From contig OZ244048.1 in NCBI GenBank assembly GCA_965215265.1, positions 96,001 through 160,000 on the forward strand: 64,000 nt of DNA. The letters are read 5' to 3'. Below the pieces are notes generated by a model. The model was given only the letters and a program-made list of their open reading frames with translations, searched no databases and was not told the origin of the DNA. This stretch comes from Candidatus Poribacteria bacterium (lineage in GTDB: Bacteria > Poribacteria > WGA-4E > WGA-3G). Made by a program: the position numbers and the translations under genes. The first letter of the stretch is position 1. The number at the start of each line of letters is the position of its first letter. Positions 1 to 64,000 of this stretch are shown here, one piece after another.

Positions 1-172
1 GTGAAGACATCCACATATCGCTGATAACCAGGTCGAACATCTGTTTTTCGAGCGCGGCAAGTGCTGCTGTGCTGTCGCCAACTGTTTGCACGGTATATCC
101 TTCGCGTTTCAAGATACGTTGTAAAATCGTGAGTTGTCCAGCATCATCGTCTACAATGAGTATTGACGGCAT
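1..172 (-). CDS. Response regulator, N-terminal receiver domain (partial, runs off window start)
   Basis: Hand translation from ATG at 172: MPSILIVDDDAGQLTILQRILKREGYTVQTVGDSTAALAALEKQMFDLVISDMWMS, a typical REC domain (ILIVDD...DLVISD). GGAGG RBS at ~182-186; lies downstream of a histidine kinase. Confidence 0.9.
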   Translation of the reverse strand, partial: MPSILIVDDDAGQLTILQRILKREGYTVQTVGDSTAALAALEKQMFDLVISDMWMSS

Positions 173-259
173 GCTATTTTACCTCCTCTCTTTTAGCTCC
201 ACAATTGCGAACAATGCCAATAGATTCATGATAAAGGCCGGTGCCTCTCCTAATTGTCC

Positions 260-1993
260 TTATAACTTATTATTGATTGGGAGACTAATTTTAAAAGCGG
301 TTCCCATTCCCATTTTACTTTTCATCTCAATTTTTCCGTTGTGTGCGGTAATAATCTGAAGCGAAATCGCAAGTCCGAGTCCAATACCGCCTGTTGCATC
401 CTTGGTTGTAAAGTATGCATCGTAGATCTGTTCTTGAATTTCTTCTGGGATGCCGATGCCTGTATCGCGAATTTCAAGGATTATATATGCTTCGTCATTC
501 TGCTGTTCTTGAGAAGTGGTGATATAGATGCTGCCTCCTTTGGGCATCGCTTGGATGCTGTTTTGTATAAAGTTAAAGACTGTCTGGCGCATTAACCCGG
601 TGTCTAGTCGGATATCCGGTAAGTTTCGATCGTAATTTTGTATTAGCTGCACGTTTGCATTTTCCGCTATCAGCACGAATTCTGAAAGGACGCGTGCTAC
701 AAGAGAATTGAGATTGACAGCCTCCACATTAAGTTTACGCGGGCGATTTAGGGAGAGGAACTGCTCTGAAATCTGCTTCAATTCTTCAATCTTTTGGTTA
801 ACAATGTCTAAGAGCTCTTTTGCTTCCTCAATATCGTCGGGTTCGACTTTGGGTTGTGAGAAAACCGTCTTCAGATATTGTGCTGTCATCCCAATCGAAT
901 TCAGAGGGTTCCGAATTTCGTGAGCAACGCCGGCGGCGAGCTGCCCGAGTGCAGCAATACGTTTGGAGTGAGATTCACGCAACTGCCATAGCATACGGAC
1001 TAAGCTATAGGTTGCCTTCCCAATTTCATCGGTAGCATAAACCCCTATAGGTGGTGTTTGATTCTTTAATAAGTTTGGGTTCTCTTCTAGTTCCTTACCA
1101 CTTTGTATAATCTGCGTCATGCGTTCTAACGGTTTCATGACGAGATGATTCGTGGTGAAATCAATCAAAATAACGAGTAATGCGCCCACAATCACAATAA
1201 GGACAGCATGCATCAATAGGGAATTGCGGATGGATTTGTCAATATTTGGTACATCGAAAAGCACCTGTATATATCCGGTTTGCACCTTTTGTATCCACAA
1301 CGTTTCTTCTTCCTTCCATAAGGTATAGATATTGCCCTTTTCCTGATCCATAATTTGCCATCGTGTACCTCTTTCTTCAACTGTTATAGTTGCATCCAGT
1401 ACATAGATATTATTGTTGACAAGAACTTTCCACAGTTCAAAATGGATACTTCCTCTGTCTAATGTCATTTCGTATGCTAACTGTAAAGGACTATTTCCGT
1501 TCTTGCTGGAAAATTTTATCTGTCTTGGGGTTCCCAATGACACATGGTATTTAATAACGATGGCGGTAGCGTTCTGTCCTTCTACCGAGTCTATCTGCGC
1601 GCCTTTTGCTTCAATTTGTGCGATAGCTGCTGCATTCAAATTAATATCGGGGGTATTGTCGTGTGCGAGCAGCCGGGAACGAATACGGGTGTTGTCTAAA
1701 GAGACGTGAACGTTTAGTACATCTTGCATATCAGGGTGTTCTCGCTTGAGTTTCTGTAGGAGTTCATCAATTCGCGCTGCCTCATATACCTTTGCTGCTT
1801 TTAGTTCACTGACAATAGGACGGAGTATGGTATTCTCTGCGATTTTTTTTAGTTCTGCGCCACGCTCAGCCCCTAAAGCATGGAGAGCATTCATTTCACG
1901 ACGTACGCGGATACTATCAAAAAAGTAAAAGGCTACCAGTACTACAAGCACCGTGAAGTTAATAACCAAGGAATATTTCCATTGGAGTCGCAT
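260..1993 (-). CDS. Membrane sensor histidine kinase (NtrB/AtoS-like HisKA + HATPase)
   Basis: Two TM segments; H-box LAAGVAHEIRNPL; N-box NFIQNSIQAM; G-boxes DTGIGI, YFTTK, GIGLGL. Confidence 0.95.
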   Translation of the reverse strand: MRLQWKYSLVINFTVLVVLVAFYFFDSIRVRREMNALHALGAERGAELKKIAENTILRPIVSELKAAKVYEAARIDELLQKLKREHPDMQDVLNVHVSLDNTRIRSRLLAHDNTPDINLNAAAIAQIEAKGAQIDSVEGQNATAIVIKYHVSLGTPRQIKFSSKNGNSPLQLAYEMTLDRGSIHFELWKVLVNNNIYVLDATITVEERGTRWQIMDQEKGNIYTLWKEEETLWIQKVQTGYIQVLFDVPNIDKSIRNSLLMHAVLIVIVGALLVILIDFTTNHLVMKPLERMTQIIQSGKELEENPNLLKNQTPPIGVYATDEIGKATYSLVRMLWQLRESHSKRIAALGQLAAGVAHEIRNPLNSIGMTAQYLKTVFSQPKVEPDDIEEAKELLDIVNQKIEELKQISEQFLSLNRPRKLNVEAVNLNSLVARVLSEFVLIAENANVQLIQNYDRNLPDIRLDTGLMRQTVFNFIQNSIQAMPKGGSIYITTSQEQQNDEAYIILEIRDTGIGIPEEIQEQIYDAYFTTKDATGGIGLGLAISLQIITAHNGKIEMKSKMGMGTAFKISLPINNKL

Positions 1994-2079
1994 TTTTCAT
2001 GTTTTGTCTTGCAAGGCCATTCCATTACATCAGACAAGTGCAAAGGAGTTTTGTGTGGGCGTTGTCTGTCAAATGCTTT

Positions 2080-3567
2080 CTAGTGCATAATTCGCTGGAT
2101 GGCATCTTTCCATCCGGCAAGTTTTTCTGCTCGTTGAATTGCATCAAGTTGTGGTAAAAAAATATCATTAATTGTTCGGTACTCCTCAAGTTCTGCAGCC
2201 TCTTGCCACACTCCGGTCGCAATTCCTGCAAGGTAAGCTGCCCCCAAGCCTGTTGTTTCAATTTGAGAAGGACGTTCTACAGGCATCCCCAAAATATCTG
2301 CCTGAAACTGCATCAAAAAATCATTTTCAACAGCACCGCCATCTACACGTAATCGTTCGAGCGTTATCCCGGCATCCGCCAGCATTGCAGTCACTACATC
2401 CGCTGATTGAAAGGCGATAGACTCTAAAGTAGCCCGGATGATGTGCTCGCGTGTTGTACCGCGCGTTAATCCGAAGATTGCGCCCCTTGCTTCACTGTTC
2501 CAGTATGGTGCACCAAGCCCGGTAAAAGCTGGTACTACGAAGACACCATCAGAATCAGCAACGCGGGTCGCAGCATCAGCAGTTTCGGAAGCAGCAGCAA
2601 TAATCTGGATGCCATCCCGGAGCCACTGTACTGCGGCACCTGCAATAAACACACTTCCCTCTAATGCATAAACAGGTTCTTCAGTGAGGCTACAAGCGAG
2701 AGTTGTCAATAGGCCGGTTTCTGACTGGATCCGTTGTGAACCCGTATTGAGCATTAAAAAACAGCCCGTGCCATAGGTATTCTTTGCCATTCCCGGTGTC
2801 AGACACAAGTTCCCGAAGAGTGCAGCTTGTTGGTCTCCGGCAATTCCTGCAATGGGTATTCCCTCAAGAATTTCATCTCGCACCGTGCCAAAGATGCAGG
2901 CTGATGGGCAGACTTCCGGTAAAATAGCTGCCGGTATGCTGAAGATATCCAAGAGGGTTGGATCCCAGCAAAGTGTCTCAATATTAAACAGTAGGGTTCG
3001 AGAAGCGTTTGTGTAATCGGTTCTATGCACTTTTCCGTTTGTCAACTTCCACAGGAGCCATGTATCTATATTACCAAATGCGAGTTCGCCTCGCTCAGCC
3101 TGTGCGCGCGCGCCGCAGACCTGATCCAGAATCCACCCTATTTTTGTGGCTGAAAAGTAAGGATCGAGCACAAGCCCTGTTTTTGCTTTTACGAGTGCCT
3201 CAACTCCTTGTTGCTTGTGCTTGAGTGATGTACATATATCTGAAGTGCGCCGGCACTGCCAGACAATCGCTGGATAGATAGGCTTGCCGGTGTGCCGTTC
3301 CCAAATGACGGTGGTTTCCCGTTGATTAGCGATTCCGATTGCTGCAATGTCTGCTTTACGCTCCACGTGGTGTAGGATGTCCGCTATGACCTGTTTTGTA
3401 ACGTTCCAGATTTCCTCTGCGTCGTGTTCTACCCAGCCAGGCTGTGGATAATGTTGCGTAAATTCCCGGTATCTGCGTGCGGTGACGGTGCCGAGTTCAT
3501 CAACAAGAAGAACCGTTGTTCCCGTTGTTCCTTGGTCAATTGAAAGCGTGTAGGTAGGGCTCTGCAT
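2080..3567 (-). CDS. glpK: Glycerol kinase
   Basis: [64 protein letters not shown]. Confidence 0.97.
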
Positions 3568-3874
3568 TTGCTATTTCTACCAAAGTTAGTTCTTGCAAAC
3601 GTGCACGTTATGTGTTACAATAACAAAAGTTCTTAAACGTGTCAACTGCAAATTCGTTAATCTTCGTAGTTAACCACAGTTTGGGCAACTCGAAACAGAA
3701 ACAGGGTTGAATTATGAACAGAGGCCGGAGAGAGCGAAGGGCTTGAACAATTTAGTGTTGACATTTGACAGATTAATTTGATAACATTTCTCATTAGCAT
3801 ATTTTTGTTGGAATGACTTCGCGAAATCGTTGTGCTACAAGATACGATAACAGATTTGTAATAAGCGAAAAGGA

Positions 3875-5758
3875 GTGAACGTTGTGAAAAAAGTTTGGCT
3901 TTGTGCGGTAGCGCTCTTATGCTTCGGGGCACTTCACAGTTACGCAGAAATTAAATGGGATGCCGAGAAGTTTATGCCGCTGTCCGAGGTGATGCCCGGG
4001 ATGCAAGGAAAGGGCTACACCGTGTTTTCCGGGATAACGGTCGAAGAATTTAATTTTGAAGTCGTGAGTATTGAATATAACTATTTCCCGGGGTGGCATG
4101 TCGTGTGGTGTGAAGGGCTTAGCGACAACTTTAAATGGACAGGTGTCGCCGGTGGCATGAGTGGGAGTCCTATGTATATTGATGGGCGGCTCATGGGTGC
4201 TTTAGCACTGGGGTTCTTCAATCAACGGGAACGTTCCAATATTTTTGGCGTAACCCCTTTTGAATTGATGGTGAAAGTCACTGAACGCGGAATGGAACCT
4301 AACTTAAGTTACGAGGGTGCTCAACTATTTAACCTTGATTCGGCAATAGTGAAAGAAGGGCTTGACATGGGTGCGTCCCTGTTTGGCGATGGAAAAGTCG
4401 CCCAGGTGCATCGTCCGTTTGATTTGAGGCTTTTAGAAAGCGTTTCTAATATCCCCTCTCGGGCGAATTCAGCGCATCTTCCGATGCCGGTCGCGCTCCC
4501 TACCCTGAATTCGGAAATGATGAGCATCGTTAAACCACTGTTTGACAAATTCAACTTTACGCCTATTCAAGCAGCAGGGGGTGGTAGTTCTATAAAGGAA
4601 TCGCCTGTTGAGAAAGCGCAGACCATAGGAACGGAGATGGTCCGGGGCGATGTTTCCTTGTTTGGATACGGTACGATTACTTATGTAGATGGAGATCAGT
4701 TCCTCGCGTATGGGCATCCGAATTTTGCCGAAGGCAACGTGAATCTACCGGTCTCTGGTGGTACTGTGAATTTCATTTTTCCGAGTCGCAGCCGTTCTTT
4801 CAAAGTCGCAGCCCCGACGCAGCCAATCGGTACGTTAGTGCAAGACCGCGAACCTGCGATTGCCGGAATCATAGGGAAACATCCGCCTTACCTCCCTATA
4901 AATGTTGCACTACAAACAAGTGATGGGAAACAGCACCAAAAGTCCTATGAAGTGGTGCGTCACCGCAGTTTTACCCCACTTTTTGCCGGAATTGGTGCTT
5001 GGTTTTTCTTAGACGCGCTTGAATTTTATTCCAACGACCACACGCTTAATCTTGACGCAACCATTACCTTACAGGAACAACCTGGACTCACATCACGAGA
5101 ACTGATTTTCAATAACATTTTTTCTTCAAGTGGTTCTCCGGGAATTCGCGTGATGAATACGCTAATGCTGCCAATGTTACAATTGATTAATAATTCGTAC
5201 ACAAAAGTTGAAGTGGAAGGCATTGCGTTGAATCTTAAAGTAGAGGATAAGCGGAGAACAGCAGTCGTTGAAAACATCAGCATTGATAAGCTGCGCTATC
5301 GTCCGGGGGAAACGGTAGAAGTCGAGTTGAGGTTACGTCCCTATCTTGAAAAGTCGTTTACGCAGAACGGGACGATTACAATTCCCAAGGGTACCCCCGA
5401 TGGTGTTGTAATGCTGATTGCCTCCAATGCAAATTTCCACAAAGTTTGGCAACGCTCCCGGGCACCACTGAATTTTCGTCCGAAGAACATCAACCACCTC
5501 ATTGAACTACTGCAACGTGATGAAAGAAACACGGATGTTATTCTTGAGCTTTTTGTTCCACAACCTGGGCTAACCGTTCAAGGTGAAGAATTCGCCAATC
5601 TACCGACTTCTGTGATGTCCGTGATGAATACTGCAAAACAGGTAGGTCAGAGTGGTTATACGACAGGTACTACGTTACAACTTGACAAAATCTCGACGGA
5701 TTATGTTATCTTCGGCAGCGGGTTAATGCGCTTTGCAATAGACAGGAGTGCTCAATAG
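3875..5758 (+). CDS. Secreted SpoIVB-like peptidase S55 domain protein
   Basis: Signal peptide; GMQGKGYTVFSG, GVAGGMSGSPMYIDGRLMGAL (S55 catalytic GMSGSP), GTITYVDG..AYGHP. Confidence 0.85.
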   Translation: MNVVKKVWLCAVALLCFGALHSYAEIKWDAEKFMPLSEVMPGMQGKGYTVFSGITVEEFNFEVVSIEYNYFPGWHVVWCEGLSDNFKWTGVAGGMSGSPMYIDGRLMGALALGFFNQRERSNIFGVTPFELMVKVTERGMEPNLSYEGAQLFNLDSAIVKEGLDMGASLFGDGKVAQVHRPFDLRLLESVSNIPSRANSAHLPMPVALPTLNSEMMSIVKPLFDKFNFTPIQAAGGGSSIKESPVEKAQTIGTEMVRGDVSLFGYGTITYVDGDQFLAYGHPNFAEGNVNLPVSGGTVNFIFPSRSRSFKVAAPTQPIGTLVQDREPAIAGIIGKHPPYLPINVALQTSDGKQHQKSYEVVRHRSFTPLFAGIGAWFFLDALEFYSNDHTLNLDATITLQEQPGLTSRELIFNNIFSSSGSPGIRVMNTLMLPMLQLINNSYTKVEVEGIALNLKVEDKRRTAVVENISIDKLRYRPGETVEVELRLRPYLEKSFTQNGTITIPKGTPDGVVMLIASNANFHKVWQRSRAPLNFRPKNINHLIELLQRDERNTDVILELFVPQPGLTVQGEEFANLPTSVMSVMNTAKQVGQSGYTTGTTLQLDKISTDYVIFGSGLMRFAIDRSAQ

Positions 5759-5939
5759 ATAACATTTAGTCATACGGAATTAACTTTACTTAAATAAAAT
5801 TCAATTGCCCGTTCATGTCTGAGTCAATTGCAGTTCCAACAACGCGCAGTAACTGCGACTTAGAAGAGCGGAGGTTACTTGCATAGGAGTTTAATTGCAT
5901 GAGAAAAGGCGATAATCACCTATAGGAGGGTATTTTCTA

Positions 5940-8078
5940 ATGCGCCGAAGCATCTCCTTTTGGAGTCTCATTTTAATTGTGCTTATTCATACCAGCGCCG
6001 TGTTTGCTGTTAAAACATCTTTATGGGAACAGGAACAGCAATCCGATTTTGAAGCTGGAACATCGAAAAATCTCTCGCTTACGAGCCAAGGTGCTGTGAT
6101 GTTAGCCCCTAAGATCGAAGGCTTCACGAAACTGAAAGAGACACAGGTCTGGGCTGTTGCAGAGGATTCGGCAGGGAATCTTTACGCTGCGACTGGGAAC
6201 GAAGGCAAAATCTATAAAATTAGCGCTGGGAGTGATACTGCTGAGCTCTTCTACGATTCACCTGAGATCACTATCTATAGTCTTGCTATTGGTTCTGATG
6301 ATACGCTATACGCCGGGACTGGACCGGATGGGTTAATTTACAAAATTACGGATGCAACCACACCGCCAGAAACTATTCTAAGTAAAGGGGACAAATATGT
6401 GTGGGCCCTGCGTTTTGATGAGGCAGGGAATCTGTACGCTGCAACAGGTACGGATGGAAAAATTTATAAAATCACGCCTGAGGGTGAATCTAGTGTGCTA
6501 TTCGATGCAGAAGAAAAAAATATCATGGCATTGCTGCCAACTGAAGACGGATTCTACGCTGGCAGCAGCGACAACGGTATTATCTACCGGATCCTGGCAG
6601 ATGGGACCGCGAGCGTTATCTACCAGGCGAAGGAGAAAGAAGTCCGAACTCTCGTCATGGATAGCAAAGGTAACCTTTATGCAGCCGTTGTGACATCTGC
6701 GCCTGCGGAACCGAGTAGGGGCCGGCGCTCAAACGGCCCGCCGACACCGAGCGGTCCACCACCGCCGGGTGGCGGACCGCCTCAAGAGAATTCATCTAAT
6801 ATTTACCAAATTCGTCCAGACGGAACGGCTATGTCAGTTTGGGCTTCCCCTGAACCACTTATCTTGGCTATTGTGCTGGAAAACGACTTACAACTCTTGG
6901 TTGGGACGGGTGACAAAGGCAAGTTGTACCGGGTCAATCCAATAACTGGAGACTCCACAGAACTTGGTAAGGCTTCCGGGAACCAAGTCTTGGCAATCCA
7001 CCAAAAAGAGGTAGAGGGTAACATTCGTACACTCCTCACGACTGGAAATCCTGGTAAACTCTTTACGTTAACAGCAACTTATGTTGATGAGGGCACGCTT
7101 GAATCTGAAGTCCACAATGCACAAAGTTTATCGCGTTGGGGAAAGCTTTCGTGGGAAGCAGAGGTTGCAGAAGGGAACGCGATCACTTTCTCAACCCGTT
7201 CAGGTAAAACGCGGAAGCCGGATGATACGTGGAGCGACTGGTCTGATGAATTGACAACTGCAGAGGGTTCGCAAATCTCAAGCCCCGATGGGCAGTACAT
7301 ACAGTGGCGTGCAAAACTTACAGCGAGCGAGGACGCGCAAACACCTATCCTGAAAAAGGTTACACTTGCCTCCGTCCAGACAAATATTGAACCGAAATTC
7401 ATCAGCATTGAGGTGAATGATGGCAGCAGTACCAACAGTGGTGACAAAGGCAGGCGCTCCTCAGGCGGCGGATTGCCACCTCCCGGTATGCGCTCTGGCG
7501 GTGATAACGCGCCAAGTAGCAGCGCTGCAGCACCTTCTAAAAATTGGAAAATTAGTTGGAAGGTTGAGGATGCTAATCAGGATACACTGCAGTATACCCT
7601 TTACTATAAAGCCGTTGACGAAGCAAATTGGAAACTGCTGAAAAAAGAATTATCGAAGGCGAACTATGAATGGGACATCGCTTCCGTCGCTGATGGGAGA
7701 TACATCTTGAAAGTTGTTGCAACAGACAAGTTGAGTAATCCGGCAGGATGGGAGAAGTCGGTGGAAAAAATTAGCAAGTCTTTTGATGTGGATAATACTC
7801 AGCCTGTTGTCGGTGCTATTCAAGCGACTGCGAATGGGGATGGAACCTACAAGATTGTCTCTGACGTTATGGATGCTATGAATCTGATTCAGAAAGCCGT
7901 CTATAAGATTGACAGTGACGAACATTGGCAGGTCATCTTTCCTAACGATGGAATCTTTGATTCAAAGCAGGAGCAGCTTCTATTGGAAACCGGCGAACTT
8001 CCTGAGGGGGCTCACACCATCACGATTCAGGTGACAGATAAAGCTGGCAATATGGCATTCGGACGCGTAAGTTTCTAA
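5940..8078 (+). CDS. Secreted beta-propeller (SBBP/NHL/WD40-like) protein with C-terminal FN3/Ig-like domains
   Basis: Signal peptide; repeats 'GNLYAATG..GKIYKI'; Pro/Gly-rich linkers; C-terminal DNTQP...TITIQVTDKAGN Ig-like motif; AGGAGG RBS. Confidence 0.75.
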   Translation: MRRSISFWSLILIVLIHTSAVFAVKTSLWEQEQQSDFEAGTSKNLSLTSQGAVMLAPKIEGFTKLKETQVWAVAEDSAGNLYAATGNEGKIYKISAGSDTAELFYDSPEITIYSLAIGSDDTLYAGTGPDGLIYKITDATTPPETILSKGDKYVWALRFDEAGNLYAATGTDGKIYKITPEGESSVLFDAEEKNIMALLPTEDGFYAGSSDNGIIYRILADGTASVIYQAKEKEVRTLVMDSKGNLYAAVVTSAPAEPSRGRRSNGPPTPSGPPPPGGGPPQENSSNIYQIRPDGTAMSVWASPEPLILAIVLENDLQLLVGTGDKGKLYRVNPITGDSTELGKASGNQVLAIHQKEVEGNIRTLLTTGNPGKLFTLTATYVDEGTLESEVHNAQSLSRWGKLSWEAEVAEGNAITFSTRSGKTRKPDDTWSDWSDELTTAEGSQISSPDGQYIQWRAKLTASEDAQTPILKKVTLASVQTNIEPKFISIEVNDGSSTNSGDKGRRSSGGGLPPPGMRSGGDNAPSSSAAAPSKNWKISWKVEDANQDTLQYTLYYKAVDEANWKLLKKELSKANYEWDIASVADGRYILKVVATDKLSNPAGWEKSVEKISKSFDVDNTQPVVGAIQATANGDGTYKIVSDVMDAMNLIQKAVYKIDSDEHWQVIFPNDGIFDSKQEQLLLETGELPEGAHTITIQVTDKAGNMAFGRVSF

Positions 8079-8122
8079 GGTTTAGTCTGATGAAACTGCT
8101 AACAAGTGCTGCAACTAACTTT

Positions 8123-9505
8123 CTAGGATAAATTCGTCACTTCTGCAATAGCGCCGTAGGCAATATCCAAAAGGGCATCTAGCTCTTCAAGTGAAATTTG
8201 CAACGGCGGCATCAAAACCAAGGTATTAACAAGCGGTCGAAGGATTGCTCCACGAGCCAGTGCTTCTTTACATACCCGGATACCTACCTTTTCCTCCAGT
8301 GTGTACGGAGTGTGGGTATCCGGTTTTTTTATCAACTCCACCCCGGCTGCCAATCCACATACCCGTACATCACCGACGTGCGGCAGCGTCCAAAATTCCT
8401 GAAGCCGAGTCGTAAAATGTTTAATAGTCGTCTGGAGACGCGTGAGGAGGTCTGCCCTTTGAAAAATGGCGATATTTTCTAACGCCACGGTGCATGCCAA
8501 GGGATTACCTGTGAACGTGTGTCCATGGAAGAAGGTTTTGCGCGCGCTATATTCCCCCAAGAAGGCGTTGTAGATGTTGTCTGTGGTTAATGTCGCCGCG
8601 AGCGGTAAGTAACCTGCAGCTAACCCTTTTGCTGTACAGAGTAAGTCGGGGGTAACGTCCTCATGTTCGCATGCCCACATTTTTCCGGTGCGTCCGAACC
8701 CGGTCATGACTTCATCAACAATGAGAAGCGTTTTATATTGCTGAGCCAACGCGGCTATATCTTTCAAAAACCCTTTCGGAGCGACAATCATTCCGCCTGC
8801 ACCTTGGATCAGGGGCTCCACAATAATGCCTGCAATTTCTTCAAAATGTTGTTCTAAAACTTGTTCCATGGCGCTGAGACAGCGCATTTTGACAGAGTGG
8901 GGGGCAGAGCGCAGTTGCCAGCCCTGCTGACTGCGCGAATCGGAAGCATGATATGTTGTCGGGGCAGGCACGCGAAGGCCTTTAAAGAGGAGAGAATCAA
9001 ACGTCGTGTGGAAACTATCAATGCCACCGACACTCATGGCACCAACTGTATCGCCGTGGTAGGCTTTATCTAAGTGGATAAACTTTTTTCGCTGTGGTTT
9101 TCCTTTGTGTTGCCAGTACTGATACGCCATCTTCAGCGCGACTTCAACGGCGGTTGAACCGTTATCGGAATAAAAAACCTTGTTGAGTCCTACAGGCGTG
9201 AGCTCTACCAACTTTTTTGCGAGTTGAATTGCAGGGATATTGCTGCAGCCGAGCAGTGTAGCGTGTGCTATTTTATCCGCTTGTTTTTTGAGTGCTGCAT
9301 TCAGCTCAGCATGGTTGTGTCCGTGAACGTTGGTCCACATAGAGGCAGTCCCGTCTATATACCGATTGCCGTCTATGTCAATTAGGTAACAACCCTCACC
9401 GCCTGCAATAATGAGAGGCATTTCCTCTAGCCAATCTTTCATTTGTGTGAAGGGGTGCCAGAGGTAGCGTTTATCCCAGGCAACAAGTTCGGTTTTGTCA
9501 AACAT
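8123..9505 (-). CDS. bioA: Adenosylmethionine-8-amino-7-oxononanoate aminotransferase
   Basis: LWHPFTQM, SDNGSTAVEVALKMA, YHGDTVGAMSV, DEVMTGFGRTG, FFHGHTFTGNPLAC. Confidence 0.95.
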   Translation of the reverse strand: MFDKTELVAWDKRYLWHPFTQMKDWLEEMPLIIAGGEGCYLIDIDGNRYIDGTASMWTNVHGHNHAELNAALKKQADKIAHATLLGCSNIPAIQLAKKLVELTPVGLNKVFYSDNGSTAVEVALKMAYQYWQHKGKPQRKKFIHLDKAYHGDTVGAMSVGGIDSFHTTFDSLLFKGLRVPAPTTYHASDSRSQQGWQLRSAPHSVKMRCLSAMEQVLEQHFEEIAGIIVEPLIQGAGGMIVAPKGFLKDIAALAQQYKTLLIVDEVMTGFGRTGKMWACEHEDVTPDLLCTAKGLAAGYLPLAATLTTDNIYNAFLGEYSARKTFFHGHTFTGNPLACTVALENIAIFQRADLLTRLQTTIKHFTTRLQEFWTLPHVGDVRVCGLAAGVELIKKPDTHTPYTLEEKVGIRVCKEALARGAILRPLVNTLVLMPPLQISLEELDALLDIAYGAIAEVTNLS

Positions 9506-9678
9506 ATCTATTTGCCAACGTTTACAACCGTTAATGCCTGCCGAGGTATATTGAGGGATAACTTCGCTTATTTGGCACGTTTGTAAAGATAGTTAAAGCA
9601 ATGAAAAATATCATAGTGCTGAGGTTCTCTCACCCCAAGCCGCTAAGCTAAATCTGTAAGGGTAGAGTCGCCTGTGAA

Positions 9679-10944
9679 TTACCCTTTCAACTTTGCGTAA
9701 TGTATTGTCGGTTCAATGCCTAGTGTATCGCATGTTCCAACTTTGGAGACAATAATCGTCAGCACTTTATTTCGGTACGTGGCGTGAAAATCCTCTGGCT
9801 GCCCTGGAATAGGTAGGATAGTTGTGAAGCCCTTGGGGAATGAACTGGTGCGACCAACAACATCCGCGAACCTCGGATCGTCCAGCTGCGACTGAACAGT
9901 CAAGATACTTTCAGATGCGGGGGCATCGTCAGAGAAATATGGCGTGGCGAGGTTGATTTCATAACTGTAGTCGGGCATTCTATCCGGGAGTTCATGCTCT
10001 TTTTTTGCGACAGAATCTGGTACCCACCTTGGGAACTCAATCTCGATCTGATAGTAATCAGTCTTTTCTGTCATGCGATTCACCATGCCGTAGCGTCTGT
10101 AGCGTTCACGCAAATCGTCCGAGTAGATTGTGCCGTCAGTTAGGACTGCTCCGGGCACTGTGGCGCGTGGCCGGTTCGGGACGACGACTAGGGCTGCGCG
10201 CAATACTGATAACATCGGTGTTGCAATGAGTGAGAGTATCCAGCCGTAGAAGGCCGCACCGTAGCGTGGCTGTTCATCTTCGGAACGTGAGACAAATTCA
10301 TCTTTAAAACGGTAAATTCCTTCTCCAATTGCAACGACTATCCCGAGAAATATCATCAGGTTGCCTTCATTGGTAAAGAGACTGATGCCGCGGGACTTTA
10401 CTCCGAAAAGGAAAAGCAGAAGAGGATAGAGTGTGAGATTGATTAAGCTATTGATGCCTGTTGAAACGGCAGCACTAAAGACGCGCGAGTCTCCTGCGAT
10501 TTCTTCAAGTTGTCTTTTAAAATTAGCTGAGAAAGCACCGAGGATGGGTTGTCCAAGCATCGCCAATACACCGAAGGGCGCGCGAAGCGATGACGCGGGT
10601 GTTTCAGGTAATTGTACAAATTCTTCCGGAATACCTTGTTCTTTTTGCTTTTTCGTTGTTCCGGTTTCACCGGCTTCCTCGACAGTTTTTTCCGGTTTAA
10701 CGAATGTCTCAAAAAATTTAGAATTGAGTTCAACGTAGGATTCCCATTCTGCCGGTACTTCGTCGCGCATTTTTATAGCGACAACAGGACAGACAGGTTC
10801 ACATGCGCCGCAGTCAATGCATTCTTCGGGGTTAATATAAAGTTGATTTTCGCCCTCTGTCGTGTGAATGCAATCCACTGGGCATACGTCAACGCACGCC
10901 GTGTCCATGACATCAACGCAGGGTTCACAAATTACGTAAGCCAT
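9679..10944 (-). CDS. Ferredoxin (dicluster FdxA-like) fused to a membrane segment and a C-terminal soluble domain
   Basis: N-terminus MAYVICEPCVDVMDTACVDVCPVDCIH...LYINPEECIDCGACEPVCPV; about three hydrophobic helices at aa ~160-255; continuous 421-aa ORF; AGGAGG RBS. Confidence 0.8.
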   Translation of the reverse strand: MAYVICEPCVDVMDTACVDVCPVDCIHTTEGENQLYINPEECIDCGACEPVCPVVAIKMRDEVPAEWESYVELNSKFFETFVKPEKTVEEAGETGTTKKQKEQGIPEEFVQLPETPASSLRAPFGVLAMLGQPILGAFSANFKRQLEEIAGDSRVFSAAVSTGINSLINLTLYPLLLFLFGVKSRGISLFTNEGNLMIFLGIVVAIGEGIYRFKDEFVSRSEDEQPRYGAAFYGWILSLIATPMLSVLRAALVVVPNRPRATVPGAVLTDGTIYSDDLRERYRRYGMVNRMTEKTDYYQIEIEFPRWVPDSVAKKEHELPDRMPDYSYEINLATPYFSDDAPASESILTVQSQLDDPRFADVVGRTSSFPKGFTTILPIPGQPEDFHATYRNKVLTIIVSKVGTCDTLGIEPTIHYAKLKG

Positions 10945-11000
10945 GTTATTCCCTCCTTATTTTTAAGTATACCACAAATGCTTACAAGTTGCAAAGAAAT

Positions 11001-11029
11001 TTGACAAACGAGACAGGAAGCGCTATAAT
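11001..11029 (+). promoter_or_regulatory. Consensus sigma70 promoter of truD
   Basis: TTGACA (11001-11006) - 17 nt - TATAAT (11024-11029). Confidence 0.8.
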
Positions 11030-11075
11030 GCCAATGAGTAGTTTGTAAAGGTATCTCCTTTGTCTTTTTTTTGGT

Positions 11076-12212
11076 ATGACAGAAAGAGGATGTATGATAA
11101 AGACAACACCTGAAGATTTCATTGTTGAAGAACTTCCGCTTTATGAACCGTCGGGGATAGGGATACATACGTTCTTTGCTATCCGAAAACGGAATCTGAG
11201 TACATTTGAGGCAATAGACCGGATTGCCAAAGACTTGCGTGTAAACTCCCAGTGCCTTGGTTATGCGGGGTTAAAGGATAAAAGAGCTGTGACAACCCAG
11301 GTATTGTCGGTGGAAGGTGTGTTTCCCAGACAGGTTTTAGCACTTGAGCTCCCTGGGATTGAAATTTTGTGGGCGAAACGGCATGGACACAAATTAAGGG
11401 TTGGGCATCTACGCGGGAATCGGTTTAAGATAACGTTGCGCGAGATATCTCCACGCGGACAGGCGATTGCTCAAGACGTGCTGACACGTTTGACAAAAGA
11501 AGGCGTGCCGAATCGATTTGGCACACAGCGGTTTGGACAAAATAACGATTCGCACCTTATCGGTAAGGCATTAGTGAAAGGGGCATGGGAAGTAGCGTTG
11601 AATTATCTGTTCGTAGATGAAACAATGCAGTTGGGTGAGGTCTGGCAGCGGGTGCAGCGTGAGGTAGAGCGAAACTGTTTAGAGAAAGCGATAAGATGCA
11701 TTCCGTATCGGTTTCGCAAACTGTTTTTATCTGCGTATCAAGCGTATCTCTTCAACTGCTACTTGGAGCAGCGGATGCCCGCCTTAGGACAGTTGATAGA
11801 TGGGGATATAGCAATGAAGCACAGCAACGGTGCCCCGTTTCTCGTTGAAAACGTTGAAGTTGAACAACCTCGTGCAGATGCGTTTGAGATTAGTCCTACG
11901 GGCCCAATTTTCGGGCATAAAATGAAGCAACCGTCCGGGGAAGGACAAGCAATGGAAGCGGCACTTCTGGGAGTGGAAAACCTTGTGCCAGATGGATTTG
12001 GCAAAGTTGCAGGTATTCGCCTACCGGGGACGCGCCGTCCCTTACGAATGCCGATGCAATTGCATCAGGTTCAGGCTTTTGATGTAGGGTTACGTCTCGC
12101 GTTCAGCCTGCCGGCAGGAGGTTACGCGACGGTGGTTTTAGACGAACTAAAAAATTGTTTCGGCAATGAAGGATTTGTGGAATCCAGCGGAACTTGGATT
12201 ATACCGAATTAA
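11076..12212 (+). CDS. truD: tRNA pseudouridine(13) synthase TruD
   Basis: PEDFIVEE, GYAGLKDKRAVTTQ, LRGNRFKI, PNRFGTQRFG, SAYQAYLFN, FSLPAGGYAT. True start may be ATG 11094. Confidence 0.95.
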   Translation: MTERGCMIKTTPEDFIVEELPLYEPSGIGIHTFFAIRKRNLSTFEAIDRIAKDLRVNSQCLGYAGLKDKRAVTTQVLSVEGVFPRQVLALELPGIEILWAKRHGHKLRVGHLRGNRFKITLREISPRGQAIAQDVLTRLTKEGVPNRFGTQRFGQNNDSHLIGKALVKGAWEVALNYLFVDETMQLGEVWQRVQREVERNCLEKAIRCIPYRFRKLFLSAYQAYLFNCYLEQRMPALGQLIDGDIAMKHSNGAPFLVENVEVEQPRADAFEISPTGPIFGHKMKQPSGEGQAMEAALLGVENLVPDGFGKVAGIRLPGTRRPLRMPMQLHQVQAFDVGLRLAFSLPAGGYATVVLDELKNCFGNEGFVESSGTWIIPN

Positions 12213-12359
12213 ACTTCGTAAGGGTGTTCCTGTCAAGGGTGCCATTGAAGGTATTTCCGCCCTCAACCCTTGAGCAATGAGGAAATATACCGTATTGTAG
12301 GGACAAAACCGTCGCCCGCTAGGCATCCCGCCTCCTCGATGCACAAGGGCCACCACACG

Positions 12360-13139
12360 TTACAAGCGAATATCGATCTCAAATAGCTGCCAGTAAACAA
12401 TCTTCCAATCCGATTGTTCACGTCGGAAGTCAAAACGACAATGTGCTTTGATTTCCCTGAGGTCCCGTTGTTCCCCCTTTTCTGCTGTTATGTCCAGTTG
12501 AAGTATTATTGCCCCTTTTCTTGCATGCGTTATGTCTGCCTGCGTATCCTTAATCAGGAATTGGAGTGAAACGTAGTCTTGGAAAAGTTGGGTCATCGCA
12601 GGAATAACGTCGTCATAATTTTCGGGAATAATCCCGGATAAGATACCAAAGAGAGTTGCCTCATCATCCGCTGCGACGTAGGATTCTGAGAAGAGTGCCT
12701 TAATCTGCTCCAAATTTTCTACATCTAGAGATTCTAGGAGGTCTGAAAGGTTATCAAGAAATTCCTGTAATTCTTCAGTTGTGTTTCGCAGCGGTGTGAG
12801 TGCGACATCTAAAACATGGCGTTCTTGGTTGAGTGAGAACAGCTGCTGGTAGGGGTGATAATCGACATCTTCAACAACTAAGGTGTAGTTCTGCCCATAA
12901 AGAATGCCTTGGAATGTGTAAACGCCATCAATTCCTGTTTCAAACGGTTGTTCTAAAAGGGTGACAACAGCACCAGGAATAGGGTTGTGTGTGTTAGCAT
13001 CTGTGATAGTCCCTGATACCGTTCCATATTCGAGGGTAGGAGTGGCAGGTGGCGGTTCCGGGGGTTCTTCGTCTGCTTCTCCACACGCGAAAAAGCAGGC
13101 CAGTAATAGTAGAAGTAAGGGTATTTTTTTTTCTATCAT
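12360..13139 (-). CDS. Lipoprotein with carboxypeptidase-regulatory-like domain and NTF2-like C-terminus
   Basis: Lipobox-like LLLLACFFAC; GTVSGTITDA..PIPGAVV..TGIDGVYTF; C-terminal FRRE..DWKIV. Start taken at MIEKK. Confidence 0.7.
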   Translation of the reverse strand: MIEKKIPLLLLLLACFFACGEADEEPPEPPPATPTLEYGTVSGTITDANTHNPIPGAVVTLLEQPFETGIDGVYTFQGILYGQNYTLVVEDVDYHPYQQLFSLNQERHVLDVALTPLRNTTEELQEFLDNLSDLLESLDVENLEQIKALFSESYVAADDEATLFGILSGIIPENYDDVIPAMTQLFQDYVSLQFLIKDTQADITHARKGAIILQLDITAEKGEQRDLREIKAHCRFDFRREQSDWKIVYWQLFEIDIRL

Positions 13140-13372
13140 CGGTTTATTTTTTGTTCCCAATTTGTGGAGGCAGCGGAATGCTGCTTTTTATTTTTACAGA
13201 AAAAGAAAATTTGCATTTACGCTATCAATTGTGGTATCCTTAATATGTAATGGCCAAAACTTCTGTAACTGAGGTGTGCATCTGAACTGGCCTGAGTGCT
13301 TTTGTATAGAAAAAATAAGTTTAACCAATCTGTCTATTCAATTGAAGAAAAAAGAGAGGAGACATAAATATC

Positions 13373-13585
13373 ATGTCCCGAGTCTGTAGTATCTGTAGCA
13401 AACGTCCGATGACAGGACATCAGATTAGCAAATCGCTTCGCCATACAAAACGGCGGTGGCTTCCAAATCTCCAGCGTGTGCGTGTGCAAACGGAAGCGGG
13501 CCCGCGGCGAATTCGTGTTTGCACCAAGTGTTTACGAAGCGGTAGAGTCGCCAAAGTCGTTTCAAGAATGCCCAATCCGATATAA
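13373..13585 (+). CDS. rpmB: 50S ribosomal protein L28 (Cys-containing form)
   Basis: MSRVCSICSK...HTKRRWLPNLQ...RVCTKCLRSG; AGGAG RBS. Confidence 0.97.
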   Translation: MSRVCSICSKRPMTGHQISKSLRHTKRRWLPNLQRVRVQTEAGPRRIRVCTKCLRSGRVAKVVSRMPNPI

Positions 13586-13654
13586 GTTTGCAAGAGACAA
13601 AACAGTATACCTTAAGCACCTAGGTTGTCTCTTATTCTATACCGTTCTATAGCA

Positions 13655-15823
13655 TCAGGGACGCACAGGTTTTGTAACTTCCTTGCGATTGACGCGTTGG
13701 ACTCCTTTTAATTGTCGAATCGCTTTCATCACCTCATCAAGTTGTTCGGCCCCTGTCACTTCTAGCGTCATGACATCATAAGCGCTATTATTCATGTTTT
13801 TAATCTGTGCTGGTTGGAAGGTGCCGCAGCGAATGTTCACTTTATAGTGCCCGATAACAGTCGCGATTTTGCCAAGCATGCCGAACCGGTCGCTGCACTC
13901 AACGCAAATTTCTGCAGGATAAGTATCTCGTGGTTTGCCAGAATCTTCGAGGGTTTTTCTGTCTGGCCATTTGACGGCAAGAAGTCGTTCGGGTTCATCA
14001 AGGATGCGGATACACCCTGTCCTATGAATTGAAATGCCGCGCCCGCGCGTTACGTAGCCAATCACCTTATCCCCCGGAATAGGATTACAGCATTTCATTA
14101 TCTGTGTCATGCCTAAATCAATACCGGTGTCGAGTTGGATAGTAGGCATTGACGGTGTTTTTTCCTGCGGTGGTTCAGGTTCCGGCACTTCCGGTCTTAG
14201 GAGGTTGACAACATGGGTAGCAGATTCTTTTCCATTCCCGATGCGAATCAGAAGCTCTTTTACATTTTTGAGTTGCAGTTGTTTGGCGATGTCAAGTAGT
14301 TTAGGAGAGGTGAGATAATTTCGGATGTTAAGGTAGGAAACAGGCAATTCGGCTTTGAGGAATGCTTTCCCTAATGCAAGGGCACCCTCTTTGTCTTTTT
14401 CACGGAACCATTCATTAATTTTGCTTCGAGCGTTGGATGTTTTGACATGGCGTAACCAACTCCGGCTGGGTTTGCTTTGCGAATTTGTACGAATGTGGAC
14501 CCGGTCTCCGGTTTGGAGTTCCTGTCGGATCGGTGCCATGCTGCCATTTATCTCTGCACCGGAACACGTATGGCCAATATCCGTATGAATTTTATACGCG
14601 AAATCAATCGCAGTGGAACCGACAGGCAGTGCAAATACGTCACCCTCAGGAGAAAAAACGTAGACCTCATCCTCGAAGAGCTCGAGTTTCATTGACTCGA
14701 CGAACTGATGCGCGCCGGCTTGCGTATCCTGTAAATCCTCCAGCATCTGTTTATAGTTGGCAAAAATAGACCTGCCTTGTTTGCTCGTCGGGACTCCCTC
14801 CTTATAACTCCAATGTGCGGCGATTCCATCTTCCGCAACTTTATGCATCTGATAGCTCCGAATCTGTATTTCGATGGGTTTGCCGTTATCTACAATGGTG
14901 GTATGAAGAGACTGGTACCCATTTTTTTTAGGTTGCCCGATCCAGTCCCTGAGACGATTTGGAAGGTATTGCCAATTTTGATGGAGTGCATGCAGTGCCA
15001 CATAACAGTCTATTTCGGTTTTTGCAAGGATGCGGATGCCTATCAAATCACAGATTTCCTTGAACGGTGTTCTTTTCTGTTGCATTTTTTGATAGATGCT
15101 GTAGATATGTTTCGTTCTACCGCGTACATCCACGAAGATGCTCTGTTTTTCCAGTTTCTCGCGGATGCGCGTTACCATTTTTTCGCAGTAGGCCTGACGT
15201 TCTACGAGTTTTTCATCCAACAAGTTGGCAATTTCGCGGTATTCATCTGGGAAGAGATATTTGAATGCTAAGTCTTCAAGGCGGCTCATGATACGCCAAA
15301 TGCCCAATCGGTGTGCGATCGGTGCATAAATCTCGAGCGTCTCTTTAGCAACCCGTTGGCACTTATCAGTCGATAGAAACTTCAACGTCTCCATGTTATG
15401 CATCCGATCGGCGAGTTTTATTAGTATGACGCGCATGTCTTCGGCCGTTGCTAAAAGCAGCTTTCTATAAGTTTCTGCTTGCCGTTGCCGCTGTGCACCG
15501 CGGAATTTGTACTTTCCTATTTTGGTTACGCCTTCCACAAGGTTCGCGATGTTACGCCCGAACCGCACTACCATTTCTTCCGTGGTCACACCTGTATCTT
15601 CAAGTACATCGTGCATAAGTCCTGCACAAATCGTATGTGTATCTAAACGGAGGGCTACAAGCTCCTCTGCGGTTTTAACACAGTGCGTAAAATACGGTTC
15701 CCCAGATTTCCGTTGCTGTCCTTCATGTGCTTGCTCAGCAAAATAGTAGCAACGCTCAAGCAGTTCAACATCTGCGTCTGGATTATAGTTTCGAATTCGG
15801 CTGATTAGCGAGTTGACACTCAT
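13655..15823 (-). CDS. relA: Bifunctional (p)ppGpp synthetase/hydrolase
   Basis: AHEGQQRKSGEPY, HD motif MHDVLED, IKLADRMHNM, NGYQSLHT, EIQIRS, TGS (DFAYKIHTDIGH), CCNPIPGD, C-terminal ACT domain. Confidence 0.96.
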   Translation of the reverse strand: MSVNSLISRIRNYNPDADVELLERCYYFAEQAHEGQQRKSGEPYFTHCVKTAEELVALRLDTHTICAGLMHDVLEDTGVTTEEMVVRFGRNIANLVEGVTKIGKYKFRGAQRQRQAETYRKLLLATAEDMRVILIKLADRMHNMETLKFLSTDKCQRVAKETLEIYAPIAHRLGIWRIMSRLEDLAFKYLFPDEYREIANLLDEKLVERQAYCEKMVTRIREKLEKQSIFVDVRGRTKHIYSIYQKMQQKRTPFKEICDLIGIRILAKTEIDCYVALHALHQNWQYLPNRLRDWIGQPKKNGYQSLHTTIVDNGKPIEIQIRSYQMHKVAEDGIAAHWSYKEGVPTSKQGRSIFANYKQMLEDLQDTQAGAHQFVESMKLELFEDEVYVFSPEGDVFALPVGSTAIDFAYKIHTDIGHTCSGAEINGSMAPIRQELQTGDRVHIRTNSQSKPSRSWLRHVKTSNARSKINEWFREKDKEGALALGKAFLKAELPVSYLNIRNYLTSPKLLDIAKQLQLKNVKELLIRIGNGKESATHVVNLLRPEVPEPEPPQEKTPSMPTIQLDTGIDLGMTQIMKCCNPIPGDKVIGYVTRGRGISIHRTGCIRILDEPERLLAVKWPDRKTLEDSGKPRDTYPAEICVECSDRFGMLGKIATVIGHYKVNIRCGTFQPAQIKNMNNSAYDVMTLEVTGAEQLDEVMKAIRQLKGVQRVNRKEVTKPVRP

Positions 15824-18362
15824 TTTCGATCCGCTCCCAAATCGGTTTGATGTCCTCTTGTAATTGAAAATCTACGAACGACCGGCTTGTCTGTTTAATC
15901 CATTCTCCTCTCAGATAGGTTTTGGAATTGGCTAACCCACGCTTTTGGGGTGTCAGGAGATATATCCGCGAATCATCTTGTTCTCCGTGGCGTTCAAAGA
16001 ACCCCAATTCCTCAAAAATTGTCAGTGCGGTTTGCACAGAATCCGTTGCGCCGACCTGCCGATTTATCAGTTCAACCTCAGGGCATCCATCTGCTCCATG
16101 GTTCTGGATTAAAGCCCGCAAATTCTTGTACAATTCCCGGAGGTCTGCCTCCTCAGGATATTTTTGAGACATCCAACTGGCAAGCCGCTTCGCATCTGAA
16201 TCATTATAGATAAGATGCAATTCCGAACTTGCGTCAGCGGCAAAAGCAGGCTGGCATCGCTTGAAAAATTCATCTGAACTCGGAGCCAGATGGCAGAATA
16301 CAAAATATTTGACGAAAGTAACTTCATCGGGTTGAGAGAAATTAGCACTAGAGGCAATTGCTTGTAGTTCTCCATGTTTTAGTTTTTTTAACAATTGTTT
16401 CTCTGTGCCTTCAGACACTGTTTCGTCATGCGGGCCGATGCAGTGAGTTTTTTCTGGAATCAAGTGGGTTCGCAGCTGATCAAGCATCTCGCGATTTTGG
16501 ACATATATAATACAAGGTTCCGCGCGTGCAATCAAGTTTAAAAGATAATCCTTTTTATTTTCACCGCGCCCATCAATAACCTGGGTAACTGAGGCATCAC
16601 TGCTTGTCGGAAAAACAGCTCGTTTTACCTCACGGCTGTTTGACCTGATCTGCCAATCTTGAAGGATAAGTTGAACCGAGCGTGTATCCCGCCATTCGTT
16701 GATTTGGGGTGAAAAAGCGATATCGAGTGATAAGTCTTCGCGTTTGAATGTGACAAGGTGTTCACCTTTACCCCACGCAATAGCACAGAGTTTACTTTCA
16801 CCGTCTTGAACAAACATACGCAGATGTTGTTTGCCTTTTCCTATCCGGTAAGGGATGCCGTTAATTTTCACATGGTGCGCGCTAAAACTTGGAGCAGGAT
16901 TTTCGCGACCGAACGGTTCTAATTGCGTTAATTCCTCTAAGCTTTTTAACGTTAATAACGAGAGACTCGTTTCAAAATCAAGTTCCAGTTTCGGCTGCAG
17001 TGCTTCTGCGGATAGTTCTTTGCGTGCATAGTCGTTAAAAGCCTGTTTAAAGCGTGGTATATTTTTTGATTTTAGCGTCAACCCAGCTGCAGCAGCATGC
17101 CCGCCATGTTTAATGAGTAAATTGCTGCAGTTTTTTAAACACGCCGCGAGGTTCATGCCGTCAATGGAACGGCCGGAGCCCGTTGCCTCCTCACCCTTAA
17201 TAGCAATGACGAAAACCGGCTTATGGTAGGTTTCAAGCAAGCGAGATGCAACGATACCGACCACGCCCTGCGCTTTTTCACTCCACAAATTGCTGGCAAC
17301 TACCATGCCAATGGTGTTCTCATCCATTTCCTTCTTAATGATTTCTTCTGCCTTATCGCGGATGTTTATTTCCAATTCTTGCCGTTTCCGGTTTTCTTGG
17401 TTGAGTTCGGCAGCAATCCGTTTTGCCTCGTCATCGGATTCGGTTGTGAATAACTTCACCACCTTATTGGCTGCGTCCATCCGTCCTGCAGCATTGATAC
17501 GTGGCCCCAACCCAAAAGAGAGTGATTGGCCAACAAGCGGTTTTGCAACGTCGTAACCGGCTACGTCGCATAGTGCACGGATACCCGGACGTTCGCGTTT
17601 GTTGAGGACATCTAAACCGAGGCGACTCAAAGCTCTATTTTCCCCGGTCAGCGGTACCATGTCTACAACGGTTCCTAACGCCACCAAATCAAGCAAGGAC
17701 ATCAGAAACATTTCATCATCTATTAATCCGTGTGCCAATTTGTAGGCAAGCCCGACACCTGCTAAATGTGGGTACGGATACTCATTTCCCTGCACCAGAG
17801 GCGAAATCAGAGCGTACGCAGGCGGTATTGCATGCGGATTGGGCTGATGGTGATCTGTGATAATAACATCCATACCGAGTTGATTCGCCAATTCTACTTC
17901 TGCTTTAGACGTAACGCCACAGTCCACAGTAATGAGTAATTGTGCCCCGTTGCTGTGAAGTGTTTCTACAGTCTTTTTACTCAGTCCATAGCCGTCTGTA
18001 AATCGATTAGGAATGTATGCCTCAATGGGCATATCAATGTGGCGGAACGCGTTATACAATACGGCTGTTGCTGTTGTTCCATCGGCATCATAGTCACCGT
18101 AGATATAGATTTTTTCACCTAGTTTAATCGCCCTTTTTATCCGAGTTATTGCTTTATCCATGTTCGCTAATTTAAAAGGCGAGTGCAGTGCATCAAACTG
18201 CGGGTATAGATAGGCATGGGCTTCAGAGACGTTCTTCAGTCCTCGATTAACGAGAAGTTTTGCAACGAACGGAGAAACCCCGAGTTCTGCTGCCAGGGTA
18301 AAACTGTTATTAAGATCCGGATTTTCTAATTTCCAAATTTTGTGGAGTTGGGGTTTCATCAT
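15783..18362 (-). CDS. recJ: ssDNA exonuclease RecJ with long C-terminal extension
   Basis: YGDYDADG, ITVDCG, ITDHH, GPRINAAGR, GSGRS, GGHAAAAG. Start reassigned to ATG 18362 (MMKPQ). Overlaps the relA start. Confidence 0.95.
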   Translation of the reverse strand: MMKPQLHKIWKLENPDLNNSFTLAAELGVSPFVAKLLVNRGLKNVSEAHAYLYPQFDALHSPFKLANMDKAITRIKRAIKLGEKIYIYGDYDADGTTATAVLYNAFRHIDMPIEAYIPNRFTDGYGLSKKTVETLHSNGAQLLITVDCGVTSKAEVELANQLGMDVIITDHHQPNPHAIPPAYALISPLVQGNEYPYPHLAGVGLAYKLAHGLIDDEMFLMSLLDLVALGTVVDMVPLTGENRALSRLGLDVLNKRERPGIRALCDVAGYDVAKPLVGQSLSFGLGPRINAAGRMDAANKVVKLFTTESDDEAKRIAAELNQENRKRQELEINIRDKAEEIIKKEMDENTIGMVVASNLWSEKAQGVVGIVASRLLETYHKPVFVIAIKGEEATGSGRSIDGMNLAACLKNCSNLLIKHGGHAAAAGLTLKSKNIPRFKQAFNDYARKELSAEALQPKLELDFETSLSLLTLKSLEELTQLEPFGRENPAPSFSAHHVKINGIPYRIGKGKQHLRMFVQDGESKLCAIAWGKGEHLVTFKREDLSLDIAFSPQINEWRDTRSVQLILQDWQIRSNSREVKRAVFPTSSDASVTQVIDGRGENKKDYLLNLIARAEPCIIYVQNREMLDQLRTHLIPEKTHCIGPHDETVSEGTEKQLLKKLKHGELQAIASSANFSQPDEVTFVKYFVFCHLAPSSDEFFKRCQPAFAADASSELHLIYNDSDAKRLASWMSQKYPEEADLRELYKNLRALIQNHGADGCPEVELINRQVGATDSVQTALTIFEELGFFERHGEQDDSRIYLLTPQKRGLANSKTYLRGEWIKQTSRSFVDFQLQEDIKPIWERIENECQLANQPNSKL

Positions 18363-18718
18363 TCGCCTTTCTTCACAAGACTTGCAATTCGTGTTAAGGG
18401 GATGGCACGTCTTGTAAACCGGGATAATAATTGAAGTTTGAGAACAGTCCATTTGCACCGGCTCAAGCATGGTAGTGCTGAGCGATACAAAAATCAGAAG
18501 TAGACACAACGTTTACAATACACTCAAAATGCCTTCTCTAACACCTAACCCCCGGGGGTTATTGGTGCTCAGAAGATACGGACATTCGCAAAAAATACGC
18601 CCCCCTGAAGTGCCCAATATACACAGGGTGTGTCTCGAACATGATGAGATATAACATTCTCCGCATCAGACACCGAACACAACAGCATACCATGAGTTCG
18701 TTAATACCCGCTCCTTTT

Positions 18719-19759
18719 TCACGGGAGTTTGTGCTTTTTCACCTCTCCCCATACCGTAATTAACCGGTGCTGTCGTGGCGATATAGGCAGCGCAGATGTC
18801 GAATCAAAACAATCTGCATTTGTGTTAGATCCGACGCGCGTGAGTTGCTTTGATATACCATCGACTAAGGTGACTGTGAAGAGTTGTCTCTCTTCGCCGA
18901 CGCGTCGTTGGTAAACCAGAGCATCGCCCGATGGAACCCACGTTGGCATCGAAACATCGGCACCATCTGCTTCAACAATCCGCTGAATCCCAATTCCGTC
19001 GCGATTCATAAGATAGATAGCTTTTTCATCAAACAGATTGTGATCCTTTTTCAATAGGCGGGGCACAGGGATTGCCTTCACATCTACGCCAGTGAAGGCA
19101 ATTTTTGTACTATCTGGCGACCACGCCGGATCAAATATCCAAGGGAAACCGGGTAGCATCAGCTTCTTTCCAACATGGGTTTTCGGGTTCACAAATTGAA
19201 TTCGGGTTTCCCCAAGCACTATCCCTTTAAATATATCATTCTGGGGAATGAACAGATCAGAAGAAACAAAAGCAATCTCGGAGTTGTCAGGGGCCCACGC
19301 TGGAGTTATGCCACTTGCAACGCGCGTTTCGACGGTGCCATTCATGGAACCTATGTAAATATCCATCTCACCGCATCGTGGATTAACGCGATAGTAGGCA
19401 ATCTGATTTCCATTGGGGGCCCACGTTGGACGTTGTCTACGCACAGTTTTTATGAAAAGTTTCCGCAGGTTTCCCCCATCGGCATCCATCAGGTAGAGAT
19501 CCGTAGTTTTGTTTCGATCAGAGACGAACAGAATGTGTTCACCTGTCGGGGACCAGACGGGATCGAAATCCGCCGCACGGTGACGGGTCAAGTTGACTTG
19601 TCCTATCCCATCAGGATTCATGACATAGATTTCAGGATTGCCATCCCGAGTGGAGGTGAACAGAATTTTGGGTGTGTTGGGAGCTTTTGCAAAAATAGAA
19701 CAGATATTCCTGCACAATAGTATGAGGTTGAGAAGAAAAAAGCAGCGCGACGGCTTCAT
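18719..19759 (-). CDS. Secreted TolB-like PD40-repeat protein with C-terminal 'LITVWGEVK' motif
   Basis: Signal peptide; FTSTRDGNPEIYVMNPDG, PVWSPTG, PTWAPNG, PAWSPD repeats. Confidence 0.85.
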   Translation of the reverse strand: MKPSRCFFLLNLILLCRNICSIFAKAPNTPKILFTSTRDGNPEIYVMNPDGIGQVNLTRHRAADFDPVWSPTGEHILFVSDRNKTTDLYLMDADGGNLRKLFIKTVRRQRPTWAPNGNQIAYYRVNPRCGEMDIYIGSMNGTVETRVASGITPAWAPDNSEIAFVSSDLFIPQNDIFKGIVLGETRIQFVNPKTHVGKKLMLPGFPWIFDPAWSPDSTKIAFTGVDVKAIPVPRLLKKDHNLFDEKAIYLMNRDGIGIQRIVEADGADVSMPTWVPSGDALVYQRRVGEERQLFTVTLVDGISKQLTRVGSNTNADCFDSTSALPISPRQHRLITVWGEVKKHKLP

Positions 19760-19806
19760 TATAAATTTCCCCTTTTTGTATCTTTTAGCACGTTAACTTC
19801 TGATAT

Positions 19807-19962
19807 TTTTCGTATATCTCCGTACCGTCAACACCTATACTATTGATGGTTCGTGTGTACATCTCGTCGGAGGTTCCTTATGCATAGCATAAGATGGCTC
19901 AGACGAGATTTGTAAAGGCTTTAATATTGCAGCTGCCTTTATGGGGCTGCAGTAGACGAAAA
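19807..19962 (-). repeat. Two-arm palindromic intergenic repeat element (copy A), with an extra partial arm at 19773-19797
   Basis: Reverse complement aligns along its length with 21847-22009; inner inverted repeat ATCTCGTCGGAG (19861-19872) / CTCAGACGAGAT (19898-19909). Confidence 0.9.
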
Positions 19963-20042
19963 GGACTGATGCGGATGCCAAAAGAAATTATTAACCAGAA
20001 CTGCTGGAACGCTACAGTGTCCACTTCGAGTAATGTTTGAAT

Positions 20043-20124
20043 ATAATAACACAAAAAAAGAGTTTTGTCAAACTTTAGATGATTTACAATTCTGGTTGAC
20101 ATTGAATGCGTGAAGTGTTAAAAT
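20043..20124. promoter_or_regulatory. Divergent sigma70 promoters (minus: TolB-like gene; plus: tmk-holB)
   Basis: Minus: TTGACA (20071-20066) - 17 nt - TATTAT (20048-20043). Plus: TTGACA (20096-20101) - 17 nt - TAAAAT (20119-20124) with TGn extension. Confidence 0.7.
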
Positions 20125-20154
20125 TTGCAAATATTAAAATAAGAGAAGGCGATA

Positions 20155-20769
20155 ATGGCACAGCGTGGATTTTTCATTACGGTTGAAGGTATAGAAGGTG
20201 CAGGCAAAACAACGCAGGTAAACCACTTGGAGGCAGTTCTGCGGGGAAATGTTATTGTTACTCGCGAACCCGGCGGCACACTCATTTCGGAACGCATTCG
20301 CGATGTTTTTATGAATTCGGAGGGTATAACTGCAACAACCGAGTTGTTGTTGATTGCCGCTGCACGCGCACAACACGTTGCCGAACTCATACGCCCCGCA
20401 CTTGAAGGAAGCCAGATTGTCATCTGTGACAGGTTCATTGATGCAACTATCGCTTATCAAGGCTATCGGGCGGGTATGGATATCACACTCATCAATCACT
20501 TAAATCAGATTGCCACAGGTGGTATCCTTCCAGACCTTACGTTTATACTCGATCTTGCCCCAGAGATTGGGCTGCAACGGCACTATCAGATGCACGACCG
20601 GTTCCACAAGGAGCCGTTAGAATCCCACCGCAAAGTGCGAGAAGGGTATCTGGCAATCGCGAGAGCAGAACCGCATCGAGTTAAAGTGATAGATGCAGCA
20701 GTTTGTCCGGATGCTGTACACGCCGCGCTCCTCGCTGAGTGTAAGAAACGCGGAATACTCTCTGTTTGA
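20155..20769 (+). CDS. tmk: Thymidylate kinase
   Basis: FITVEGIEGAGKTTQ, TREPGG, CDRFIDATIAYQG, PDLTFILD. Confidence 0.97.
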   Translation: MAQRGFFITVEGIEGAGKTTQVNHLEAVLRGNVIVTREPGGTLISERIRDVFMNSEGITATTELLLIAAARAQHVAELIRPALEGSQIVICDRFIDATIAYQGYRAGMDITLINHLNQIATGGILPDLTFILDLAPEIGLQRHYQMHDRFHKEPLESHRKVREGYLAIARAEPHRVKVIDAAVCPDAVHAALLAECKKRGILSV

Positions 20770-20811
20770 GGATAGAGGCTCCCTATGTAGGAACACGGAC
20801 GAGGATAGAAA

Positions 20812-21804
20812 ATGAAAGGTACAATCATTGGGCATCAGCAAATTGTTGAACAACTCCGGTGTACCGTTGCATCCGGTAGGATTGCTGGCGCGTATCTCTT
20901 TGTCGGACCGCCGGGCGTTGGAAAAGAGACGGTGGCGACTTATTTCGCACGTTTAATCTTTTGCCACCGAAATAACGAGGCCGATGCCGTTTGCGAATTT
21001 TCCAGTAGCAGTTCGCAGAATTTACAAGATTGCCTCGCTTGTCGAAAGGTGGCATCCGGCAATCACCCAGATCTTCGATTTATTCGGCCAACCGGAAACC
21101 AGTTGAAGATAGCCCAAATTCGGGAATTACAAAAACAGATTATCTATGAGCCCCTTGAGGCTAGTAGGAAGGTTTACATTTTGACAGACGCGGAGCGGAT
21201 GAATATAGAGGCAGAAAACTGCCTACTCAAGACCTTAGAAGAACCGCCTGCCTCATCCGTTTTAATCCTACTCACTTCAAACCTAGAATCCTTGCTGCCG
21301 ACGACCCGCTCACGATGTCAGATTCTCCAATTTCATCCGATGCAGACTGAAGCATTGGCACAAGTGTTGATGAGGAGATTTGCTGTTGAGGGACCACGGG
21401 CCACCTCAATCGCGATTGCAGCGAAGGGAGCTATCGGAAAAGCACTCACACAACTTGAAAAAGGGCAGGTACGCACGCACGAAGTACCGGAGATCCTGAA
21501 GGAAACAGACCTGTTAGCCGCTTTTAGATTCGCTGAACAATTCAAGAATGAACCAGAAAATTTAGCCGAACTGATTACGTGGTATCGCGACCTGTTATTT
21601 TTACATCAGGGTGCGCCGAAGGAGCTCATAACCCACCTGCAGTCGATTGAGGAACTCAGCACGCTTCTGCCCCGATATTCGCGATTGCGCATCCAGCAAG
21701 CTATCCAGACTGTGTTTTACACCAAGGCACTTATTGAGAACACCAACACAAACGCAACATTGGCCTTGGAGGTCATGTGTCTAAAATTATTAAAACAGCC
21801 TTGA
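20812..21804 (+). CDS. holB: DNA polymerase III subunit delta'
   Basis: AYLFVGPPGVGK, HPDL, AENCLLKTLEEPP, LLPTTRSRCQ; classical tmk-holB synteny. Confidence 0.93.
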   Translation: MKGTIIGHQQIVEQLRCTVASGRIAGAYLFVGPPGVGKETVATYFARLIFCHRNNEADAVCEFSSSSSQNLQDCLACRKVASGNHPDLRFIRPTGNQLKIAQIRELQKQIIYEPLEASRKVYILTDAERMNIEAENCLLKTLEEPPASSVLILLTSNLESLLPTTRSRCQILQFHPMQTEALAQVLMRRFAVEGPRATSIAIAAKGAIGKALTQLEKGQVRTHEVPEILKETDLLAAFRFAEQFKNEPENLAELITWYRDLLFLHQGAPKELITHLQSIEELSTLLPRYSRLRIQQAIQTVFYTKALIENTNTNATLALEVMCLKLLKQP

Positions 21805-21817
21805 CACCTTAACTCAC

Positions 21818-21846
21818 TTGACAAATAGCATTTTTTATGTTAAAAT
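21818..21846 (+). promoter_or_regulatory. Sigma70 promoter upstream of the repeat array and metG
   Basis: TTGACA (21818-21823) - 17 nt - TAAAAT (21841-21846) with TGn extension. Confidence 0.7.
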
Positions 21847-22283
21847 TTTTGTCTACTGCAGCCCCTACAAAGGCAGCTGCAATATTTACCCGTTTGCAAA
21901 TCTCGTCTGAGCCATTTTATACTATGCCGCCTAAACAGAGAGAGACTCCGACGAGATTTACACACGAGTACTCACGACATAAACGTTGACGGTACGGAGA
22001 TATACGAAATACGCTTTTTTGTCTACTGCAGCCCCATGAAAGTTGCTGTAATGTTCAATCCACTATAAATCTCGCCAGAGGGTTCTGATGTTTAGATTTT
22101 TAAAGACATAACCTAAGGAATCTCCGACGAGATTTACACACGAGTACTCACGACATAAACGTTGACGGTACGGAGATATACGAAATACGAGATTTACACA
22201 CGAACTCTCAAAGCAGAGGCGTTGATGGTACCGAGATATACGAAAAAGCAGAGGCGTTGATGGTACCGAGATATACGAAAAAG
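21847..22283 (+). repeat. Tandem array of the palindromic repeat element: two full copies plus two truncated right arms
   Basis: Full copies ~21847-22009 and ~22017-22185; identical 68-bp blocks at 21946-22013 and 22122-22189; truncated arm 22187-22247; exact 35-bp tandem repeat 22213-22247 / 22248-22282. Confidence 0.95.
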
Positions 22284-22291
22284 GAAAACCG

Positions 22292-24196
22292 ATGGACGCA
22301 TTTTACGTCACTACCCCCATCTACTACGTCAACGGCGAACCGCATGCCGGACACGCCTATACTACGATAGCTGCTGATGTCTTAGCCCGTTACCATCGCC
22401 TCAAAGGCAATGCTGTCTGCTTCCTCACAGGTGTTGATGAGCACGGGGCAAATATTCAGAAAGCCGCAGAGCAGGAGGGGCTTGAACCGCAAGCATATTG
22501 CGATAAGATGGCACCCACGTTTGAAAAACTCTGGAAGCAGTTGAATATTTCCAATGACATTTTTATGCGGACAACAAGCCAGATGCACAAACGCGGTGTC
22601 TCTAAATTCATCAACGCTCTCTATGAAACTGGCGATATCTATAAGGATAAATATCAAGGGTACTACTGTCGGCCCTGCGAACAGTTTTTTACTGAGAAGG
22701 AGCTGAATGCTGAGAAAGTCTGTCTGATTCATAAATTGCCGTTAGAATGGGTGGAGGAAGAGAATTATTTTTTCGCACTCTCCAAATATCAAAAGCAATT
22801 AATAGACCATTTCCACGCGAATCCGGATTTTATTTATCCGCCAAGTCGACGCAACGAACTATTGAGTGTTTTGGAATCTGGATTAGAAGATACCTGCATC
22901 TCTCGTGCCTCGGTTTCGTGGGGCATTCCGTTGCCGTTCGCTCCGGAATATATCTCTTATGTCTGGATAGAAGCATTGAGCAACTATATGACTGCCCTCG
23001 GCTATGAAACAGAGAGTGAGCAGTATCGTACTTTTTGGCCTGCTGATGTTCATATGATGGCGAAGGACATCATCCGCTTTCACGCGCTCCTCTGGCCAGC
23101 GATGCTGATGGCTGTGAAACTGCCGCTCCCGAAGCATATCGTCGCTCATGGATGGTTAACAAAAGATGGCGAGGCACTCAGTAAAACGCGAGGCATCGTG
23201 ATTGATATGGAGATGGACATCAAAAAATATGGGTTAGATGCCTTCCGTTACTATCTCTTGCGAGAGTTTAGCTTCGGGAACGATGGTGATTACCGCCCGG
23301 GCCGCTTACACGCCCGTTACAATGCAGATCTTGCTAACGACCTTGGTAATCTGCTCAATAGAGTGCTCGGACTCGTCAATAAAAATTTCCAACACGTTCC
23401 GGAGCCGACTGACCCGGGTGAATTTGACAGTGAAATCAGAGCGATGGCGCACGGAACAGTGGAAAACCTTGACGTTTTAATCCGAGAATTTGCTTTCGAT
23501 AGAGCCTTGGAGACAATCTGGGAGTTTGTCCGACGTATCAACCGATATATTCAACAGACACAAGTTTGGACACTCGCTAAACCTGATACAAAATCGAGAA
23601 TGGGGACTATCCTATACAATAGTCTTGAGGCACTACGTATTATCTCGGTGCTCATTTCGCCATTTATGCCAGATACCGCGCAGCGGATGCGACGACAACT
23701 GGGCTTAGATGCCTCCTTGGAATCTAACACAGACAGCCTTCAATCTTGTCAAGAATGGGGTGGATTACCATCAGGGTTAATTGTCAGTAGAGGCGAACCG
23801 ATTTTTCCGCGCGTTGATACAAAGCAGCCCAAGCAAAAAAAGGTATCGGAACAGAGCACGGGGGTTGTCTCTCAGGACCTTATCACATTTTCCGATTTCC
23901 AAAAACTGGATTTACGCGCCGCCAAGGTGATTGCTGCCGAACGCATTGAAGGTGCCGACAAACTCTTGAAATTACAAGTCGATTTGGGTTCCGTTTCTCG
24001 GCAGATAGTCGCTGGCATCGCCGAACATTATACACCTGAAACTGTAATTGGAAAACAGGTGATTGTAGTGGCGAATTTAGAACCTGCGACGATTCGTAGC
24101 GTTAAATCAGAGGGCATGCTGCTCGCAGCGAGTGGTGATTCAGTCGTTTTGGCAACGCTTGAAACAGAGGTCTCCCCCGGTTCGCAAATTCGTTAA
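22292..24196 (+). CDS. metG: Methionine--tRNA ligase with C-terminal tRNA-binding domain
   Basis: FYVTTPIYYVNGEPHAGHAYT, TGVDEHG, YC..CE, KDIIRFHA, DLANDLGNLLNR, C-terminal Trbp (RQIVAGIA, SEGMLLAA). Confidence 0.97.
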   Translation: MDAFYVTTPIYYVNGEPHAGHAYTTIAADVLARYHRLKGNAVCFLTGVDEHGANIQKAAEQEGLEPQAYCDKMAPTFEKLWKQLNISNDIFMRTTSQMHKRGVSKFINALYETGDIYKDKYQGYYCRPCEQFFTEKELNAEKVCLIHKLPLEWVEEENYFFALSKYQKQLIDHFHANPDFIYPPSRRNELLSVLESGLEDTCISRASVSWGIPLPFAPEYISYVWIEALSNYMTALGYETESEQYRTFWPADVHMMAKDIIRFHALLWPAMLMAVKLPLPKHIVAHGWLTKDGEALSKTRGIVIDMEMDIKKYGLDAFRYYLLREFSFGNDGDYRPGRLHARYNADLANDLGNLLNRVLGLVNKNFQHVPEPTDPGEFDSEIRAMAHGTVENLDVLIREFAFDRALETIWEFVRRINRYIQQTQVWTLAKPDTKSRMGTILYNSLEALRIISVLISPFMPDTAQRMRRQLGLDASLESNTDSLQSCQEWGGLPSGLIVSRGEPIFPRVDTKQPKQKKVSEQSTGVVSQDLITFSDFQKLDLRAAKVIAAERIEGADKLLKLQVDLGSVSRQIVAGIAEHYTPETVIGKQVIVVANLEPATIRSVKSEGMLLAASGDSVVLATLETEVSPGSQIR

Positions 24197-24362
24197 TTCT
24201 GTTTCGCAGATGGGAGCGGTAAAGCCAATTGGCCACGGAATTGCACGTGTCCATCGCGTCCAAGATACTGTCATTAAGACTCACTGTTGGAATGCCGGAA
24301 TGGCATTCCACTTCGATTTAAGCACTTTGCAGTATTCCGCTGATGATACATTGAGAAGACAG

Positions 24363-27344
24363 ATGGCAAACATTGAAGACATCCTCAAAACCCGTATTCA
24401 GAACAACAATGCCGAAACCTTCGTTGTACTCGTTCCTACCAATTCCGCACGTCTGAAACGGCAACGTGAGTTGCTCGCATATCATCCGAACAAGGCTGTT
24501 GCGAATTTACATGTGGAGACGCTAGAGAAGTTTGTGCAAAAACTCTACGCGCAACTACGTCCAACTGATAGGCCGAATCGGATTTCACCCGGCATGCAAA
24601 CCTTATGGCTACGAAAGCTTGTCGATAGGCTGCGGCCAGAAACCTTCCAGCCCATGGAGGGAGTTAAGGTACCCGATAGTACACTCTCGCTCATTGTTAG
24701 TACAATTAACTCTCTCAGTGAGCATAGCGCGACTAATGTCGAATGGGCACAATTCAGCACGCCAAATACCCCAATTTTAGAAACGCTCGCTGAGATTTAT
24801 GCTTCGTATCAAAAAGAGATGGGTAACGAATGGGTCGATGATGCCGGAATGCACCATTTTCTTGCATCACAGTTTCAACAAAGACTGATGAGGAAAGCGT
24901 TCCCGCATGTCACTCTTGTTGTTGTTGAGGATTTTGATGTCCTTTCCAAAGCCTCTATCGCTCTTTTAAAACAAATTGCTGAAATGCCAAATATGCAACT
25001 CTGCATCCGTTCGGACTACTCTAACGAAAACCGTGCGCTGTTTGGACATATTCAGAAGCTTTTTGACGAACTCAGCAGTCCCAACATTGCAATTCGTGAG
25101 TTTCCTTCCCAACACTCCGAACGAAACCGGCATTTTGCCGACAACTTATTTCGTACGGGGGAACCGGATGCCGAACGATGGAACGCAGAAGAGCAAATTA
25201 AATTGGTGAAACCCGTCGACCGGAGAGACGAAGTAGAACTGATTGCACAACTGATTCGACAGCGAGTGGCAACGGGAGCGTGTGAACTCAGTGACATCTG
25301 TGTAACGTATCACGATTTACGTTCTTATTTACAACAGATCTCGGAAATCTTTCCCGAGTATGGTATTCCGTATTCTGTGTTAGAGGGAATTCCGCTTGTG
25401 CATTCTCCATTGGTGAAGGCGATTTTTTCTCAGCTTAAAGGAGGTACATCACCAACAGCGTCGCCCTATTTTTCTACTACTTCCTTGGCTAATGAAATAT
25501 CTAGAGAAGAACAGATAGCACCAGAGGCCTTTAAAACCTATTTTGCGGAATTTCTTAGAGAGCGGGAGGTTCTCTGCAACATTTTAAATTTATCCGGAAG
25601 TTCGCATTCGCAAGCGCGGATTGCAACGGATTCGGAAATACACGCGTATAACGAACTCAACGCGCGCGTTTCAGAACTATGCGATTCTCTGGATGAGCAA
25701 CGGTACCGCTATAAAGACTACATAGAGTGGCTTCGGCTGATAGTGATGCATACGACGTATCAAATCCCAGAAACGGACGGCGGTGTTCGAATCCTTCGAT
25801 TATCCCAACTCCGGAGCCTGGAATTTGACACGGTCATCCTGGGTGATTTGATAGACGGAAAATTCCCGGAGAGTTTCCGCCCGGATGCATTGCTGCCTCA
25901 GGCCTATGCACGAAACGAGACAGATTTGCTCTGCCAGAACCGTTTTCTGTTTTATACCGTTCTCAAAACTTTCCGAAAACGGCTTTATCTGATGAGCCCA
26001 CAACGTGAAAATGAAACACTTCTTATCCCCTCCCCATTTCTCGCACAATTGGAGCAGGTTGCTAAAATTGACACGGAAGTGGTTGAAAATATGGGGGAAT
26101 TTAGCCAAAGCAGCTTCCTGCGGAAATATGGCCAATATCTCTGGGATTGCGAGGAACCGGGCACCCTATATAGCCGGGAAGCTGCAGACACCTTAGGAGA
26201 TAATGTGTTTCAAAATTTACAAGAATGTTGTTCACTGATCGACCACGTTGTCACTGTCGAAAAAAGCCGGGAGAAGACTCATAATCGTTTAGCTTACGAA
26301 GGCATATTAACTGCTGGTCCACTTTCTGTCGAAAGTAGCGCGCAATTGAGAAGGCGGTGCGATGAAACCTATTCCATAACCAAACTAGAAAAATACGCAG
26401 CGTGCCCTTTTCAGTTTTTTGCTGACGATGTACTGACTTTCCGCAAAAAAGAAGAGGTACTAGAAGAAGAGGGCTTGTCTGCTCTAGAAAGAGGGGATTT
26501 AGTTCATCAGATTCTCTCTGAATTCCATCGCAACCGCCCGAGCAGTGCACGGTTAGCACAATGCAGCCCGTCTGAAATTCAAGAAGCAAAAGCACAACTA
26601 CGTGAAATTATAGATAAACAACTAAGCAACAGCGAATCGGATAACCTCTTACGCGAGATTGATGAGACACTACTGAGAACTGCTCTCCGCAAGTGGTTTG
26701 AGGCAGAACAGAAGTCAGATGTGAACATGCACCCATCCTACTTTGAAGTTGACATAGATTATCAAAATTCGCTTCAGATCGATGACGTACGGCTGAAGGC
26801 AAAAATTGATAGGATTGATGTCGGAGACACCGTTTTTAATGTGATTGATTATAAAACAGGGAATACAATTCCGAAAATGCCAGATATACTTGAAGGACGT
26901 GCACTTCAACTCCCGCTCTACATTAAGATGGCGCAGCAACAGCAAAATGGAAAGTCCATTCCTGCAGCAGGACTGTATTACAAAATCAGATTTGACGGAT
27001 GCAAAGTTGAACTGGGCATAGGAAAAGAGACTTACAAGAAAGTAGCTTACAAAACATATAACGGTGAAACTTGGAAATCCATAACTAGCAAGCAGATGGT
27101 CTCCGAAGAGGAATTTGACAATGTCATCGAACGCGTGAGCGGGTATGTCCGGCAGTATGTAGACGCAATTGGCCGTGGTAAGTTTCCGCTCATCACACAA
27201 GTTAAGGAGTTTGTCGATTCAGTGGAGGATGGCGATGCTCCGTTGACTCCGCGTAATTTGACTGCACCTTGCAGCTACTGTTCATATAAGAAGATGTGCC
27301 GTGTGGGAGCTATGTCTAAAAGCAGTTCCGTTGAAACTTCGTAG
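24363..27344 (+). CDS. AddB/RexB-like PD-(D/E)XK nuclease with degenerate helicase-like N-terminus
   Basis: YSITKLEKYAACPFQFF, LERGDLVHQIL, KIDRID..VIDYKTG, LQLPLY, C-terminal CSYCSYKKMC (Fe-S staple). Start reassigned to ATG 24363 (uncertain). Confidence 0.85.
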   Translation: MANIEDILKTRIQNNNAETFVVLVPTNSARLKRQRELLAYHPNKAVANLHVETLEKFVQKLYAQLRPTDRPNRISPGMQTLWLRKLVDRLRPETFQPMEGVKVPDSTLSLIVSTINSLSEHSATNVEWAQFSTPNTPILETLAEIYASYQKEMGNEWVDDAGMHHFLASQFQQRLMRKAFPHVTLVVVEDFDVLSKASIALLKQIAEMPNMQLCIRSDYSNENRALFGHIQKLFDELSSPNIAIREFPSQHSERNRHFADNLFRTGEPDAERWNAEEQIKLVKPVDRRDEVELIAQLIRQRVATGACELSDICVTYHDLRSYLQQISEIFPEYGIPYSVLEGIPLVHSPLVKAIFSQLKGGTSPTASPYFSTTSLANEISREEQIAPEAFKTYFAEFLREREVLCNILNLSGSSHSQARIATDSEIHAYNELNARVSELCDSLDEQRYRYKDYIEWLRLIVMHTTYQIPETDGGVRILRLSQLRSLEFDTVILGDLIDGKFPESFRPDALLPQAYARNETDLLCQNRFLFYTVLKTFRKRLYLMSPQRENETLLIPSPFLAQLEQVAKIDTEVVENMGEFSQSSFLRKYGQYLWDCEEPGTLYSREAADTLGDNVFQNLQECCSLIDHVVTVEKSREKTHNRLAYEGILTAGPLSVESSAQLRRRCDETYSITKLEKYAACPFQFFADDVLTFRKKEEVLEEEGLSALERGDLVHQILSEFHRNRPSSARLAQCSPSEIQEAKAQLREIIDKQLSNSESDNLLREIDETLLRTALRKWFEAEQKSDVNMHPSYFEVDIDYQNSLQIDDVRLKAKIDRIDVGDTVFNVIDYKTGNTIPKMPDILEGRALQLPLYIKMAQQQQNGKSIPAAGLYYKIRFDGCKVELGIGKETYKKVAYKTYNGETWKSITSKQMVSEEEFDNVIERVSGYVRQYVDAIGRGKFPLITQVKEFVDSVEDGDAPLTPRNLTAPCSYCSYKKMCRVGAMSKSSSVETS

Positions 27345-27392
27345 CGTCGATTCACCCGTGTCTCGCTCCTACGCCTGAAAATGGTTTTCTTT

Positions 27393-27459
27393 TTTTGTCT
27401 ATTTCAGCCCCATCAAGGGTTATGTATTGTTAAATTCGATGTACATCTCGTCGGAGGTT
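27393..27459 (+). repeat. Single arm of the palindromic repeat family
   Basis: 36 bp (27400-27435) identical to 33388-33423; 20 bp (27440-27459) identical to 19856-19875. Confidence 0.9.
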
Positions 27460-27624
27460 AGGTATTCTTTGTCTGTCCATGAGACAAGATAACCTTATAC
27501 CTGCCATCTATAGATCGGAGGTTAACTCGGTATAGTTTTTTTTAATCAAAACCTAATCCAATTAAGACTAAAATTGCTAAATGTACTGAGCTTATGATAG
27601 AATAGTGGTATATAGGAGGACGCG

Positions 27625-28752
27625 ATGAGAATTGATAAAATCGAATCATTTTTTATAGGAAATGGTTATGTAATTCGTATCTATACCGATACCGGTATCA
27701 GTGGCATAGGACAGACGGCTTGCTGGGGGTACCCAGAGGCGGTTGAAAAAATTGTGAATACCTTTGAGCAATATCTCATCGGGCAGAATCCATTACGGAT
27801 AGAACATCATTGGCAGTATCTGTACAGGATGGGCCCGTTTAGAGGCACCGCGCTGAGCGGGGCAATAAGTGCAGTGGACATTGCTTTATGGGATATCAAG
27901 GGCAAACATTTCGGCGTGCCGAGTTGGGAGTTGTTAGGCGGGAACTGCCGGGATAAAATTCGATTGCACCTCCTCGGTGGCGGAAGTACGCCTGAGGCGA
28001 TGTTTCAGGCTGCAAAAGCAGCGGTGGAAGAAGGCTTTACTGCACTGAAGTTTGACCCGTTAGTCGGGGGTTTTCAGGATATGGCAGTTGATAGGCTCGT
28101 CAAAACAGCCCGGGATCTTGTTGCTGCAGCGCGCGAAGGCGGGGGCCCCGACTTAGACCTGATTGTTGAAGTACACCGGAAGCTTACACCGATGAATAGC
28201 ATCGTGTTGGAATCGGCATTGGCCCCCTTCAATCTCTATTTCATTGAAGACCCGATTCAGATTGATACAATTACGACGCAAGCGCAATTAGCAAAGCGGA
28301 TGACTAGCCCCGTCGGGAACGGCGAACGGTTAACGACAATCTGGGAATTCCGTGAACTACTGGAAGCTGGCGGTCCGCAGTACGTACGCCCCGATCTCGG
28401 TTTGGCGGGGGGATTAACGCATTGCAAGAAGATTGCCGCTATTGCTGAAGCCTACCACAGTGCGGTGGTTACGCATAATTTCCTTGGTCCACTTATTACT
28501 GCCGCGTCGCTTCACTTAGATGCGAGCATCCCTAATTTCATCACCCAGGAGTACACCAAGGCGGATGAATCGCAAGACTACGCTGTCTATAAAGTCGCCT
28601 ATCAGCGGCAAGGTGGATACATTCCGATTCCAGAAGCACCAGGGTTAGGTGTCGAACTTGATGATAGTTTAATTCGGCAGACTCCTTACCGCCCTATGAA
28701 CACTGCCACTACGCCGCTAAGAGAAGATGGTTCTGTCGCTTATGCAGTATGA
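27625..28752 (+). CDS. Mandelate racemase/muconate lactonizing family acid-sugar dehydratase (DgoD-like)
   Basis: SAVDIALWDIKGK, GFTALK, YFIEDP, GERL, KKIAAIAEAY, PGLGVELD; AGGAGG RBS. Confidence 0.9.
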   Translation: MRIDKIESFFIGNGYVIRIYTDTGISGIGQTACWGYPEAVEKIVNTFEQYLIGQNPLRIEHHWQYLYRMGPFRGTALSGAISAVDIALWDIKGKHFGVPSWELLGGNCRDKIRLHLLGGGSTPEAMFQAAKAAVEEGFTALKFDPLVGGFQDMAVDRLVKTARDLVAAAREGGGPDLDLIVEVHRKLTPMNSIVLESALAPFNLYFIEDPIQIDTITTQAQLAKRMTSPVGNGERLTTIWEFRELLEAGGPQYVRPDLGLAGGLTHCKKIAAIAEAYHSAVVTHNFLGPLITAASLHLDASIPNFITQEYTKADESQDYAVYKVAYQRQGGYIPIPEAPGLGVELDDSLIRQTPYRPMNTATTPLREDGSVAYAV

Positions 28753-28822
28753 GGGCTGGATGCATCCCGGAGGACCTGGTAGATTGAGGCAGTGGATTCG
28801 CAAAATATAACGGAGAGGAAAG

Positions 28823-29623
28823 ATGAATGCCGATGAAAAATATCTGTTTGACCTAAACGGTTATCTGGTCATTGAAAATGTCCTAACGCCTGATGAGGTT
28901 GCATTAGCCAATGCAGCTATTGATAAGCATAAGGTTCAAGAGCGGGTACGTCCCCGCGATCAGACGCTTGATGGCGGTTCACCTCAATTGAAAGGCGTAC
29001 AAGGACGTGGTGAATTGGGGGGTATGCTCCATTGGGAAGAGCCGTGGTGCCTGCCTTTCCGGGATATGCTTGCGCATCCCAAGATTATCCCATATCTCAA
29101 CGTCATATTAGGAACGGGTTTCCGCATGGACCATCAAATGTTCCTGATTTCTATGGATAAAGGGGCGGAAGGCTTTATTTTTCATGGTTCGTCGGGCCCC
29201 GGCTTTGATCCGAATCAGTACTACATTTTTCGCGATGGACGGATGCACAACGGATTGACGGTTGTCACATTTCAACTAACCGATGTCCCGCCGGGTGCAG
29301 GCGGATTAATCGTCATCCCCGGCAGCCACAAAAGCAACTATCCTTGTCCGAAAGAGATGCGCTTGTACCAGAAGTACCAAGAGCATATTCGCCACGTGGT
29401 TTGCCAGGCTGGGGATGTGGTGATTTTCACAGAGGCAGTCACTCACGGAACGCTCCCGTGGAGCGTTGAGCATCCGCGTCGCTCGATTTTAACACGCTAC
29501 ACAGCCGGCAATATGGCATACGTCCCTGCTTATCCGGTCCCGGAGTGGGCAAACGAACGTCAGAGAGCTGTCATGGAACCGCCGTATCATTCCCGATTAA
29601 ATCGTCCGGTATTAGAGAAGTAG
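28823..29623 (+). CDS. Phytanoyl-CoA dioxygenase (PhyH) family protein
   Basis: EKYLFDLNGYLVIENVL, GGLIVIPGSHK, AGDVVIFTEAVTHG. Confidence 0.9.
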   Translation: MNADEKYLFDLNGYLVIENVLTPDEVALANAAIDKHKVQERVRPRDQTLDGGSPQLKGVQGRGELGGMLHWEEPWCLPFRDMLAHPKIIPYLNVILGTGFRMDHQMFLISMDKGAEGFIFHGSSGPGFDPNQYYIFRDGRMHNGLTVVTFQLTDVPPGAGGLIVIPGSHKSNYPCPKEMRLYQKYQEHIRHVVCQAGDVVIFTEAVTHGTLPWSVEHPRRSILTRYTAGNMAYVPAYPVPEWANERQRAVMEPPYHSRLNRPVLEK

Positions 29624-29652
29624 ATTAAAGTGATACGAAAGGAATATCTGAT

Positions 29653-30690
29653 ATGTCCACTTCAATGAGCACTTTACTCGGAATCGTATTCCTTGTCCTT
29701 GCCAACGTCTCCGTTTTTTTGATGTTTAAATTGTGGGGCTACCCATTTGACAAAGAGACTCGTACGAGCGCGGCTCCACCCCGTCTGATGCTTCTGCATC
29801 GGGTCATCGGTTATGCATATACCGTTCTCTATATATTTATGATGTGGCAGATGGTTCCGCGCTTGTGGAATTACCAAGTCGAATTGCCGCCGCGCACGGT
29901 TGCCCATCTGATGCTCGGCATTACTATCGGTGTCCTGATTCTTGTCAAGCTTGCAATCTTGCGGTTTTTCAGGCATTTTGAGGAATCGATGCCTTACATC
30001 GGCACCCTCCTGCTACTCTGTACTTATCTATTGATAGGCTTGTCGGTGCCTTTCACATTCCGGGAAGCAGCACTCCGTACCCAGACTGGTGCATTTAGTG
30101 AAGCAGGTATTGCTCGTACACACCGTTTGCTTGAAACCGCCGGCTTACCTGCTGATGCCCCGCTAACCCAGATTGCGTCAAAGCGTGGGTTGCGAGCTGG
30201 GCAAAAGGTACTTCAAACGAAGTGCGTTGTCTGTCACGATTTACGAACCATTCTGGCTAGGCCGTATACGCCGCCCAATTGGGTCCGTCTTGTCAACCGC
30301 ATGGCGATGAAACCTATTATTGGGGAGCCCATTCATCGGGAAGAGGAGTGGAACGTCGCCGCCTATCTCATCGCGATTACACCGGATATCCAAACATCAG
30401 TGAGGGAGCAGCGGCAACAACAGATGCAGGCAGATGAAGCAAAGGCGGCACTACAAATCGCCCGCGGTACGCAGGTAACTGATACCTATGACGCTGCTGA
30501 AGCCGAAGAACTCTTCTTGGATAAATGTTCGCAATGTCATCCAATCACAGATGTTGAAGACTATCCACCGCGGTCTGCTGCAGAAACCACCGTGCTGATT
30601 ACGCGGATGATAGAACACGGGCTCTATCTTGAAGAGTCGGAAATCCCTGTGATTACGCGTTATATTAATGAAAATTATCTGGCACCGTAA
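29653..30690 (+). CDS. Membrane-bound dihaem c-type cytochrome with N-terminal 4-TM domain
   Basis: Four TM helices with His (LLHR, VAHLML); two CxxCH motifs (CVVCH, CSQCH). Confidence 0.8.
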   Translation: MSTSMSTLLGIVFLVLANVSVFLMFKLWGYPFDKETRTSAAPPRLMLLHRVIGYAYTVLYIFMMWQMVPRLWNYQVELPPRTVAHLMLGITIGVLILVKLAILRFFRHFEESMPYIGTLLLLCTYLLIGLSVPFTFREAALRTQTGAFSEAGIARTHRLLETAGLPADAPLTQIASKRGLRAGQKVLQTKCVVCHDLRTILARPYTPPNWVRLVNRMAMKPIIGEPIHREEEWNVAAYLIAITPDIQTSVREQRQQQMQADEAKAALQIARGTQVTDTYDAAEAEELFLDKCSQCHPITDVEDYPPRSAAETTVLITRMIEHGLYLEESEIPVITRYINENYLAP

Positions 30691-30798
30691 AAGAGAGCAT
30701 AGTTCGCGGTTTGAAGGTTACTTATAGGCTTTTGGCTTTAGATGCGCGTTTTGACGTTCGAGTCGCGGGCGGTTTTATCCAAAACGTTGTGTTGCATT

Positions 30799-31551
30799 TT
30801 ACGAAATGCCATCCCAATATTTCCACATATCTGCAGGCGTTTCAAATTTAATCTGGTCCAAGTCTTTCCGACGGTATCTACCGATAAGCGCGATTCTGAC
30901 GTTGTCCGCGCAGTTCGGACCTGCTGTGTGGCTCATCTGATGATGCCAAAAGCAGACATCTCCTGCCTCACCTGTGAATTCATAGCTCGGTCCTAAATCG
31001 AAAGGCGCGACACCGCCGGGGAGACTGTCTAAGTCATGGTACCTGAAATATTCTGCCCAGACGCGATGGCTCTGCGGCCAGACTGTAAATCCACCGCCGT
31101 GTTTCTTGACAGGGCCGAGATAGACGGTCGCTCCGAGTGTAAAAGAGCCTACGGTCCCTTTGGGAACACCGTTCGTCGGTGTATGGTAACCGTCTAAATG
31201 GCCGACGGGTTCTCGCCATTCCCTATCCGGATCCGGAAAATTGATATGTGGCCCTGCCCCGCCGCCGGTATTTAATTTACCTGCCCCAACGAGCTCTTCC
31301 GCCATTTCAAACACTGGGTTGTTGTAGACGGTGCCGCGGATGACATCTTCGCCACCGATCGGTACGGTGCGGTACCCCTTGCGGATCCAAGAATCAGGAG
31401 TCTTTCTCTGCAGTTCGTCTTCTGAAGTTTCAAGTGCTTCCCAGACTCTGTCAAGTGCAGCATCAATTGCCTCAGTCTCCAGCGCACCGCGCACGACGAG
31501 GTAACCTTGCTCTTTAAAAAACGTTTTGTCCTGAGCTGTCAAATACGCCAC
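30799..31551 (-). CDS. Phytanoyl-CoA dioxygenase (PhyH) family protein
   Basis: FFKEQGYLVV, HLDG, GGFTVWPQSH, AGDVCFWHHQMSH. GTG start at 31551 after GGAGG. Confidence 0.88.
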   Translation of the reverse strand: MAYLTAQDKTFFKEQGYLVVRGALETEAIDAALDRVWEALETSEDELQRKTPDSWIRKGYRTVPIGGEDVIRGTVYNNPVFEMAEELVGAGKLNTGGGAGPHINFPDPDREWREPVGHLDGYHTPTNGVPKGTVGSFTLGATVYLGPVKKHGGGFTVWPQSHRVWAEYFRYHDLDSLPGGVAPFDLGPSYEFTGEAGDVCFWHHQMSHTAGPNCADNVRIALIGRYRRKDLDQIKFETPADMWKYWDGIS

Positions 31552-31595
31552 TGTTGGTATCCTCCTATTGTTTTGCAGGTTGATCAAACAGATTA

Positions 31596-31671
31596 TTTGT
31601 ATATTTTAGCACGTTACCGTCGATGTTTTGATAAAACATTTACAAAACTCGTCGGAGCCTCTCTCTGTTTT
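31596..31671 (+). repeat. Diverged single arm of the palindromic repeat family
   Basis: TTTGTATATTTTAGCACG...CTCGTCGGAGCCTCTCTCTGTTT matches the reverse complement of 21933-21955 and resembles the partial arm at 19773. Confidence 0.75.
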
Positions 31672-31715
31672 GATTCATAACATAAGTGCAGGGTACTGAC
31701 CCAGCCTATCCGGGA

Positions 31716-32849
31716 TTATTGTGGCGTACACACCGTAAACCCATTCTCTTCGACTGCTTTTTGGTACGGGGTTTCGTCTAGAGCCAAGCCGAAGCCTGGA
31801 AGTTTCGGTACATTCACGTAGCCATCCGATATTGAGTAAGCTGAATCGTCCAATCCAGGGGTGGTTGCACTATCCCATTCCACGAATTCAAACCGAGCTA
31901 CTTTTGCAGCGAGGTGTGCTGAGACGTAATTTCCATAATGTCCCCCGTAGTGATGTGGGGCTGTACCGACGTTCCAGTCATCTAGCTGCGGTCCTAACTC
32001 CAGCCATCGCGAGAAACCGGGGTTGAAAATGTCGTATTGGACGATATCAACGAGTCCGTCTTTTGCCCACTGCAACAAGTGTGGTGATGCGCCCCCCTCG
32101 CCATCAGCAATTCGTGTAGGCAAGTCCTCGGTGTTCAGCCATTCTCTCAGGTGGCTATACAGTCTGGCATCTTCGTGGAATGCTTCCTCCATCCAATAGA
32201 CATTTGCATCAGCGGTTTCACTTAATACCTGCTTCGTTAAGTTGAGGTTATAGCCGTTGTTTGCATCAATCAGGAGTGTTGCATCGGGCCCGACGGCTTC
32301 TCGGACTGCGCGGATAACGTGAATATCTCGTTGTGTTCCTTTTTCAAGGGGCATGTGCATCGCGCCGCGTCCGACCTTAATTTTAAAGGCGGTATGCCCG
32401 CGCGCCTCCCCCTCTAGCGCTTCAGAGGCGATAAGTGCGGCCCCTTCTGCATCATCATCCAGATGCAAATCATCAATGTATAACGAGGTATCATAGCACG
32501 GTGCCCGGAACGCACCATTGTGTCCAGAGAGCAGCTGATAAACCGGTTTCTGCTCCAGCTGCCCCACGAGATCCCAGAGCGGGTATTCCAAAGCCCGAAA
32601 CGCCTCTGCAACTCCATTTTCGGTATCAAAGGCATCGCTGAATTGGAAACCGACCATGGATGCTGCGACTTCTTTTGAGATCGATGAACGTCCGACTCCA
32701 CTAGCGCCGTCAGAGGTAGTTATCCGTGCTATGCTGGGATGCACATACAGTCCGTGTTCACCCAATCGAGAATTGCATCCGGCTTTCCGTGGACGTTCGC
32801 CTGTCAACCGTGCGCACTCAATCTTTTCAATTTTAACATTATGCTCCAT
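31716..32849 (-). CDS. Mandelate racemase/muconate lactonizing enzyme family protein
   Basis: LWDLVG, FKIKVGRG, LLIDANNGY, WMEEAF, IADGE, PGFGL. Confidence 0.88.
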   Translation of the reverse strand: MEHNVKIEKIECARLTGERPRKAGCNSRLGEHGLYVHPSIARITTSDGASGVGRSSISKEVAASMVGFQFSDAFDTENGVAEAFRALEYPLWDLVGQLEQKPVYQLLSGHNGAFRAPCYDTSLYIDDLHLDDDAEGAALIASEALEGEARGHTAFKIKVGRGAMHMPLEKGTQRDIHVIRAVREAVGPDATLLIDANNGYNLNLTKQVLSETADANVYWMEEAFHEDARLYSHLREWLNTEDLPTRIADGEGGASPHLLQWAKDGLVDIVQYDIFNPGFSRWLELGPQLDDWNVGTAPHHYGGHYGNYVSAHLAAKVARFEFVEWDSATTPGLDDSAYSISDGYVNVPKLPGFGLALDETPYQKAVEENGFTVCTPQ

Positions 32850-32860
32850 CGCAAGTATCC

Positions 32861-33370
32861 TTATATTTGGGTTTCAAGCAGTGCAAGGCTCTTCGCATCT
32901 AATCGATGATAGTTTTCAATCTCATAGCGATTGCCATCTGCATCTTTAATAAGTACCTGCCCACTCTCAAGTGTGACGACATCGTAACGTGTCTTTAAGC
33001 CAAATTCAACTTCACCGCGGTTGGTTTCTACCGTCCACTTTGTCACCCCAAATTCTCCGTTTAATGCGTGGATTTTTGTAATCTTCGGCATAAAGTAGCG
33101 TCTTTCCAATTCAGCCACCAGGACCTTCTGTGAGGAATTGGAGAGCTGCTTGATGTCATGAATAACCCCGAGCTCGCTTGATTCACTATCCAATAACGCG
33201 ATGTACTTGTTCGGCTCAGTTAACGGGAACGTAAGAATAGGCTCGACGTTGGTATGGGTTGTGCCGTTGGGGAGTCTGACTACCATTTCTTCAAACGAGT
33301 CGCGTTCAATTTTAAGTCGACTCGCATCAAGGAATTGTAACTCTTCTGTAATGTGAATAGGTTCTGTCAT
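32861..33370 (-). CDS. DUF1854-like protein
   Basis: FPLTEP..YIAL, ELERRYFMPKI, WTVETNRG, DADGNRYEI; lies downstream of an ABC exporter as is usual for the family. Confidence 0.8.
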   Translation of the reverse strand: MTEPIHITEELQFLDASRLKIERDSFEEMVVRLPNGTTHTNVEPILTFPLTEPNKYIALLDSESSELGVIHDIKQLSNSSQKVLVAELERRYFMPKITKIHALNGEFGVTKWTVETNRGEVEFGLKTRYDVVTLESGQVLIKDADGNRYEIENYHRLDAKSLALLETQI

Positions 33371-33377
33371 TTTTTCC

Positions 33378-33473
33378 TTTTTTCGTATATTTCAGCCCCA
33401 TCAAGGGTTATGTATTGTTAAATCCGAGGTTTTTACATTGCAGCCGCCTTGTTACGGGCTCCTGTAGACGAAA
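33378..33473. repeat. Internally deleted two-arm copy of the palindromic repeat family
   Basis: Left end TTTCGTATATTTCAGCCCCATCAA; right end reverse complement TTTCGTCTACAGGAGCCCGTAACAAGGCGGCTGCAAT, matching the left arm of 21847. Fills almost the whole intergenic space. Confidence 0.85.
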
Positions 33474-33481
33474 GATGGAGG

Positions 33482-35905
33482 TTACCATGCTCGAATTTTT
33501 GACAATTCTGTCTGTTTTTGACATAAAGTTGCATAGGTACCATCCTTAGCGAGCAATTCTTCATGCGTACCGATTTCATCAATTTTTCCTTCTTTCAAGA
33601 CAATCAGCCGGTCGGCGTATTTAAGAGTTGAAAGGCGGTGTGCGATAGCGAAAACGGTGCGGCCCCGCACGAGCCGTTCTAAGGCTTCCTGAATTTTAGA
33701 TTCTGTTTCAGTATCGACGGACGAGGTAGCTTCATCCAGGATGAGAATGCGTGGATTTTTCAAGATTGCACGCGCAATAGAAATCCGCTGCCGTTCCCCA
33801 CCGGACACCCGGGCACCACGTTCCCCGACCATGGTGTCGTAGCCATCTGGGAACTTAATGATAAAGTCGTGCGCGTTGGCCGCTTTGGCTGCTGCTATAA
33901 TTTCATGACGGGTTGCCCCCGGTTTCGAATAGCCGATATTCTCCGCTATCGTCCCTTGGAAGAGGAACGGATCTTGTAAAACCACGCCTATTTGTTGACG
34001 CAACGTCTTTAAACGAATGGATTGGTGGTCCTGTCCATCAATCTTTATATTACCACTGCTCGGATCGTAGAATCGGGTAATCAAATTGATGAGCGTACTC
34101 TTTCCGGCCCCACTATGTCCAACTAACCCGATCATTTCCCCGGATGCTACTTGAAAACTAACCCCATTTAGTGCGTTCTTTTCGGTATCGTAAGAGAAAT
34201 AGACATCTTTGAATTCGACATCCCCTTGCACATTTTCAAGCGCGATAGCCTCTTGTTTATCTGCAACAGAGGGCGGTGTATCTAATATCTCAAAAACGCG
34301 CTCAGCGGAAGTGGCTGCTCGAACAAATCGCTCGTTCATGTGAGAGAGCGTGTAGACTGGCCCGAAGAACCGATGCATCAGACTCTGGAACATGAACAGC
34401 GCGCCAAGTGTAAGTTCTCCGTTGAATATTTGTTGTCCACCTACGAACCAGATTATAATCGAACCGGAAAAGACGATAAAGCCCATAACCGGACGGTAAA
34501 GCGTCCATAATTTCGCGGCGTTCATTTCACCGTGGAAAACCTGATCTGTCTGTTCGTTAAACCGGCTCACTTCATGGCGTTCACGGGCAAAAGCTTTAAC
34601 GACACGGATGCCTGGAATCGTACTCGCCAAAATGGTACTAATGTTGGCGTATCTTTTCCATAAAACGGTGAAGACCTTGCCCATCTTTTTTCCGAAAAAG
34701 ATCGTGAAGAAGATCAGACACGGAATCGGAATCAGTGTCCACAGTGCCAATTTCCAATTATCAAAGAACATGATAATGGCGATAAAAATTATTGTGAGCG
34801 AGTCGCCAATAATATCTTGTACGCCATTCGCTATGAAGTCCCGGAGCCTCGCGACATCTTGCGTGATTCGTGACATCAGGTTTCCGGTATCCCGTTCCTG
34901 ATAAAAATCGAGAGAGAGCGCGTTTAGATGTTCGTATGTCTCGTTTCGCAGATGGCGTGTGATGTTCTGCCCGACCCAGGCCATCATATAGCCACGAATT
35001 GCGGAAGTGGCTGTTGTGAAAACGTTTACGGATGCCATTAAAAAGACGATGAAAACGAGGTGTCCCCACTGGCCAGGCACCGGTATAGCGGTGAACCAAT
35101 TCCCTAACCAATTTATGAACCCCTCAAGATGTCCCCAGCTGGTTACTGGCAGCGGGTTACCTTGTGCGACAGCATTGGCAACGGGGGTAAGAATGTTATC
35201 TACCATTTGTTTGCTAAGAATAGGCGGATAAAGCGAGACCGCGCGAATCACCATCATCAAAGCAAGGGCAGGTAAAACAACATACCAAAACGGAAACGCG
35301 TATTTAATCAACCGGAAAATCAGTTTCCGTTTTTCAACGCAATTCACACACACACCAGACCAGCTCGGAATCGGCTGTCCGCATGTTTCACACTTATCCT
35401 TGTTTTTCCCTAACCCTTTAGGTTTTGGTGCCTGTTCTTTCTCGGATGCATCTGGATTGGCTTCCTTCACGAGAGATTCTAAGGCAGGTGTTACCAATTC
35501 GAACTTAGGTGCAACTCGCCTCGAGTAGCGTGCTACTTCCATTGCATTGTCTGGCGTACGCACTTTCAGGATGTTGTTGCCGTGCATCTCCAGCACATCA
35601 ACGGTCTCAACCGAATTTAAGGGAATCTCACGTAGTTCGTGGTCGGGTGAGCCGTTTTGGTTAAAAGCGATGAGACGTTTATTAGTCGCAATTACCCAAT
35701 CCTTGCCGTAGGTTCCATTAAACCGGAGATCTGTTGAAACCGAGACCTTAATCCTCTCCCCGTTTGAAAGGAATCTCTGTAAACGTTTATCCAAATTTTC
35801 AGGAATTTCTTCTGTTGTTGTTAACGCTTCGTCTGCCTGTTTATCGAAGTGCGCACGCCCGTATGAGGGGCTCCGTCGGCTAAACTCACGTCGCGTCCTG
35901 TCCAT
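33482..35905 (-). CDS. ABC exporter, fused permease/ATPase with N-terminal extra domain and CxxC-CxxC motif
   Basis: GHSGAGKS, VSGGERQR, LILDEATSSVD, IAHRLST; six TM helices; CETC...CVNC. Start ATG 35905 after GGAGG. Confidence 0.93.
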   Translation of the reverse strand: MDRTRREFSRRSPSYGRAHFDKQADEALTTTEEIPENLDKRLQRFLSNGERIKVSVSTDLRFNGTYGKDWVIATNKRLIAFNQNGSPDHELREIPLNSVETVDVLEMHGNNILKVRTPDNAMEVARYSRRVAPKFELVTPALESLVKEANPDASEKEQAPKPKGLGKNKDKCETCGQPIPSWSGVCVNCVEKRKLIFRLIKYAFPFWYVVLPALALMMVIRAVSLYPPILSKQMVDNILTPVANAVAQGNPLPVTSWGHLEGFINWLGNWFTAIPVPGQWGHLVFIVFLMASVNVFTTATSAIRGYMMAWVGQNITRHLRNETYEHLNALSLDFYQERDTGNLMSRITQDVARLRDFIANGVQDIIGDSLTIIFIAIIMFFDNWKLALWTLIPIPCLIFFTIFFGKKMGKVFTVLWKRYANISTILASTIPGIRVVKAFARERHEVSRFNEQTDQVFHGEMNAAKLWTLYRPVMGFIVFSGSIIIWFVGGQQIFNGELTLGALFMFQSLMHRFFGPVYTLSHMNERFVRAATSAERVFEILDTPPSVADKQEAIALENVQGDVEFKDVYFSYDTEKNALNGVSFQVASGEMIGLVGHSGAGKSTLINLITRFYDPSSGNIKIDGQDHQSIRLKTLRQQIGVVLQDPFLFQGTIAENIGYSKPGATRHEIIAAAKAANAHDFIIKFPDGYDTMVGERGARVSGGERQRISIARAILKNPRILILDEATSSVDTETESKIQEALERLVRGRTVFAIAHRLSTLKYADRLIVLKEGKIDEIGTHEELLAKDGTYATLCQKQTELSKIRAW

Positions 35906-36174
35906 TAGCAAACCTCCGCACTGAGTGCAAAATTTGCGAAACCCTATGTTCAGACTCAAAATTGTTTAATTAACGAAAAAACTAAAAAAAGGTTGAATAA
36001 ATTTTAACAAATTCTCTAAAAAAACGGAAAACCTGAAAATAAGCCCGCGTATCTGCTAAATCTCTATGAAAATTGTAAGCGGTGGTTCTTGCTTTTTTAT
36101 TTAAACGTTGGTAAACTAAATCCAAAATAGAGAGAACTGAAATTCGACAATTCGATTGAAAAACGGAGGGAAAA

Positions 36175-36912
36175 ATGGTTTTCAGAAATTTGGTCCTTTT
36201 ATGCACAGTATTAACCTTCGGAAGCATCATTTCGCTGAGTGCCCCGGCAGTGCTGCTGTTCCATGACGATTTTGAAAAGGATGAAATTGGTAAGGAACCT
36301 GGGAAATGGAGCGTGGGGCATGATGGCAGCACAACGGCTCAGGTTGTTGCAGATCCGAAAGATGCTAGGAACAGAGTGCTTTTAACTGCGGATAAAGCCT
36401 CCAACCAATCACGGCATGATGTCGGCGGTTCTATTTACGTTGTAGGCGATGCGAATTGGGACGACTACGTCGCGGAATGGGACATGATGTTTCCAGACGA
36501 CTTCTACATGGGGGTTGTCTTCCGGTTTCAGGACGGTGAGAAATTCTATCTCAGCGATCGGCGGCAGGGAGGCCGAGATTACCACTTCTATAAACGGCAA
36601 GGCGGATGGGCACAAGTACAAGCCGGAATGGTGGAAAACGAACCCGAAGTCTGGTATCGCGCACAACTCGTACTTTCCGGAGATGAATTCACCTTTAAAC
36701 TAAAGGAGCGGAAGAATAACACCACGTTTGATAAAATTGATGCCGCCACTGAAGGTTCAGATGCGACTTTCAAAACGGGGCAGTTCGGGAACTATGGTCT
36801 CGTTTATCTGGATAACATCTTCATCGGAGATGCCGTTGAAGACCTGGTTTTGCCTGTTGAAGCGCAGGGTAAGTTAAGCACAACATGGGGCGCGATTAAG
36901 ACTGCCTATTAA
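36175..36912 (+). CDS. Secreted beta-sandwich (ConA/DUF1080-like) protein with C-terminal 'GKLSTTWGAIK' motif
   Basis: Signal peptide; LFHDDFE, WDDYVAE, GVVFRFQD; GGAGG RBS. Confidence 0.75.
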   Translation: MVFRNLVLLCTVLTFGSIISLSAPAVLLFHDDFEKDEIGKEPGKWSVGHDGSTTAQVVADPKDARNRVLLTADKASNQSRHDVGGSIYVVGDANWDDYVAEWDMMFPDDFYMGVVFRFQDGEKFYLSDRRQGGRDYHFYKRQGGWAQVQAGMVENEPEVWYRAQLVLSGDEFTFKLKERKNNTTFDKIDAATEGSDATFKTGQFGNYGLVYLDNIFIGDAVEDLVLPVEAQGKLSTTWGAIKTAY

Positions 36913-36955
36913 TTCCGTTTTAACCTAACCTGTAAAAAAAGGAGTTGGAACAGAT

Positions 36956-38248
36956 ATGTCAACAGTAATTACCTACGGCGGGAAAGAGAACGTCATAACA
37001 GCTCATGAGAAACGCGCCCTGTTAAATGAAGCATTACTCAAACTGGGTGGTATTCCAAAAAAGATTTTGGTGATTCCTCCGGATATAACCCGCTTCCATT
37101 CAAATGCAGGTGAACTCACCCGAATTCTCTATGAGTTATGGGATGCTGCAAACGGTACTATATTTGATATTCTGCCTGCAATCGGCACGCACGCCCCGAT
37201 GACATCTGACCAGATTAACGATATGTACGGCCAATTGCCCAAGGCAACCTATCACGTTCATAATTGGCGGAAAGGCCTTCACGACTTCGGGGAGGTGCCA
37301 TCAGAGTTTGTGCATGAGGTTTCAAGCGGCAAAATCAGTTATAGCATCCCGGTCTCTGTAAACCGTCTATTAGTTGAGGGAGATTACGAGCTCATCATCT
37401 CTATTGGGCAGGTTATTCCCCACGAGGTGATCGGCATGGCAAACGGCTTTAAGAATATCCTTGTCGGTACTGGTGGGGTTGAAATGATTAACAAGTCCCA
37501 TTTCTTAGGCGCTGTAGACGGAATGGAGCAGCTGATGGGACGGACGCACACGTCGGTACGGAAGGTACTCAACTATGCGAACGCACACTACCTAAAACAA
37601 CTTGGGATTGTCTATCTGATGACTGTCATGGATGTAGACATCGCCGGAAATCGTGTGATGCGCGGACTTTACGTGGGCGACGATGCTGACACTTTTGAGA
37701 TGGCTGCCGCATTAAGCCGCGCCGTTAATCTAACTTTTTTAGATGAACCCTTAAAAAAATCTGTTGTCTATTTGGACCCGCGGGAATTTAAGAGTACCTG
37801 GCTCGGTAATAAAGCAATCTATCGTACCCGGATGGCGATGGCAGATAACGGCACCCTAATTATCATTGCCCCGGGGCTCCAGGAATTTGGTGAAGACCCG
37901 GAAATTGACCGCCTCATCCGAAAATACGGCTATCGTGGCACAACTGCAACACTCCAGGCTGTTGAAGAAAATCTAGAATTGCGACAGAACCTCTCCGCTG
38001 CAGCCCACTTAATTCATGGTAGTACAGAAAACCGGTTCAAAGTTGTCTACGCTACCGAACATCTGACGCAAACTGAAATTGAATCTGTCGGATATGAGTG
38101 GGCTCCCTTAGACGAAATTCTTTCCACATATAACCCTAAAACGCTTGTGGATGGGTTCCATGGAAAATCTGATGAGGATCGTTTTTTCTATATCAGTGAA
38201 CCTGGGCAAGGGCTATGGGCATTGTGCTCGCAATTTAAAGCGTATTAA
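36956..38248 (+). CDS. LarA-family (DUF2088, lactate racemase-like) protein
   Basis: ILVIPPDITR, AIGTHAPM, HNW, PHEVIGMANGFKNILVG. Confidence 0.85.
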   Translation: MSTVITYGGKENVITAHEKRALLNEALLKLGGIPKKILVIPPDITRFHSNAGELTRILYELWDAANGTIFDILPAIGTHAPMTSDQINDMYGQLPKATYHVHNWRKGLHDFGEVPSEFVHEVSSGKISYSIPVSVNRLLVEGDYELIISIGQVIPHEVIGMANGFKNILVGTGGVEMINKSHFLGAVDGMEQLMGRTHTSVRKVLNYANAHYLKQLGIVYLMTVMDVDIAGNRVMRGLYVGDDADTFEMAAALSRAVNLTFLDEPLKKSVVYLDPREFKSTWLGNKAIYRTRMAMADNGTLIIIAPGLQEFGEDPEIDRLIRKYGYRGTTATLQAVEENLELRQNLSAAAHLIHGSTENRFKVVYATEHLTQTEIESVGYEWAPLDEILSTYNPKTLVDGFHGKSDEDRFFYISEPGQGLWALCSQFKAY

Positions 38249-38939
38249 GCAGCCCTGGTAATTCCGAGAGGCACTGAATCGTTTTGTGCCATCGATGCGG
38301 TTGCGTACCGGCCCGGTCGATGAGAATAGCTCGGATGCCTACGTTCTCTGCACCGACGATATCGGCTTCGTAGGTATCCCCTATGTGAACGGTTTCCTCA
38401 GCAGGAACGTTGATTGCTCTCAGTGTGTAGTTAAAGATATGTGGTGCCGGCTTTGCTGCCCTGACACGTTCATCGTGAGAAGCGACAATTGCATCAAAAT
38501 AGTGTGCAATACCGAGCCGCTCAGTCAGTGGATCCAACGGTGTATCCCAATTTGAGACAATCGCTAACTTAAATCCGTCATTTCTCAAACACTGGAGCGT
38601 CGGGATGACATCCTCGTAGAGCGTCGCTTTACTTGCAGAAAAGAGCGAGTGTTCATACTGCAACAATTCCCAACTCATCTGTTCTATATACTGTTGAGCT
38701 CCAAGTTCCCTGAACAGATCACAATAACTGGCAAAAATCTTTTGCATCGTCTGTTGCAGGCTGTGGTGAGTCGGATCTGAAGCGGATGCATCGGCATAGA
38801 GGTTCGCACGTGCCTCTTCATAACGTTTCCAGTTAATTGGAGCCCGATACCGTTCAGCAATCTTTTGAAGCGTTTCAGCAAGTGTTCCTTGCCAGACACA
38901 CAATGTTTTGTAGAAATCAAAGAAAACTGCTTTAACCAT
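38235..38939 (-). CDS. HAD-superfamily hydrolase
   Basis: FFDFYKTL, IVSNWD, KPAPHIF, HIGDTYEADIVGA. Confidence 0.92.
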   Translation of the reverse strand: MVKAVFFDFYKTLCVWQGTLAETLQKIAERYRAPINWKRYEEARANLYADASASDPTHHSLQQTMQKIFASYCDLFRELGAQQYIEQMSWELLQYEHSLFSASKATLYEDVIPTLQCLRNDGFKLAIVSNWDTPLDPLTERLGIAHYFDAIVASHDERVRAAKPAPHIFNYTLRAINVPAEETVHIGDTYEADIVGAENVGIRAILIDRAGTQPHRWHKTIQCLSELPGLLNTL

Positions 38940-39235
38940 TTTAGTGAATTCCGCGACACCTCTAGATTTTCAACCTCTTGATCTGTCAAAGGTTTAACTA
39001 TTATAGCATATTAAATAGGGCATTGCAACTTTTTTCATCTTCTTGCCAAAAACCGTGAGGGTTCATTTTTATTTATTAAATCACGGTTCAACTCCGTAGC
39101 CCCTTTATGAGTCAACGTGCCAAAAGCATGTAGGGCTTTTGGTAGGGGTACCCTCTCTTGTCAATTTCGCGCGATACCTTGGTATTGTAGCGGCACGTCC
39201 CCCATCTGCGAGTTGCGCAGTGCGATTTTATTCGC

Positions 39236-39264
39236 TTGACAAATTTTTGCTGAAATCCTATAAT
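39236..39264 (+). promoter_or_regulatory. Consensus sigma70 promoter
   Basis: TTGACA (39236-39241) - 17 nt - TATAAT (39259-39264). Confidence 0.8.
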
Positions 39265-39387
39265 AACGGGTAACATCGTTAAGAAAACTCGCAGTGTTTT
39301 TTACACTGCAAATCGATAGAGCAGCTGAGTTACACATGCATTCAACTCGGCTTTCTCAATCATCAACCTATAAGGAGGCAAAATTAA

Positions 39388-40218
39388 ATGACTCGATGTT
39401 ATCAATTCACACTCGCAACGGCGATTATGTTCGCGCTAGTTATGAGTATCTCCCACTTTGCATTCGCACAAGGTAAAGTTAACGTTAAAGAAGGTCCCTT
39501 AAAAGAGAAGGATTGGATGGTAAAGGTCCCCGGTGCAGAATTGAGCGAAGACCATTCCAAAGTTAAGACGTGGATCAGTAAGTGGTATGGACCCGAGGGT
39601 AACTATGAAAACAACGGTAGTTTTCAAGTTTCTGCGCCGAAAGATCTGATTGACGAAGGCTCTAACGGTAAACTTGATCAGGTTTCACTTTCAACGGTTG
39701 AAGGTTTGAAAAAGACTCAAACCATTAAAATGGCGTGGGATAAAAAGAACGGCGGCACTCGAGAGTGGACAGTCTTTGAACTTGACGTTGCAAGCCAGGA
39801 TAATATGAACCGGGACGGCCCCGCGGATAACATTGATACCTACGTTATGTGTGTTCTTGCCGCACCCAAAGATATGAAAGCGGTGATGTCCCCTGCACAC
39901 GACGACCACGCACAAATCTGGATCAACGGTGAGAAATGGTACAACAATCCTACTTGGACGGGTGCCGCGCAACAGGTCGACTACAACATAGAAATCCAGT
40001 TGCAAAAAGGCGCAAATGTCTTTCTCTATAGGGTTGGCGAATCCGGAGGAGCTGCGTATATCAATTTGCATTTCGACGACAATACGCACAAAGTCTGCCA
40101 GATCTATCCGGATAAGGCAAACGACCAGCAAAGTTTCTTCAGAGAAGTCGCCGGGGTCTTGCCGGTTGAGCCTACCGGCAAATTGACAACGGTTTGGGCA
40201 GACCTTAAACGCGAATAG
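39388..40218 (+). CDS. Secreted protein (galactose-binding/PA14-like) with C-terminal 'VEPTGKLTTVWADLK' motif
   Basis: Signal peptide AFA; HDDHAQIWINGE, LQKGAN; AAGGAGG RBS. Confidence 0.75.
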   Translation: MTRCYQFTLATAIMFALVMSISHFAFAQGKVNVKEGPLKEKDWMVKVPGAELSEDHSKVKTWISKWYGPEGNYENNGSFQVSAPKDLIDEGSNGKLDQVSLSTVEGLKKTQTIKMAWDKKNGGTREWTVFELDVASQDNMNRDGPADNIDTYVMCVLAAPKDMKAVMSPAHDDHAQIWINGEKWYNNPTWTGAAQQVDYNIEIQLQKGANVFLYRVGESGGAAYINLHFDDNTHKVCQIYPDKANDQQSFFREVAGVLPVEPTGKLTTVWADLKRE

Positions 40219-40316
40219 CACATCCAACCACACGTATCTATAAATCTATAATAAACCTTGTGCCTTACTGATGCACAGAGAGATAGAATCCTCGTGATAC
40301 AATTTGTGGGTAATAG

Positions 40317-40358
40317 TCCCTCGCTAGAAGGCTAGAGAAGTTGCTTTCTAGCGAGGGA
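40317..40358. terminator. Hairpin between convergent genes, probable bidirectional terminator
   Basis: TCCCTCGCTAGAA / TTCTAGCGAGGGA, a 13-bp perfect stem. Confidence 0.7.
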
Positions 40359-40413
40359 ATTTAAATTGCCTTATTGTTCTGTTATCAGGAATACTCGTGT
40401 GCCCTCTCGTTCG

Positions 40414-41166
40414 CTATTGGTAACGTGTTGGATCTGGGAGACCCGCTTCTTCAAAGCCTCGCTTGCGTAGAACGCAGCTATCACAACCCGCACAAGCATT
40501 CCCCTCGATATCCGGATCGTAGCAACTCAATGTGAGACTGTAATCGACACCTAGTGATATCCCGGTTTGGATAATCTCGGATTTTGTTTTATAAATAAGG
40601 GGTGTTTGAATTGTCAATTGCGTTTTGCCTTCAACCCCGGCTTTCGTAGCAAGGTTCGCCATCGTTTGATAGGCGTGAATATATTCAGGACGGCAATCTG
40701 GGTAACCGCTATAATCGACAGCATTGACCCCCATAAACATCGTATCTGCCTCGAGTACCTCTGCCCATGCGAGCGCGTAGGAGAGGAAGATGGTATTCCG
40801 GGCTGGCACGTAGGTAATTGGAATGCTTCCGGACATTTCTGCTTCGGAACGGTTCTTCGGTACTTCAATGTCAGCTGTCAATGCCGAGGCCCCGAAAGTG
40901 CGCAGGTCTATATCAACGACGGTGTGCTGTTGTACACCCATGACTTTGGCGATATTTTCTGCACATTTCAATTCAGCTTCGTGCCGCTGGCCGTATCTAA
41001 AAGTCATAGCGTAGGCATCGTAACCTTCGGCAATGACAATGGCGAGTACGGTGGTTGAATCTATGCCGCCACTTAATAGCGAGACTGCTTTCTTAGCCAA
41101 TTCTGATTTCCTTTTTGTCGATGACAGCGGTAATGCCTGCACCTCATCCAGGTGGAATGGGTGCAT
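40414..41166 (-). CDS. queC: 7-cyano-7-deazaguanine synthase
   Basis: [31 protein letters not shown]...CAGCDSC. Exact start uncertain. Confidence 0.96.
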
Positions 41167-41204
41167 TGCATTCCGCTGGCCATTATCTAGAGAATAGGGG
41201 GCCT

Positions 41205-41732
41205 TTACTCTTTTTCAAACTCTAACTTGGCAAAACGGAGGAAAATCCCACCCCCAGGCCTTGCAAAGGGTCCATTGACAGCCAAGCAGGCGATGACGTG
41301 TTTTGCACCTGGGGTTGCACTCTCGGAGACAACGACACGTTGGGGGGCATTGAAACCAGAGGCTGCGCCACGTCCTGATTCGCCAAAGGCCAGGTCAATC
41401 TCTCCGTCCACCCAGACTTCACCGTAATCGTCGATGCACGTATGGAACCACACCTCTGCTCCGGCGACTGAAACGCCGTCAACTTCTTCTGGAATTGTGA
41501 CAGTAATCCGATACCAGCCGAAGCAGAATCCGGTTGAGAGGATTTCTTGGATATTCTCACAAATGTGCCAATCTGAATCGTCATAATCAGCGAGACGGGC
41601 GGGTGTCTCTTGCAACTGATCGACTAAACCCCCGTTGGGTTCCCCGGGGACGAGGCCGTCTGCATAACGCCACTGTGCCTCGGTGAGTTGGAGGTGCTCT
41701 GGATTTTCCAAATCAAGTTGTGCAATAATCAT
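41205..41732 (-). CDS. Hypothetical protein, GH2-type sugar-binding (galactose-binding-like) domain
   Basis: [28 protein letters not shown]. Start MIIAQ after AAGGA. Confidence 0.7.
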
Positions 41733-41790
41733 TTTGTATTCCTTTCTGACAATAGAGTCGAGCCGTGCGCTTCTAAGTGGCACGTCCCGC

Positions 41791-42975
41791 TTAACAAACA
41801 TCTTGCCACAGCCGATAAGCGATGACAGTTGAAAAAGTCAGGAAACTTCCTGCAACAATAAATGGAATCTGAACTGAGATGTTAATCAGGAATCCGCTCG
41901 CAACGTAACCGGTGAGGAATCCTGTGCTCCAAGCTAAATGTGTAAGTCCGACACCGTGCCCTTTTTCATCCGGTTCGGTGAATTCGTTGATAAAACGCGG
42001 AATCGTCGTTGAGAGTGCCCACGCGGCCCCAGCCCCGAGTACCCCAAACACTTCAAGCGCGACTAAGGAATTGTGAAAAAACGCGAGCCCCAAAGCGAGC
42101 AGCGTCACAACAGAAGTTGCAACGAAGGCTGGCATGCGATGTCCGACAGTATCACATATTTTACCTATAGCCAATTGGCACCCGAAGGCGAACAGTAAGC
42201 TCAGTGCACCATAATAGCCAGTGGCTTTCACACCGGCAGCTCGCGAAATCAGTACGGGCATGAGTAGGTTTACAGTTCCCCAATAGTAGGTAGGGAGTAC
42301 GCGTAAACCGATAAGCAGACGCATCTCACGTCGTCGGCACAAATTGACATAAGTTTGAACAGGGAGGCCTGTCCAAGCTCGCGTCTCACTGCTGCCGGTG
42401 GCTGCGTGCTGTTTCAATTTTGGTAAAAGGAGGCACGCACATAAAAACAGGAATCCTACCAGTGCAGCGGCCCCGCGGCCGAAAGTACTATAACCGATTC
42501 GGATAATTAGTTCACCGGCTAACGCACTGCCCAATGCACTTCCAACCGTTGAACTAATAAAGTAAAGCGCTGTCGCTAGGCCCAATCGATCCGGTGGTAC
42601 CGCGGTGATGAGGTACGATTGCCCGCCAGCAGTCTTAAAACCGGAGGCGATGCCTTCATAGCAGAGAATGCCCCAGATAAAAAACGGTACTTGGGTTGTA
42701 AACATGCCGCCGGCTGCCACTGCCCCTGTCATGCCGATAAGCAGTGTCAGTTTTCGTCCAAACCGGTCGCTGAGAAAACCGCCAATCATCGCGGAAATTC
42801 CACCTAAGCCGAGTGGCAGGGCACGCAACAACGCGGCGAAGAGGATCTTTTCCCCTAAGACCTCTTCTGCATACACCGGAAAAAACATGAGCACGGGCCC
42901 GGTTACCAGGCCGATGATAAACACGATGATGCAGAGGAGGATAAAGCCGCGCGTCCACATTGCAGATGACTTCAC
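41791..42975 (-). CDS. MFS transporter
   Basis: About 12 TM helices; motif A GFLSDRFGRK. Confidence 0.92.
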   Translation of the reverse strand: MKSSAMWTRGFILLCIIVFIIGLVTGPVLMFFPVYAEEVLGEKILFAALLRALPLGLGGISAMIGGFLSDRFGRKLTLLIGMTGAVAAGGMFTTQVPFFIWGILCYEGIASGFKTAGGQSYLITAVPPDRLGLATALYFISSTVGSALGSALAGELIIRIGYSTFGRGAAALVGFLFLCACLLLPKLKQHAATGSSETRAWTGLPVQTYVNLCRRREMRLLIGLRVLPTYYWGTVNLLMPVLISRAAGVKATGYYGALSLLFAFGCQLAIGKICDTVGHRMPAFVATSVVTLLALGLAFFHNSLVALEVFGVLGAGAAWALSTTIPRFINEFTEPDEKGHGVGLTHLAWSTGFLTGYVASGFLINISVQIPFIVAGSFLTFSTVIAYRLWQDVC

Positions 42976-43009
42976 TTGAAGAGAAACCGGTACCTTTCAT
43001 ATCGAATTC

Positions 43010-44710
43010 TCATTCGGAAGTAGACGTTCCTCCTGCCCGTCCTTGGGAAAGCCATATTTCTGGAAAATAGCGCATCAAACTATCTGTGATATTCGGTGCA
43101 GCAGTGCCGAGCCCGCAGGCACTCGTCGCTTTCATAACCGCACCGAGCTCTTGTAAAAGAACGTTGGGGGCTCGATGATCAGGGCGGTTTCCGTGTCGGG
43201 CTTCGGACAGTAGTTCTGTGAGTCGGTACGTCCCGATGCGGCACGGAAAACACTTGCCACAAGATTCCTCAGCGAAAAATTCCATCGCATTGTGTGCGAT
43301 GTCCAGCATATCTCTGGTGTCATCAAACACCATGATACCGGCGGCACCGAGCATCGCGCCAATTCTTTGGAAGCTCGGTTCATCGATGGTGATGTCCAAG
43401 TCCTCGCCTGCGATAAAGCCGCCAGAGAGTCCTGCTGTTGTAATCGCTTGAATTGAACGTCCCGTCCCCGGTCCGCCTGCCCAATCATAGAGGAGCGTCT
43501 GTAGGGGTAACCCGAACGGTACTTCATAATTCCCCGGTCTCCGGATGTCTCCGGAGAGGCTAATAATTTTTGTTCCTGCGAAGTTTTGGTCATAACTGAG
43601 ATTTTTATACCAAGCTGCGCCGTGTCGTAGAATCTGTGGTGCGGCGGCGAGTGTCTCGACATTGTTTACTGCGGTGGGCAAGTTCTCAAAACCGTGCGTC
43701 ACAGGATACGGGGGTCTATTTCTGGGAAATGGGTGCTTCCCTTCCAGACTATTCAGCAGGGAGCCTTCCTCCCCACAGACGTAAGCCCCGGCCCCCCGTC
43801 GAAGGTAGATGTGGAAATCTAGGTTTTTGTGGAGGATATTATCACCAAGGAGTCCTGCTGCTTCGGCTTCAGCCAGGGCACGTTCAACTATTTTAAACGT
43901 GTGGGGGTACTCATATCGGAGGTAGATAAAGCCGCGTGTCGCGCCGGTGGCATAAGCAGCGAGTGTCATGCCTTCAATCATCGCGTGCGGTGCGTAATCT
44001 AAGATAACCCGGTCTTTGAAACAGCCGGGTTCTCCTTCATCGGCGTTGCACACAATTGTTTTCGGTTGACCGGGTGCATTTTTCACAGATTCCCACTTCG
44101 TGCCTGTTGGAAATCCTGCACCACCGCGCCCGGCTAATTGGCTCTGCTTCACTGTTTCAATAACATCGGTTGCAGATAGGTGGGTTAGAGCATGAATTAA
44201 CCCTTCATAACCGCCGGTACGTTGATAGCCAGCAAGTGTATCGCGTTCTGGTTCACGGATTTCTGCGAAGAGACATTCCTCGTGTGTCCCCGGATTGGAT
44301 GGGGGGAGTGGAGTCGGTTGCACTGAAAGCGTGTCTACTCTGCTACCTGTTAGTACTTGATGTGCTTTTAGTACTGGAACACAATCGTCGCAGCGCCCGG
44401 CGCAAGGCATCGGTGTCGCGCCCTCGCTTTTGAGTGTCTCCAGAATTTCTAAACCGCCTTTCAACCGACAAACAGGTCCTGTGCAAACACGCGGTGCGTT
44501 TTGCCCCGGGGCCTCCCTTGCAAAATGGTGGTAAAACGTTAATGTACCAAATAACTCGGCCAGCGGAATACGAAACCCTACCGCGATGTCACGCAGTGCG
44601 TCCTCAGAAATGAAACCGTCTCTGTCATGGAAAGCGTGTAGCACCCCCAAAAGCGGGGCAGGTGCATCGCGCCATTCAGCAATCAAGGCTTGATTGGTAG
44701 GGGCTGTCAT
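43010..44710 (-). CDS. NuoE-NuoF fusion (NAD(H)-dependent flavo-Fe/S diaphorase subunit, HoxF/FdsB-like)
   Basis: N-terminal NuoE-like part (TFYHHF, VCTGPVC, CAGRC); GRGGAGFPTG, CNADEGEPG, GAGAYVCGEE, ESCGKCFPCRIG, CGLG. Confidence 0.88.
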   Translation of the reverse strand: MTAPTNQALIAEWRDAPAPLLGVLHAFHDRDGFISEDALRDIAVGFRIPLAELFGTLTFYHHFAREAPGQNAPRVCTGPVCRLKGGLEILETLKSEGATPMPCAGRCDDCVPVLKAHQVLTGSRVDTLSVQPTPLPPSNPGTHEECLFAEIREPERDTLAGYQRTGGYEGLIHALTHLSATDVIETVKQSQLAGRGGAGFPTGTKWESVKNAPGQPKTIVCNADEGEPGCFKDRVILDYAPHAMIEGMTLAAYATGATRGFIYLRYEYPHTFKIVERALAEAEAAGLLGDNILHKNLDFHIYLRRGAGAYVCGEEGSLLNSLEGKHPFPRNRPPYPVTHGFENLPTAVNNVETLAAAPQILRHGAAWYKNLSYDQNFAGTKIISLSGDIRRPGNYEVPFGLPLQTLLYDWAGGPGTGRSIQAITTAGLSGGFIAGEDLDITIDEPSFQRIGAMLGAAGIMVFDDTRDMLDIAHNAMEFFAEESCGKCFPCRIGTYRLTELLSEARHGNRPDHRAPNVLLQELGAVMKATSACGLGTAAPNITDSLMRYFPEIWLSQGRAGGTSTSE

Positions 44711-45010
44711 CAAATATCTTCTCCTCAATTAAGGCAGACTGCGCTGTTTTGTCGCCTACTTAGAACCTGCTTAATTAGTTACAATGCCTTATAAAGACTA
44801 AGATTCCAGAGCGATGAATAAATCACCCTTATATTATATATCTTATCAGTTTTTTAGATTCTTGTCAACGTTTTAGTTCATTAGCCCTATCACCGGTTTC
44901 AGTTCGCTTGACAAAATTTGGAATGCATGGTTAAATGTAAGTTGAACTAAGTGCCAACGATGCACTGCACGCTATCTAAAGATATTTAATCCTGCTCTGG
45001 AGAAATTCTG

Positions 45011-46273
45011 ATGAAAGACAACGAAAGTATGCTATCCAATGTGAATACTGCGTCTCAGCCTTCGCAACTCAAAATCACTGATATGCGTATCGTCCGAACG
45101 CAGGTCGGCGGGCCCATCGTGAAACTTTATACGAATCAAGGTATCTATGGGCTCGGAGAAGTTAGAGACGGCGCGAGTCCTACTTACGCGCTGATGCTCA
45201 AAAGTCGTATCTTGGGTCAGAACCCTTGCAATGTGGATAAAATTTTCCGATACATTAAGCAGTTTGGACACCATGCGCGGCAAGGCGGCGGTGTGTGCGG
45301 GATTGAAATGGCACTCATGGATTTGGCAGGGAAGGCCTACGGCGTGCCGTGCTACCAACTCGCGGGCGGGAAATTTCGCGACAAAATCCGGTGCTATAGT
45401 GATACCCCCTCTCTCAAAGACGCGGAAGAAATGGGTAAGAAACTGCAAGAACGCATCGACCGGGGGTTCACCTTCTTGAAAATGGATATTGGCGTTGGGT
45501 TATTGCGAGGAACCCCCGGCACCCTTTCTGCGCCACACGGGAATTTAGAGACGCATGACCTGATGCACCCCTTTACCGGCATTCGGCTCACTGATAAGGG
45601 CATCAGCCTCTTATGTGAGTATGTCGAGACAGTGCGCGGCATCATCGGCTATGAAATCCCGCTCGCGGTTGACCACTTCGGGCATATCGGCATTGAAGAC
45701 TGCATCCGGCTCGGGCGGGCATTGGAAAAATATAACCTCGCATGGTTGGAGGATATGGTGCCGTGGCAATACACCGAGCAGTACGTCAGACTTTCCAACT
45801 CGTGTGCGACACCTATCTGTACAGGCGAAGATATCTACTGTAAAGAGGATTTTATGCCGCTTTTTGAGAGCCGAGGCATTGCGATCGCACACCCCGACAT
45901 CGCCACATCGGGCGGCATTTTAGAGACGAAGAAAATCGGTGATTTGGCAGAAGAACACGGCATCGCAATGGCGCTCCACATGGCGGGCACCCCAGTCTGT
46001 GCTATGGCAAGTGTCCACTGTGCCGCCGCCACTGCCAACTTCCTCGTTTTGGAGAATCACTCCGTTGACAACCCGTGGTGGGATGATATGGTAACAGGAT
46101 TACCGAACCCGATTATCCACGATGGCTACATCGAGGTGCCAGAAACACCCGGATTGGGAATCGAACTCAACGAAGAGGTGATTCGCGAGCATCTCCATCC
46201 AGATGCACCTGACTATTTCGCAGAAACGACTGTGTGGGATGCCGAACGCTCGCATGATAGGCTGTGGAGCTAA
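45011..46273 (+). CDS. Mandelate racemase/muconate lactonizing enzyme family protein
   Basis: IEMALMDLAGKA, FLKMD, DHFGH, WLED, TGED, PGLGIELN. Confidence 0.9.
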   Translation: MKDNESMLSNVNTASQPSQLKITDMRIVRTQVGGPIVKLYTNQGIYGLGEVRDGASPTYALMLKSRILGQNPCNVDKIFRYIKQFGHHARQGGGVCGIEMALMDLAGKAYGVPCYQLAGGKFRDKIRCYSDTPSLKDAEEMGKKLQERIDRGFTFLKMDIGVGLLRGTPGTLSAPHGNLETHDLMHPFTGIRLTDKGISLLCEYVETVRGIIGYEIPLAVDHFGHIGIEDCIRLGRALEKYNLAWLEDMVPWQYTEQYVRLSNSCATPICTGEDIYCKEDFMPLFESRGIAIAHPDIATSGGILETKKIGDLAEEHGIAMALHMAGTPVCAMASVHCAAATANFLVLENHSVDNPWWDDMVTGLPNPIIHDGYIEVPETPGLGIELNEEVIREHLHPDAPDYFAETTVWDAERSHDRLWS

Positions 46274-46324
46274 CAACAGCAGACATCTCCCACAGAGTCT
46301 ACCGTTACTTAGTAGATAGTTCGC

Positions 46325-49300
46325 TTACTCGTCGGTTAGCTGCGTGGGCAAACTCTCAATCATTTTCGCCGATTCTACGCTCACATAGACGATGCGCTCT
46401 ATCGCTGTGATAAGGTCCCGCGGATGCTCAAACCAGCCGTTCGGATCGTTGACAATGCCGCTGTACTTGTCTTGCTTGATTTTGTAACGGTTGATAAACC
46501 ATTCCAAGGGCGTTCTGTCGTTGACCACGTAACGATGCGCTTCTTCTGGAATTCCAGATAATTGGACGTGTTCATTGATGATGAGTGTTGTTTTCGTTTC
46601 TTTATCGGCAAAACGCATGGCTCGCTTCCCTAATAGAAAATGCGCCGGTTTTTCCTCCCAAAATAAGATAGGTGTCCGTGTCCGGGGTTCAACTGTTAGA
46701 TTTGGGTATCGTTCGCCTGTCTCGTAATTGAGGTGGAGTTCGGCAAGACGGTTTCCTGCTTTAGCAAAAGTGCGGAATTCAGGTGCGAATGGGATATGTG
46801 GTAGCATCTTGGACAAATCGTTGGCGAATTGTTCTCTATAACTGGGTGCGTGGAGGAGCCCGTAAACGTAGTCGAAGATGTCGTCTTTGCTGATAGAGTC
46901 ATCTTGATAGTGTTCTTGGAAATTACGCAGTGCCGTGTCCGAGATATTGTCAATCCGTTCCGGTGTGCCGCCGATACTAGGAAAAGCGTTTGCTGCGTCG
47001 GATGTATCCATAGGCTTCAGATATCGATAGCGTGGGAAACACTGTGCACCGGCTTCACAAAAGTTAAGATCAGTCATCGTATCTGTCATAAGGGCAGAAA
47101 ATGGCTTTTTAGAACTGATGTTGGGGACACATATCACTCGGTTTTCGCTGGAACTGTCTGGGAAAATTCGATCTACTTGGAATTTCTCTTGTGCAAAGAG
47201 ATAGTCTGCGTAACAATACGTGGCAATAAAGGGTCGGTACAAAGTTTTCCGGATGTAACCCTTATCAAATTCTGTCCCTTTCTTTCGTTTCAATTGGTCC
47301 CTCAGTCCTCGAGACCACTTAATATTCGTAAGATTGTTGTGATGGGATACCACCTCATCTACCGTGAGTTCAGGATTCGCCTCAAGTTCAGAAAGTGCGG
47401 CGAGGTAGTCTTGCGTCATCCGTCTTGCATTTTCAGCGCATGCCTCGCGAGAAAAATTGTAGAGGTATGCGTCTCTGTTTGTTGCCAATCCCAAAGAGTA
47501 CAGCTGAAATATAGCATTATCCGCTTTGCCTGCTTTTGCCTGCTTTGTGCCTAGCGGATAAAACTTCGCAAATGCCTCGCTGCGTTGTCCAATCCAATCG
47601 TGGTGCTCATCGGGGGTGATTGTTTGCCAATCGTTGAACCCTTTTATAGAGACTGCCTTGCGGAGTGCCTCCAACTTCTCCTCACGTGTGAGGGAGTCGC
47701 CGATGTCATGGTAGTGGATGTGGCAGCCGTCGTGTATAGCGTTCGGATTTTTGATTAAAATGGTAATAGCGACAGGGGACTGAGTTGCATTCCCGAAAAC
47801 GCCTTCCCCTTCGGAGCGGAGCCCGCGTGCATCACCTCGGAGGTTCAGGACATAGATAGAACTGAACTCCTCTGCCCAACATGCGCGAATTGCCGAATCG
47901 ACCCTTCCAGTAATCCAACTACCAGGGGTGACAAATGCAACGACACCTTGTTCTTGGATCCTATCGGATGCCCAACGGATTGCCATCTTGTAAGTATCGT
48001 AAAGGTAACTTACTAGTGTTGTCGTTGAGCGAGCCACGTACGTGTTTTTTATTCGTTCTTCAAGTGCAGGATATTCCACATTCGGATTGTCATCCGAGGC
48101 GTTCTTCTGTCCTGCGGACCAGGGTGGATTGCCGACGATAACCTGGATTGAGAGTTGCTGTTGCCGTTCGGCGCGTTCGTTGTTGTCAGGCAGCCACTCC
48201 TTCGGCAAAAGCGTAGGAGCTTCCTGCTTGTTCAGGTTGAATGTATCGGTAAGGACGATGCCCTTAAAGGGTTCATAGTTGCTATCTCCGCCACGTCTTC
48301 CGCGGAAGGCTTCCTCAATATTGACGGCGGCGATGTAGTAGGCGAGGAGGACAATTTCGTTTGCGTGGAGTTCCTCCCGGAACTTCCGGTCCAAGTCATC
48401 AGGGCGAATCAGTTCGGATTGCAGCAGTTGAACCAGAAAGGTGCCGGTACCGGTGAATGGATCCAGCACCTGTACACCTTCATCGCTGAGGCTGCATCCA
48501 AACTCGTCTTGTAATATATCATTCACACTGTGTAAGATGAAGTCTACCAACGCAATTGGGGTATAGGCAATGCCGAGCCGGTCTGCCTCTTTTTTCAACC
48601 CCTTTTTGAAAAATTGTTCGTATAGCTCAGATAGGACCTGTTGCCGGCCTGCGCTGTTGTCTATACCGCGGACACGCATCCGCACGCTTTCGTAGAAGTC
48701 TTCTAAATTTCTCGTTTCGTTCTCCAGCCCGAATTCAGCGAAGTCCTGCTGTAGGTTATCTAACGCAGAAGCCACCGGGTTGCGTGAGGAAAAATCGTAA
48801 TCCTCGAAGAGTGCCGCGAAAACGGGCTGGGTTAAGATGTGCTGTGCCATCATATCTATGGCGTTGCTCCGCGTGATTGTGTCGTTTATTGACGCTTTCA
48901 ATTCTGTATGGAAGGCATCGAACCATTCACGAAGTGCCGTATTTGCAGGATTCTCCAATAGGTTTTCTATACGCCCAACAAGCCTGCCGAAAATAACGGC
49001 GACATCCTTTGCCCAATTTTCCCAGTATTTCTTATCGCCGCATTTCTCTACAATTTTTGGGAGGATTGCACTGATAGGAATATCCATCGGCATTAGCAGC
49101 TGCTGCACATCTGCGTCGGCACCCGGCACCCCGGCTCCAGCCCCACTCTCTCCACTTTTGCCGAAGATGAGTCTGTCAGGGAGTCTTTTGTTCAGATCTA
49201 TGCTATTGATTTCAGCGTCCAATCTATCGTCGTGCGAACGGAGGGCACGCAGCACGCCCCAGACGTTGGCGAATCGTTGATTGTCATCTAGCGCGGCGGC

Positions 49301-51157
49301 GGCGTCCTGACTTGCTGGGATAGCCACGGGCAGCACGATGTAACCGAACTCCTTATCCTTTGCTTTCCTCATCACGCGCCCCACTGCCTGAACGATATCA
49401 ATCTGCGAGTTTCGCGGGGTGATAAAGATTACCGCGTCGAGCGCCGGCACATCAATGCCTTCGGAGAGGCAGCGCACGTTGGAGAGTATGCGGCAAGTGC
49501 CCTCTTCACTCCCTTTTAACCAATCCAGGCACGCTTTCCGGTTCAAGGCGTGCTCCGTTCCATCGACGTGCTGCGTTTCGCACCGGAAATTTTCTAGGTA
49601 TTGTTCTTCTGGTAAGTGTTCAACCGCACGCTCAATAACTGGATTCCAGTTTCTAACCAGTGCCTTTGACGCTCTAATGGTGTCGGTAAAGGCGATGACG
49701 CGTTTTAGCGGTTTGATTGAGTCTTCGCCGAGCGCCTTGTTCTCTGGGTTTTGTAGCGCACGCCAGCAGCCCACAATCTTTGTGGCATCGTTAACGTTCA
49801 GCTCATTGCTGACGGGGCCAGTCTCACCCCTCAAAGCAGCGTTGACACCCCCTTCCGCTACACCGAGCACAACGACCTTGTAGTCGGCGAGCTCTCCTAT
49901 CTCAACCGCTTTGGAAAACGGGAGATGGTAGAATTCGCGTCCGTATTTCTCGTCGTCGTCCATAGAGAACACGTCTCGTTCATAGTTTGCGATTTTGGTT
50001 TTCACCGCTTCGGTGTAAATCTTTGGGGTGGCTGTCATATAGAGCCGTTTGTTAGCACGGATGCGAGTCTCATCGTGTACCAGAACGAAGGGGGAAAGCT
50101 GCCCGTCTGGCTGCTCTACACCGGTTGTTCTGTGTGCCTCGTCACAGAAGATAATATCAAACGGCGGTGCCCCGCCGGCTCCCTGGGCTTGCTCTACAAG
50201 TGGGAGTGAGTGATAGGTGCAGAAGACAACGCTCATTTTATCCGTATCAAGGGTTTTCAAGGTGTGTGAGATGGCTGAAGGGTTTGTGGTGACAGGGAGT
50301 TTGAGTTCCAGAATGGACGCATCTTCGGCTGTATTTCCGGCACGGGTATCAGAGCAGATGCCGATGTAGCTATGCGGGATGCCGCGCTGTTCTGACCATT
50401 CGCGCATCACTTGTGAAAGGAGCCCGATAGACGGCACCAGATAGAGGACCCTCCCGCCGATGCCGGCCAGCTGCTCTGCGATTCGGAGGGCGGTGAAGGT
50501 TTTGCCCGTGCCGCACGCCATAATCAACTTGCCCCGGGCGGCTTGTTTGAAACCTTCTATCACTTTCTCTAATGCCGCTTTTTGATGCGGCTTCAGGTTG
50601 AACCGTCTCTGTTGGTAGGTGAGCTGCTCGGGTGCCTCCAGGCGCAAGTCTGGCCACTTGAAGTGACTGCTTTCAAGTTCTCGGAAGTTCAGGATGCGGA
50701 GCTTGTCCTTTATCGGTTCTATGGTGCGGAGGGCGTTCTTTCCCCACCCTCCCCCGGTATTGACAATAATCCGTGAAGTGAAGAGCTCGCTTGCCGAGGC
50801 GGCGAGAAAAGAATCTATGTGTGGTTTTGAGAGTCGAGTGGTTTCGGCATAACACTTACATTGGATAGCACAATAGCCGCCCTCCCGTTGCTTTGCGACG
50901 ATGTCTATGCCGATATCGTTTCTGTCGAAGTCTGTGCGGCGGGCTGCCCAGTCTTTCCAGCGCCAGACTTCAGAGAACTGTTGCTTATAGTCCGGGTCCT
51001 CGCTGAAGTATGTGAGCATCAGGCGTTCGAAAAGTTCGCCTTTGTGAGACTCAGATTGAGCGGCTTCGCGGATGTAGTCTAAGACATTTTGGAAGTCAGG
51101 ATTGTTTTGGCTATTAGCACTGTGGGGGGTAAAGTAGGATTGCGTCAGTTGTGTCAT
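46325..51157 (-). CDS. Type ISP restriction-modification enzyme (Mrr-like nuclease + SF2 helicase + N6-adenine MTase + TRD; LlaGI/LlaBIII-like)
   Basis: FERL...GIDIV...IQCKCY nuclease; MACGTGKT, DEAHRT, MTATP, LSEGIDVP, QAVGRVMR helicase; DPFTGTGTF and GNPPW MTase; 1610 aa; AGGAG RBS. Confidence 0.93.
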   Translation of the reverse strand: MTQLTQSYFTPHSANSQNNPDFQNVLDYIREAAQSESHKGELFERLMLTYFSEDPDYKQQFSEVWRWKDWAARRTDFDRNDIGIDIVAKQREGGYCAIQCKCYAETTRLSKPHIDSFLAASASELFTSRIIVNTGGGWGKNALRTIEPIKDKLRILNFRELESSHFKWPDLRLEAPEQLTYQQRRFNLKPHQKAALEKVIEGFKQAARGKLIMACGTGKTFTALRIAEQLAGIGGRVLYLVPSIGLLSQVMREWSEQRGIPHSYIGICSDTRAGNTAEDASILELKLPVTTNPSAISHTLKTLDTDKMSVVFCTYHSLPLVEQAQGAGGAPPFDIIFCDEAHRTTGVEQPDGQLSPFVLVHDETRIRANKRLYMTATPKIYTEAVKTKIANYERDVFSMDDDEKYGREFYHLPFSKAVEIGELADYKVVVLGVAEGGVNAALRGETGPVSNELNVNDATKIVGCWRALQNPENKALGEDSIKPLKRVIAFTDTIRASKALVRNWNPVIERAVEHLPEEQYLENFRCETQHVDGTEHALNRKACLDWLKGSEEGTCRILSNVRCLSEGIDVPALDAVIFITPRNSQIDIVQAVGRVMRKAKDKEFGYIVLPVAIPASQDAAAALDDNQRFANVWGVLRALRSHDDRLDAEINSIDLNKRLPDRLIFGKSGESGAGAGVPGADADVQQLLMPMDIPISAILPKIVEKCGDKKYWENWAKDVAVIFGRLVGRIENLLENPANTALREWFDAFHTELKASINDTITRSNAIDMMAQHILTQPVFAALFEDYDFSSRNPVASALDNLQQDFAEFGLENETRNLEDFYESVRMRVRGIDNSAGRQQVLSELYEQFFKKGLKKEADRLGIAYTPIALVDFILHSVNDILQDEFGCSLSDEGVQVLDPFTGTGTFLVQLLQSELIRPDDLDRKFREELHANEIVLLAYYIAAVNIEEAFRGRRGGDSNYEPFKGIVLTDTFNLNKQEAPTLLPKEWLPDNNERAERQQQLSIQVIVGNPPWSAGQKNASDDNPNVEYPALEERIKNTYVARSTTTLVSYLYDTYKMAIRWASDRIQEQGVVAFVTPGSWITGRVDSAIRACWAEEFSSIYVLNLRGDARGLRSEGEGVFGNATQSPVAITILIKNPNAIHDGCHIHYHDIGDSLTREEKLEALRKAVSIKGFNDWQTITPDEHHDWIGQRSEAFAKFYPLGTKQAKAGKADNAIFQLYSLGLATNRDAYLYNFSREACAENARRMTQDYLAALSELEANPELTVDEVVSHHNNLTNIKWSRGLRDQLKRKKGTEFDKGYIRKTLYRPFIATYCYADYLFAQEKFQVDRIFPDSSSENRVICVPNISSKKPFSALMTDTMTDLNFCEAGAQCFPRYRYLKPMDTSDAANAFPSIGGTPERIDNISDTALRNFQEHYQDDSISKDDIFDYVYGLLHAPSYREQFANDLSKMLPHIPFAPEFRTFAKAGNRLAELHLNYETGERYPNLTVEPRTRTPILFWEEKPAHFLLGKRAMRFADKETKTTLIINEHVQLSGIPEEAHRYVVNDRTPLEWFINRYKIKQDKYSGIVNDPNGWFEHPRDLITAIERIVYVSVESAKMIESLPTQLTDE

Positions 51158-51650
51158 ATCAGGCTCCTATTTTCAAAGAGGGGGTGTGGGTTGTTTGTGG
51201 CGCGTTCCCGTGTTGAAGTGGTGGCGTTAACGGGTTTCGGAGAATATGAGGAGCGACTGGAGAGTCGAGTTCTGTGGCTGTGTGGAGCAAGAGAGTGAGG
51301 AACGAACGCGGTTGTGGGAGTGGATATGCGTGCGTGCACGAGGCCGTGCGGGTGCAGATGGCGTTCGGTGCTGCTTTCGCGGTAAAGGAACTTAACTTCT
51401 GTATAGTTAAGGGGGGGGTAAATCGTTATTTGGGAGCGCCGCAACTTCGCAGCAGCAACGTGCGTAAATGTCCCAAACGGAGCTCGGATATCGGCGGAGG
51501 CCACCGATTTTCGTGGTTGTCTAAGAAGATATGTGTCTGTCCAGCCGTTCATAAGCACTGATTTTCCGGTGTCCGATGCTGTGAGAAATATCCCAATTAT
51601 TATACAATATGTCGACGGAGAATGCAAGTTCTATATCGATTATTATACTG

Positions 51651-51995
51651 CTAGAAGAATCCAAAGTTTTTATTTTCACAATTATTGTCTATGTGCTTGT
51701 CGTCAATTGGGCTCAGGTCTCGAATTTGATTACCATAGAGGCCAAGCCATGTCAGATTTTTGGCATGTTCCAAGCCGGTTAAGTTTTTGATTTCACTATC
51801 GCCTGCATCTAATCGCGTTAATTTTTGCATCTCCAATTCCGTAAGCGGGATTTGTTCAGGTAAACCGAGTGCTTCTTGTACTGCCTGTCGCAAATTGGGA
51901 TCCGGCATCCATTCGTTTTCTGCCACTGCGGCAAAATCGGATGCAATACCAAGTACAATCAGAATGGCTAAACCGAATCGACAAATCTGTTTCAT
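51651..51995 (-). pseudogene. Truncated internalin-like leucine-rich-repeat protein
   Basis: Signal peptide, cap MPDPNLRQAV, LRRs (IKNLTGLEHAKNLTWLGLYGNQIRDLSP), then an abrupt switch to AT-rich non-LRR sequence at ~51705. Confidence 0.8.
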
Positions 51996-51997
51996 AA

Positions 51998-53134
51998 CTA
52001 TCTACCTCCCGGAATTACTGCCACGTAAACTTGAGAATGCCCGGAAACGTCTGAGGTATACACAACCGCTGTTTCATCAGGACTAAAAGACGGGTGCGGA
52101 TGTGTCCATTGCGGTCCGTAGACGGTGTCGACCTTCATCTCCATCCAGCTGAGTGCCTGTTCTCTATCCGATGCCTGTTGCGCTGCGGCCCAATCCTCTG
52201 CGAGCGCGTACCGGTCAGTTTTCCATTGACTACCGCTTGAGGAGCTGTGCGGATAACAGATGGGCCTATGTTCTCCTGTTTCTACATCTACCAACCTTAA
52301 ACCGATATCTGGATGCACGGTATCACATAAAATCTTGGTGCCGTCGCGATTGCTGGCAATGTGCCATGCATTGAAATCGGCAATTGTCTGCATCTGGAGC
52401 GTTTCCAACGAGATGCACCGGAGCGCATAGGGCCAGTAAGTTACAATCAGTTCGTCTTTGTTGCCGAGGAACGTTTCGTGAACGAGAAATTCGTTATTGT
52501 CGTGTTGATAGAGCATCCGGTTTTCGGTGCCGTCGCGTCTGATAGTCCACATCCGTGGTGCTGGATCGCCGGAATAGGCGATGAGGTCTGCATGTTTGGG
52601 ATGGAACTGTGGATGGATAATTGTCTGCGTTGGAGAAGTATAGATAACCTCACCGCCGCTTCCATCGGTTGCTGTGACAGTGATGTGTGATTTGTCGTCG
52701 CGCTTCATTGCAGTGACAATGAACCGTTCATCGGCACTGACGCTACATTCACCGAGGCTGCTGCTGGGGAATGTTGCGAGTGTCCTTTCTGCCAACGTAT
52801 CCAACTCAATTGCCTTGATAGTAGGGCCTTGGGTGTAAAAAAGCTGAGTGCCGTCTTTGGCAATCACAGCAGAGTATCCGTGGATGTCATCAGCATCGGT
52901 GAGCTGCACGATATCGCCATCGGGAAACGCGACCTGAAAAAAGTTGGGTTTCCCCGAACGGTAAGAGGTAAAAATTACAGCCGTTTGGTCGGGTGTGAAC
53001 GAGGATGTGAGGAAATAGAGGTTGTGGTTAATAGATGTATCGTTGGTGAGTTGATAGCTCCGCGCCCCCGTTTCGGAATCTGTAAATTCTCTCAGTTCTG
53101 ATGGATGAACGGTGGCTTTTCCGTACTTTGCCAT
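51998..53134 (-). CDS. Oligogalacturonate lyase (Ogl)-family / TolB-like beta-propeller
   Basis: DSETGA..QLT, HNLYF..SFTPD, HPQFHP, HETF, HPHPSFSPD..VYTSD. Start MAKY after AGGAG. Confidence 0.8.
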   Translation of the reverse strand: MAKYGKATVHPSELREFTDSETGARSYQLTNDTSINHNLYFLTSSFTPDQTAVIFTSYRSGKPNFFQVAFPDGDIVQLTDADDIHGYSAVIAKDGTQLFYTQGPTIKAIELDTLAERTLATFPSSSLGECSVSADERFIVTAMKRDDKSHITVTATDGSGGEVIYTSPTQTIIHPQFHPKHADLIAYSGDPAPRMWTIRRDGTENRMLYQHDNNEFLVHETFLGNKDELIVTYWPYALRCISLETLQMQTIADFNAWHIASNRDGTKILCDTVHPDIGLRLVDVETGEHRPICYPHSSSSGSQWKTDRYALAEDWAAAQQASDREQALSWMEMKVDTVYGPQWTHPHPSFSPDETAVVYTSDVSGHSQVYVAVIPGGR

Positions 53135-53380
53135 GGGCTTATGACTCCTCATAATTTAAAATTACGTATCGGTATATTAGCAAAGTGTCAGTTTGTGTGC
53201 AATAAAAAAAATGATTCGGAAGGACAGGATCGGGCTGTCAATAATTTCTCATTTACCCCCATTTTTTTTGAAGTTTTGTGGTGAAAGGTTTTTGTTTAGA
53301 AAAGTGTGAGAAAAGCCGTGGGTTAGAGATACCCGAAACGGGGAAATCCAACATCTATGATAACGTGTTTTCAAGACATC

Positions 53381-53448
53381 TTCGCAGCAGCCTTTATTGT
53401 GCACTTGTAGACGAAAAAATGCCTTTATTGGGCTGCAGTAGACGAGAG
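53381..53448 (-). repeat. Two tandem truncated arms of the palindromic repeat family
   Basis: Reverse complement reads TCGTCTACTGCAGCCCAATAAAGGC-ATTTT-TTCGTCTACAAGTGCACAATAAAGGCTGCTGC, matching the left arm of 21847 and 19962. Confidence 0.85.
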
Positions 53449-53452
53449 AACG

Positions 53453-53640
53453 TTACTTGCGAATCAACATCTTGGGTGTAGCGGTGAAGTCCCCAGCGGT
53501 GAGCGTGTAAGTAGACCTCGCTCGCCACCGGCTCCCCGACGGCGTTCTGGCCATCCCAATACGCCGCACGTGCCCGAGTCCGGTAAAACTCTGCCTGCTG
53601 ATGCCCGAACGCTAGTGTGCGGACGAGCGTGCCGTGTGCA
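53453..53640 (-). pseudogene. Orphan frameshifted C-terminal FlgD-Ig / T9SS type-A-sorting-like domain remnant
   Basis: Hand translation: HGTLVRTLAFGHQQAEFYRTRARAAYWDGQNAVGEPVASEVY-(frameshift)-YTLTAGDFTATPKMLIRK*. Not in the ORF track. Confidence 0.85.
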
Positions 53641-53698
53641 AACAGGGGACGATTCCGCCGTGTGCGAGTAGGCGTTGGGTTGTCTCAGCGGCACCACT

Positions 53699-54622
53699 TT
53701 ATTCGGTGAAGTGCTGCATGAACGTCTCAAGGTTCTCAGCGGTGGCGGCGGCTTGGCATAACTGCTTGAGGTGCTCGATGTCTTGGACGGCTTCCAGAGA
53801 CGGTTTTAAGAGGTGCACCGCCCCAGGATGGAAGCGCGTCTCAAGGATATCTAAGATAGCCTCGATGTGTCCTTTAGCGCGTCCTTGTTCTATACCTTGT
53901 TCTATACCTTGCTCTATACCTTGCTCTATACCTTGCGCGATAAATTCATCGCGTAACAGTTGGAAATACTTCGATTCTCGCATCAGTCCCTCCGGTATCA
54001 GACGTTTGAAAAGCGACGCGTCATGCACAATACCCCCGAAAACCGACAGCGCACACAGTAAATCCCCTTGCGCCCCCTCATCCAAATCCGTACCTGTCGT
54101 CGCGGTTATACATCTTTGAAGCCAAGCCGCTGACTCCAAACCTTCAGGCGGTTTCATCAACGGCGTGAGCGGCAACAGCCCAGGCGCAGCCAACGCCAAA
54201 ATAGATTCACCTGCTACTTCTATCAGACGGATAACCTTATACCGCAACCGATAGGCGTAGCCACACAGACTATATTCATACACACCCTCATCCCTTCGCC
54301 CCGCTGACGGATGGAAATACAGCACATTCGAATACACCGGCAGCTGGTATTCCCCGAGCAGATAGCCGTGATACGCTGCGTTTCGTGCCCACATCGGTTT
54401 GGGTGTGCTATCTCGCACCTGCAACTCTATGTGTAGGATAGCCTCTTCGTTATCAATACGGATACGCTTGGTGCTATCGACACGCTGCCCGATAACCACC
54501 TGTTGTTCCGTGTCAAGGTTTTCAAGCACCTGAACATTGTCCACCCCGAGTATAAACCGTGAGATGTCGTCGGCATGCTCCGTCAACAGCTCTTTTGCCA
54601 TATTATCATAGTCTTGTGCCAT
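53699..54622 (-). CDS. Rpn/YhgA-like PD-(D/E)XK nuclease (transposase_31-related)
   Basis: YDNMAKELL, RVDS, ILHIELQ, LPVYSNVLY, LLPLTPLM, MRES..Q, (IEQG)x4, ILETRF. Confidence 0.88.
   Translation of the reverse strand: MAQDYDNMAKELLTEHADDISRFILGVDNVQVLENLDTEQQVVIGQRVDSTKRIRIDNEEAILHIELQVRDSTPKPMWARNAAYHGYLLGEYQLPVYSNVLYFHPSAGRRDEGVYEYSLCGYAYRLRYKVIRLIEVAGESILALAAPGLLPLTPLMKPPEGLESAAWLQRCITATTGTDLDEGAQGDLLCALSVFGGIVHDASLFKRLIPEGLMRESKYFQLLRDEFIAQGIEQGIEQGIEQGIEQGRAKGHIEAILDILETRFHPGAVHLLKPSLEAVQDIEHLKQLCQAAATAENLETFMQHFTE
53883..53936. repeat. 12-bp coding tandem repeat (IEQG x4)
   Basis: CCTTG(T/C)TCTATA x4 plus a partial unit. Confidence 0.95.
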
Positions 54623-54628
54623 AAAGTT

Positions 54629-54658
54629 ATTATACACCAATGTGTTGAAAAAAGTCAA
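54629..54658 (-). promoter_or_regulatory. Promoter giving a probably leaderless rpn transcript
   Basis: TTGACT (54658-54653) - 18 nt - TATAAT (54634-54629); ATG 6 nt downstream; no SD sequence. Confidence 0.6.
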
Positions 54659-54661
54659 GTA

Positions 54662-54693
54662 TTTGTATATTCGTATATTTCAGCCCATCAACC
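54662..54693 (+). repeat. Outer-end fragment(s) of the palindromic repeat family
   Basis: TTTGTATA-TTCGTATATTTCAGCCCATCAAC versus TTCGTATATTTCAGCCCCATCAA at 33382. Confidence 0.75.
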
Positions 54694-54842
54694 GCTGATG
54701 TGGCAGGATAGGTATTCTTTCTCTGTCCTCAAGGACAGTGGCAGGATAGGTATTCTGCCACTTTTCTCACAAACAAACCTAACAATATCAGACACAGACG
54801 ACTCTCAAAAAAAATGGTGGTAAGCGAGGTCAATAATTTGTC

Positions 54843-54871
54843 TTGACAGAAATCTCTGAAAATTATATACT
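54843..54871 (+). promoter_or_regulatory. Sigma70 promoter of the YCF48-TolC-MFP operon
   Basis: TTGACA (54843-54848) - 17 nt - TATACT (54866-54871). Confidence 0.7.
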
Positions 54872-54990
54872 ATGATTAACAGCATCTTTTTATTGTATCT
54901 TGTGTGGTTCGGCACGAGAATTCATGTTTTCAATCTAATCGATTACATCGTAGATTGAAATTGCAGTGTACTCATACGCAGGAGGAAATG

Positions 54991-56877
54991 ATGAAACGGA
55001 GAATAAAAATATTAGGGTTGGTGGTGGCGCTGCTGATACTTTGTGCTGCCCCGCATACGTTTGCACAAAAAACATGGCAGAAGATTAGTGAATCAAAGTG
55101 GAATGCTGATTTCTCAGATATCTTTTTTGTAGATGGGCAGCACGGGTGGATTGTCGGGAGCCATTCAACGATTCTTCACTCCGCCGATGGTGGGCAATCC
55201 TGGGAGCAGCAACCGAGTCAACCGTTACCTTTTGATATTGAATTGAAAAAGGTTCGGTTTATCGATCCGAAGACAGGCTGGGCTGTCGGAGACAATGGGA
55301 CGGTCCTGAAAACAACTGATGGCGGCAAGACGTGGATGAAAAAGAGTACGGACACACGCACCGCTTTGTTAGCAGTCTCTTTTGCCGATGCGCAGCATGG
55401 ATGGGCGAGTGGCGATGGTGGTCTGATCATTAGTACGACAAATGGCGGCACAACGTGGACAAAACAAACTATCGAGACGAATAACACCGTAGAAGGCATT
55501 CATTTTATCAATCCACAAGTCGGCTGGGCAGCCGGTGGTGGCGGAACGCTCCTCTATACAACGGACGGTGGACAAACCTGGGAATTCCAGACGAGCGCGA
55601 CGGTGAATACATTGGATGCCATCTTTATGCTGAATGAGAACGCGGGTTGGGCAGTCGGCTCTGGCGGTGCTGTCGTAGCAACAGCAGATGGGTCGAAGTG
55701 GGAGGTACAGGAAAGCAGTGTTCCGAACTCTAACGGCATGCCTGAACCGATTTGGGATGTCCATTTTGCTGATGAAATGTTAGGGCTCGCAGCTGCGGAG
55801 TTCGGTGTCATTTTGCGGACGACAGACGGGGGCAAAACGTGGAAGCCCCATGAACCGAGACCCGTCGCAGCACGGTTAACAGGCGTTCACATGATGAACA
55901 ACCAGGAGGCCTGGATAGTTGGGAATGCTTCAACGATTTTACACAGTAAGGATGGCGGAGAGACGTGGGATGTGATTTCTAACTTGAGTAAGTTGCGGGC
56001 GGGTACCTTTTATAATGATCAGCTCGGGTGGGCAGTTGGTTTGTCTGGGACTGTTTTACATACGAACGATGGTGGCGAAACATGGAAGCCCCAAAATAGC
56101 GGAAACGTCTTTGAACTTTTCGGAGTGGGGTTTGTCAGTGAAAGCAAAGGCTACATCGTCGGGAGTAATGCTGCACTGGTGGAAACAGAAGACAGCGGGC
56201 AAACTTGGGCAGGCGTAAGCGACCCGCGCGATGAGGGACACGGCACCGTCAAACGGATTGTTTTTGAAGGACCGATGAGCTGGCGCGGGGCGATGGGCTC
56301 TTATGGACTCAGTTTCGGTACGCCGACACACGGTTGGGCTGTCGGTGAGACCGGCAGGATTATGCACACTAGTGATGGCGGGCAGACCTGGGTCAGCCAA
56401 GAATGTGACCCGATGATGACTGGGGCAGGATTTAATAATCTGTACGGTGTACATTTCATTGATGGAAAAACCGGATGGATAGTGGGGGATGCAGGAACCA
56501 TCGCGAAAACAAACGATGGCGGAGAGACGTGGGCGACAATGCTAAAGGGTGCTGCCTTAAAAGATGTTTATGCCGTTAACCCGATGCTCGCCTGGATTGC
56601 CGGAGAACAAGGCACTATCATGGCTACCGTTGATGGCGGTACCGAGTGGATTGAACAGACAGTTCCAACGGCAGCGAACCTCAACGGTATCCTCTTTATT
56701 AATGAAAAAGAGGGCTGGGCTGTTGGTGAAAATGGCACAATTCTCCACACCACGGATAGCGGTGTAACCTGGGTAACGCAACCCTCACCAACAACGAATC
56801 ATCTTTATGATATCATTCAAACACCAAACGGTCAGCTATGGGCTATTGGGGATTCAACCACAATTCTGCGTTACTAA
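54991..56877 (+). CDS. Secreted YCF48/BNR (Asp-box) repeat double beta-propeller
   Basis: Signal peptide; about 13 repeats of 'F.D...GW.VG..G.IL.T.DGG.TW'; GGAGG RBS. Confidence 0.92.
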   Translation: MKRRIKILGLVVALLILCAAPHTFAQKTWQKISESKWNADFSDIFFVDGQHGWIVGSHSTILHSADGGQSWEQQPSQPLPFDIELKKVRFIDPKTGWAVGDNGTVLKTTDGGKTWMKKSTDTRTALLAVSFADAQHGWASGDGGLIISTTNGGTTWTKQTIETNNTVEGIHFINPQVGWAAGGGGTLLYTTDGGQTWEFQTSATVNTLDAIFMLNENAGWAVGSGGAVVATADGSKWEVQESSVPNSNGMPEPIWDVHFADEMLGLAAAEFGVILRTTDGGKTWKPHEPRPVAARLTGVHMMNNQEAWIVGNASTILHSKDGGETWDVISNLSKLRAGTFYNDQLGWAVGLSGTVLHTNDGGETWKPQNSGNVFELFGVGFVSESKGYIVGSNAALVETEDSGQTWAGVSDPRDEGHGTVKRIVFEGPMSWRGAMGSYGLSFGTPTHGWAVGETGRIMHTSDGGQTWVSQECDPMMTGAGFNNLYGVHFIDGKTGWIVGDAGTIAKTNDGGETWATMLKGAALKDVYAVNPMLAWIAGEQGTIMATVDGGTEWIEQTVPTAANLNGILFINEKEGWAVGENGTILHTTDSGVTWVTQPSPTTNHLYDIIQTPNGQLWAIGDSTTILRY

Positions 56878-56965
56878 CTCCGCCTAAGCGAGACAGTTTA
56901 ACCATGTATCCTAATGCTTATTGGCGCAGCTGCTTGGCTGCGCCTTTGAGGAGGAAGCACCGTTA

Positions 56966-58369
56966 ATGAATAGATTACGGTTCTGTTGTCTGATGGCAAT
57001 AGGAACCTTTTTATTAGTTTTGACAGACTTTGGGGGCGTTATAGCGCAAGAGGTGAGCGTTTTAACGTTAGCAGAAAGCATTGAAGTTGCCAAACAGAGC
57101 AATCTGACGATTCAGGCTGCCGAGGAGAACCTTAAAGCCGCTGAGGCACAGGTTCGCGTTGCTCGTGCTGGACTTTTGCCTCGCGTTACAGCCGATAGCA
57201 ACTATACCTATTTCAAAGACATCCAAACTTCTGTGATTCAAGCCGGCGGGGGATTTCAACTCCCTATGCCCGGGGGTGAAGAGGAGATGGAACAATCGCC
57301 CCCACCGCCGAGTGCTGACAATGAATCAGAGTTGATTGAATTGGAATTTGGCGCGCACCATAATTTTCAAGGCGGGGTGAGACTCACGCAACCGGTCTTT
57401 GCATGGGGACGTTACTACTATGCATATCAGGCTGCAAAACTGAATTATGAAGCAACAGAAAAAGAATTAAGAGCTGCCTATAATCAACTCCGCTTAGATG
57501 TATCTCAGGCATTCTATCGGGTTTTAGTGGCAGAAGAGTTTGTGAGAGTGGCGCAGCAAAGCGTTAGGTTGGTTGAAGAGCAGTTAGAAATCGCACAAAC
57601 CACCTTTGCAACAGGCACCGCGACTAACTTTGATGTCCTCCGTGCAAAGGTCCAGTTGGCAAACGCAAAGTCTCAGTTGGTTCAAGCGAAAAACAGCGTT
57701 AGAACCGCGAAAGATTTGTATAAAACCCTTCTTAATATCCCCCTCGGTGAAGAAGTAAAAATTCAAGGCGCTCTTGAAATACCAGAGGTTGTCCTTCAGT
57801 TGGATGCCTTAATACAACGTGCTTATGAAAATCGGCCGGATATCCAACGTTCTAAATTAAACGAGCACGCTCTACAAAAACAGGTGGATGTCGCAAAATC
57901 GCGCAGTAGACCTGATTTAAATTTTTTCACTAATTATCAAATTTCACATAGCGAAAGACTCACACGCATGAACCGTATCTGGAGCCTCGGATTCCAAATT
58001 AACATCCCGATTTTCGACGGGTTTGCGACACGAGCGACAGTGCAGCAAACCGAATCTGTGCTCAAACAAGCAGAATTAGGGAGTCAGCAACTCACATCGG
58101 CAGTAGAATTTGAGGTGCGCTCGGCATACTTGAGTCTGCTTGAGGCACAAACCTTGATTGAGGTACAGCGTGAAACCGTTGCACAGGCGCATGAGAGTGT
58201 CCGCATCGCAAATCTTCAGTTTGAAAACGGCATGATTACGACGGTTGCCTTAACAGATACGCAGCTTGCTCTGGCACAAGCTGAAATCAGCCGCCTCCGT
58301 GCATATCACGATTATGCCATCGGTTTGGCGCAGTTAGAAAAAGCAGTCGGAGCTCCGCTGTCAGAATAG
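56966..58369 (+). CDS. TolC-family outer membrane efflux protein
   Basis: LTLAESIEVA, ARAGLLP, LTQPVF, NRPDI, INIPIFDGF, LEKAVG; GAGGAGG RBS. Confidence 0.92.
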   Translation: MNRLRFCCLMAIGTFLLVLTDFGGVIAQEVSVLTLAESIEVAKQSNLTIQAAEENLKAAEAQVRVARAGLLPRVTADSNYTYFKDIQTSVIQAGGGFQLPMPGGEEEMEQSPPPPSADNESELIELEFGAHHNFQGGVRLTQPVFAWGRYYYAYQAAKLNYEATEKELRAAYNQLRLDVSQAFYRVLVAEEFVRVAQQSVRLVEEQLEIAQTTFATGTATNFDVLRAKVQLANAKSQLVQAKNSVRTAKDLYKTLLNIPLGEEVKIQGALEIPEVVLQLDALIQRAYENRPDIQRSKLNEHALQKQVDVAKSRSRPDLNFFTNYQISHSERLTRMNRIWSLGFQINIPIFDGFATRATVQQTESVLKQAELGSQQLTSAVEFEVRSAYLSLLEAQTLIEVQRETVAQAHESVRIANLQFENGMITTVALTDTQLALAQAEISRLRAYHDYAIGLAQLEKAVGAPLSE

Positions 58370-58403
58370 TTCTAAATCAACGTCTAAAAAGGAGAAAACG
58401 GAA

Positions 58404-60017
58404 TTGAAAAAAGTATGGATTGGCATTATAGTACTACTGATAATAGGGGTTATTATCGTGATAAGGTTTCAGGAACCGGATACGCCGGTAGAGGAACTGC
58501 CAGAAACTGTAATCCTTAAGCCGGTGGAGGTTACAAAAGCCAAACGGGGTGAAATTCGTTCGGAACTTGAGTTATCAGGAACAATTGAAGCAGAGGCACA
58601 GGTCAGTGTATTTCCCAAAATTTCCGGACGCATCATCTCACTTTCCATAGATGAAGGGAATAGGGTGAAAAAAGGCGATGTGTTAGCAATTATTGAGCAT
58701 GAGGAGCTGGAGTTGGCTGTACAACAGGCAGAGGCGACGTTGGAAGCCGCTGAAAGCGCCTACAAGCAGACGAAGCTGCTCGCAGAAGTCCGCGTCAGGG
58801 CACAGATTGCACAAGCGCAGGCCCAATTTGATGCGGCGACAAGCTCACTCCAACAAGTGGAAGACCTCTCTGAAATCCGGGCGGTGACACAGATCGAACA
58901 AGCAGAAGCCGGATTGGACGCCCTTGTCGCCAATCTTCAAAAAATTAAGAGCGGTGCGCGCAGCGAAGACCGGCAGCAAGCACGTGCGGCTCTGAACCAA
59001 GCTGAGGCAAATCTCGAAAACGCCAAGCGCAACTATGCTCGTATGGAGAAACTCTTTCAAAACGGTGCGATTAGCGAACAGTCACTTGAAAGCACCAAGA
59101 CGCAGTTAGACATTTCGAAAGCACAACATAAGATTGCCTCAGAACAACTTCAACTGATTGATAACGGTTCAAGGATTGAGGATATCCAAGCGGTGGAAGC
59201 ACAAGTTGAACAAGCCTCTGCGGTTCTAAGATTAGCGCAAACGCAGGCGGCGACGCGAACGTGGGAAAAGGACATCGCGCTCGCCGAGGCACAAGTTGAA
59301 ACGGCACGGGCGGCCCTCACCTCGGCGCGAGCCTTAGAGAACGCTAAAAGTTGGGAGGGAGAAATTACGACTGCGAGAACGACTAGAACGCAAGCACACG
59401 TGGCTTTGAAGCTTGCACAGAAACGCCTACGGGATGCGACGATTACCGCCCCAATTACAGGCGTTGTCTCACAACGTTACCTTGAATTGGGCAGCATGGC
59501 GGCCCCTACAGCACCGATATTTGAGATTGTTGATATTGACACGCTCAAAACCACCGTTGAGGTAATTGAGGCACAGTTAAGCCAATTGTCAGTAGATCAG
59601 TCGGCAAGCGTGGAGATTGATGGGATAAGTACGCCTCTCTCCTCTAGAGTGGCGTTTATCAGTCCTACAATACAGCCGACGCGCCGCACGGCAACTGTAG
59701 AATTTCAGATTGAGAATCCAGATAGCAGGCTTAAACCGGGCATGTTCGCCAAAGTCACCGTGCCGATTAAGGTTAACGCCGATGCAATTCTAATTTCACG
59801 TTCTGCACTGATTGAAAACAGTGATGCACAGCAACGCGGGGCGCGCTCCGTTTTTGTAATTGAAAACGGTATGAGCCAGCGACGTGCCGTGCAGATTGGG
59901 CTTTTAAAAGAAGGATTGGCTGAAATCCTCAGTGGGCTCGCAGAAGGCGAAGCGGTTGTTACTGCAGGACAGCATTCTCTCAAAGATGGCGAGAACGTTA
60001 CAGTCGTCAATCCGTAG
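58404..60017 (+). CDS. Efflux periplasmic adaptor (MFP) with very long alpha-hairpin
   Basis: N-terminal TM; PKISGRI..EGNRVKKGDVL, ITAPITGVV, LKPGMFA, GLAEGEAVV; TTG start after AGGAG. Confidence 0.92.
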   Translation: MKKVWIGIIVLLIIGVIIVIRFQEPDTPVEELPETVILKPVEVTKAKRGEIRSELELSGTIEAEAQVSVFPKISGRIISLSIDEGNRVKKGDVLAIIEHEELELAVQQAEATLEAAESAYKQTKLLAEVRVRAQIAQAQAQFDAATSSLQQVEDLSEIRAVTQIEQAEAGLDALVANLQKIKSGARSEDRQQARAALNQAEANLENAKRNYARMEKLFQNGAISEQSLESTKTQLDISKAQHKIASEQLQLIDNGSRIEDIQAVEAQVEQASAVLRLAQTQAATRTWEKDIALAEAQVETARAALTSARALENAKSWEGEITTARTTRTQAHVALKLAQKRLRDATITAPITGVVSQRYLELGSMAAPTAPIFEIVDIDTLKTTVEVIEAQLSQLSVDQSASVEIDGISTPLSSRVAFISPTIQPTRRTATVEFQIENPDSRLKPGMFAKVTVPIKVNADAILISRSALIENSDAQQRGARSVFVIENGMSQRRAVQIGLLKEGLAEILSGLAEGEAVVTAGQHSLKDGENVTVVNP

Positions 60018-60150
60018 TCAATTTTCGTTGGAGCAAAGCTCGCGTCCGCATTTCATTAGAGACATTTTGGCCATTTCGAAAAAAAACTTGACTCAAGCAT
60101 CGGGGTACTGTAGCATGAGATAACATCGCCGATTAGAAACCCAATCATGG

Positions 60151-61746
60151 ATGAAGCAAATGAAAGTGGAAAAACTTCACGGGTCTGCAGTTATGTCGTC
60201 CCAACTTGTTGAGTTGGAGAGGCTTATACAAGAAGATTCAGCGTGCATCTTCGGGCCGTTTGGGTTTCAGAAGAGCGGAAGAGTTGTTGTGACAAGTGCA
60301 CCGGCGCGGCTTGATATTATGGGCGGTATTGCAGATTACTGCGGTGCGAACGTCTTTGAAATGACGCTCAGCCGCACTGCGACTGTTATCTCTCAAGCGC
60401 GTGAAGATAGGAACATCCGGGCAGTCACACTGGGCATCGGATCCCAATTTTTCCTGCAGACACCGCATTTTGAGACTGAAGAGAATATCCAATGGTTAGG
60501 CAATCAGAGGGTAAAGAGTGGTTTTCAGATATCGCTTGATGATTTCTATAGTAATGGGAATCTCAAAACTTACTCCGAGATTCATGAACTGCTCAGCAAG
60601 AACTCGATGTCTGCCTGGGTCGGGTATATCCTCGGTGCTTTTTATGTACTTCTTAAAGAAGGCTGGGTGGACCAGTTTAAACACGGGGCGGCAATTATTC
60701 TCAGCAGCAATATTCCGAGCGGCACGGGCATTGCATCCTCTGCGGCGATTGAGGTGGCAGCCTTGATGGGAATTAACAGGCTCTACAATCTGAATTTGAG
60801 TGAACTTGAGCTGGCTATAGCTGCCCAAATCGTTGAAAATCGTGTTGTTGGTGCGCCGTGCGGTATTATGGACCAGGTGACTGTGACATCAGGCACCTCG
60901 GAAAAGGTGCTTTCTATTCGATGTCAGCCTCGTGCGCTGCCGCAAGCAAAAGAGAGGGGCAGTTTTTCAGGGCAGACTCACATAGCCGAAGCCCCTTATG
61001 AAATCCTTGAATACGTCTCGTGTCCGATGCATGTCAGTTTCATTGGAATTGATACGAAAGCCCCGCGAAGTACCACAAGCGATGCCTATATTGACACCCG
61101 GACTGCTGCTTTTATGGGTTTGACAATTTTACAGCATGAATTAAAATTCGAGAGTAACTATCTGTGCAACTTGTCTGTTCAAGAATTTCATGAACGGTGT
61201 GAACCGTTGTTGCCAGAGCGTATGCACGGAGCGGCGTTTCTTACAAAATACGGTGAGACCGTGGATACTGTGACCTCGGTCAGTCCGGAGAAAGTTTACG
61301 CTATCCGGAATTGCGTGCAGCATCCGATTTACGAAAACGCGCGGGTTAAGCAATTTATTACCGCCCTTAAAAATGTAGACAGATACCCGGAACGCAGGTA
61401 TGAGTATCTCAGAGAAGCTGGGGAGTTGATGTACGAATCAAACAAGAGTTATCGAGAACTCGCTGGGCTGGGTTCGCCTGAGGTAGATGGGCTTATCAAC
61501 ATTGTTCGAAAAATTGGAGAACAGGGTGGTATTTACGGTGCGAAAATTACGGGGGGTGGGGGCGGCGGCACTGTGGCTTTGCTCTGCTATGGTACTATGT
61601 CGCCCGCCTTGACACAAATTCTTGCTGCCTATAAGCTCGCTTGGGGACTTGAGGCAGACAGTTTTATAGGCACTGCTCCCGGCGCTTATGAATTTGACCA
61701 CCACTTGTGGGAATTGAAAGAGAGTGAACCGCTTACACATTTTTAG
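60151..61746 (+). CDS. GHMP sugar kinase (galactokinase/L-arabinokinase-like)
   Basis: SAPARLDIMGGIADY, IPSGTGIASSAA, PCGIMDQ, GAKITGGGGGG. Confidence 0.9.
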   Translation: MKQMKVEKLHGSAVMSSQLVELERLIQEDSACIFGPFGFQKSGRVVVTSAPARLDIMGGIADYCGANVFEMTLSRTATVISQAREDRNIRAVTLGIGSQFFLQTPHFETEENIQWLGNQRVKSGFQISLDDFYSNGNLKTYSEIHELLSKNSMSAWVGYILGAFYVLLKEGWVDQFKHGAAIILSSNIPSGTGIASSAAIEVAALMGINRLYNLNLSELELAIAAQIVENRVVGAPCGIMDQVTVTSGTSEKVLSIRCQPRALPQAKERGSFSGQTHIAEAPYEILEYVSCPMHVSFIGIDTKAPRSTTSDAYIDTRTAAFMGLTILQHELKFESNYLCNLSVQEFHERCEPLLPERMHGAAFLTKYGETVDTVTSVSPEKVYAIRNCVQHPIYENARVKQFITALKNVDRYPERRYEYLREAGELMYESNKSYRELAGLGSPEVDGLINIVRKIGEQGGIYGAKITGGGGGGTVALLCYGTMSPALTQILAAYKLAWGLEADSFIGTAPGAYEFDHHLWELKESEPLTHF

Positions 61747-61831
61747 GGTGTACTCCGGCCAAATAGGCAGTGATGAGCAAGGCAGCGGTATAAAAAAAAT
61801 AGTGAAACATTTTAGAAAGTGAAAGTAAACT

Positions 61832-63820
61832 GTGCAAAACTCACAATCTCTTAATGAGGGTAGCTTAGCGGCAGAACCGCGTAACCGCACCGATATCGGC
61901 GTTACTTGGCGTGCAATTCTGATCGCTCTTTTCCTCATTCCGCCTAATGTATTTTGGGTCATTGAAGTTGAGTGTGTCTGGCATTCCGGACACCCGACTA
62001 CGATATCCCTATTCTGGAACGTTGTCCTCAACATCTTTTTTCTGATTTTGATAAACCTGTTTATCAAGCGTGTTGCCCCGAAGGCTGCGTTAACACAAGG
62101 CGAGATGATTACCATCTACGCGATGCTCTCCATCGCCTCTGGTTTGGCGGGGCACGATACGCTGGCTCTCACAATTCCGGCCCTCCCGCATGCCTTCTGG
62201 TTCGCAACAATAGAGAATGATTGGGCGGACATGTTCCACACGTATATCCCGCAGCATCTTGTGGTTGCCGACAAGGAACTGATTCGGGGATTTTACGAAG
62301 GCAATACGCCATTCTACAACGCGAAGATTGGTGGGGCGTGGATAAAGCCTACGTTGTGGTGGACCTCGTTTATCCTCGCCCTTGGTACGATTATGATCTG
62401 TCTGAATGTGCTAATTCGGAAGCAGTGGACAGAGCACGAAAAATTGGCGTATCCGATTATCCAGCTGCCGATGGCCATAACGGAGCGCGGTGGGACCGCC
62501 ACACTGTTCCGGAATCGGATTTTGTGGTACGGTTTTATCATCGCTGCAGTATTGAATATATGGCACGGCCTGGCACACTTTTTCCCGGTGTTACCTGATT
62601 TCAGCGTCCGGCATAATGCCCGCAATTGGGGCAGATTCTTTACAGAAAAACCGTGGAACGCTGTGGGAAATATTCCGGTTCCGTTCTACCCGTTCGTGAT
62701 TGGCTTAGGGTTTCTGCTCCCGCTCGACCTCTCTTTTTCGATGTGGTTTTTCTTTTTGTTTGAGAAGGCGCAGCGAGTTTTCGGGAGTGCCTTGGCAATT
62801 CCAGCCCCGTTCCCTTATAACAGCGAACAATCCATCGGGGGCTGGATGGCAATTTTCGTCATCGCCCTCCTTGTCACACGCAAACACATTGCGAAGGTTG
62901 TCCGCACCGTTTTGGGGGTGCATGGCGGTATTGACGACTCTCAAGAGCCGATCCGTTATCGGACAGCAATTCTGTTGATAGTGCTTGCGAGTCTCTATAT
63001 TATTTGGTTCTGCCTGAAGGCCGGGATGACGCTTCCGATTATTCTGCCGTTCTTTGCTTTTTTCTACGCCATTTCAATAGCCATCACGCGTGTACGTGCG
63101 GAGCTCGGCCCGCCTGCGCATGAAATGGCTGGTATGTGTAACGCGCAGCAGTTCCTCATCAATATCTTAGGTACGCGTGCGATCGGACCCAATAATTTGA
63201 CTGTTTTCCCCTATTTCTGGTTTTTCAGTGGGCGCGGCTACCGTGAACACATTATGCCGCATCAATTAGAGGCTTTCAAAATGGCAGAACGTGCGAAAAT
63301 GAATACCAAACGACTCGTACTCGCGATGGTTATTGCTGTCGTTTTCGGTTCTCTTGCCTCCTTTTGGGTGACACTCAGCGAACTCTATCGCTTAGGTGGT
63401 GCGATAACCGGTGCCGGAGGCGGCATCGGCCCATCTGTTGGACATATTGGACAATTTGGCTGGCTCGCAGGGCTGTTTGCGTTCCCACGCGACCCGGATA
63501 TTCCGGCGATGAGTTTCATGGCCGGCGGAATGTTCTTCACTTTCTTCCTGATGATCATGCGGATGCGATTCATTTGGTGGCCTCTCCACCCCGCCGGTTA
63601 TCCTATCTCTATGACGTTTGGTGTAGGTTATTTTTGGAGCTGCCTCGTTATTAGCAGCTTCCTCAAGTGGATGGCTCTCCGTTTCGGTGGCCCCGGCACC
63701 TATCGCAAAATGGTCTTCTTCTTTTTTGGTGTTATCCTTGGCGAATACTGTGTCGGGGCGTTCTGGAGCGTCTTGAGCGTCATTATTCGAGAACCGATCT
63801 ATGACTTCGCCCCGGGTTAG
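61832..63820 (+). CDS. Polytopic membrane protein, OPT-like putative transporter (DUF6785/DUF6784-like)
   Basis: About 16 TM helices; GVTWRAILI, RKQW..EKLAYPI, TRVRAELG, WWPLHPAGY. Confidence 0.75.
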   Translation: MQNSQSLNEGSLAAEPRNRTDIGVTWRAILIALFLIPPNVFWVIEVECVWHSGHPTTISLFWNVVLNIFFLILINLFIKRVAPKAALTQGEMITIYAMLSIASGLAGHDTLALTIPALPHAFWFATIENDWADMFHTYIPQHLVVADKELIRGFYEGNTPFYNAKIGGAWIKPTLWWTSFILALGTIMICLNVLIRKQWTEHEKLAYPIIQLPMAITERGGTATLFRNRILWYGFIIAAVLNIWHGLAHFFPVLPDFSVRHNARNWGRFFTEKPWNAVGNIPVPFYPFVIGLGFLLPLDLSFSMWFFFLFEKAQRVFGSALAIPAPFPYNSEQSIGGWMAIFVIALLVTRKHIAKVVRTVLGVHGGIDDSQEPIRYRTAILLIVLASLYIIWFCLKAGMTLPIILPFFAFFYAISIAITRVRAELGPPAHEMAGMCNAQQFLINILGTRAIGPNNLTVFPYFWFFSGRGYREHIMPHQLEAFKMAERAKMNTKRLVLAMVIAVVFGSLASFWVTLSELYRLGGAITGAGGGIGPSVGHIGQFGWLAGLFAFPRDPDIPAMSFMAGGMFFTFFLMIMRMRFIWWPLHPAGYPISMTFGVGYFWSCLVISSFLKWMALRFGGPGTYRKMVFFFFGVILGEYCVGAFWSVLSVIIREPIYDFAPG

Positions 63821-63851
63821 AATAACTGGGCTGTCGGGATATTTCCTCATT

Positions 63852-64000
63852 ATGACAAAAATCTCAACAATTTACTTGTGGGCCCCGTCCATCATTCTCA
63901 TGTTATTAAGTAGCAGTATCTCGGCAGATGAAGGCAGCCATGCCGCTGAATTTCTCAGCCACGGTGTGGGTGCGCGCGCATTAGGAATGGGCAGTGCATT
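63852..64000 (+). CDS. PorV/PorQ (FadL-like) outer membrane protein, N-terminal part (partial)
   Basis: Hand translation MTKISTIYLWAPSIILMLLSSSISADEGSHAAEFLSHGVGARALGMGSA; the FL..GVGARALGMG motif is typical of the PorV/PorQ family. Confidence 0.8.
   Translation, partial: MTKISTIYLWAPSIILMLLSSSISADEGSHAAEFLSHGVGARALGMGSA

Follow-up and report, generated by a model that had tools for sequence, protein, structure and literature searches.

How small repeats that lack a transposase, such as BIMEs, CGTC-tagged REPs and SMRs, come to spread is a long-standing open question. Correia, ERIC and YPAL, which are bacterial MITEs, carry duplicated targets and are not known to move except as two-ended units. 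According to published accounts, TnpA-REP in vitro cuts to either side of the REP hairpin and generates BIMEs that are tandem and variable (PMC3333891), CGTC-tagged REPs consist of CGTC followed directly by an 8–9-bp stem (PMC3733652), and the SMRs of Haloquadratum, of ~80–110 bp, are usually >95% identical (PMC3119063). Haloquadratum also carries the PATEs, which are IS200/IS605 derivatives (PMC3119063). In the open-access literature, at the level of listings and abstracts, no description was found of the 88-bp repeat family presented here.

The family was followed up from a window, a stretch of 64,000 nucleotides of Candidatus Poribacteria bacterium GCA_965215265.1 (the source genome, G000), into other genomes of the phylum, including those designated G001, G002, G004 and G007. 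A preliminary description had placed a shared arm at seven intergenic loci of the window; all seven carry the repeat at those coordinates, and the exact stretches it had reported as shared between loci, of 36 bp (27400 vs 33388) and 20 bp (27440 vs 19856), are confirmed, as is the absence of a transposase beside the window copies. The features are as follows, with the basis of each in brackets.

19773..19806, + strand: short fragment from the outer part of a monomer, stacked before a pair (sequence)
19807..19962, no strand: head-to-head pair of 156 bp, with tips at 19807 (+) and 19962 (-) (profile matches)
21818..21846, + strand: promoter-like TTGACA-17-TAAAAT upstream of metG (consensus match only)
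21846..22010, no strand: head-to-head pair of 165 bp, first in the holB-metG array (profile matches)
22016..22186, no strand: second head-to-head pair, 171 bp (profile matches)
22187..22246, - strand: 60-bp stacked unit, with an inner-box junction of ATCTCGT to tip (sequence, profile)
22247..22281, - strand: stacked unit of 35 bp whose tip is 10 bp upstream of the start codon of metG (sequence, profile)
27392..27459, + strand: monomer truncated just past the inner box (sequence, profile)
31594..31681, + strand: solo 88-bp monomer (profile matches, solo alignment)
33380..33474, no strand: 95-bp pair with its centre deleted and both inner boxes lost (pair-length analysis)
53384..53448, - strand: two short tip pieces, stacked (sequence)
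54662..54701, + strand: short tip pieces (sequence, profile)

The pair at 19807..19962 also occurs in contigs from runs X5, X6 and X8, and an empty allele of the 19773 locus, sought in runs from four studies, was not seen. The truncated monomer at 27392..27459 is cut off by a companion palindromic repeat at about 27460-27520, and the pieces at 54662..54701 lie just upstream of a multicopy ORF (53699-54658) and are followed by a further companion repeat (54700-54769). The tip of the solo at 31594..31681 is immediately upstream of the start of a phyH-like gene (30799-31587, - strand).

The repeat unit and its hosts

The monomer is an asymmetric, non-coding unit of ~88 bp, with a fixed tip, TTTTYGT, at its outer end, a REP-like minihairpin, ATCTC-GYCD-GAG (the inner box), at positions 54–65, and an inner end near position 88. 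The ~65-bp arm originally taken as the unit is too short, because conservation in 163 solo copies extends to position 88 before collapsing. Movement is delimited exactly by the tip: among 40 pairs of close copies, 35 share sequence as far as the tip and 0–1 bp past it. Arms combine a small number of alleles in mosaic fashion, with all four combinations found at 408/435 column pairs, and a protein-coding origin was rejected, most copies having stops in all six frames.

The apparent palindromes are head-to-head pairs of monomers overlapping by 6, 13 or 21 bp, with lengths that cluster at 155–156, 161–164 and 170–171 bp; what had been read as a variable loop between the arms is the overlapping inner ends of the two monomers. 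Single-orientation loci, solos among them, outnumber the paired ones. The inverted arms of pairs are a median of 62% identical, and a single monomer has no terminal inverted repeats. Stacking takes two forms, tip-to-inner-box (60–62 bp) and tip-to-inner-end (87–88 bp), the 60-bp spacing joined at the inner box accounting for 96/226 stacked tips genome-wide in G000, and head-to-tail arrays occur with periods of 87 bp in G004 and 69, 87 and 91 bp in G001. An invertase-like crossover at arm position 47 was rejected, as the internal junctions of short pairs are scattered, and so was a tie between the inner end and stop codons, distances to which are likewise scattered.

A 65-nt profile gave 953 matches at E<=1 in the 4.83-Mb G000 genome, 839 of them at E<0.01, and the 907 at E<0.1 are grouped in 431 loci; an 88-nt profile at E<=0.01 gave 859 copies. 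Both profiles gave 0 matches in the reversed G000 sequence, and the repeat lies well above chance expectation. Monomer copies occupy 1.3% of G000, and ORF interiors, which make up 61% of that genome, hold 28 of the 859. G004 carries ~425 copies and G001 carries 36, while box counts in the remaining 173 of 176 phylum genomes are at background level, bearing out the proposal of a lineage-specific element. The monomer was not found in viral contigs, plasmids or phages, and a metagenome scan with HolB returned only relatives, at 72–74% identity.

Precise insertion without target duplication

A screen of 583 outer tips in G000 produced 23 candidate filled/empty alignments, of which four rows, representing three sites, were clean: for a 172-bp pair two paralogues lack the insert (gap 0), for a solo of ~88 bp one paralogue does (gap 2), and for a solo of 87 bp, inserted in frame, the G004 orthologue provides the empty site. 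Among the others, ~9 bp had been lost from one, and all the remaining ones aligned repeat with repeat or had replaced flanks; a tblastx comparison of joined flanks with paralogues gave no clean empty site. The fourth clean site, in G001, is a 93-bp solo inside tnpB of an IS605 element, where four filled and two empty copies align with 0–1 nt of ambiguity. Thus both solos (87–93 bp) and a head-to-head pair (172 bp) insert precisely.

Target duplication is absent at all four sites, and across 115 tip-to-tip loci none rose above shuffles at offsets from -4 to +7. Four precise insertions of this kind establish that the element is mobile, so that the earlier suggestion of a non-autonomous mobile element is upheld by direct comparison. 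The strict definition of a MITE does not fit: targets are not duplicated, solos are themselves mobile, and no transposon in the families searched shares the ends.

Candidate mobilisers and rival readings

The repeat is best described as a BIME/PATE-like non-autonomous element that would be moved by HUH-type single-strand chemistry. That this ~88-base unit moves as single-stranded DNA through an external HUH enzyme (Y1, of IS200/IS605 or RAYT type), undetectable in G000 today, has in our estimation roughly even prospects of being correct. Such an enzyme would bind the inner REP-like hairpin, cut at the fixed tip ~50 nt upstream and, less exactly, ~25 nt downstream, and join the tip behind a loose C-R-Y-N target; because its own inner box fits this target, the element would also insert into itself. 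Recombination among hundreds of copies may shuffle the alleles, and selection would remove copies from genes and favour those with a tip abutting a start codon. In favour of this reading are the clean filled/empty sites, the lack of duplication, the sharp ends at the tip and at position 88, the head-to-tail arrays, the CRY bias before the tip, the hairpins of G001 and G004 with their planctomycete counterpart, and the in vitro activity of TnpA-REP.

Set against the REP/BIME/REPIN and RAYT literature (PMC3333891, PMC8266576, PMC3733652), the monomer is similar in its hundreds of intergenic copies and its mosaic, tandem and head-to-head arrangements, and in having a small hairpin preceded, in G004, by GTAG, with a core common to planctomycete GTAG doublets. 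It differs in its ~88-bp length, in a tip fixed at 50 nt from the hairpin and in a drifted tag, and also in that no RAYT carries it and its junctions are not C|T. GTAG precedes the hairpin in 33/73 contexts in G004, 7/340 in G000 and 0/18 in G001, having drifted to GTAA/ACAA in G000 and GATA in G001; in planctomycete genomes, 43 of 57 stretches have the same CTC-GYCD-GAG core in GTAG-tagged doublets. The CGTC-tagged REPs were rejected as a match, since no 8–9-bp stem follows the CGTC that some tips and the inner loop contain.

By the account of Haloquadratum (PMC3119063), the monomer is like PATEs in having neither terminal inverted repeats nor target duplication, and in its conserved terminal oligonucleotide, heterogeneous copies and targeting by other small repeats. 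Unlike PATEs, it has one central minihairpin rather than two near-terminal palindromes, it does not resemble the IS605 ends of its hosts, and its head-to-head pairs move as units. PATEs insert 3' of a fixed 4–6 nt target; at the monomer tips a loose bias is seen, with CRY at -4..-2 of 95/493 outer tips against 12–33 at control offsets. Part of this bias is supplied by the ATG start codon itself, CAT being present at 26/171 start-facing tips. With SMR-A/B, as described in the same work (PMC3119063), the pair shares inverted ends unrelated to known transposons, a lack of duplication and a targeting of other mobile repeats, the mobiliser being not known for either; it differs in that half an element is itself mobile and in the heavy shuffling of monomer alleles.

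Several observations weigh against the HUH reading. Copies that look recent, near-identical at unrelated sites (e.g. 152 bp with 0 mismatches), occur in G000 although it holds no Y1/RAYT gene; tblastn of G000 with three Y1 proteins and three RAYT-locus ORFs, taken with a crude motif filter, also gave nothing. No RAYT locus was found in G000 or G001, the inner box was not found beside the Y1/RAYT loci of G002, G004 and G007, and the IS605 ends of G001 and G004 appear unlike the monomer and have only chance matches in G000. The hairpin is degenerate in G000, where the next pair is Watson-Crick in 18% of 340 contexts (in G001 two further steps are fully paired in 18/18), the junctions depart from the C|T rule of TnpA-REP, for which CT/CA would be the sites of cleavage and strand transfer, and the tip motif is more conserved than a hairpin-guided cut requires.

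Some of these observations speak for a possible, if unlikely, alternative, in which a recombinase not recognised as such, or a host DNA-processing enzyme, acts on double-stranded DNA with the tip and inner boxes as its two binding sites: the recent-looking copies in a genome without a Y1 gene, and the decay of the hairpin in the genome with most copies. Tip and inner boxes lie ~44 bp apart, or four helical turns, a spacing constant in three genomes although the middle has diverged, and the internal self-similarity of the arm peaks at lag 42. The two-box binding or recombination site favoured by the preliminary description is sustained in this fixed spacing, but the stretch between the boxes, instead of varying freely, is put together from a few alleles, and both boxes belong to a unit that is itself mobile. 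Against such an enzyme, no candidate suits all three hosts. The tyrosine recombinases amount to one broken gene in G000 and none in four relatives; in the search for resolvases, IS607 included, the one lying beside a copy proved to lack a G004 counterpart, and G001 has no resolvase; two Rpn-like families, which occur in 120 and 122 of the 176 genomes, are both missing from G001. As mobilisers, TnpB was rejected, its gene not being found in G000, and the search for PDDEXK_2 failed to give a candidate.

It is tempting, though we think it rather unlikely to prove true, to see here a new class of minimal DNA replicator, ~88 bp long and asymmetric, that forms palindromic dimers and stacks by itself, makes no target duplication, and still moves without Y1, TnpB, IS110, rve or an intact tyrosine recombinase, via an enzyme not known as a transposase.

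With pairs that are 155–171-bp imperfect palindromes, intergenic and near gene starts, the family does resemble Correia, ERIC and YPAL. It is nevertheless improbable that the pair is a classical MITE whose arms are the terminal inverted repeats of a DDE transposon since lost, later deletions having given rise to solos and erased the duplications. Pairs move as tip-to-tip units, solos end near the pairs' centre of symmetry, and tips lie against start codons (23/112 exactly 1 nt from ATG), the arrangement that adjacent deletions would produce; yet the clean insertions, one of them a pair, have no duplication, and the solo inserted in an intact gene, tnpB of G001, already weakens this account, as does the lack of any pair among the 36 boxes of that genome. 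Only three inward-facing arm pairs enclose >500 bp, and these hold ordinary genes; no transposase lies between such arms and no multicopy gene family is flanked by them. Of the transposase families searched for in G000, rve and IS110 gave no match and DDE_Tnp_1 only five weak ones.

A regulatory element domesticated as a translation-start or promoter module, propagated by gene conversion and retained for its function, is a still fainter prospect. In co-oriented gene pairs 126 solos face start codons and 47 do not; one allele carries GGAG ~12 nt ahead of ATG, and the metG array stands between the promoter-like site, the last T of whose -10 box comes from the element tip at 21846, and the start codon. 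Selection acting on random insertions would leave the same bias, however, and the insertion within the tnpB coding region, the restriction to 3/176 genomes and the empty holB-metG junction (145 bp) of the congener G001 all tell against it. A polarity set by the replication strand was rejected: copy orientation in G000 follows transcription, and the apparent megabase strand blocks in G004 are an artefact, because minus-strand matches were missing from the underlying list.

A structured non-coding RNA family, another of the options first offered, has become barely credible: pairs do fold more stably than shuffled sequences (median z -4.0, n=65; z -5.3 for 19807-19962 folded as DNA) and columns 26 and 46 covary as C-G/G-C, but Rfam gave 0 matches, the consensus fold is limited to the 3-bp minihairpin, monomers fold with z -0.14, paired arms are less alike than under random re-pairing (0.59 vs 0.64 +/- 0.01, n=51), and the covariation, which follows a shift of one base in register from allele to allele, lacks any neighbouring pair and does not appear in G004. 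Copying of the monomer through RNA by the reverse transcriptase of a diversity-generating retroelement (DGR) is effectively refuted, barring a more distant reverse transcriptase in G001, because that genome has the element without such an enzyme; those of the two high-copy genomes, G000 and G004, are closely related (83% identical, of a type that at >=78% identity is found in 10/176 genomes), but in eight genomes with a DGR the box counts are at background, close monomers do not differ specifically at adenines, DGR non-coding DNA is unlike the monomer, and about a dozen families had been tried before the match emerged.

Implications for the lineage

With exact ends, matched empty sites and three hosts carrying 36, ~425 and ~860 copies, one of them without the usual enzymes, the mobiliser is directly testable. 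As the element fills 1.3% of the source genome and frequently stands between promoter and start codon, it is likely to reshape gene expression in this lineage.

Monomer anatomy and genomic abundance

The repeat first described from seven loci of the window (19773..54693) is built from a longer unit than the ~65-bp arm then proposed, although the loci themselves proved real, as did their exact shared stretches (27400 has 36 bp in common with 33388, and 27440 has 20 bp in common with 19856). In 163 solos, chosen for an intact inner box and freedom from companion insertions, conservation reaches position 88, with column information of 0.4–0.5 bits at 84–88, 0.16 at 89 and ~0.05 beyond 91. This 88-bp monomer comprises an outer tip (TTTTYGTMTA), a mosaic middle, an inner box, ATCTCGYCDGAG (54–65), and a tail, ATGTWWWGAWTC. 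Monomers also occur head-to-head, and in G000, the genome holding the window, the lengths of these pairs group at 155–156, 161–164 and 170–171 bp. These correspond to two 88-mers sharing ~21, 13 or 6 bp, so that the supposed variable loop between arms is in fact an overlap. Additional units are stacked outside pairs: 96 of 226 stacked tips counted in G000 lie 60–62 bp behind the preceding tip, with the junction at ATCTCGT, and 11 lie at 87–88 bp. Identity to the neighbour of at least 90% is found in 17% of stacked units, versus 3% for random partners, a level indicating that most are not local duplications. Alleles are shuffled: when columns with two alleles are taken in pairs, 408 of the 435 pairings show all four combinations.

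G000 is one contig of 4.83 Mb, 95% complete. Across it, a profile covering bases 1–65 gave 953 matches at E≤1, and 907 at E<0.1, grouped into 431 loci, while an 88-base profile gave 859 at E≤0.01; reversed G000 gave none with either. Copies make up 1.3% of the genome, with just 28 of the 859 in ORF interiors, which cover 61% of it. Between co-oriented genes, solos point toward the start codon 126 times and toward the stop 47 times. An in-frame ATG lies no more than 40 nt from 112 tips, and 23 of these stand exactly one base from it. The metG array in the window begins at the final base of a promoter-like −10 box and stops 10 bp short of the start codon.

A structured RNA, one of the options raised in the preliminary description, is rejected. 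No Rfam match was found in the window, and covariation gave no supported fold: the sole strong pair, 26:46, tracks a register shift between alleles and is not seen in G004, a genome of another genus. The alignment fold is limited to a CTC-GYCD-GAG minihairpin, and monomers fold about as well as shuffles (median z −0.14). Pairs, unlike monomers, fold well; their partners resemble each other less than randomly re-paired arms do (0.59 versus 0.64 ± 0.01, n = 51), where compensatory pairing would give the reverse.

Other palindromic repeats insert at favoured positions within the monomer. Genome-wide, companion families (GTGGCAGG…, GCCCGCCCACC…, TCTATAGAT…) enter it at fixed points, and for two of these families 17/21 and 21/21 copies have an arm no more than 200 bp away. 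Two lie in the window:

Window 27460–27520: companion palindromic repeat
Window 54700–54769: companion palindromic repeat

G000 also has two CRISPR repeat types (one with 172 exact copies, the other with 64; near C1:0.52–0.54, 1.46 and 4.32 Mb), one of which includes AATCTCGT, similar to the inner box.

Insertion sites and distribution

The earlier suggestion of a mobile element was borne out by filled and empty sites in both G000 and its congener, G001. In G001, a 93-bp solo lies within the tnpB of an IS605 element, where four filled and two empty copies aligned with no duplication except a one-A ambiguity; the monomer is a passenger, not the IS end. With its tnpB interrupted, this IS605 element still reached five copies (L161, L170, L171, L187, L188). 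In G000, 583 outer tips compared with paralogues and fetched loci yielded 23 candidate rows, including three clean sites:

G000 817243: 172-bp pair against two empty paralogues, gap 0, recovered from both ends
G000 2303314: ~88-bp solo, gap 2
G000 4517610: 87-bp in-frame solo against the G004 orthologue

Another row had lost ~9 bp, and the remainder were repeat-on-repeat or replaced-flank alignments. Target duplication did not exceed shuffles at any offset across 115 tip-to-tip loci, and 35 of 40 close copy pairs, excluding flagged segmental duplications, share 0–1 base beyond the tip. The triplet at positions −4 to −2 relative to the tip reads CRY at 95 of 493 outer tips, versus 12–33 at other offsets; the inner box fits this target, and stacking may follow from that fit.

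The holB-metG junction in G001 is without the array. No empty allele was seen in contigs from the runs of four studies, which counts against current activity; at the 19773 locus three run contigs (one ~1% diverged) span or enter with the element in place, and contigs break at other loci. In one run, X6, tmk is 21 bp longer through an in-frame insertion at window 20245.

Sequence records bearing the element are titled Poribacteria, and viral contigs, plasmids and phages gave no match. The inner box occurs 437 times in G000, 425 in G004 and 36 in G001, and at most 14 times in each of the other 173 phylum genomes; paired boxes number 92 in G000, 23 in G004 and 0 in the other 174. G004 and G001 copies retain the TTTTCGT tip and the spacing, with middles differing from G000, and form head-to-tail arrays with periods of 87 bp (G004) and 69, 87 and 91 bp (G001). 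In a small HolB tree, the element-free relative G002 falls, with moderate support, between G004 and the G000–G001 pair, implying either loss or transfer of the element.

The search for a mobiliser

The fixed 5′ end, looser 3′ end, absence of duplication, short target bias, tandem stacks and mosaics match Y1/HUH behaviour. TnpA-REP is described as cleaving at C|T either side of the REP, with BIME recombination and modelled tandem-unit addition (PMC3333891), and a tetranucleotide at the hairpin foot as directing the cut (PMC8266576). From its sequence, the inner box resembles the remnant of a REP: in G001 it forms a perfect stem, AATCTC-GTCG-GAGATT, GTAG precedes it in 33 of 73 G004 contexts, and, among the matches listed, 43 of 57 planctomycete stretches have the same hairpin core in doublets tagged with GTAG. 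Planctomycetota carry a widespread GTAG-tagged REP doublet family with the core CTC-GCCA-GAG (L029–L085), with no Y1-type ORF found within 2.5 kb by a crude motif filter. An HUH-type step would have moved the monomer with roughly equal chances for and against, because no Y1, RAYT or TnpB genes or remnants were found in G000, the relatives' Y1/RAYT loci are without the inner box, its stem has decayed in G000, and the monomer's insertion junctions are not C|T. TnpB gave 6–108 matches in each of the eight relatives tested.

Every other candidate tried failed. Two of the genes concerned, and a third noted apart from the search, lie in G000 as follows:

G000:C1:3344472–3345180 (L117:1495–2200): resolvase/invertase gene, directly downstream of a monomer pair
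Window 53699–54658, reverse strand: multicopy 319-aa ORF whose C-terminus carries an IEQG repeat
Window 46325–51157, reverse strand: restriction-modification enzyme of type ISP; G000 contains further close copies

The resolvase gene is disrupted at its 3′ end, where a companion palindromic repeat has entered. Neither G004 nor G001 has a counterpart of the enzyme, and 536 of 3856 ORFs in G000 are in any case no more than 150 bp from a copy. A XerC/D-like recombinase was not detected in G001, G002, G004 or a further relative, G007, which gave no Phage_integrase (PF00589) match, 14 of 14 control genomes being positive. Two Rpn-like families, both widespread, have no member in G001. The 319-aa ORF, which we take to resemble Rpn-type nucleases, has no Pfam or NCBIfam match, and 120 of the 176 phylum genomes contain relatives of it.

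A complete DGR (FGE-sulfatase-domain target, Avd, reverse transcriptase, template repeat) is common to the two high-copy genomes (L150:8067–11200, G000:C1:1418066–1421170; L146 in G004). As mover it was rejected, being present in eight element-free genomes and absent from G001; nor are the differences among monomers adenine-specific. The DGR template has matches in 38 dispersed stretches of G000, where template adenines account for 750 of 1000 mismatches, so that dozens of paralogues may owe their variation to a single DGR. Close relatives occur in 10 of 176 phylum genomes, and the accessible literature yielded no published account of such a DGR. Several of the 24 YhgA-like (PF04754) genes in G000 (e.g. 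C1:1421466–1424062) adjoin DGR target genes.

Comparison with known repeats

No published description of the 88-bp element was found in the literature accessible in part. It behaves as an orphan repeat of BIME, PATE or SMR type (PMC3119063, PMC3733652), but is without a defining feature of each (no RAYT, no IS605-like ends, no target duplication). The element is real, mobile and lineage-restricted.

Follow-up and report, generated by a model that had tools for sequence, protein, structure and literature searches.

Tip-retaining stacks of a small palindromic repeat family in a Poribacteria genome, one of them upstream of metG

Bacterial MITEs such as ERIC, Correia, RUP and Nezha are described as intergenic elements of <200 bp with inverted ends around a non-coding core, which fold into stem-loops, occur in internally deleted copies and lie 5' of genes (PMC3184786). 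REPINs and the BIMEs of Escherichia coli are, in the accounts used here, inverted doublet units whose singlets are remnants; they are amplified in tandem and form clusters, which arise when a unit inserts within or beside one already resident (PMC3116915, PMC3333891). Insertion beside resident copies and end-anchored deletions are known behaviours (PMC3116915, PMC9330008), and IS110-type modules, which insert without duplications, are described as stacking at REPs (PMC12288879). Here we analyze a 64,000-nt stretch of a Candidatus Poribacteria contig (OZ244048.1, positions 96,001 to 160,000; hereafter the window), in which a dispersed repeat family with each of these MITE and REPIN/BIME likenesses forms stacks, one of them directly in front of metG.

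The repeat family and the array before metG

The array between a strong promoter and metG was resolved by sequence inspection and repeat finders into two full elements, a 59-bp arm and a 35-bp tip, designated U1 to U4 (Table 1), all of which share the terminal GAGATATACGAAA. U3 repeats at a 60-bp period with 81% identity to the arm of U2, and U4 at a 35-bp period with 100% identity to the U3 tip. The U3/U4 junction falls within an internal A/T run, and on its 3' side U4 runs into a purine tract and then metG, whose ATG is at 22292. U1 and U2 are identical over 68 bp (21946-22013 and 22122-22189), that is, over the 64-bp arm and 4 bases past the tip. This identity ends at the inner arm boundary, beyond which the A arms are 72% alike and the loops unrelated. 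As the 68-bp identity stands beside a dissimilar A arm and loop, an extra step is needed, either gene conversion or a crossover within the arm.

Much of this had been described in an earlier sequence-only reading, and its anatomy is borne out: the four-unit stack behind a strong promoter, the common end on all four units, the identical right arms of U1 and U2 next to different left arms and loops, and U3 and U4 as a different allele. The further stacks that it listed are also real (19774-19797 beside the 19808 copy, 53382-53416 beside 53419-53445, and 54660-54701).

Table 1. Positions in the window of the repeat elements and of the features next to them
Feature	Positions	Strand	Basis or context
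DNA polymerase III delta' gene holB	20812..21804	+	NCBIfam TIGR00678 above cut-off
Sigma-70-like promoter: TTGACA, 17 nt, TAAAAT, extended -10 TG	21818..21846	+	11/12 consensus matches
U1, full element with A arm 21847-21911, loop of 34 nt and B arm 21946-22009, the latter homologous to A in inverted orientation	21847..22009	+	
U2, full element: A arm 72% to that of U1, ~40-nt unrelated loop, B arm as in U1 plus 4 flank bases	22017..22185	+	
U3, B-type arm lacking the 5 innermost bases, 59 bp	22187..22245	+	arm comparison, junction sequence
U4, U3 tip repeated exactly in tandem (35 bp)	22246..22280	+	repeat finder, arm comparison
Methionine-tRNA ligase gene metG	22292..24196	+	NCBIfam NF008900, 824 bits vs cut-off 598
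31596-type remnant stacked outboard of the 19808 tip	19774..19805	-	28/33 vs 21/33 to the 19808 tip
Full element of the family, within the leader of ORF 18719-19759	19808..19961	-	repeat finder, model, fold z -4.6
Lone full arm with no partner, then second repeat type	27393..27457	.	sequence, model
Lone full B-position arm and loop remnant, no A arm	31596..31658	-	model
Element minus both inner stems and loop (symmetric loss)	33381..33473	-	arm comparison, model
Two stacked A-type tips	53382..53445	-	model E 0.016 and 0.065
Truncated arm and 8-bp tip remnant	54660..54701	-	abuts -35 box of ORF 53699-54622

With the stack taken out, the sequences flanking U1 on the left and U4 on the right give a normal promoter, then a short spacer, the purine tract and the metG ATG. 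Because the element starts straight after the -10 box, the predicted +1 would lie inside the U1 tip, and the metG leader would then be ~440 nt long, a length conditional on that predicted start site. Farther upstream, back-to-back 11/12 promoters at 20043-20124 face tmk-holB and the gene behind the 19808 element.

A feature overlooked in the earlier reading is the homology between the A and B arms, which are inverted copies of a single ~64-bp unit. Within an element the two arms are 55-63% identical, and their pair scores of 45-52 exceed the shuffled maxima of 32-38 (500 shuffles each; all three pairs tested lie above every shuffle). Each arm consists of a tip on the outside (TTYGTMTAY), a middle of variable sequence and, on the inside, a motif that closes with the short palindrome CTC-N4-GAG; the loops, of 24-40 nt, are variable and partly related between copies. 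T- or A-runs flank all tips, of which 7/17 read CGTC or TGTC and 10/17 CGTA or TGTA.

The arm pattern is matched six times in the window, compared with 0.00 across 100 shuffles. A model built from sequence alone finds at least 15 arms at E<0.1 in seven intergenic sites of the window, 10 of them being its training sequences; the arms of the array, which score E 2e-19 to 4e-8, are in that training set. The 8-bp remnant at 54662 and the 19774 remnant (E 1.3) were found by motif scan and junction analysis and stand outside the 15. Both arms are present in four copies, namely U1, U2, 19808-19961 and 33381-33473, and this last copy occupies most of a 111-bp gap separating two genes. U1 and the 19808 copy each fold into three stems (z -4.7 and -4.6, respectively), and the U2 fold is no better than shuffles (z -0.6). 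No Pfam domain was found in the ORFs overlapping elements, and the family is apparently, and probably, unnamed.

Other repeats are present as well. A second short repeat type, at 27450-27510 and 54700-54769, is joined to the inner side of two arms and is tandemly duplicated at 54700/54738. The largest direct-repeat families in the window are YCF48/BNR beta-propeller repeats at 54904-56877 (+), which are ordinary coding repeats.

Tip retention and junctions

Truncation is polarized within the window. Nine truncated arms keep the outer tip (U3, U4, 19774, 33381, 33473, 53416, 53445, 54670 and 54662), and no inner-only fragment is found in the window, where a scan with the inner motif recovers only its 8 full training arms. 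The corresponding outer-motif scan yields five non-training tips above the highest of 10 null windows (14.1), one of which, at 18491, is doubtful. This possible degenerate tip (18451-18510) lies just before the probable recJ start, scores 15.2 against the null maximum of 14.1 with a model E of 3, and has a 9-base flank in common with the 19774 remnant.

The fixed end is the tip of either arm. B tips are stacked at metG, 19774 and 54662, and A tips at 53382-53445; as the stack at 53381-53448 is made of left-type (A) tips, stacking is not limited to a single element end. Of the polarized, one-ended addition proposed earlier, the polarity therefore stands and the single end does not. Contrary to tip retention, the 27393 and 31596 copies have lost the whole partner arm, including its tip. 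Loss of inner parts may follow from the inner stem being the best-paired part and hence deletion-prone, as the 33381-33473 copy suggests.

To which allele do the stacked remnants belong? U3 is nearer to the 19808 arm (48/56) than to U2 (45/56), the 19774 remnant is nearer to 31596 (28/33) than to the neighboring 19808 tip (21/33), and the outboard remnant at 53445 is nearer to the 19960 arm (24/25) than to its neighbor (19/25). U4, on the other hand, equals the U3 tip at 33/33 positions, and the 8-bp remnant at 54662 agrees with a distant allele at 8/8 and with its neighbor at 7/8. For three of the five outboard remnants, a copy elsewhere in the window is a better match than the adjacent unit. 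This points to repeated arrival of different alleles, a claim of the sequence-only reading that these comparisons support.

The same reading had set this against simple slippage, and here the junctions argue otherwise. Microhomology of 2-3 nt (estimated lengths) is seen at four of the five junctions: at three, a T-run beside the tip overlies a T-run inside the arm, and one lies on three bases common to the U2 flank and the inner motif. Junction 53445/53415 has no microhomology. A random break in a full arm would be followed by TT in 4-17% of cases. The four microhomology junctions, together with U4 as an exact tandem duplicate, indicate that slippage-type trimming plays a part, so that addition and slippage both contributed.

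Origin of the stacks and the metG leader

With moderate confidence, we favor the reading that the stack consists of copies of a non-autonomous, MITE- or REP-dimer-like element, inserted beside their own tips and trimmed or duplicated by microhomology repair. From the observed repeat family, inverted arms, allele mosaic, tip retention and microhomologies, we infer mobility, a partner enzyme and an order of events. The units would belong to a dispersed DNA element of ~150-170 bp, with two inverted homologous ~64-bp arms around a variable loop of 25-40 nt. First, an enzyme encoded elsewhere in the genome would recognize the arms and put copies into intergenic A/T-run sites, at metG into a formerly compact promoter-to-RBS gap; since the A/T-run tip of a resident copy would itself be such a site, different alleles would build up side by side. 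Second, in a step to which the junctions lend support, breaks or stalled ends at a tip would anneal to a 2-3 nt match inside the neighboring arm. Repair would then either delete the inner part of the outboard copy (U2/U3, 19808/19774 and probably 54670/54662) or duplicate the tip (U3/U4), leaving a stack in which each unit retains its tip and the long leader is a tolerated by-product. As new copies would land beside old ones and then be trimmed, the site looks more like a hot spot for selfish DNA than like a control element. Against this reading, arm likeness of 55-63% is low for a working terminal inverted repeat.

The four two-armed copies have no target-site duplication of common length or offset, with 64 end definitions tried per copy. 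The repeats at their ends are 7 bp in U2 (inside the 68-bp repeat), 5 bp with shifted ends in the 19808 copy and 3-4 bp in U1, with none in the 33381 copy. Nor did any of the mechanisms named in the sequence-only reading, one-ended or rolling-circle transposition, site-specific recombination or retro-insertion, gain support, as searches of the 81 window ORFs (41 long and 40 short) gave no domain of a reverse transcriptase, HUH enzyme, recombinase or transposase. Among other genes of the window are that for ribosomal protein L28 at 13346-13582 (+), which is below the 90-aa ORF cut-off, and that for a Type ISP restriction-modification enzyme of 1610 aa at 46325-51157 (-).

Searches beyond the window were likewise negative. 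A genome-collection scan with a variable-gap arm pattern gave, among the matches listed (seven loci in unrelated taxa, all chance matches), no arm by profile search (best E 0.24), and the array has no blastn match at E<=1 among plasmids and phages. Translated arm frames gave nothing usable, with one match at E 5e-4 that has no aligned stretch. An origin of the arms from coding sequence, considered since the tip variants look synonymous, was rejected: the best of six frames is 44% synonymous (P=0.16 versus column shuffles), as judged from 8 arms free of indels, with 9/17 tips left out.

An HUH nuclease of the RAYT or TnpA-REP kind, nicking single-stranded DNA at the foot of an arm hairpin and adding units by rolling-circle-like strand transfer, was the main idea of the earlier reading. 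It would make polarized stacks and arm mosaics direct products of one enzyme, and we regard it as possible but unlikely. The A arms read CGTC or TGTC followed by an imperfect hairpin of 8-9 bp and stand in head-to-head heterodimers, like the CGTC REPs described in PMC3733652. However, over 10 arms the hairpin register holds in no more than 64% of cells, no change is double-sided, 30 of 500 shuffles reach the pairing percentage and 497 of 500 the covariation score, and a 5' GTAG foot is absent. Diversification plus tandem addition is predicted by the E. coli BIME model, yet the same account has tandem copies at one locus well conserved (PMC3333891), whereas the window units differ. Absence of a target duplication accords with such an enzyme, as does the lower folding energy of the strand opposite to transcription in all four two-armed copies. 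There is, however, no HUH gene in the 81 window ORFs, and no transposase association is listed for CGTC repeats in the portion of PMC3733652 consulted.

Could the stacks have formed with no element-specific enzyme, from one old insertion expanded by host slippage and unequal recombination and partly overwritten by gene conversion from dispersed copies? The exact 35-bp duplicate, the 8-bp near-duplicate and the microhomology at four of five junctions are what such a history would leave, the sharp stop of U1/U2 identity at the inner arm boundary is as a conversion tract could produce, and duplication also occurs away from tips, at 54700/54738. It does not readily explain why three of the five remnants are unlike the allele of their neighbor and match a distant locus, nor why every junction, at four separate sites, has one side within a few bases of a tip. 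We consider this history unlikely as a full account.

There is a small chance that the family represents a class, not described before, of mobile palindromes in Poribacteria that target their own copies, with a tip-cutting enzyme, no target duplication, arm shuffling, and leaders that grow by ordered tip-anchored addition. Its landing sites, in this equally doubtful extension, would be resident tips and A/T runs by promoters, stop codons and ribosome-binding sites. One candidate enzyme would come from a Pfam-less, transposase-labelled family with a member at 53699-54622 and tips facing it on both sides.

This ORF, on the minus strand, has no Pfam, NCBIfam or PDB assignment and belongs to a large Pfam-less family (1267 matches among 7998 candidates). 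In the Atlas, DUF4351 occurs in 16% of its nearest cluster and another cluster is named 'Transposase family protein'. Its protein may resemble Rpn/YhgA-like nucleases. Its own 11/12 promoter ends 7 nt before the ATG at 54622, so the transcript is probably leaderless. The ORF contains a 12-bp coding repeat, and arm tips face it from both sides. Among the 120 homologues listed, the two that carry an organism name give Candidatus Poribacteria, as does the nearest Atlas cluster, and an arm-like peptide was not seen by eye in the five with an N-terminal extension past the promoter, a weak test in one frame. Next to it, at 53454-53690 (-), is a frameshifted gene remnant like a C-terminal sorting or FlgD-Ig domain, only a lead, from the Atlas at 0.88, and an A-type tip lies ~10 nt past the stop codon of this remnant.

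That the stack is a selected regulatory leader of metG, be it an attenuator, a riboswitch-like RNA or a portable promoter/RBS module, appears improbable. The A-to-B direction is that of the downstream gene at 6/7 sites (one-sided P 0.06; 7/7 by tip triplet alone) and B tips are 14-18 nt upstream of an ATG at 3/5 sites, although in gaps this small some of that is automatic. The strong folds of U1 and the 19808 copy would suit an RNA function, yet the whole leader has a z of only -2.0, the complement of the transcribed strand equals or exceeds it in folding in 4/4 copies, and a double change is found in 1/43 consensus pairs. RNA-level selection on the transcribed strand was accordingly not seen, either by covariation or by comparing strand folds. 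A 9/12 promoter-like site is present inside U1, but the plus strand has no terminator, and the same element precedes unrelated genes. In the window there is no Rfam match at gathering score, T-box and SAM riboswitch included, and the only two weak matches (E 0.46 and 3.9) are unrelated and outside the array.

Predicted occlusion of the RBS was uninformative, the A-rich tract being open and only a GG pair closed for both start sites tried. U3 and U4 also contain out-of-frame ATGs at 22225 and 22260 (+), each behind a GAGG tract. The latter opens a 36-codon frame overlapping the metG start, which might lower translation.

An artefact of assembly, in which strain variants collapsed to give at least U3/U4, is very improbable: the 68-bp and 35-bp repeats are exact and the source may be a metagenome assembly, but the repeats are shorter than one read and the same pattern, with diverged units, recurs at three other loci. 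Retro-insertion with 5' truncation, primed at a fixed site, fits worst and is scarcely credible. The units do have a 3' end in common, with A-runs of 2-6 nt after it, but both element ends carry this tip and A-run, stacks grow at both, and neither a reverse transcriptase in the 81 ORFs nor a target duplication was found.

Comparison with described elements

The window elements are MITE- or REP-dimer-like, yet each family tried departs from them in a defining feature. With MITEs they share terminal inverted repeats around a non-coding core and dispersed intergenic copies under ~200 bp. They differ in the lack of a consistent target-site duplication, and, relative to the elements described in PMC3184786, in having arms of ~64 bp that are only 55-63% alike, no matching transposase found in the window, and mixed-allele, tip-retaining stacks.

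Likeness to CGTC REP heterodimers, as these are described in PMC3733652, extends to the CGTC or TGTC read by 7/17 tips at the outer foot, the short A-arm hairpin starting with A/T pairs, the head-to-head heterodimeric arrangement, and a structured spacer with complementary ends. The B arms, in contrast, start with CGTA or TGTA, mostly with no hairpin, a CCA tail is lacking, and the homology spans 64 bp, well beyond a REP (PMC3733652). A stem of 8-9 bp with a loop of 4-5 nt is not maintained (64% of 78 cells paired, no double-sided change); the hairpin is present in the A arms and missing from most B arms, and T-rich or TTC sequence follows the A-arm stems where the 3-nt CCA tail would be expected. 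Clusters are given as rare for CGTC repeats in that source, but occur at 4/7 sites in the window. REPINs and BIMEs (PMC3116915, PMC3333891) differ from the window arms, which lack the 5' GTAG foot, in a window that has no RAYT gene and whose tandem units are dissimilar and truncated. The sole occurrences of GTAG are on the other strand of the A arms, 3' to the hairpin.

Two further families were considered and rejected. The 14-bp inverted repeat of ISApl4, of the IS1016 group in the IS1595 family (PMC12561309), matches four arms at 12/14 positions, where 0.27 matches would be expected, a comparison chosen after the motif had been seen. A preference for A/T-rich targets is also shared. The match, however, begins 16 nt into the arm and faces outward, as an IS end reversed, with homology continuing 46 nt further, and no direct repeats of the 7-9 bp given in PMC12561309 flank that position. 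Integron attC sites, in the account of PMC2727003, are likewise palindromes of imperfect pairing and variable sequence that lie between one gene's stop codon and the start of the next, in most cases in the direction of the genes. The window copies, at 148-163 bp, exceed the stated 57-142 nt in 3/4 cases, have housekeeping neighbors and no integrase in the window. They also lack the AAC/GTT boundary boxes (PMC2727003), with no GTTRRRY in 4/4 copies and a single internal RYYYAAC in 1/4.

In the accessible literature we found no account of a repeat like this, either from Poribacteria or from the leader of metG; genome-wide MITE catalogues, such as that of PMC11602168, could hold the family. If the favored reading of insertion and repair is true, this is a further small selfish palindrome family, in the phylum Poribacteria, and insertion with microhomology repair can make an essential gene's leader about thirty times longer and yet not be lethal; the nested alleles would date insertions and type strains. 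The significance would be greater if the partner enzyme were of a new kind or if fixed-orientation insertion were aimed at gene boundaries. Taken against the described systems, the family is probably a variant of known small palindromic elements, its polarized stacking partly explained by ordinary microhomology repair.
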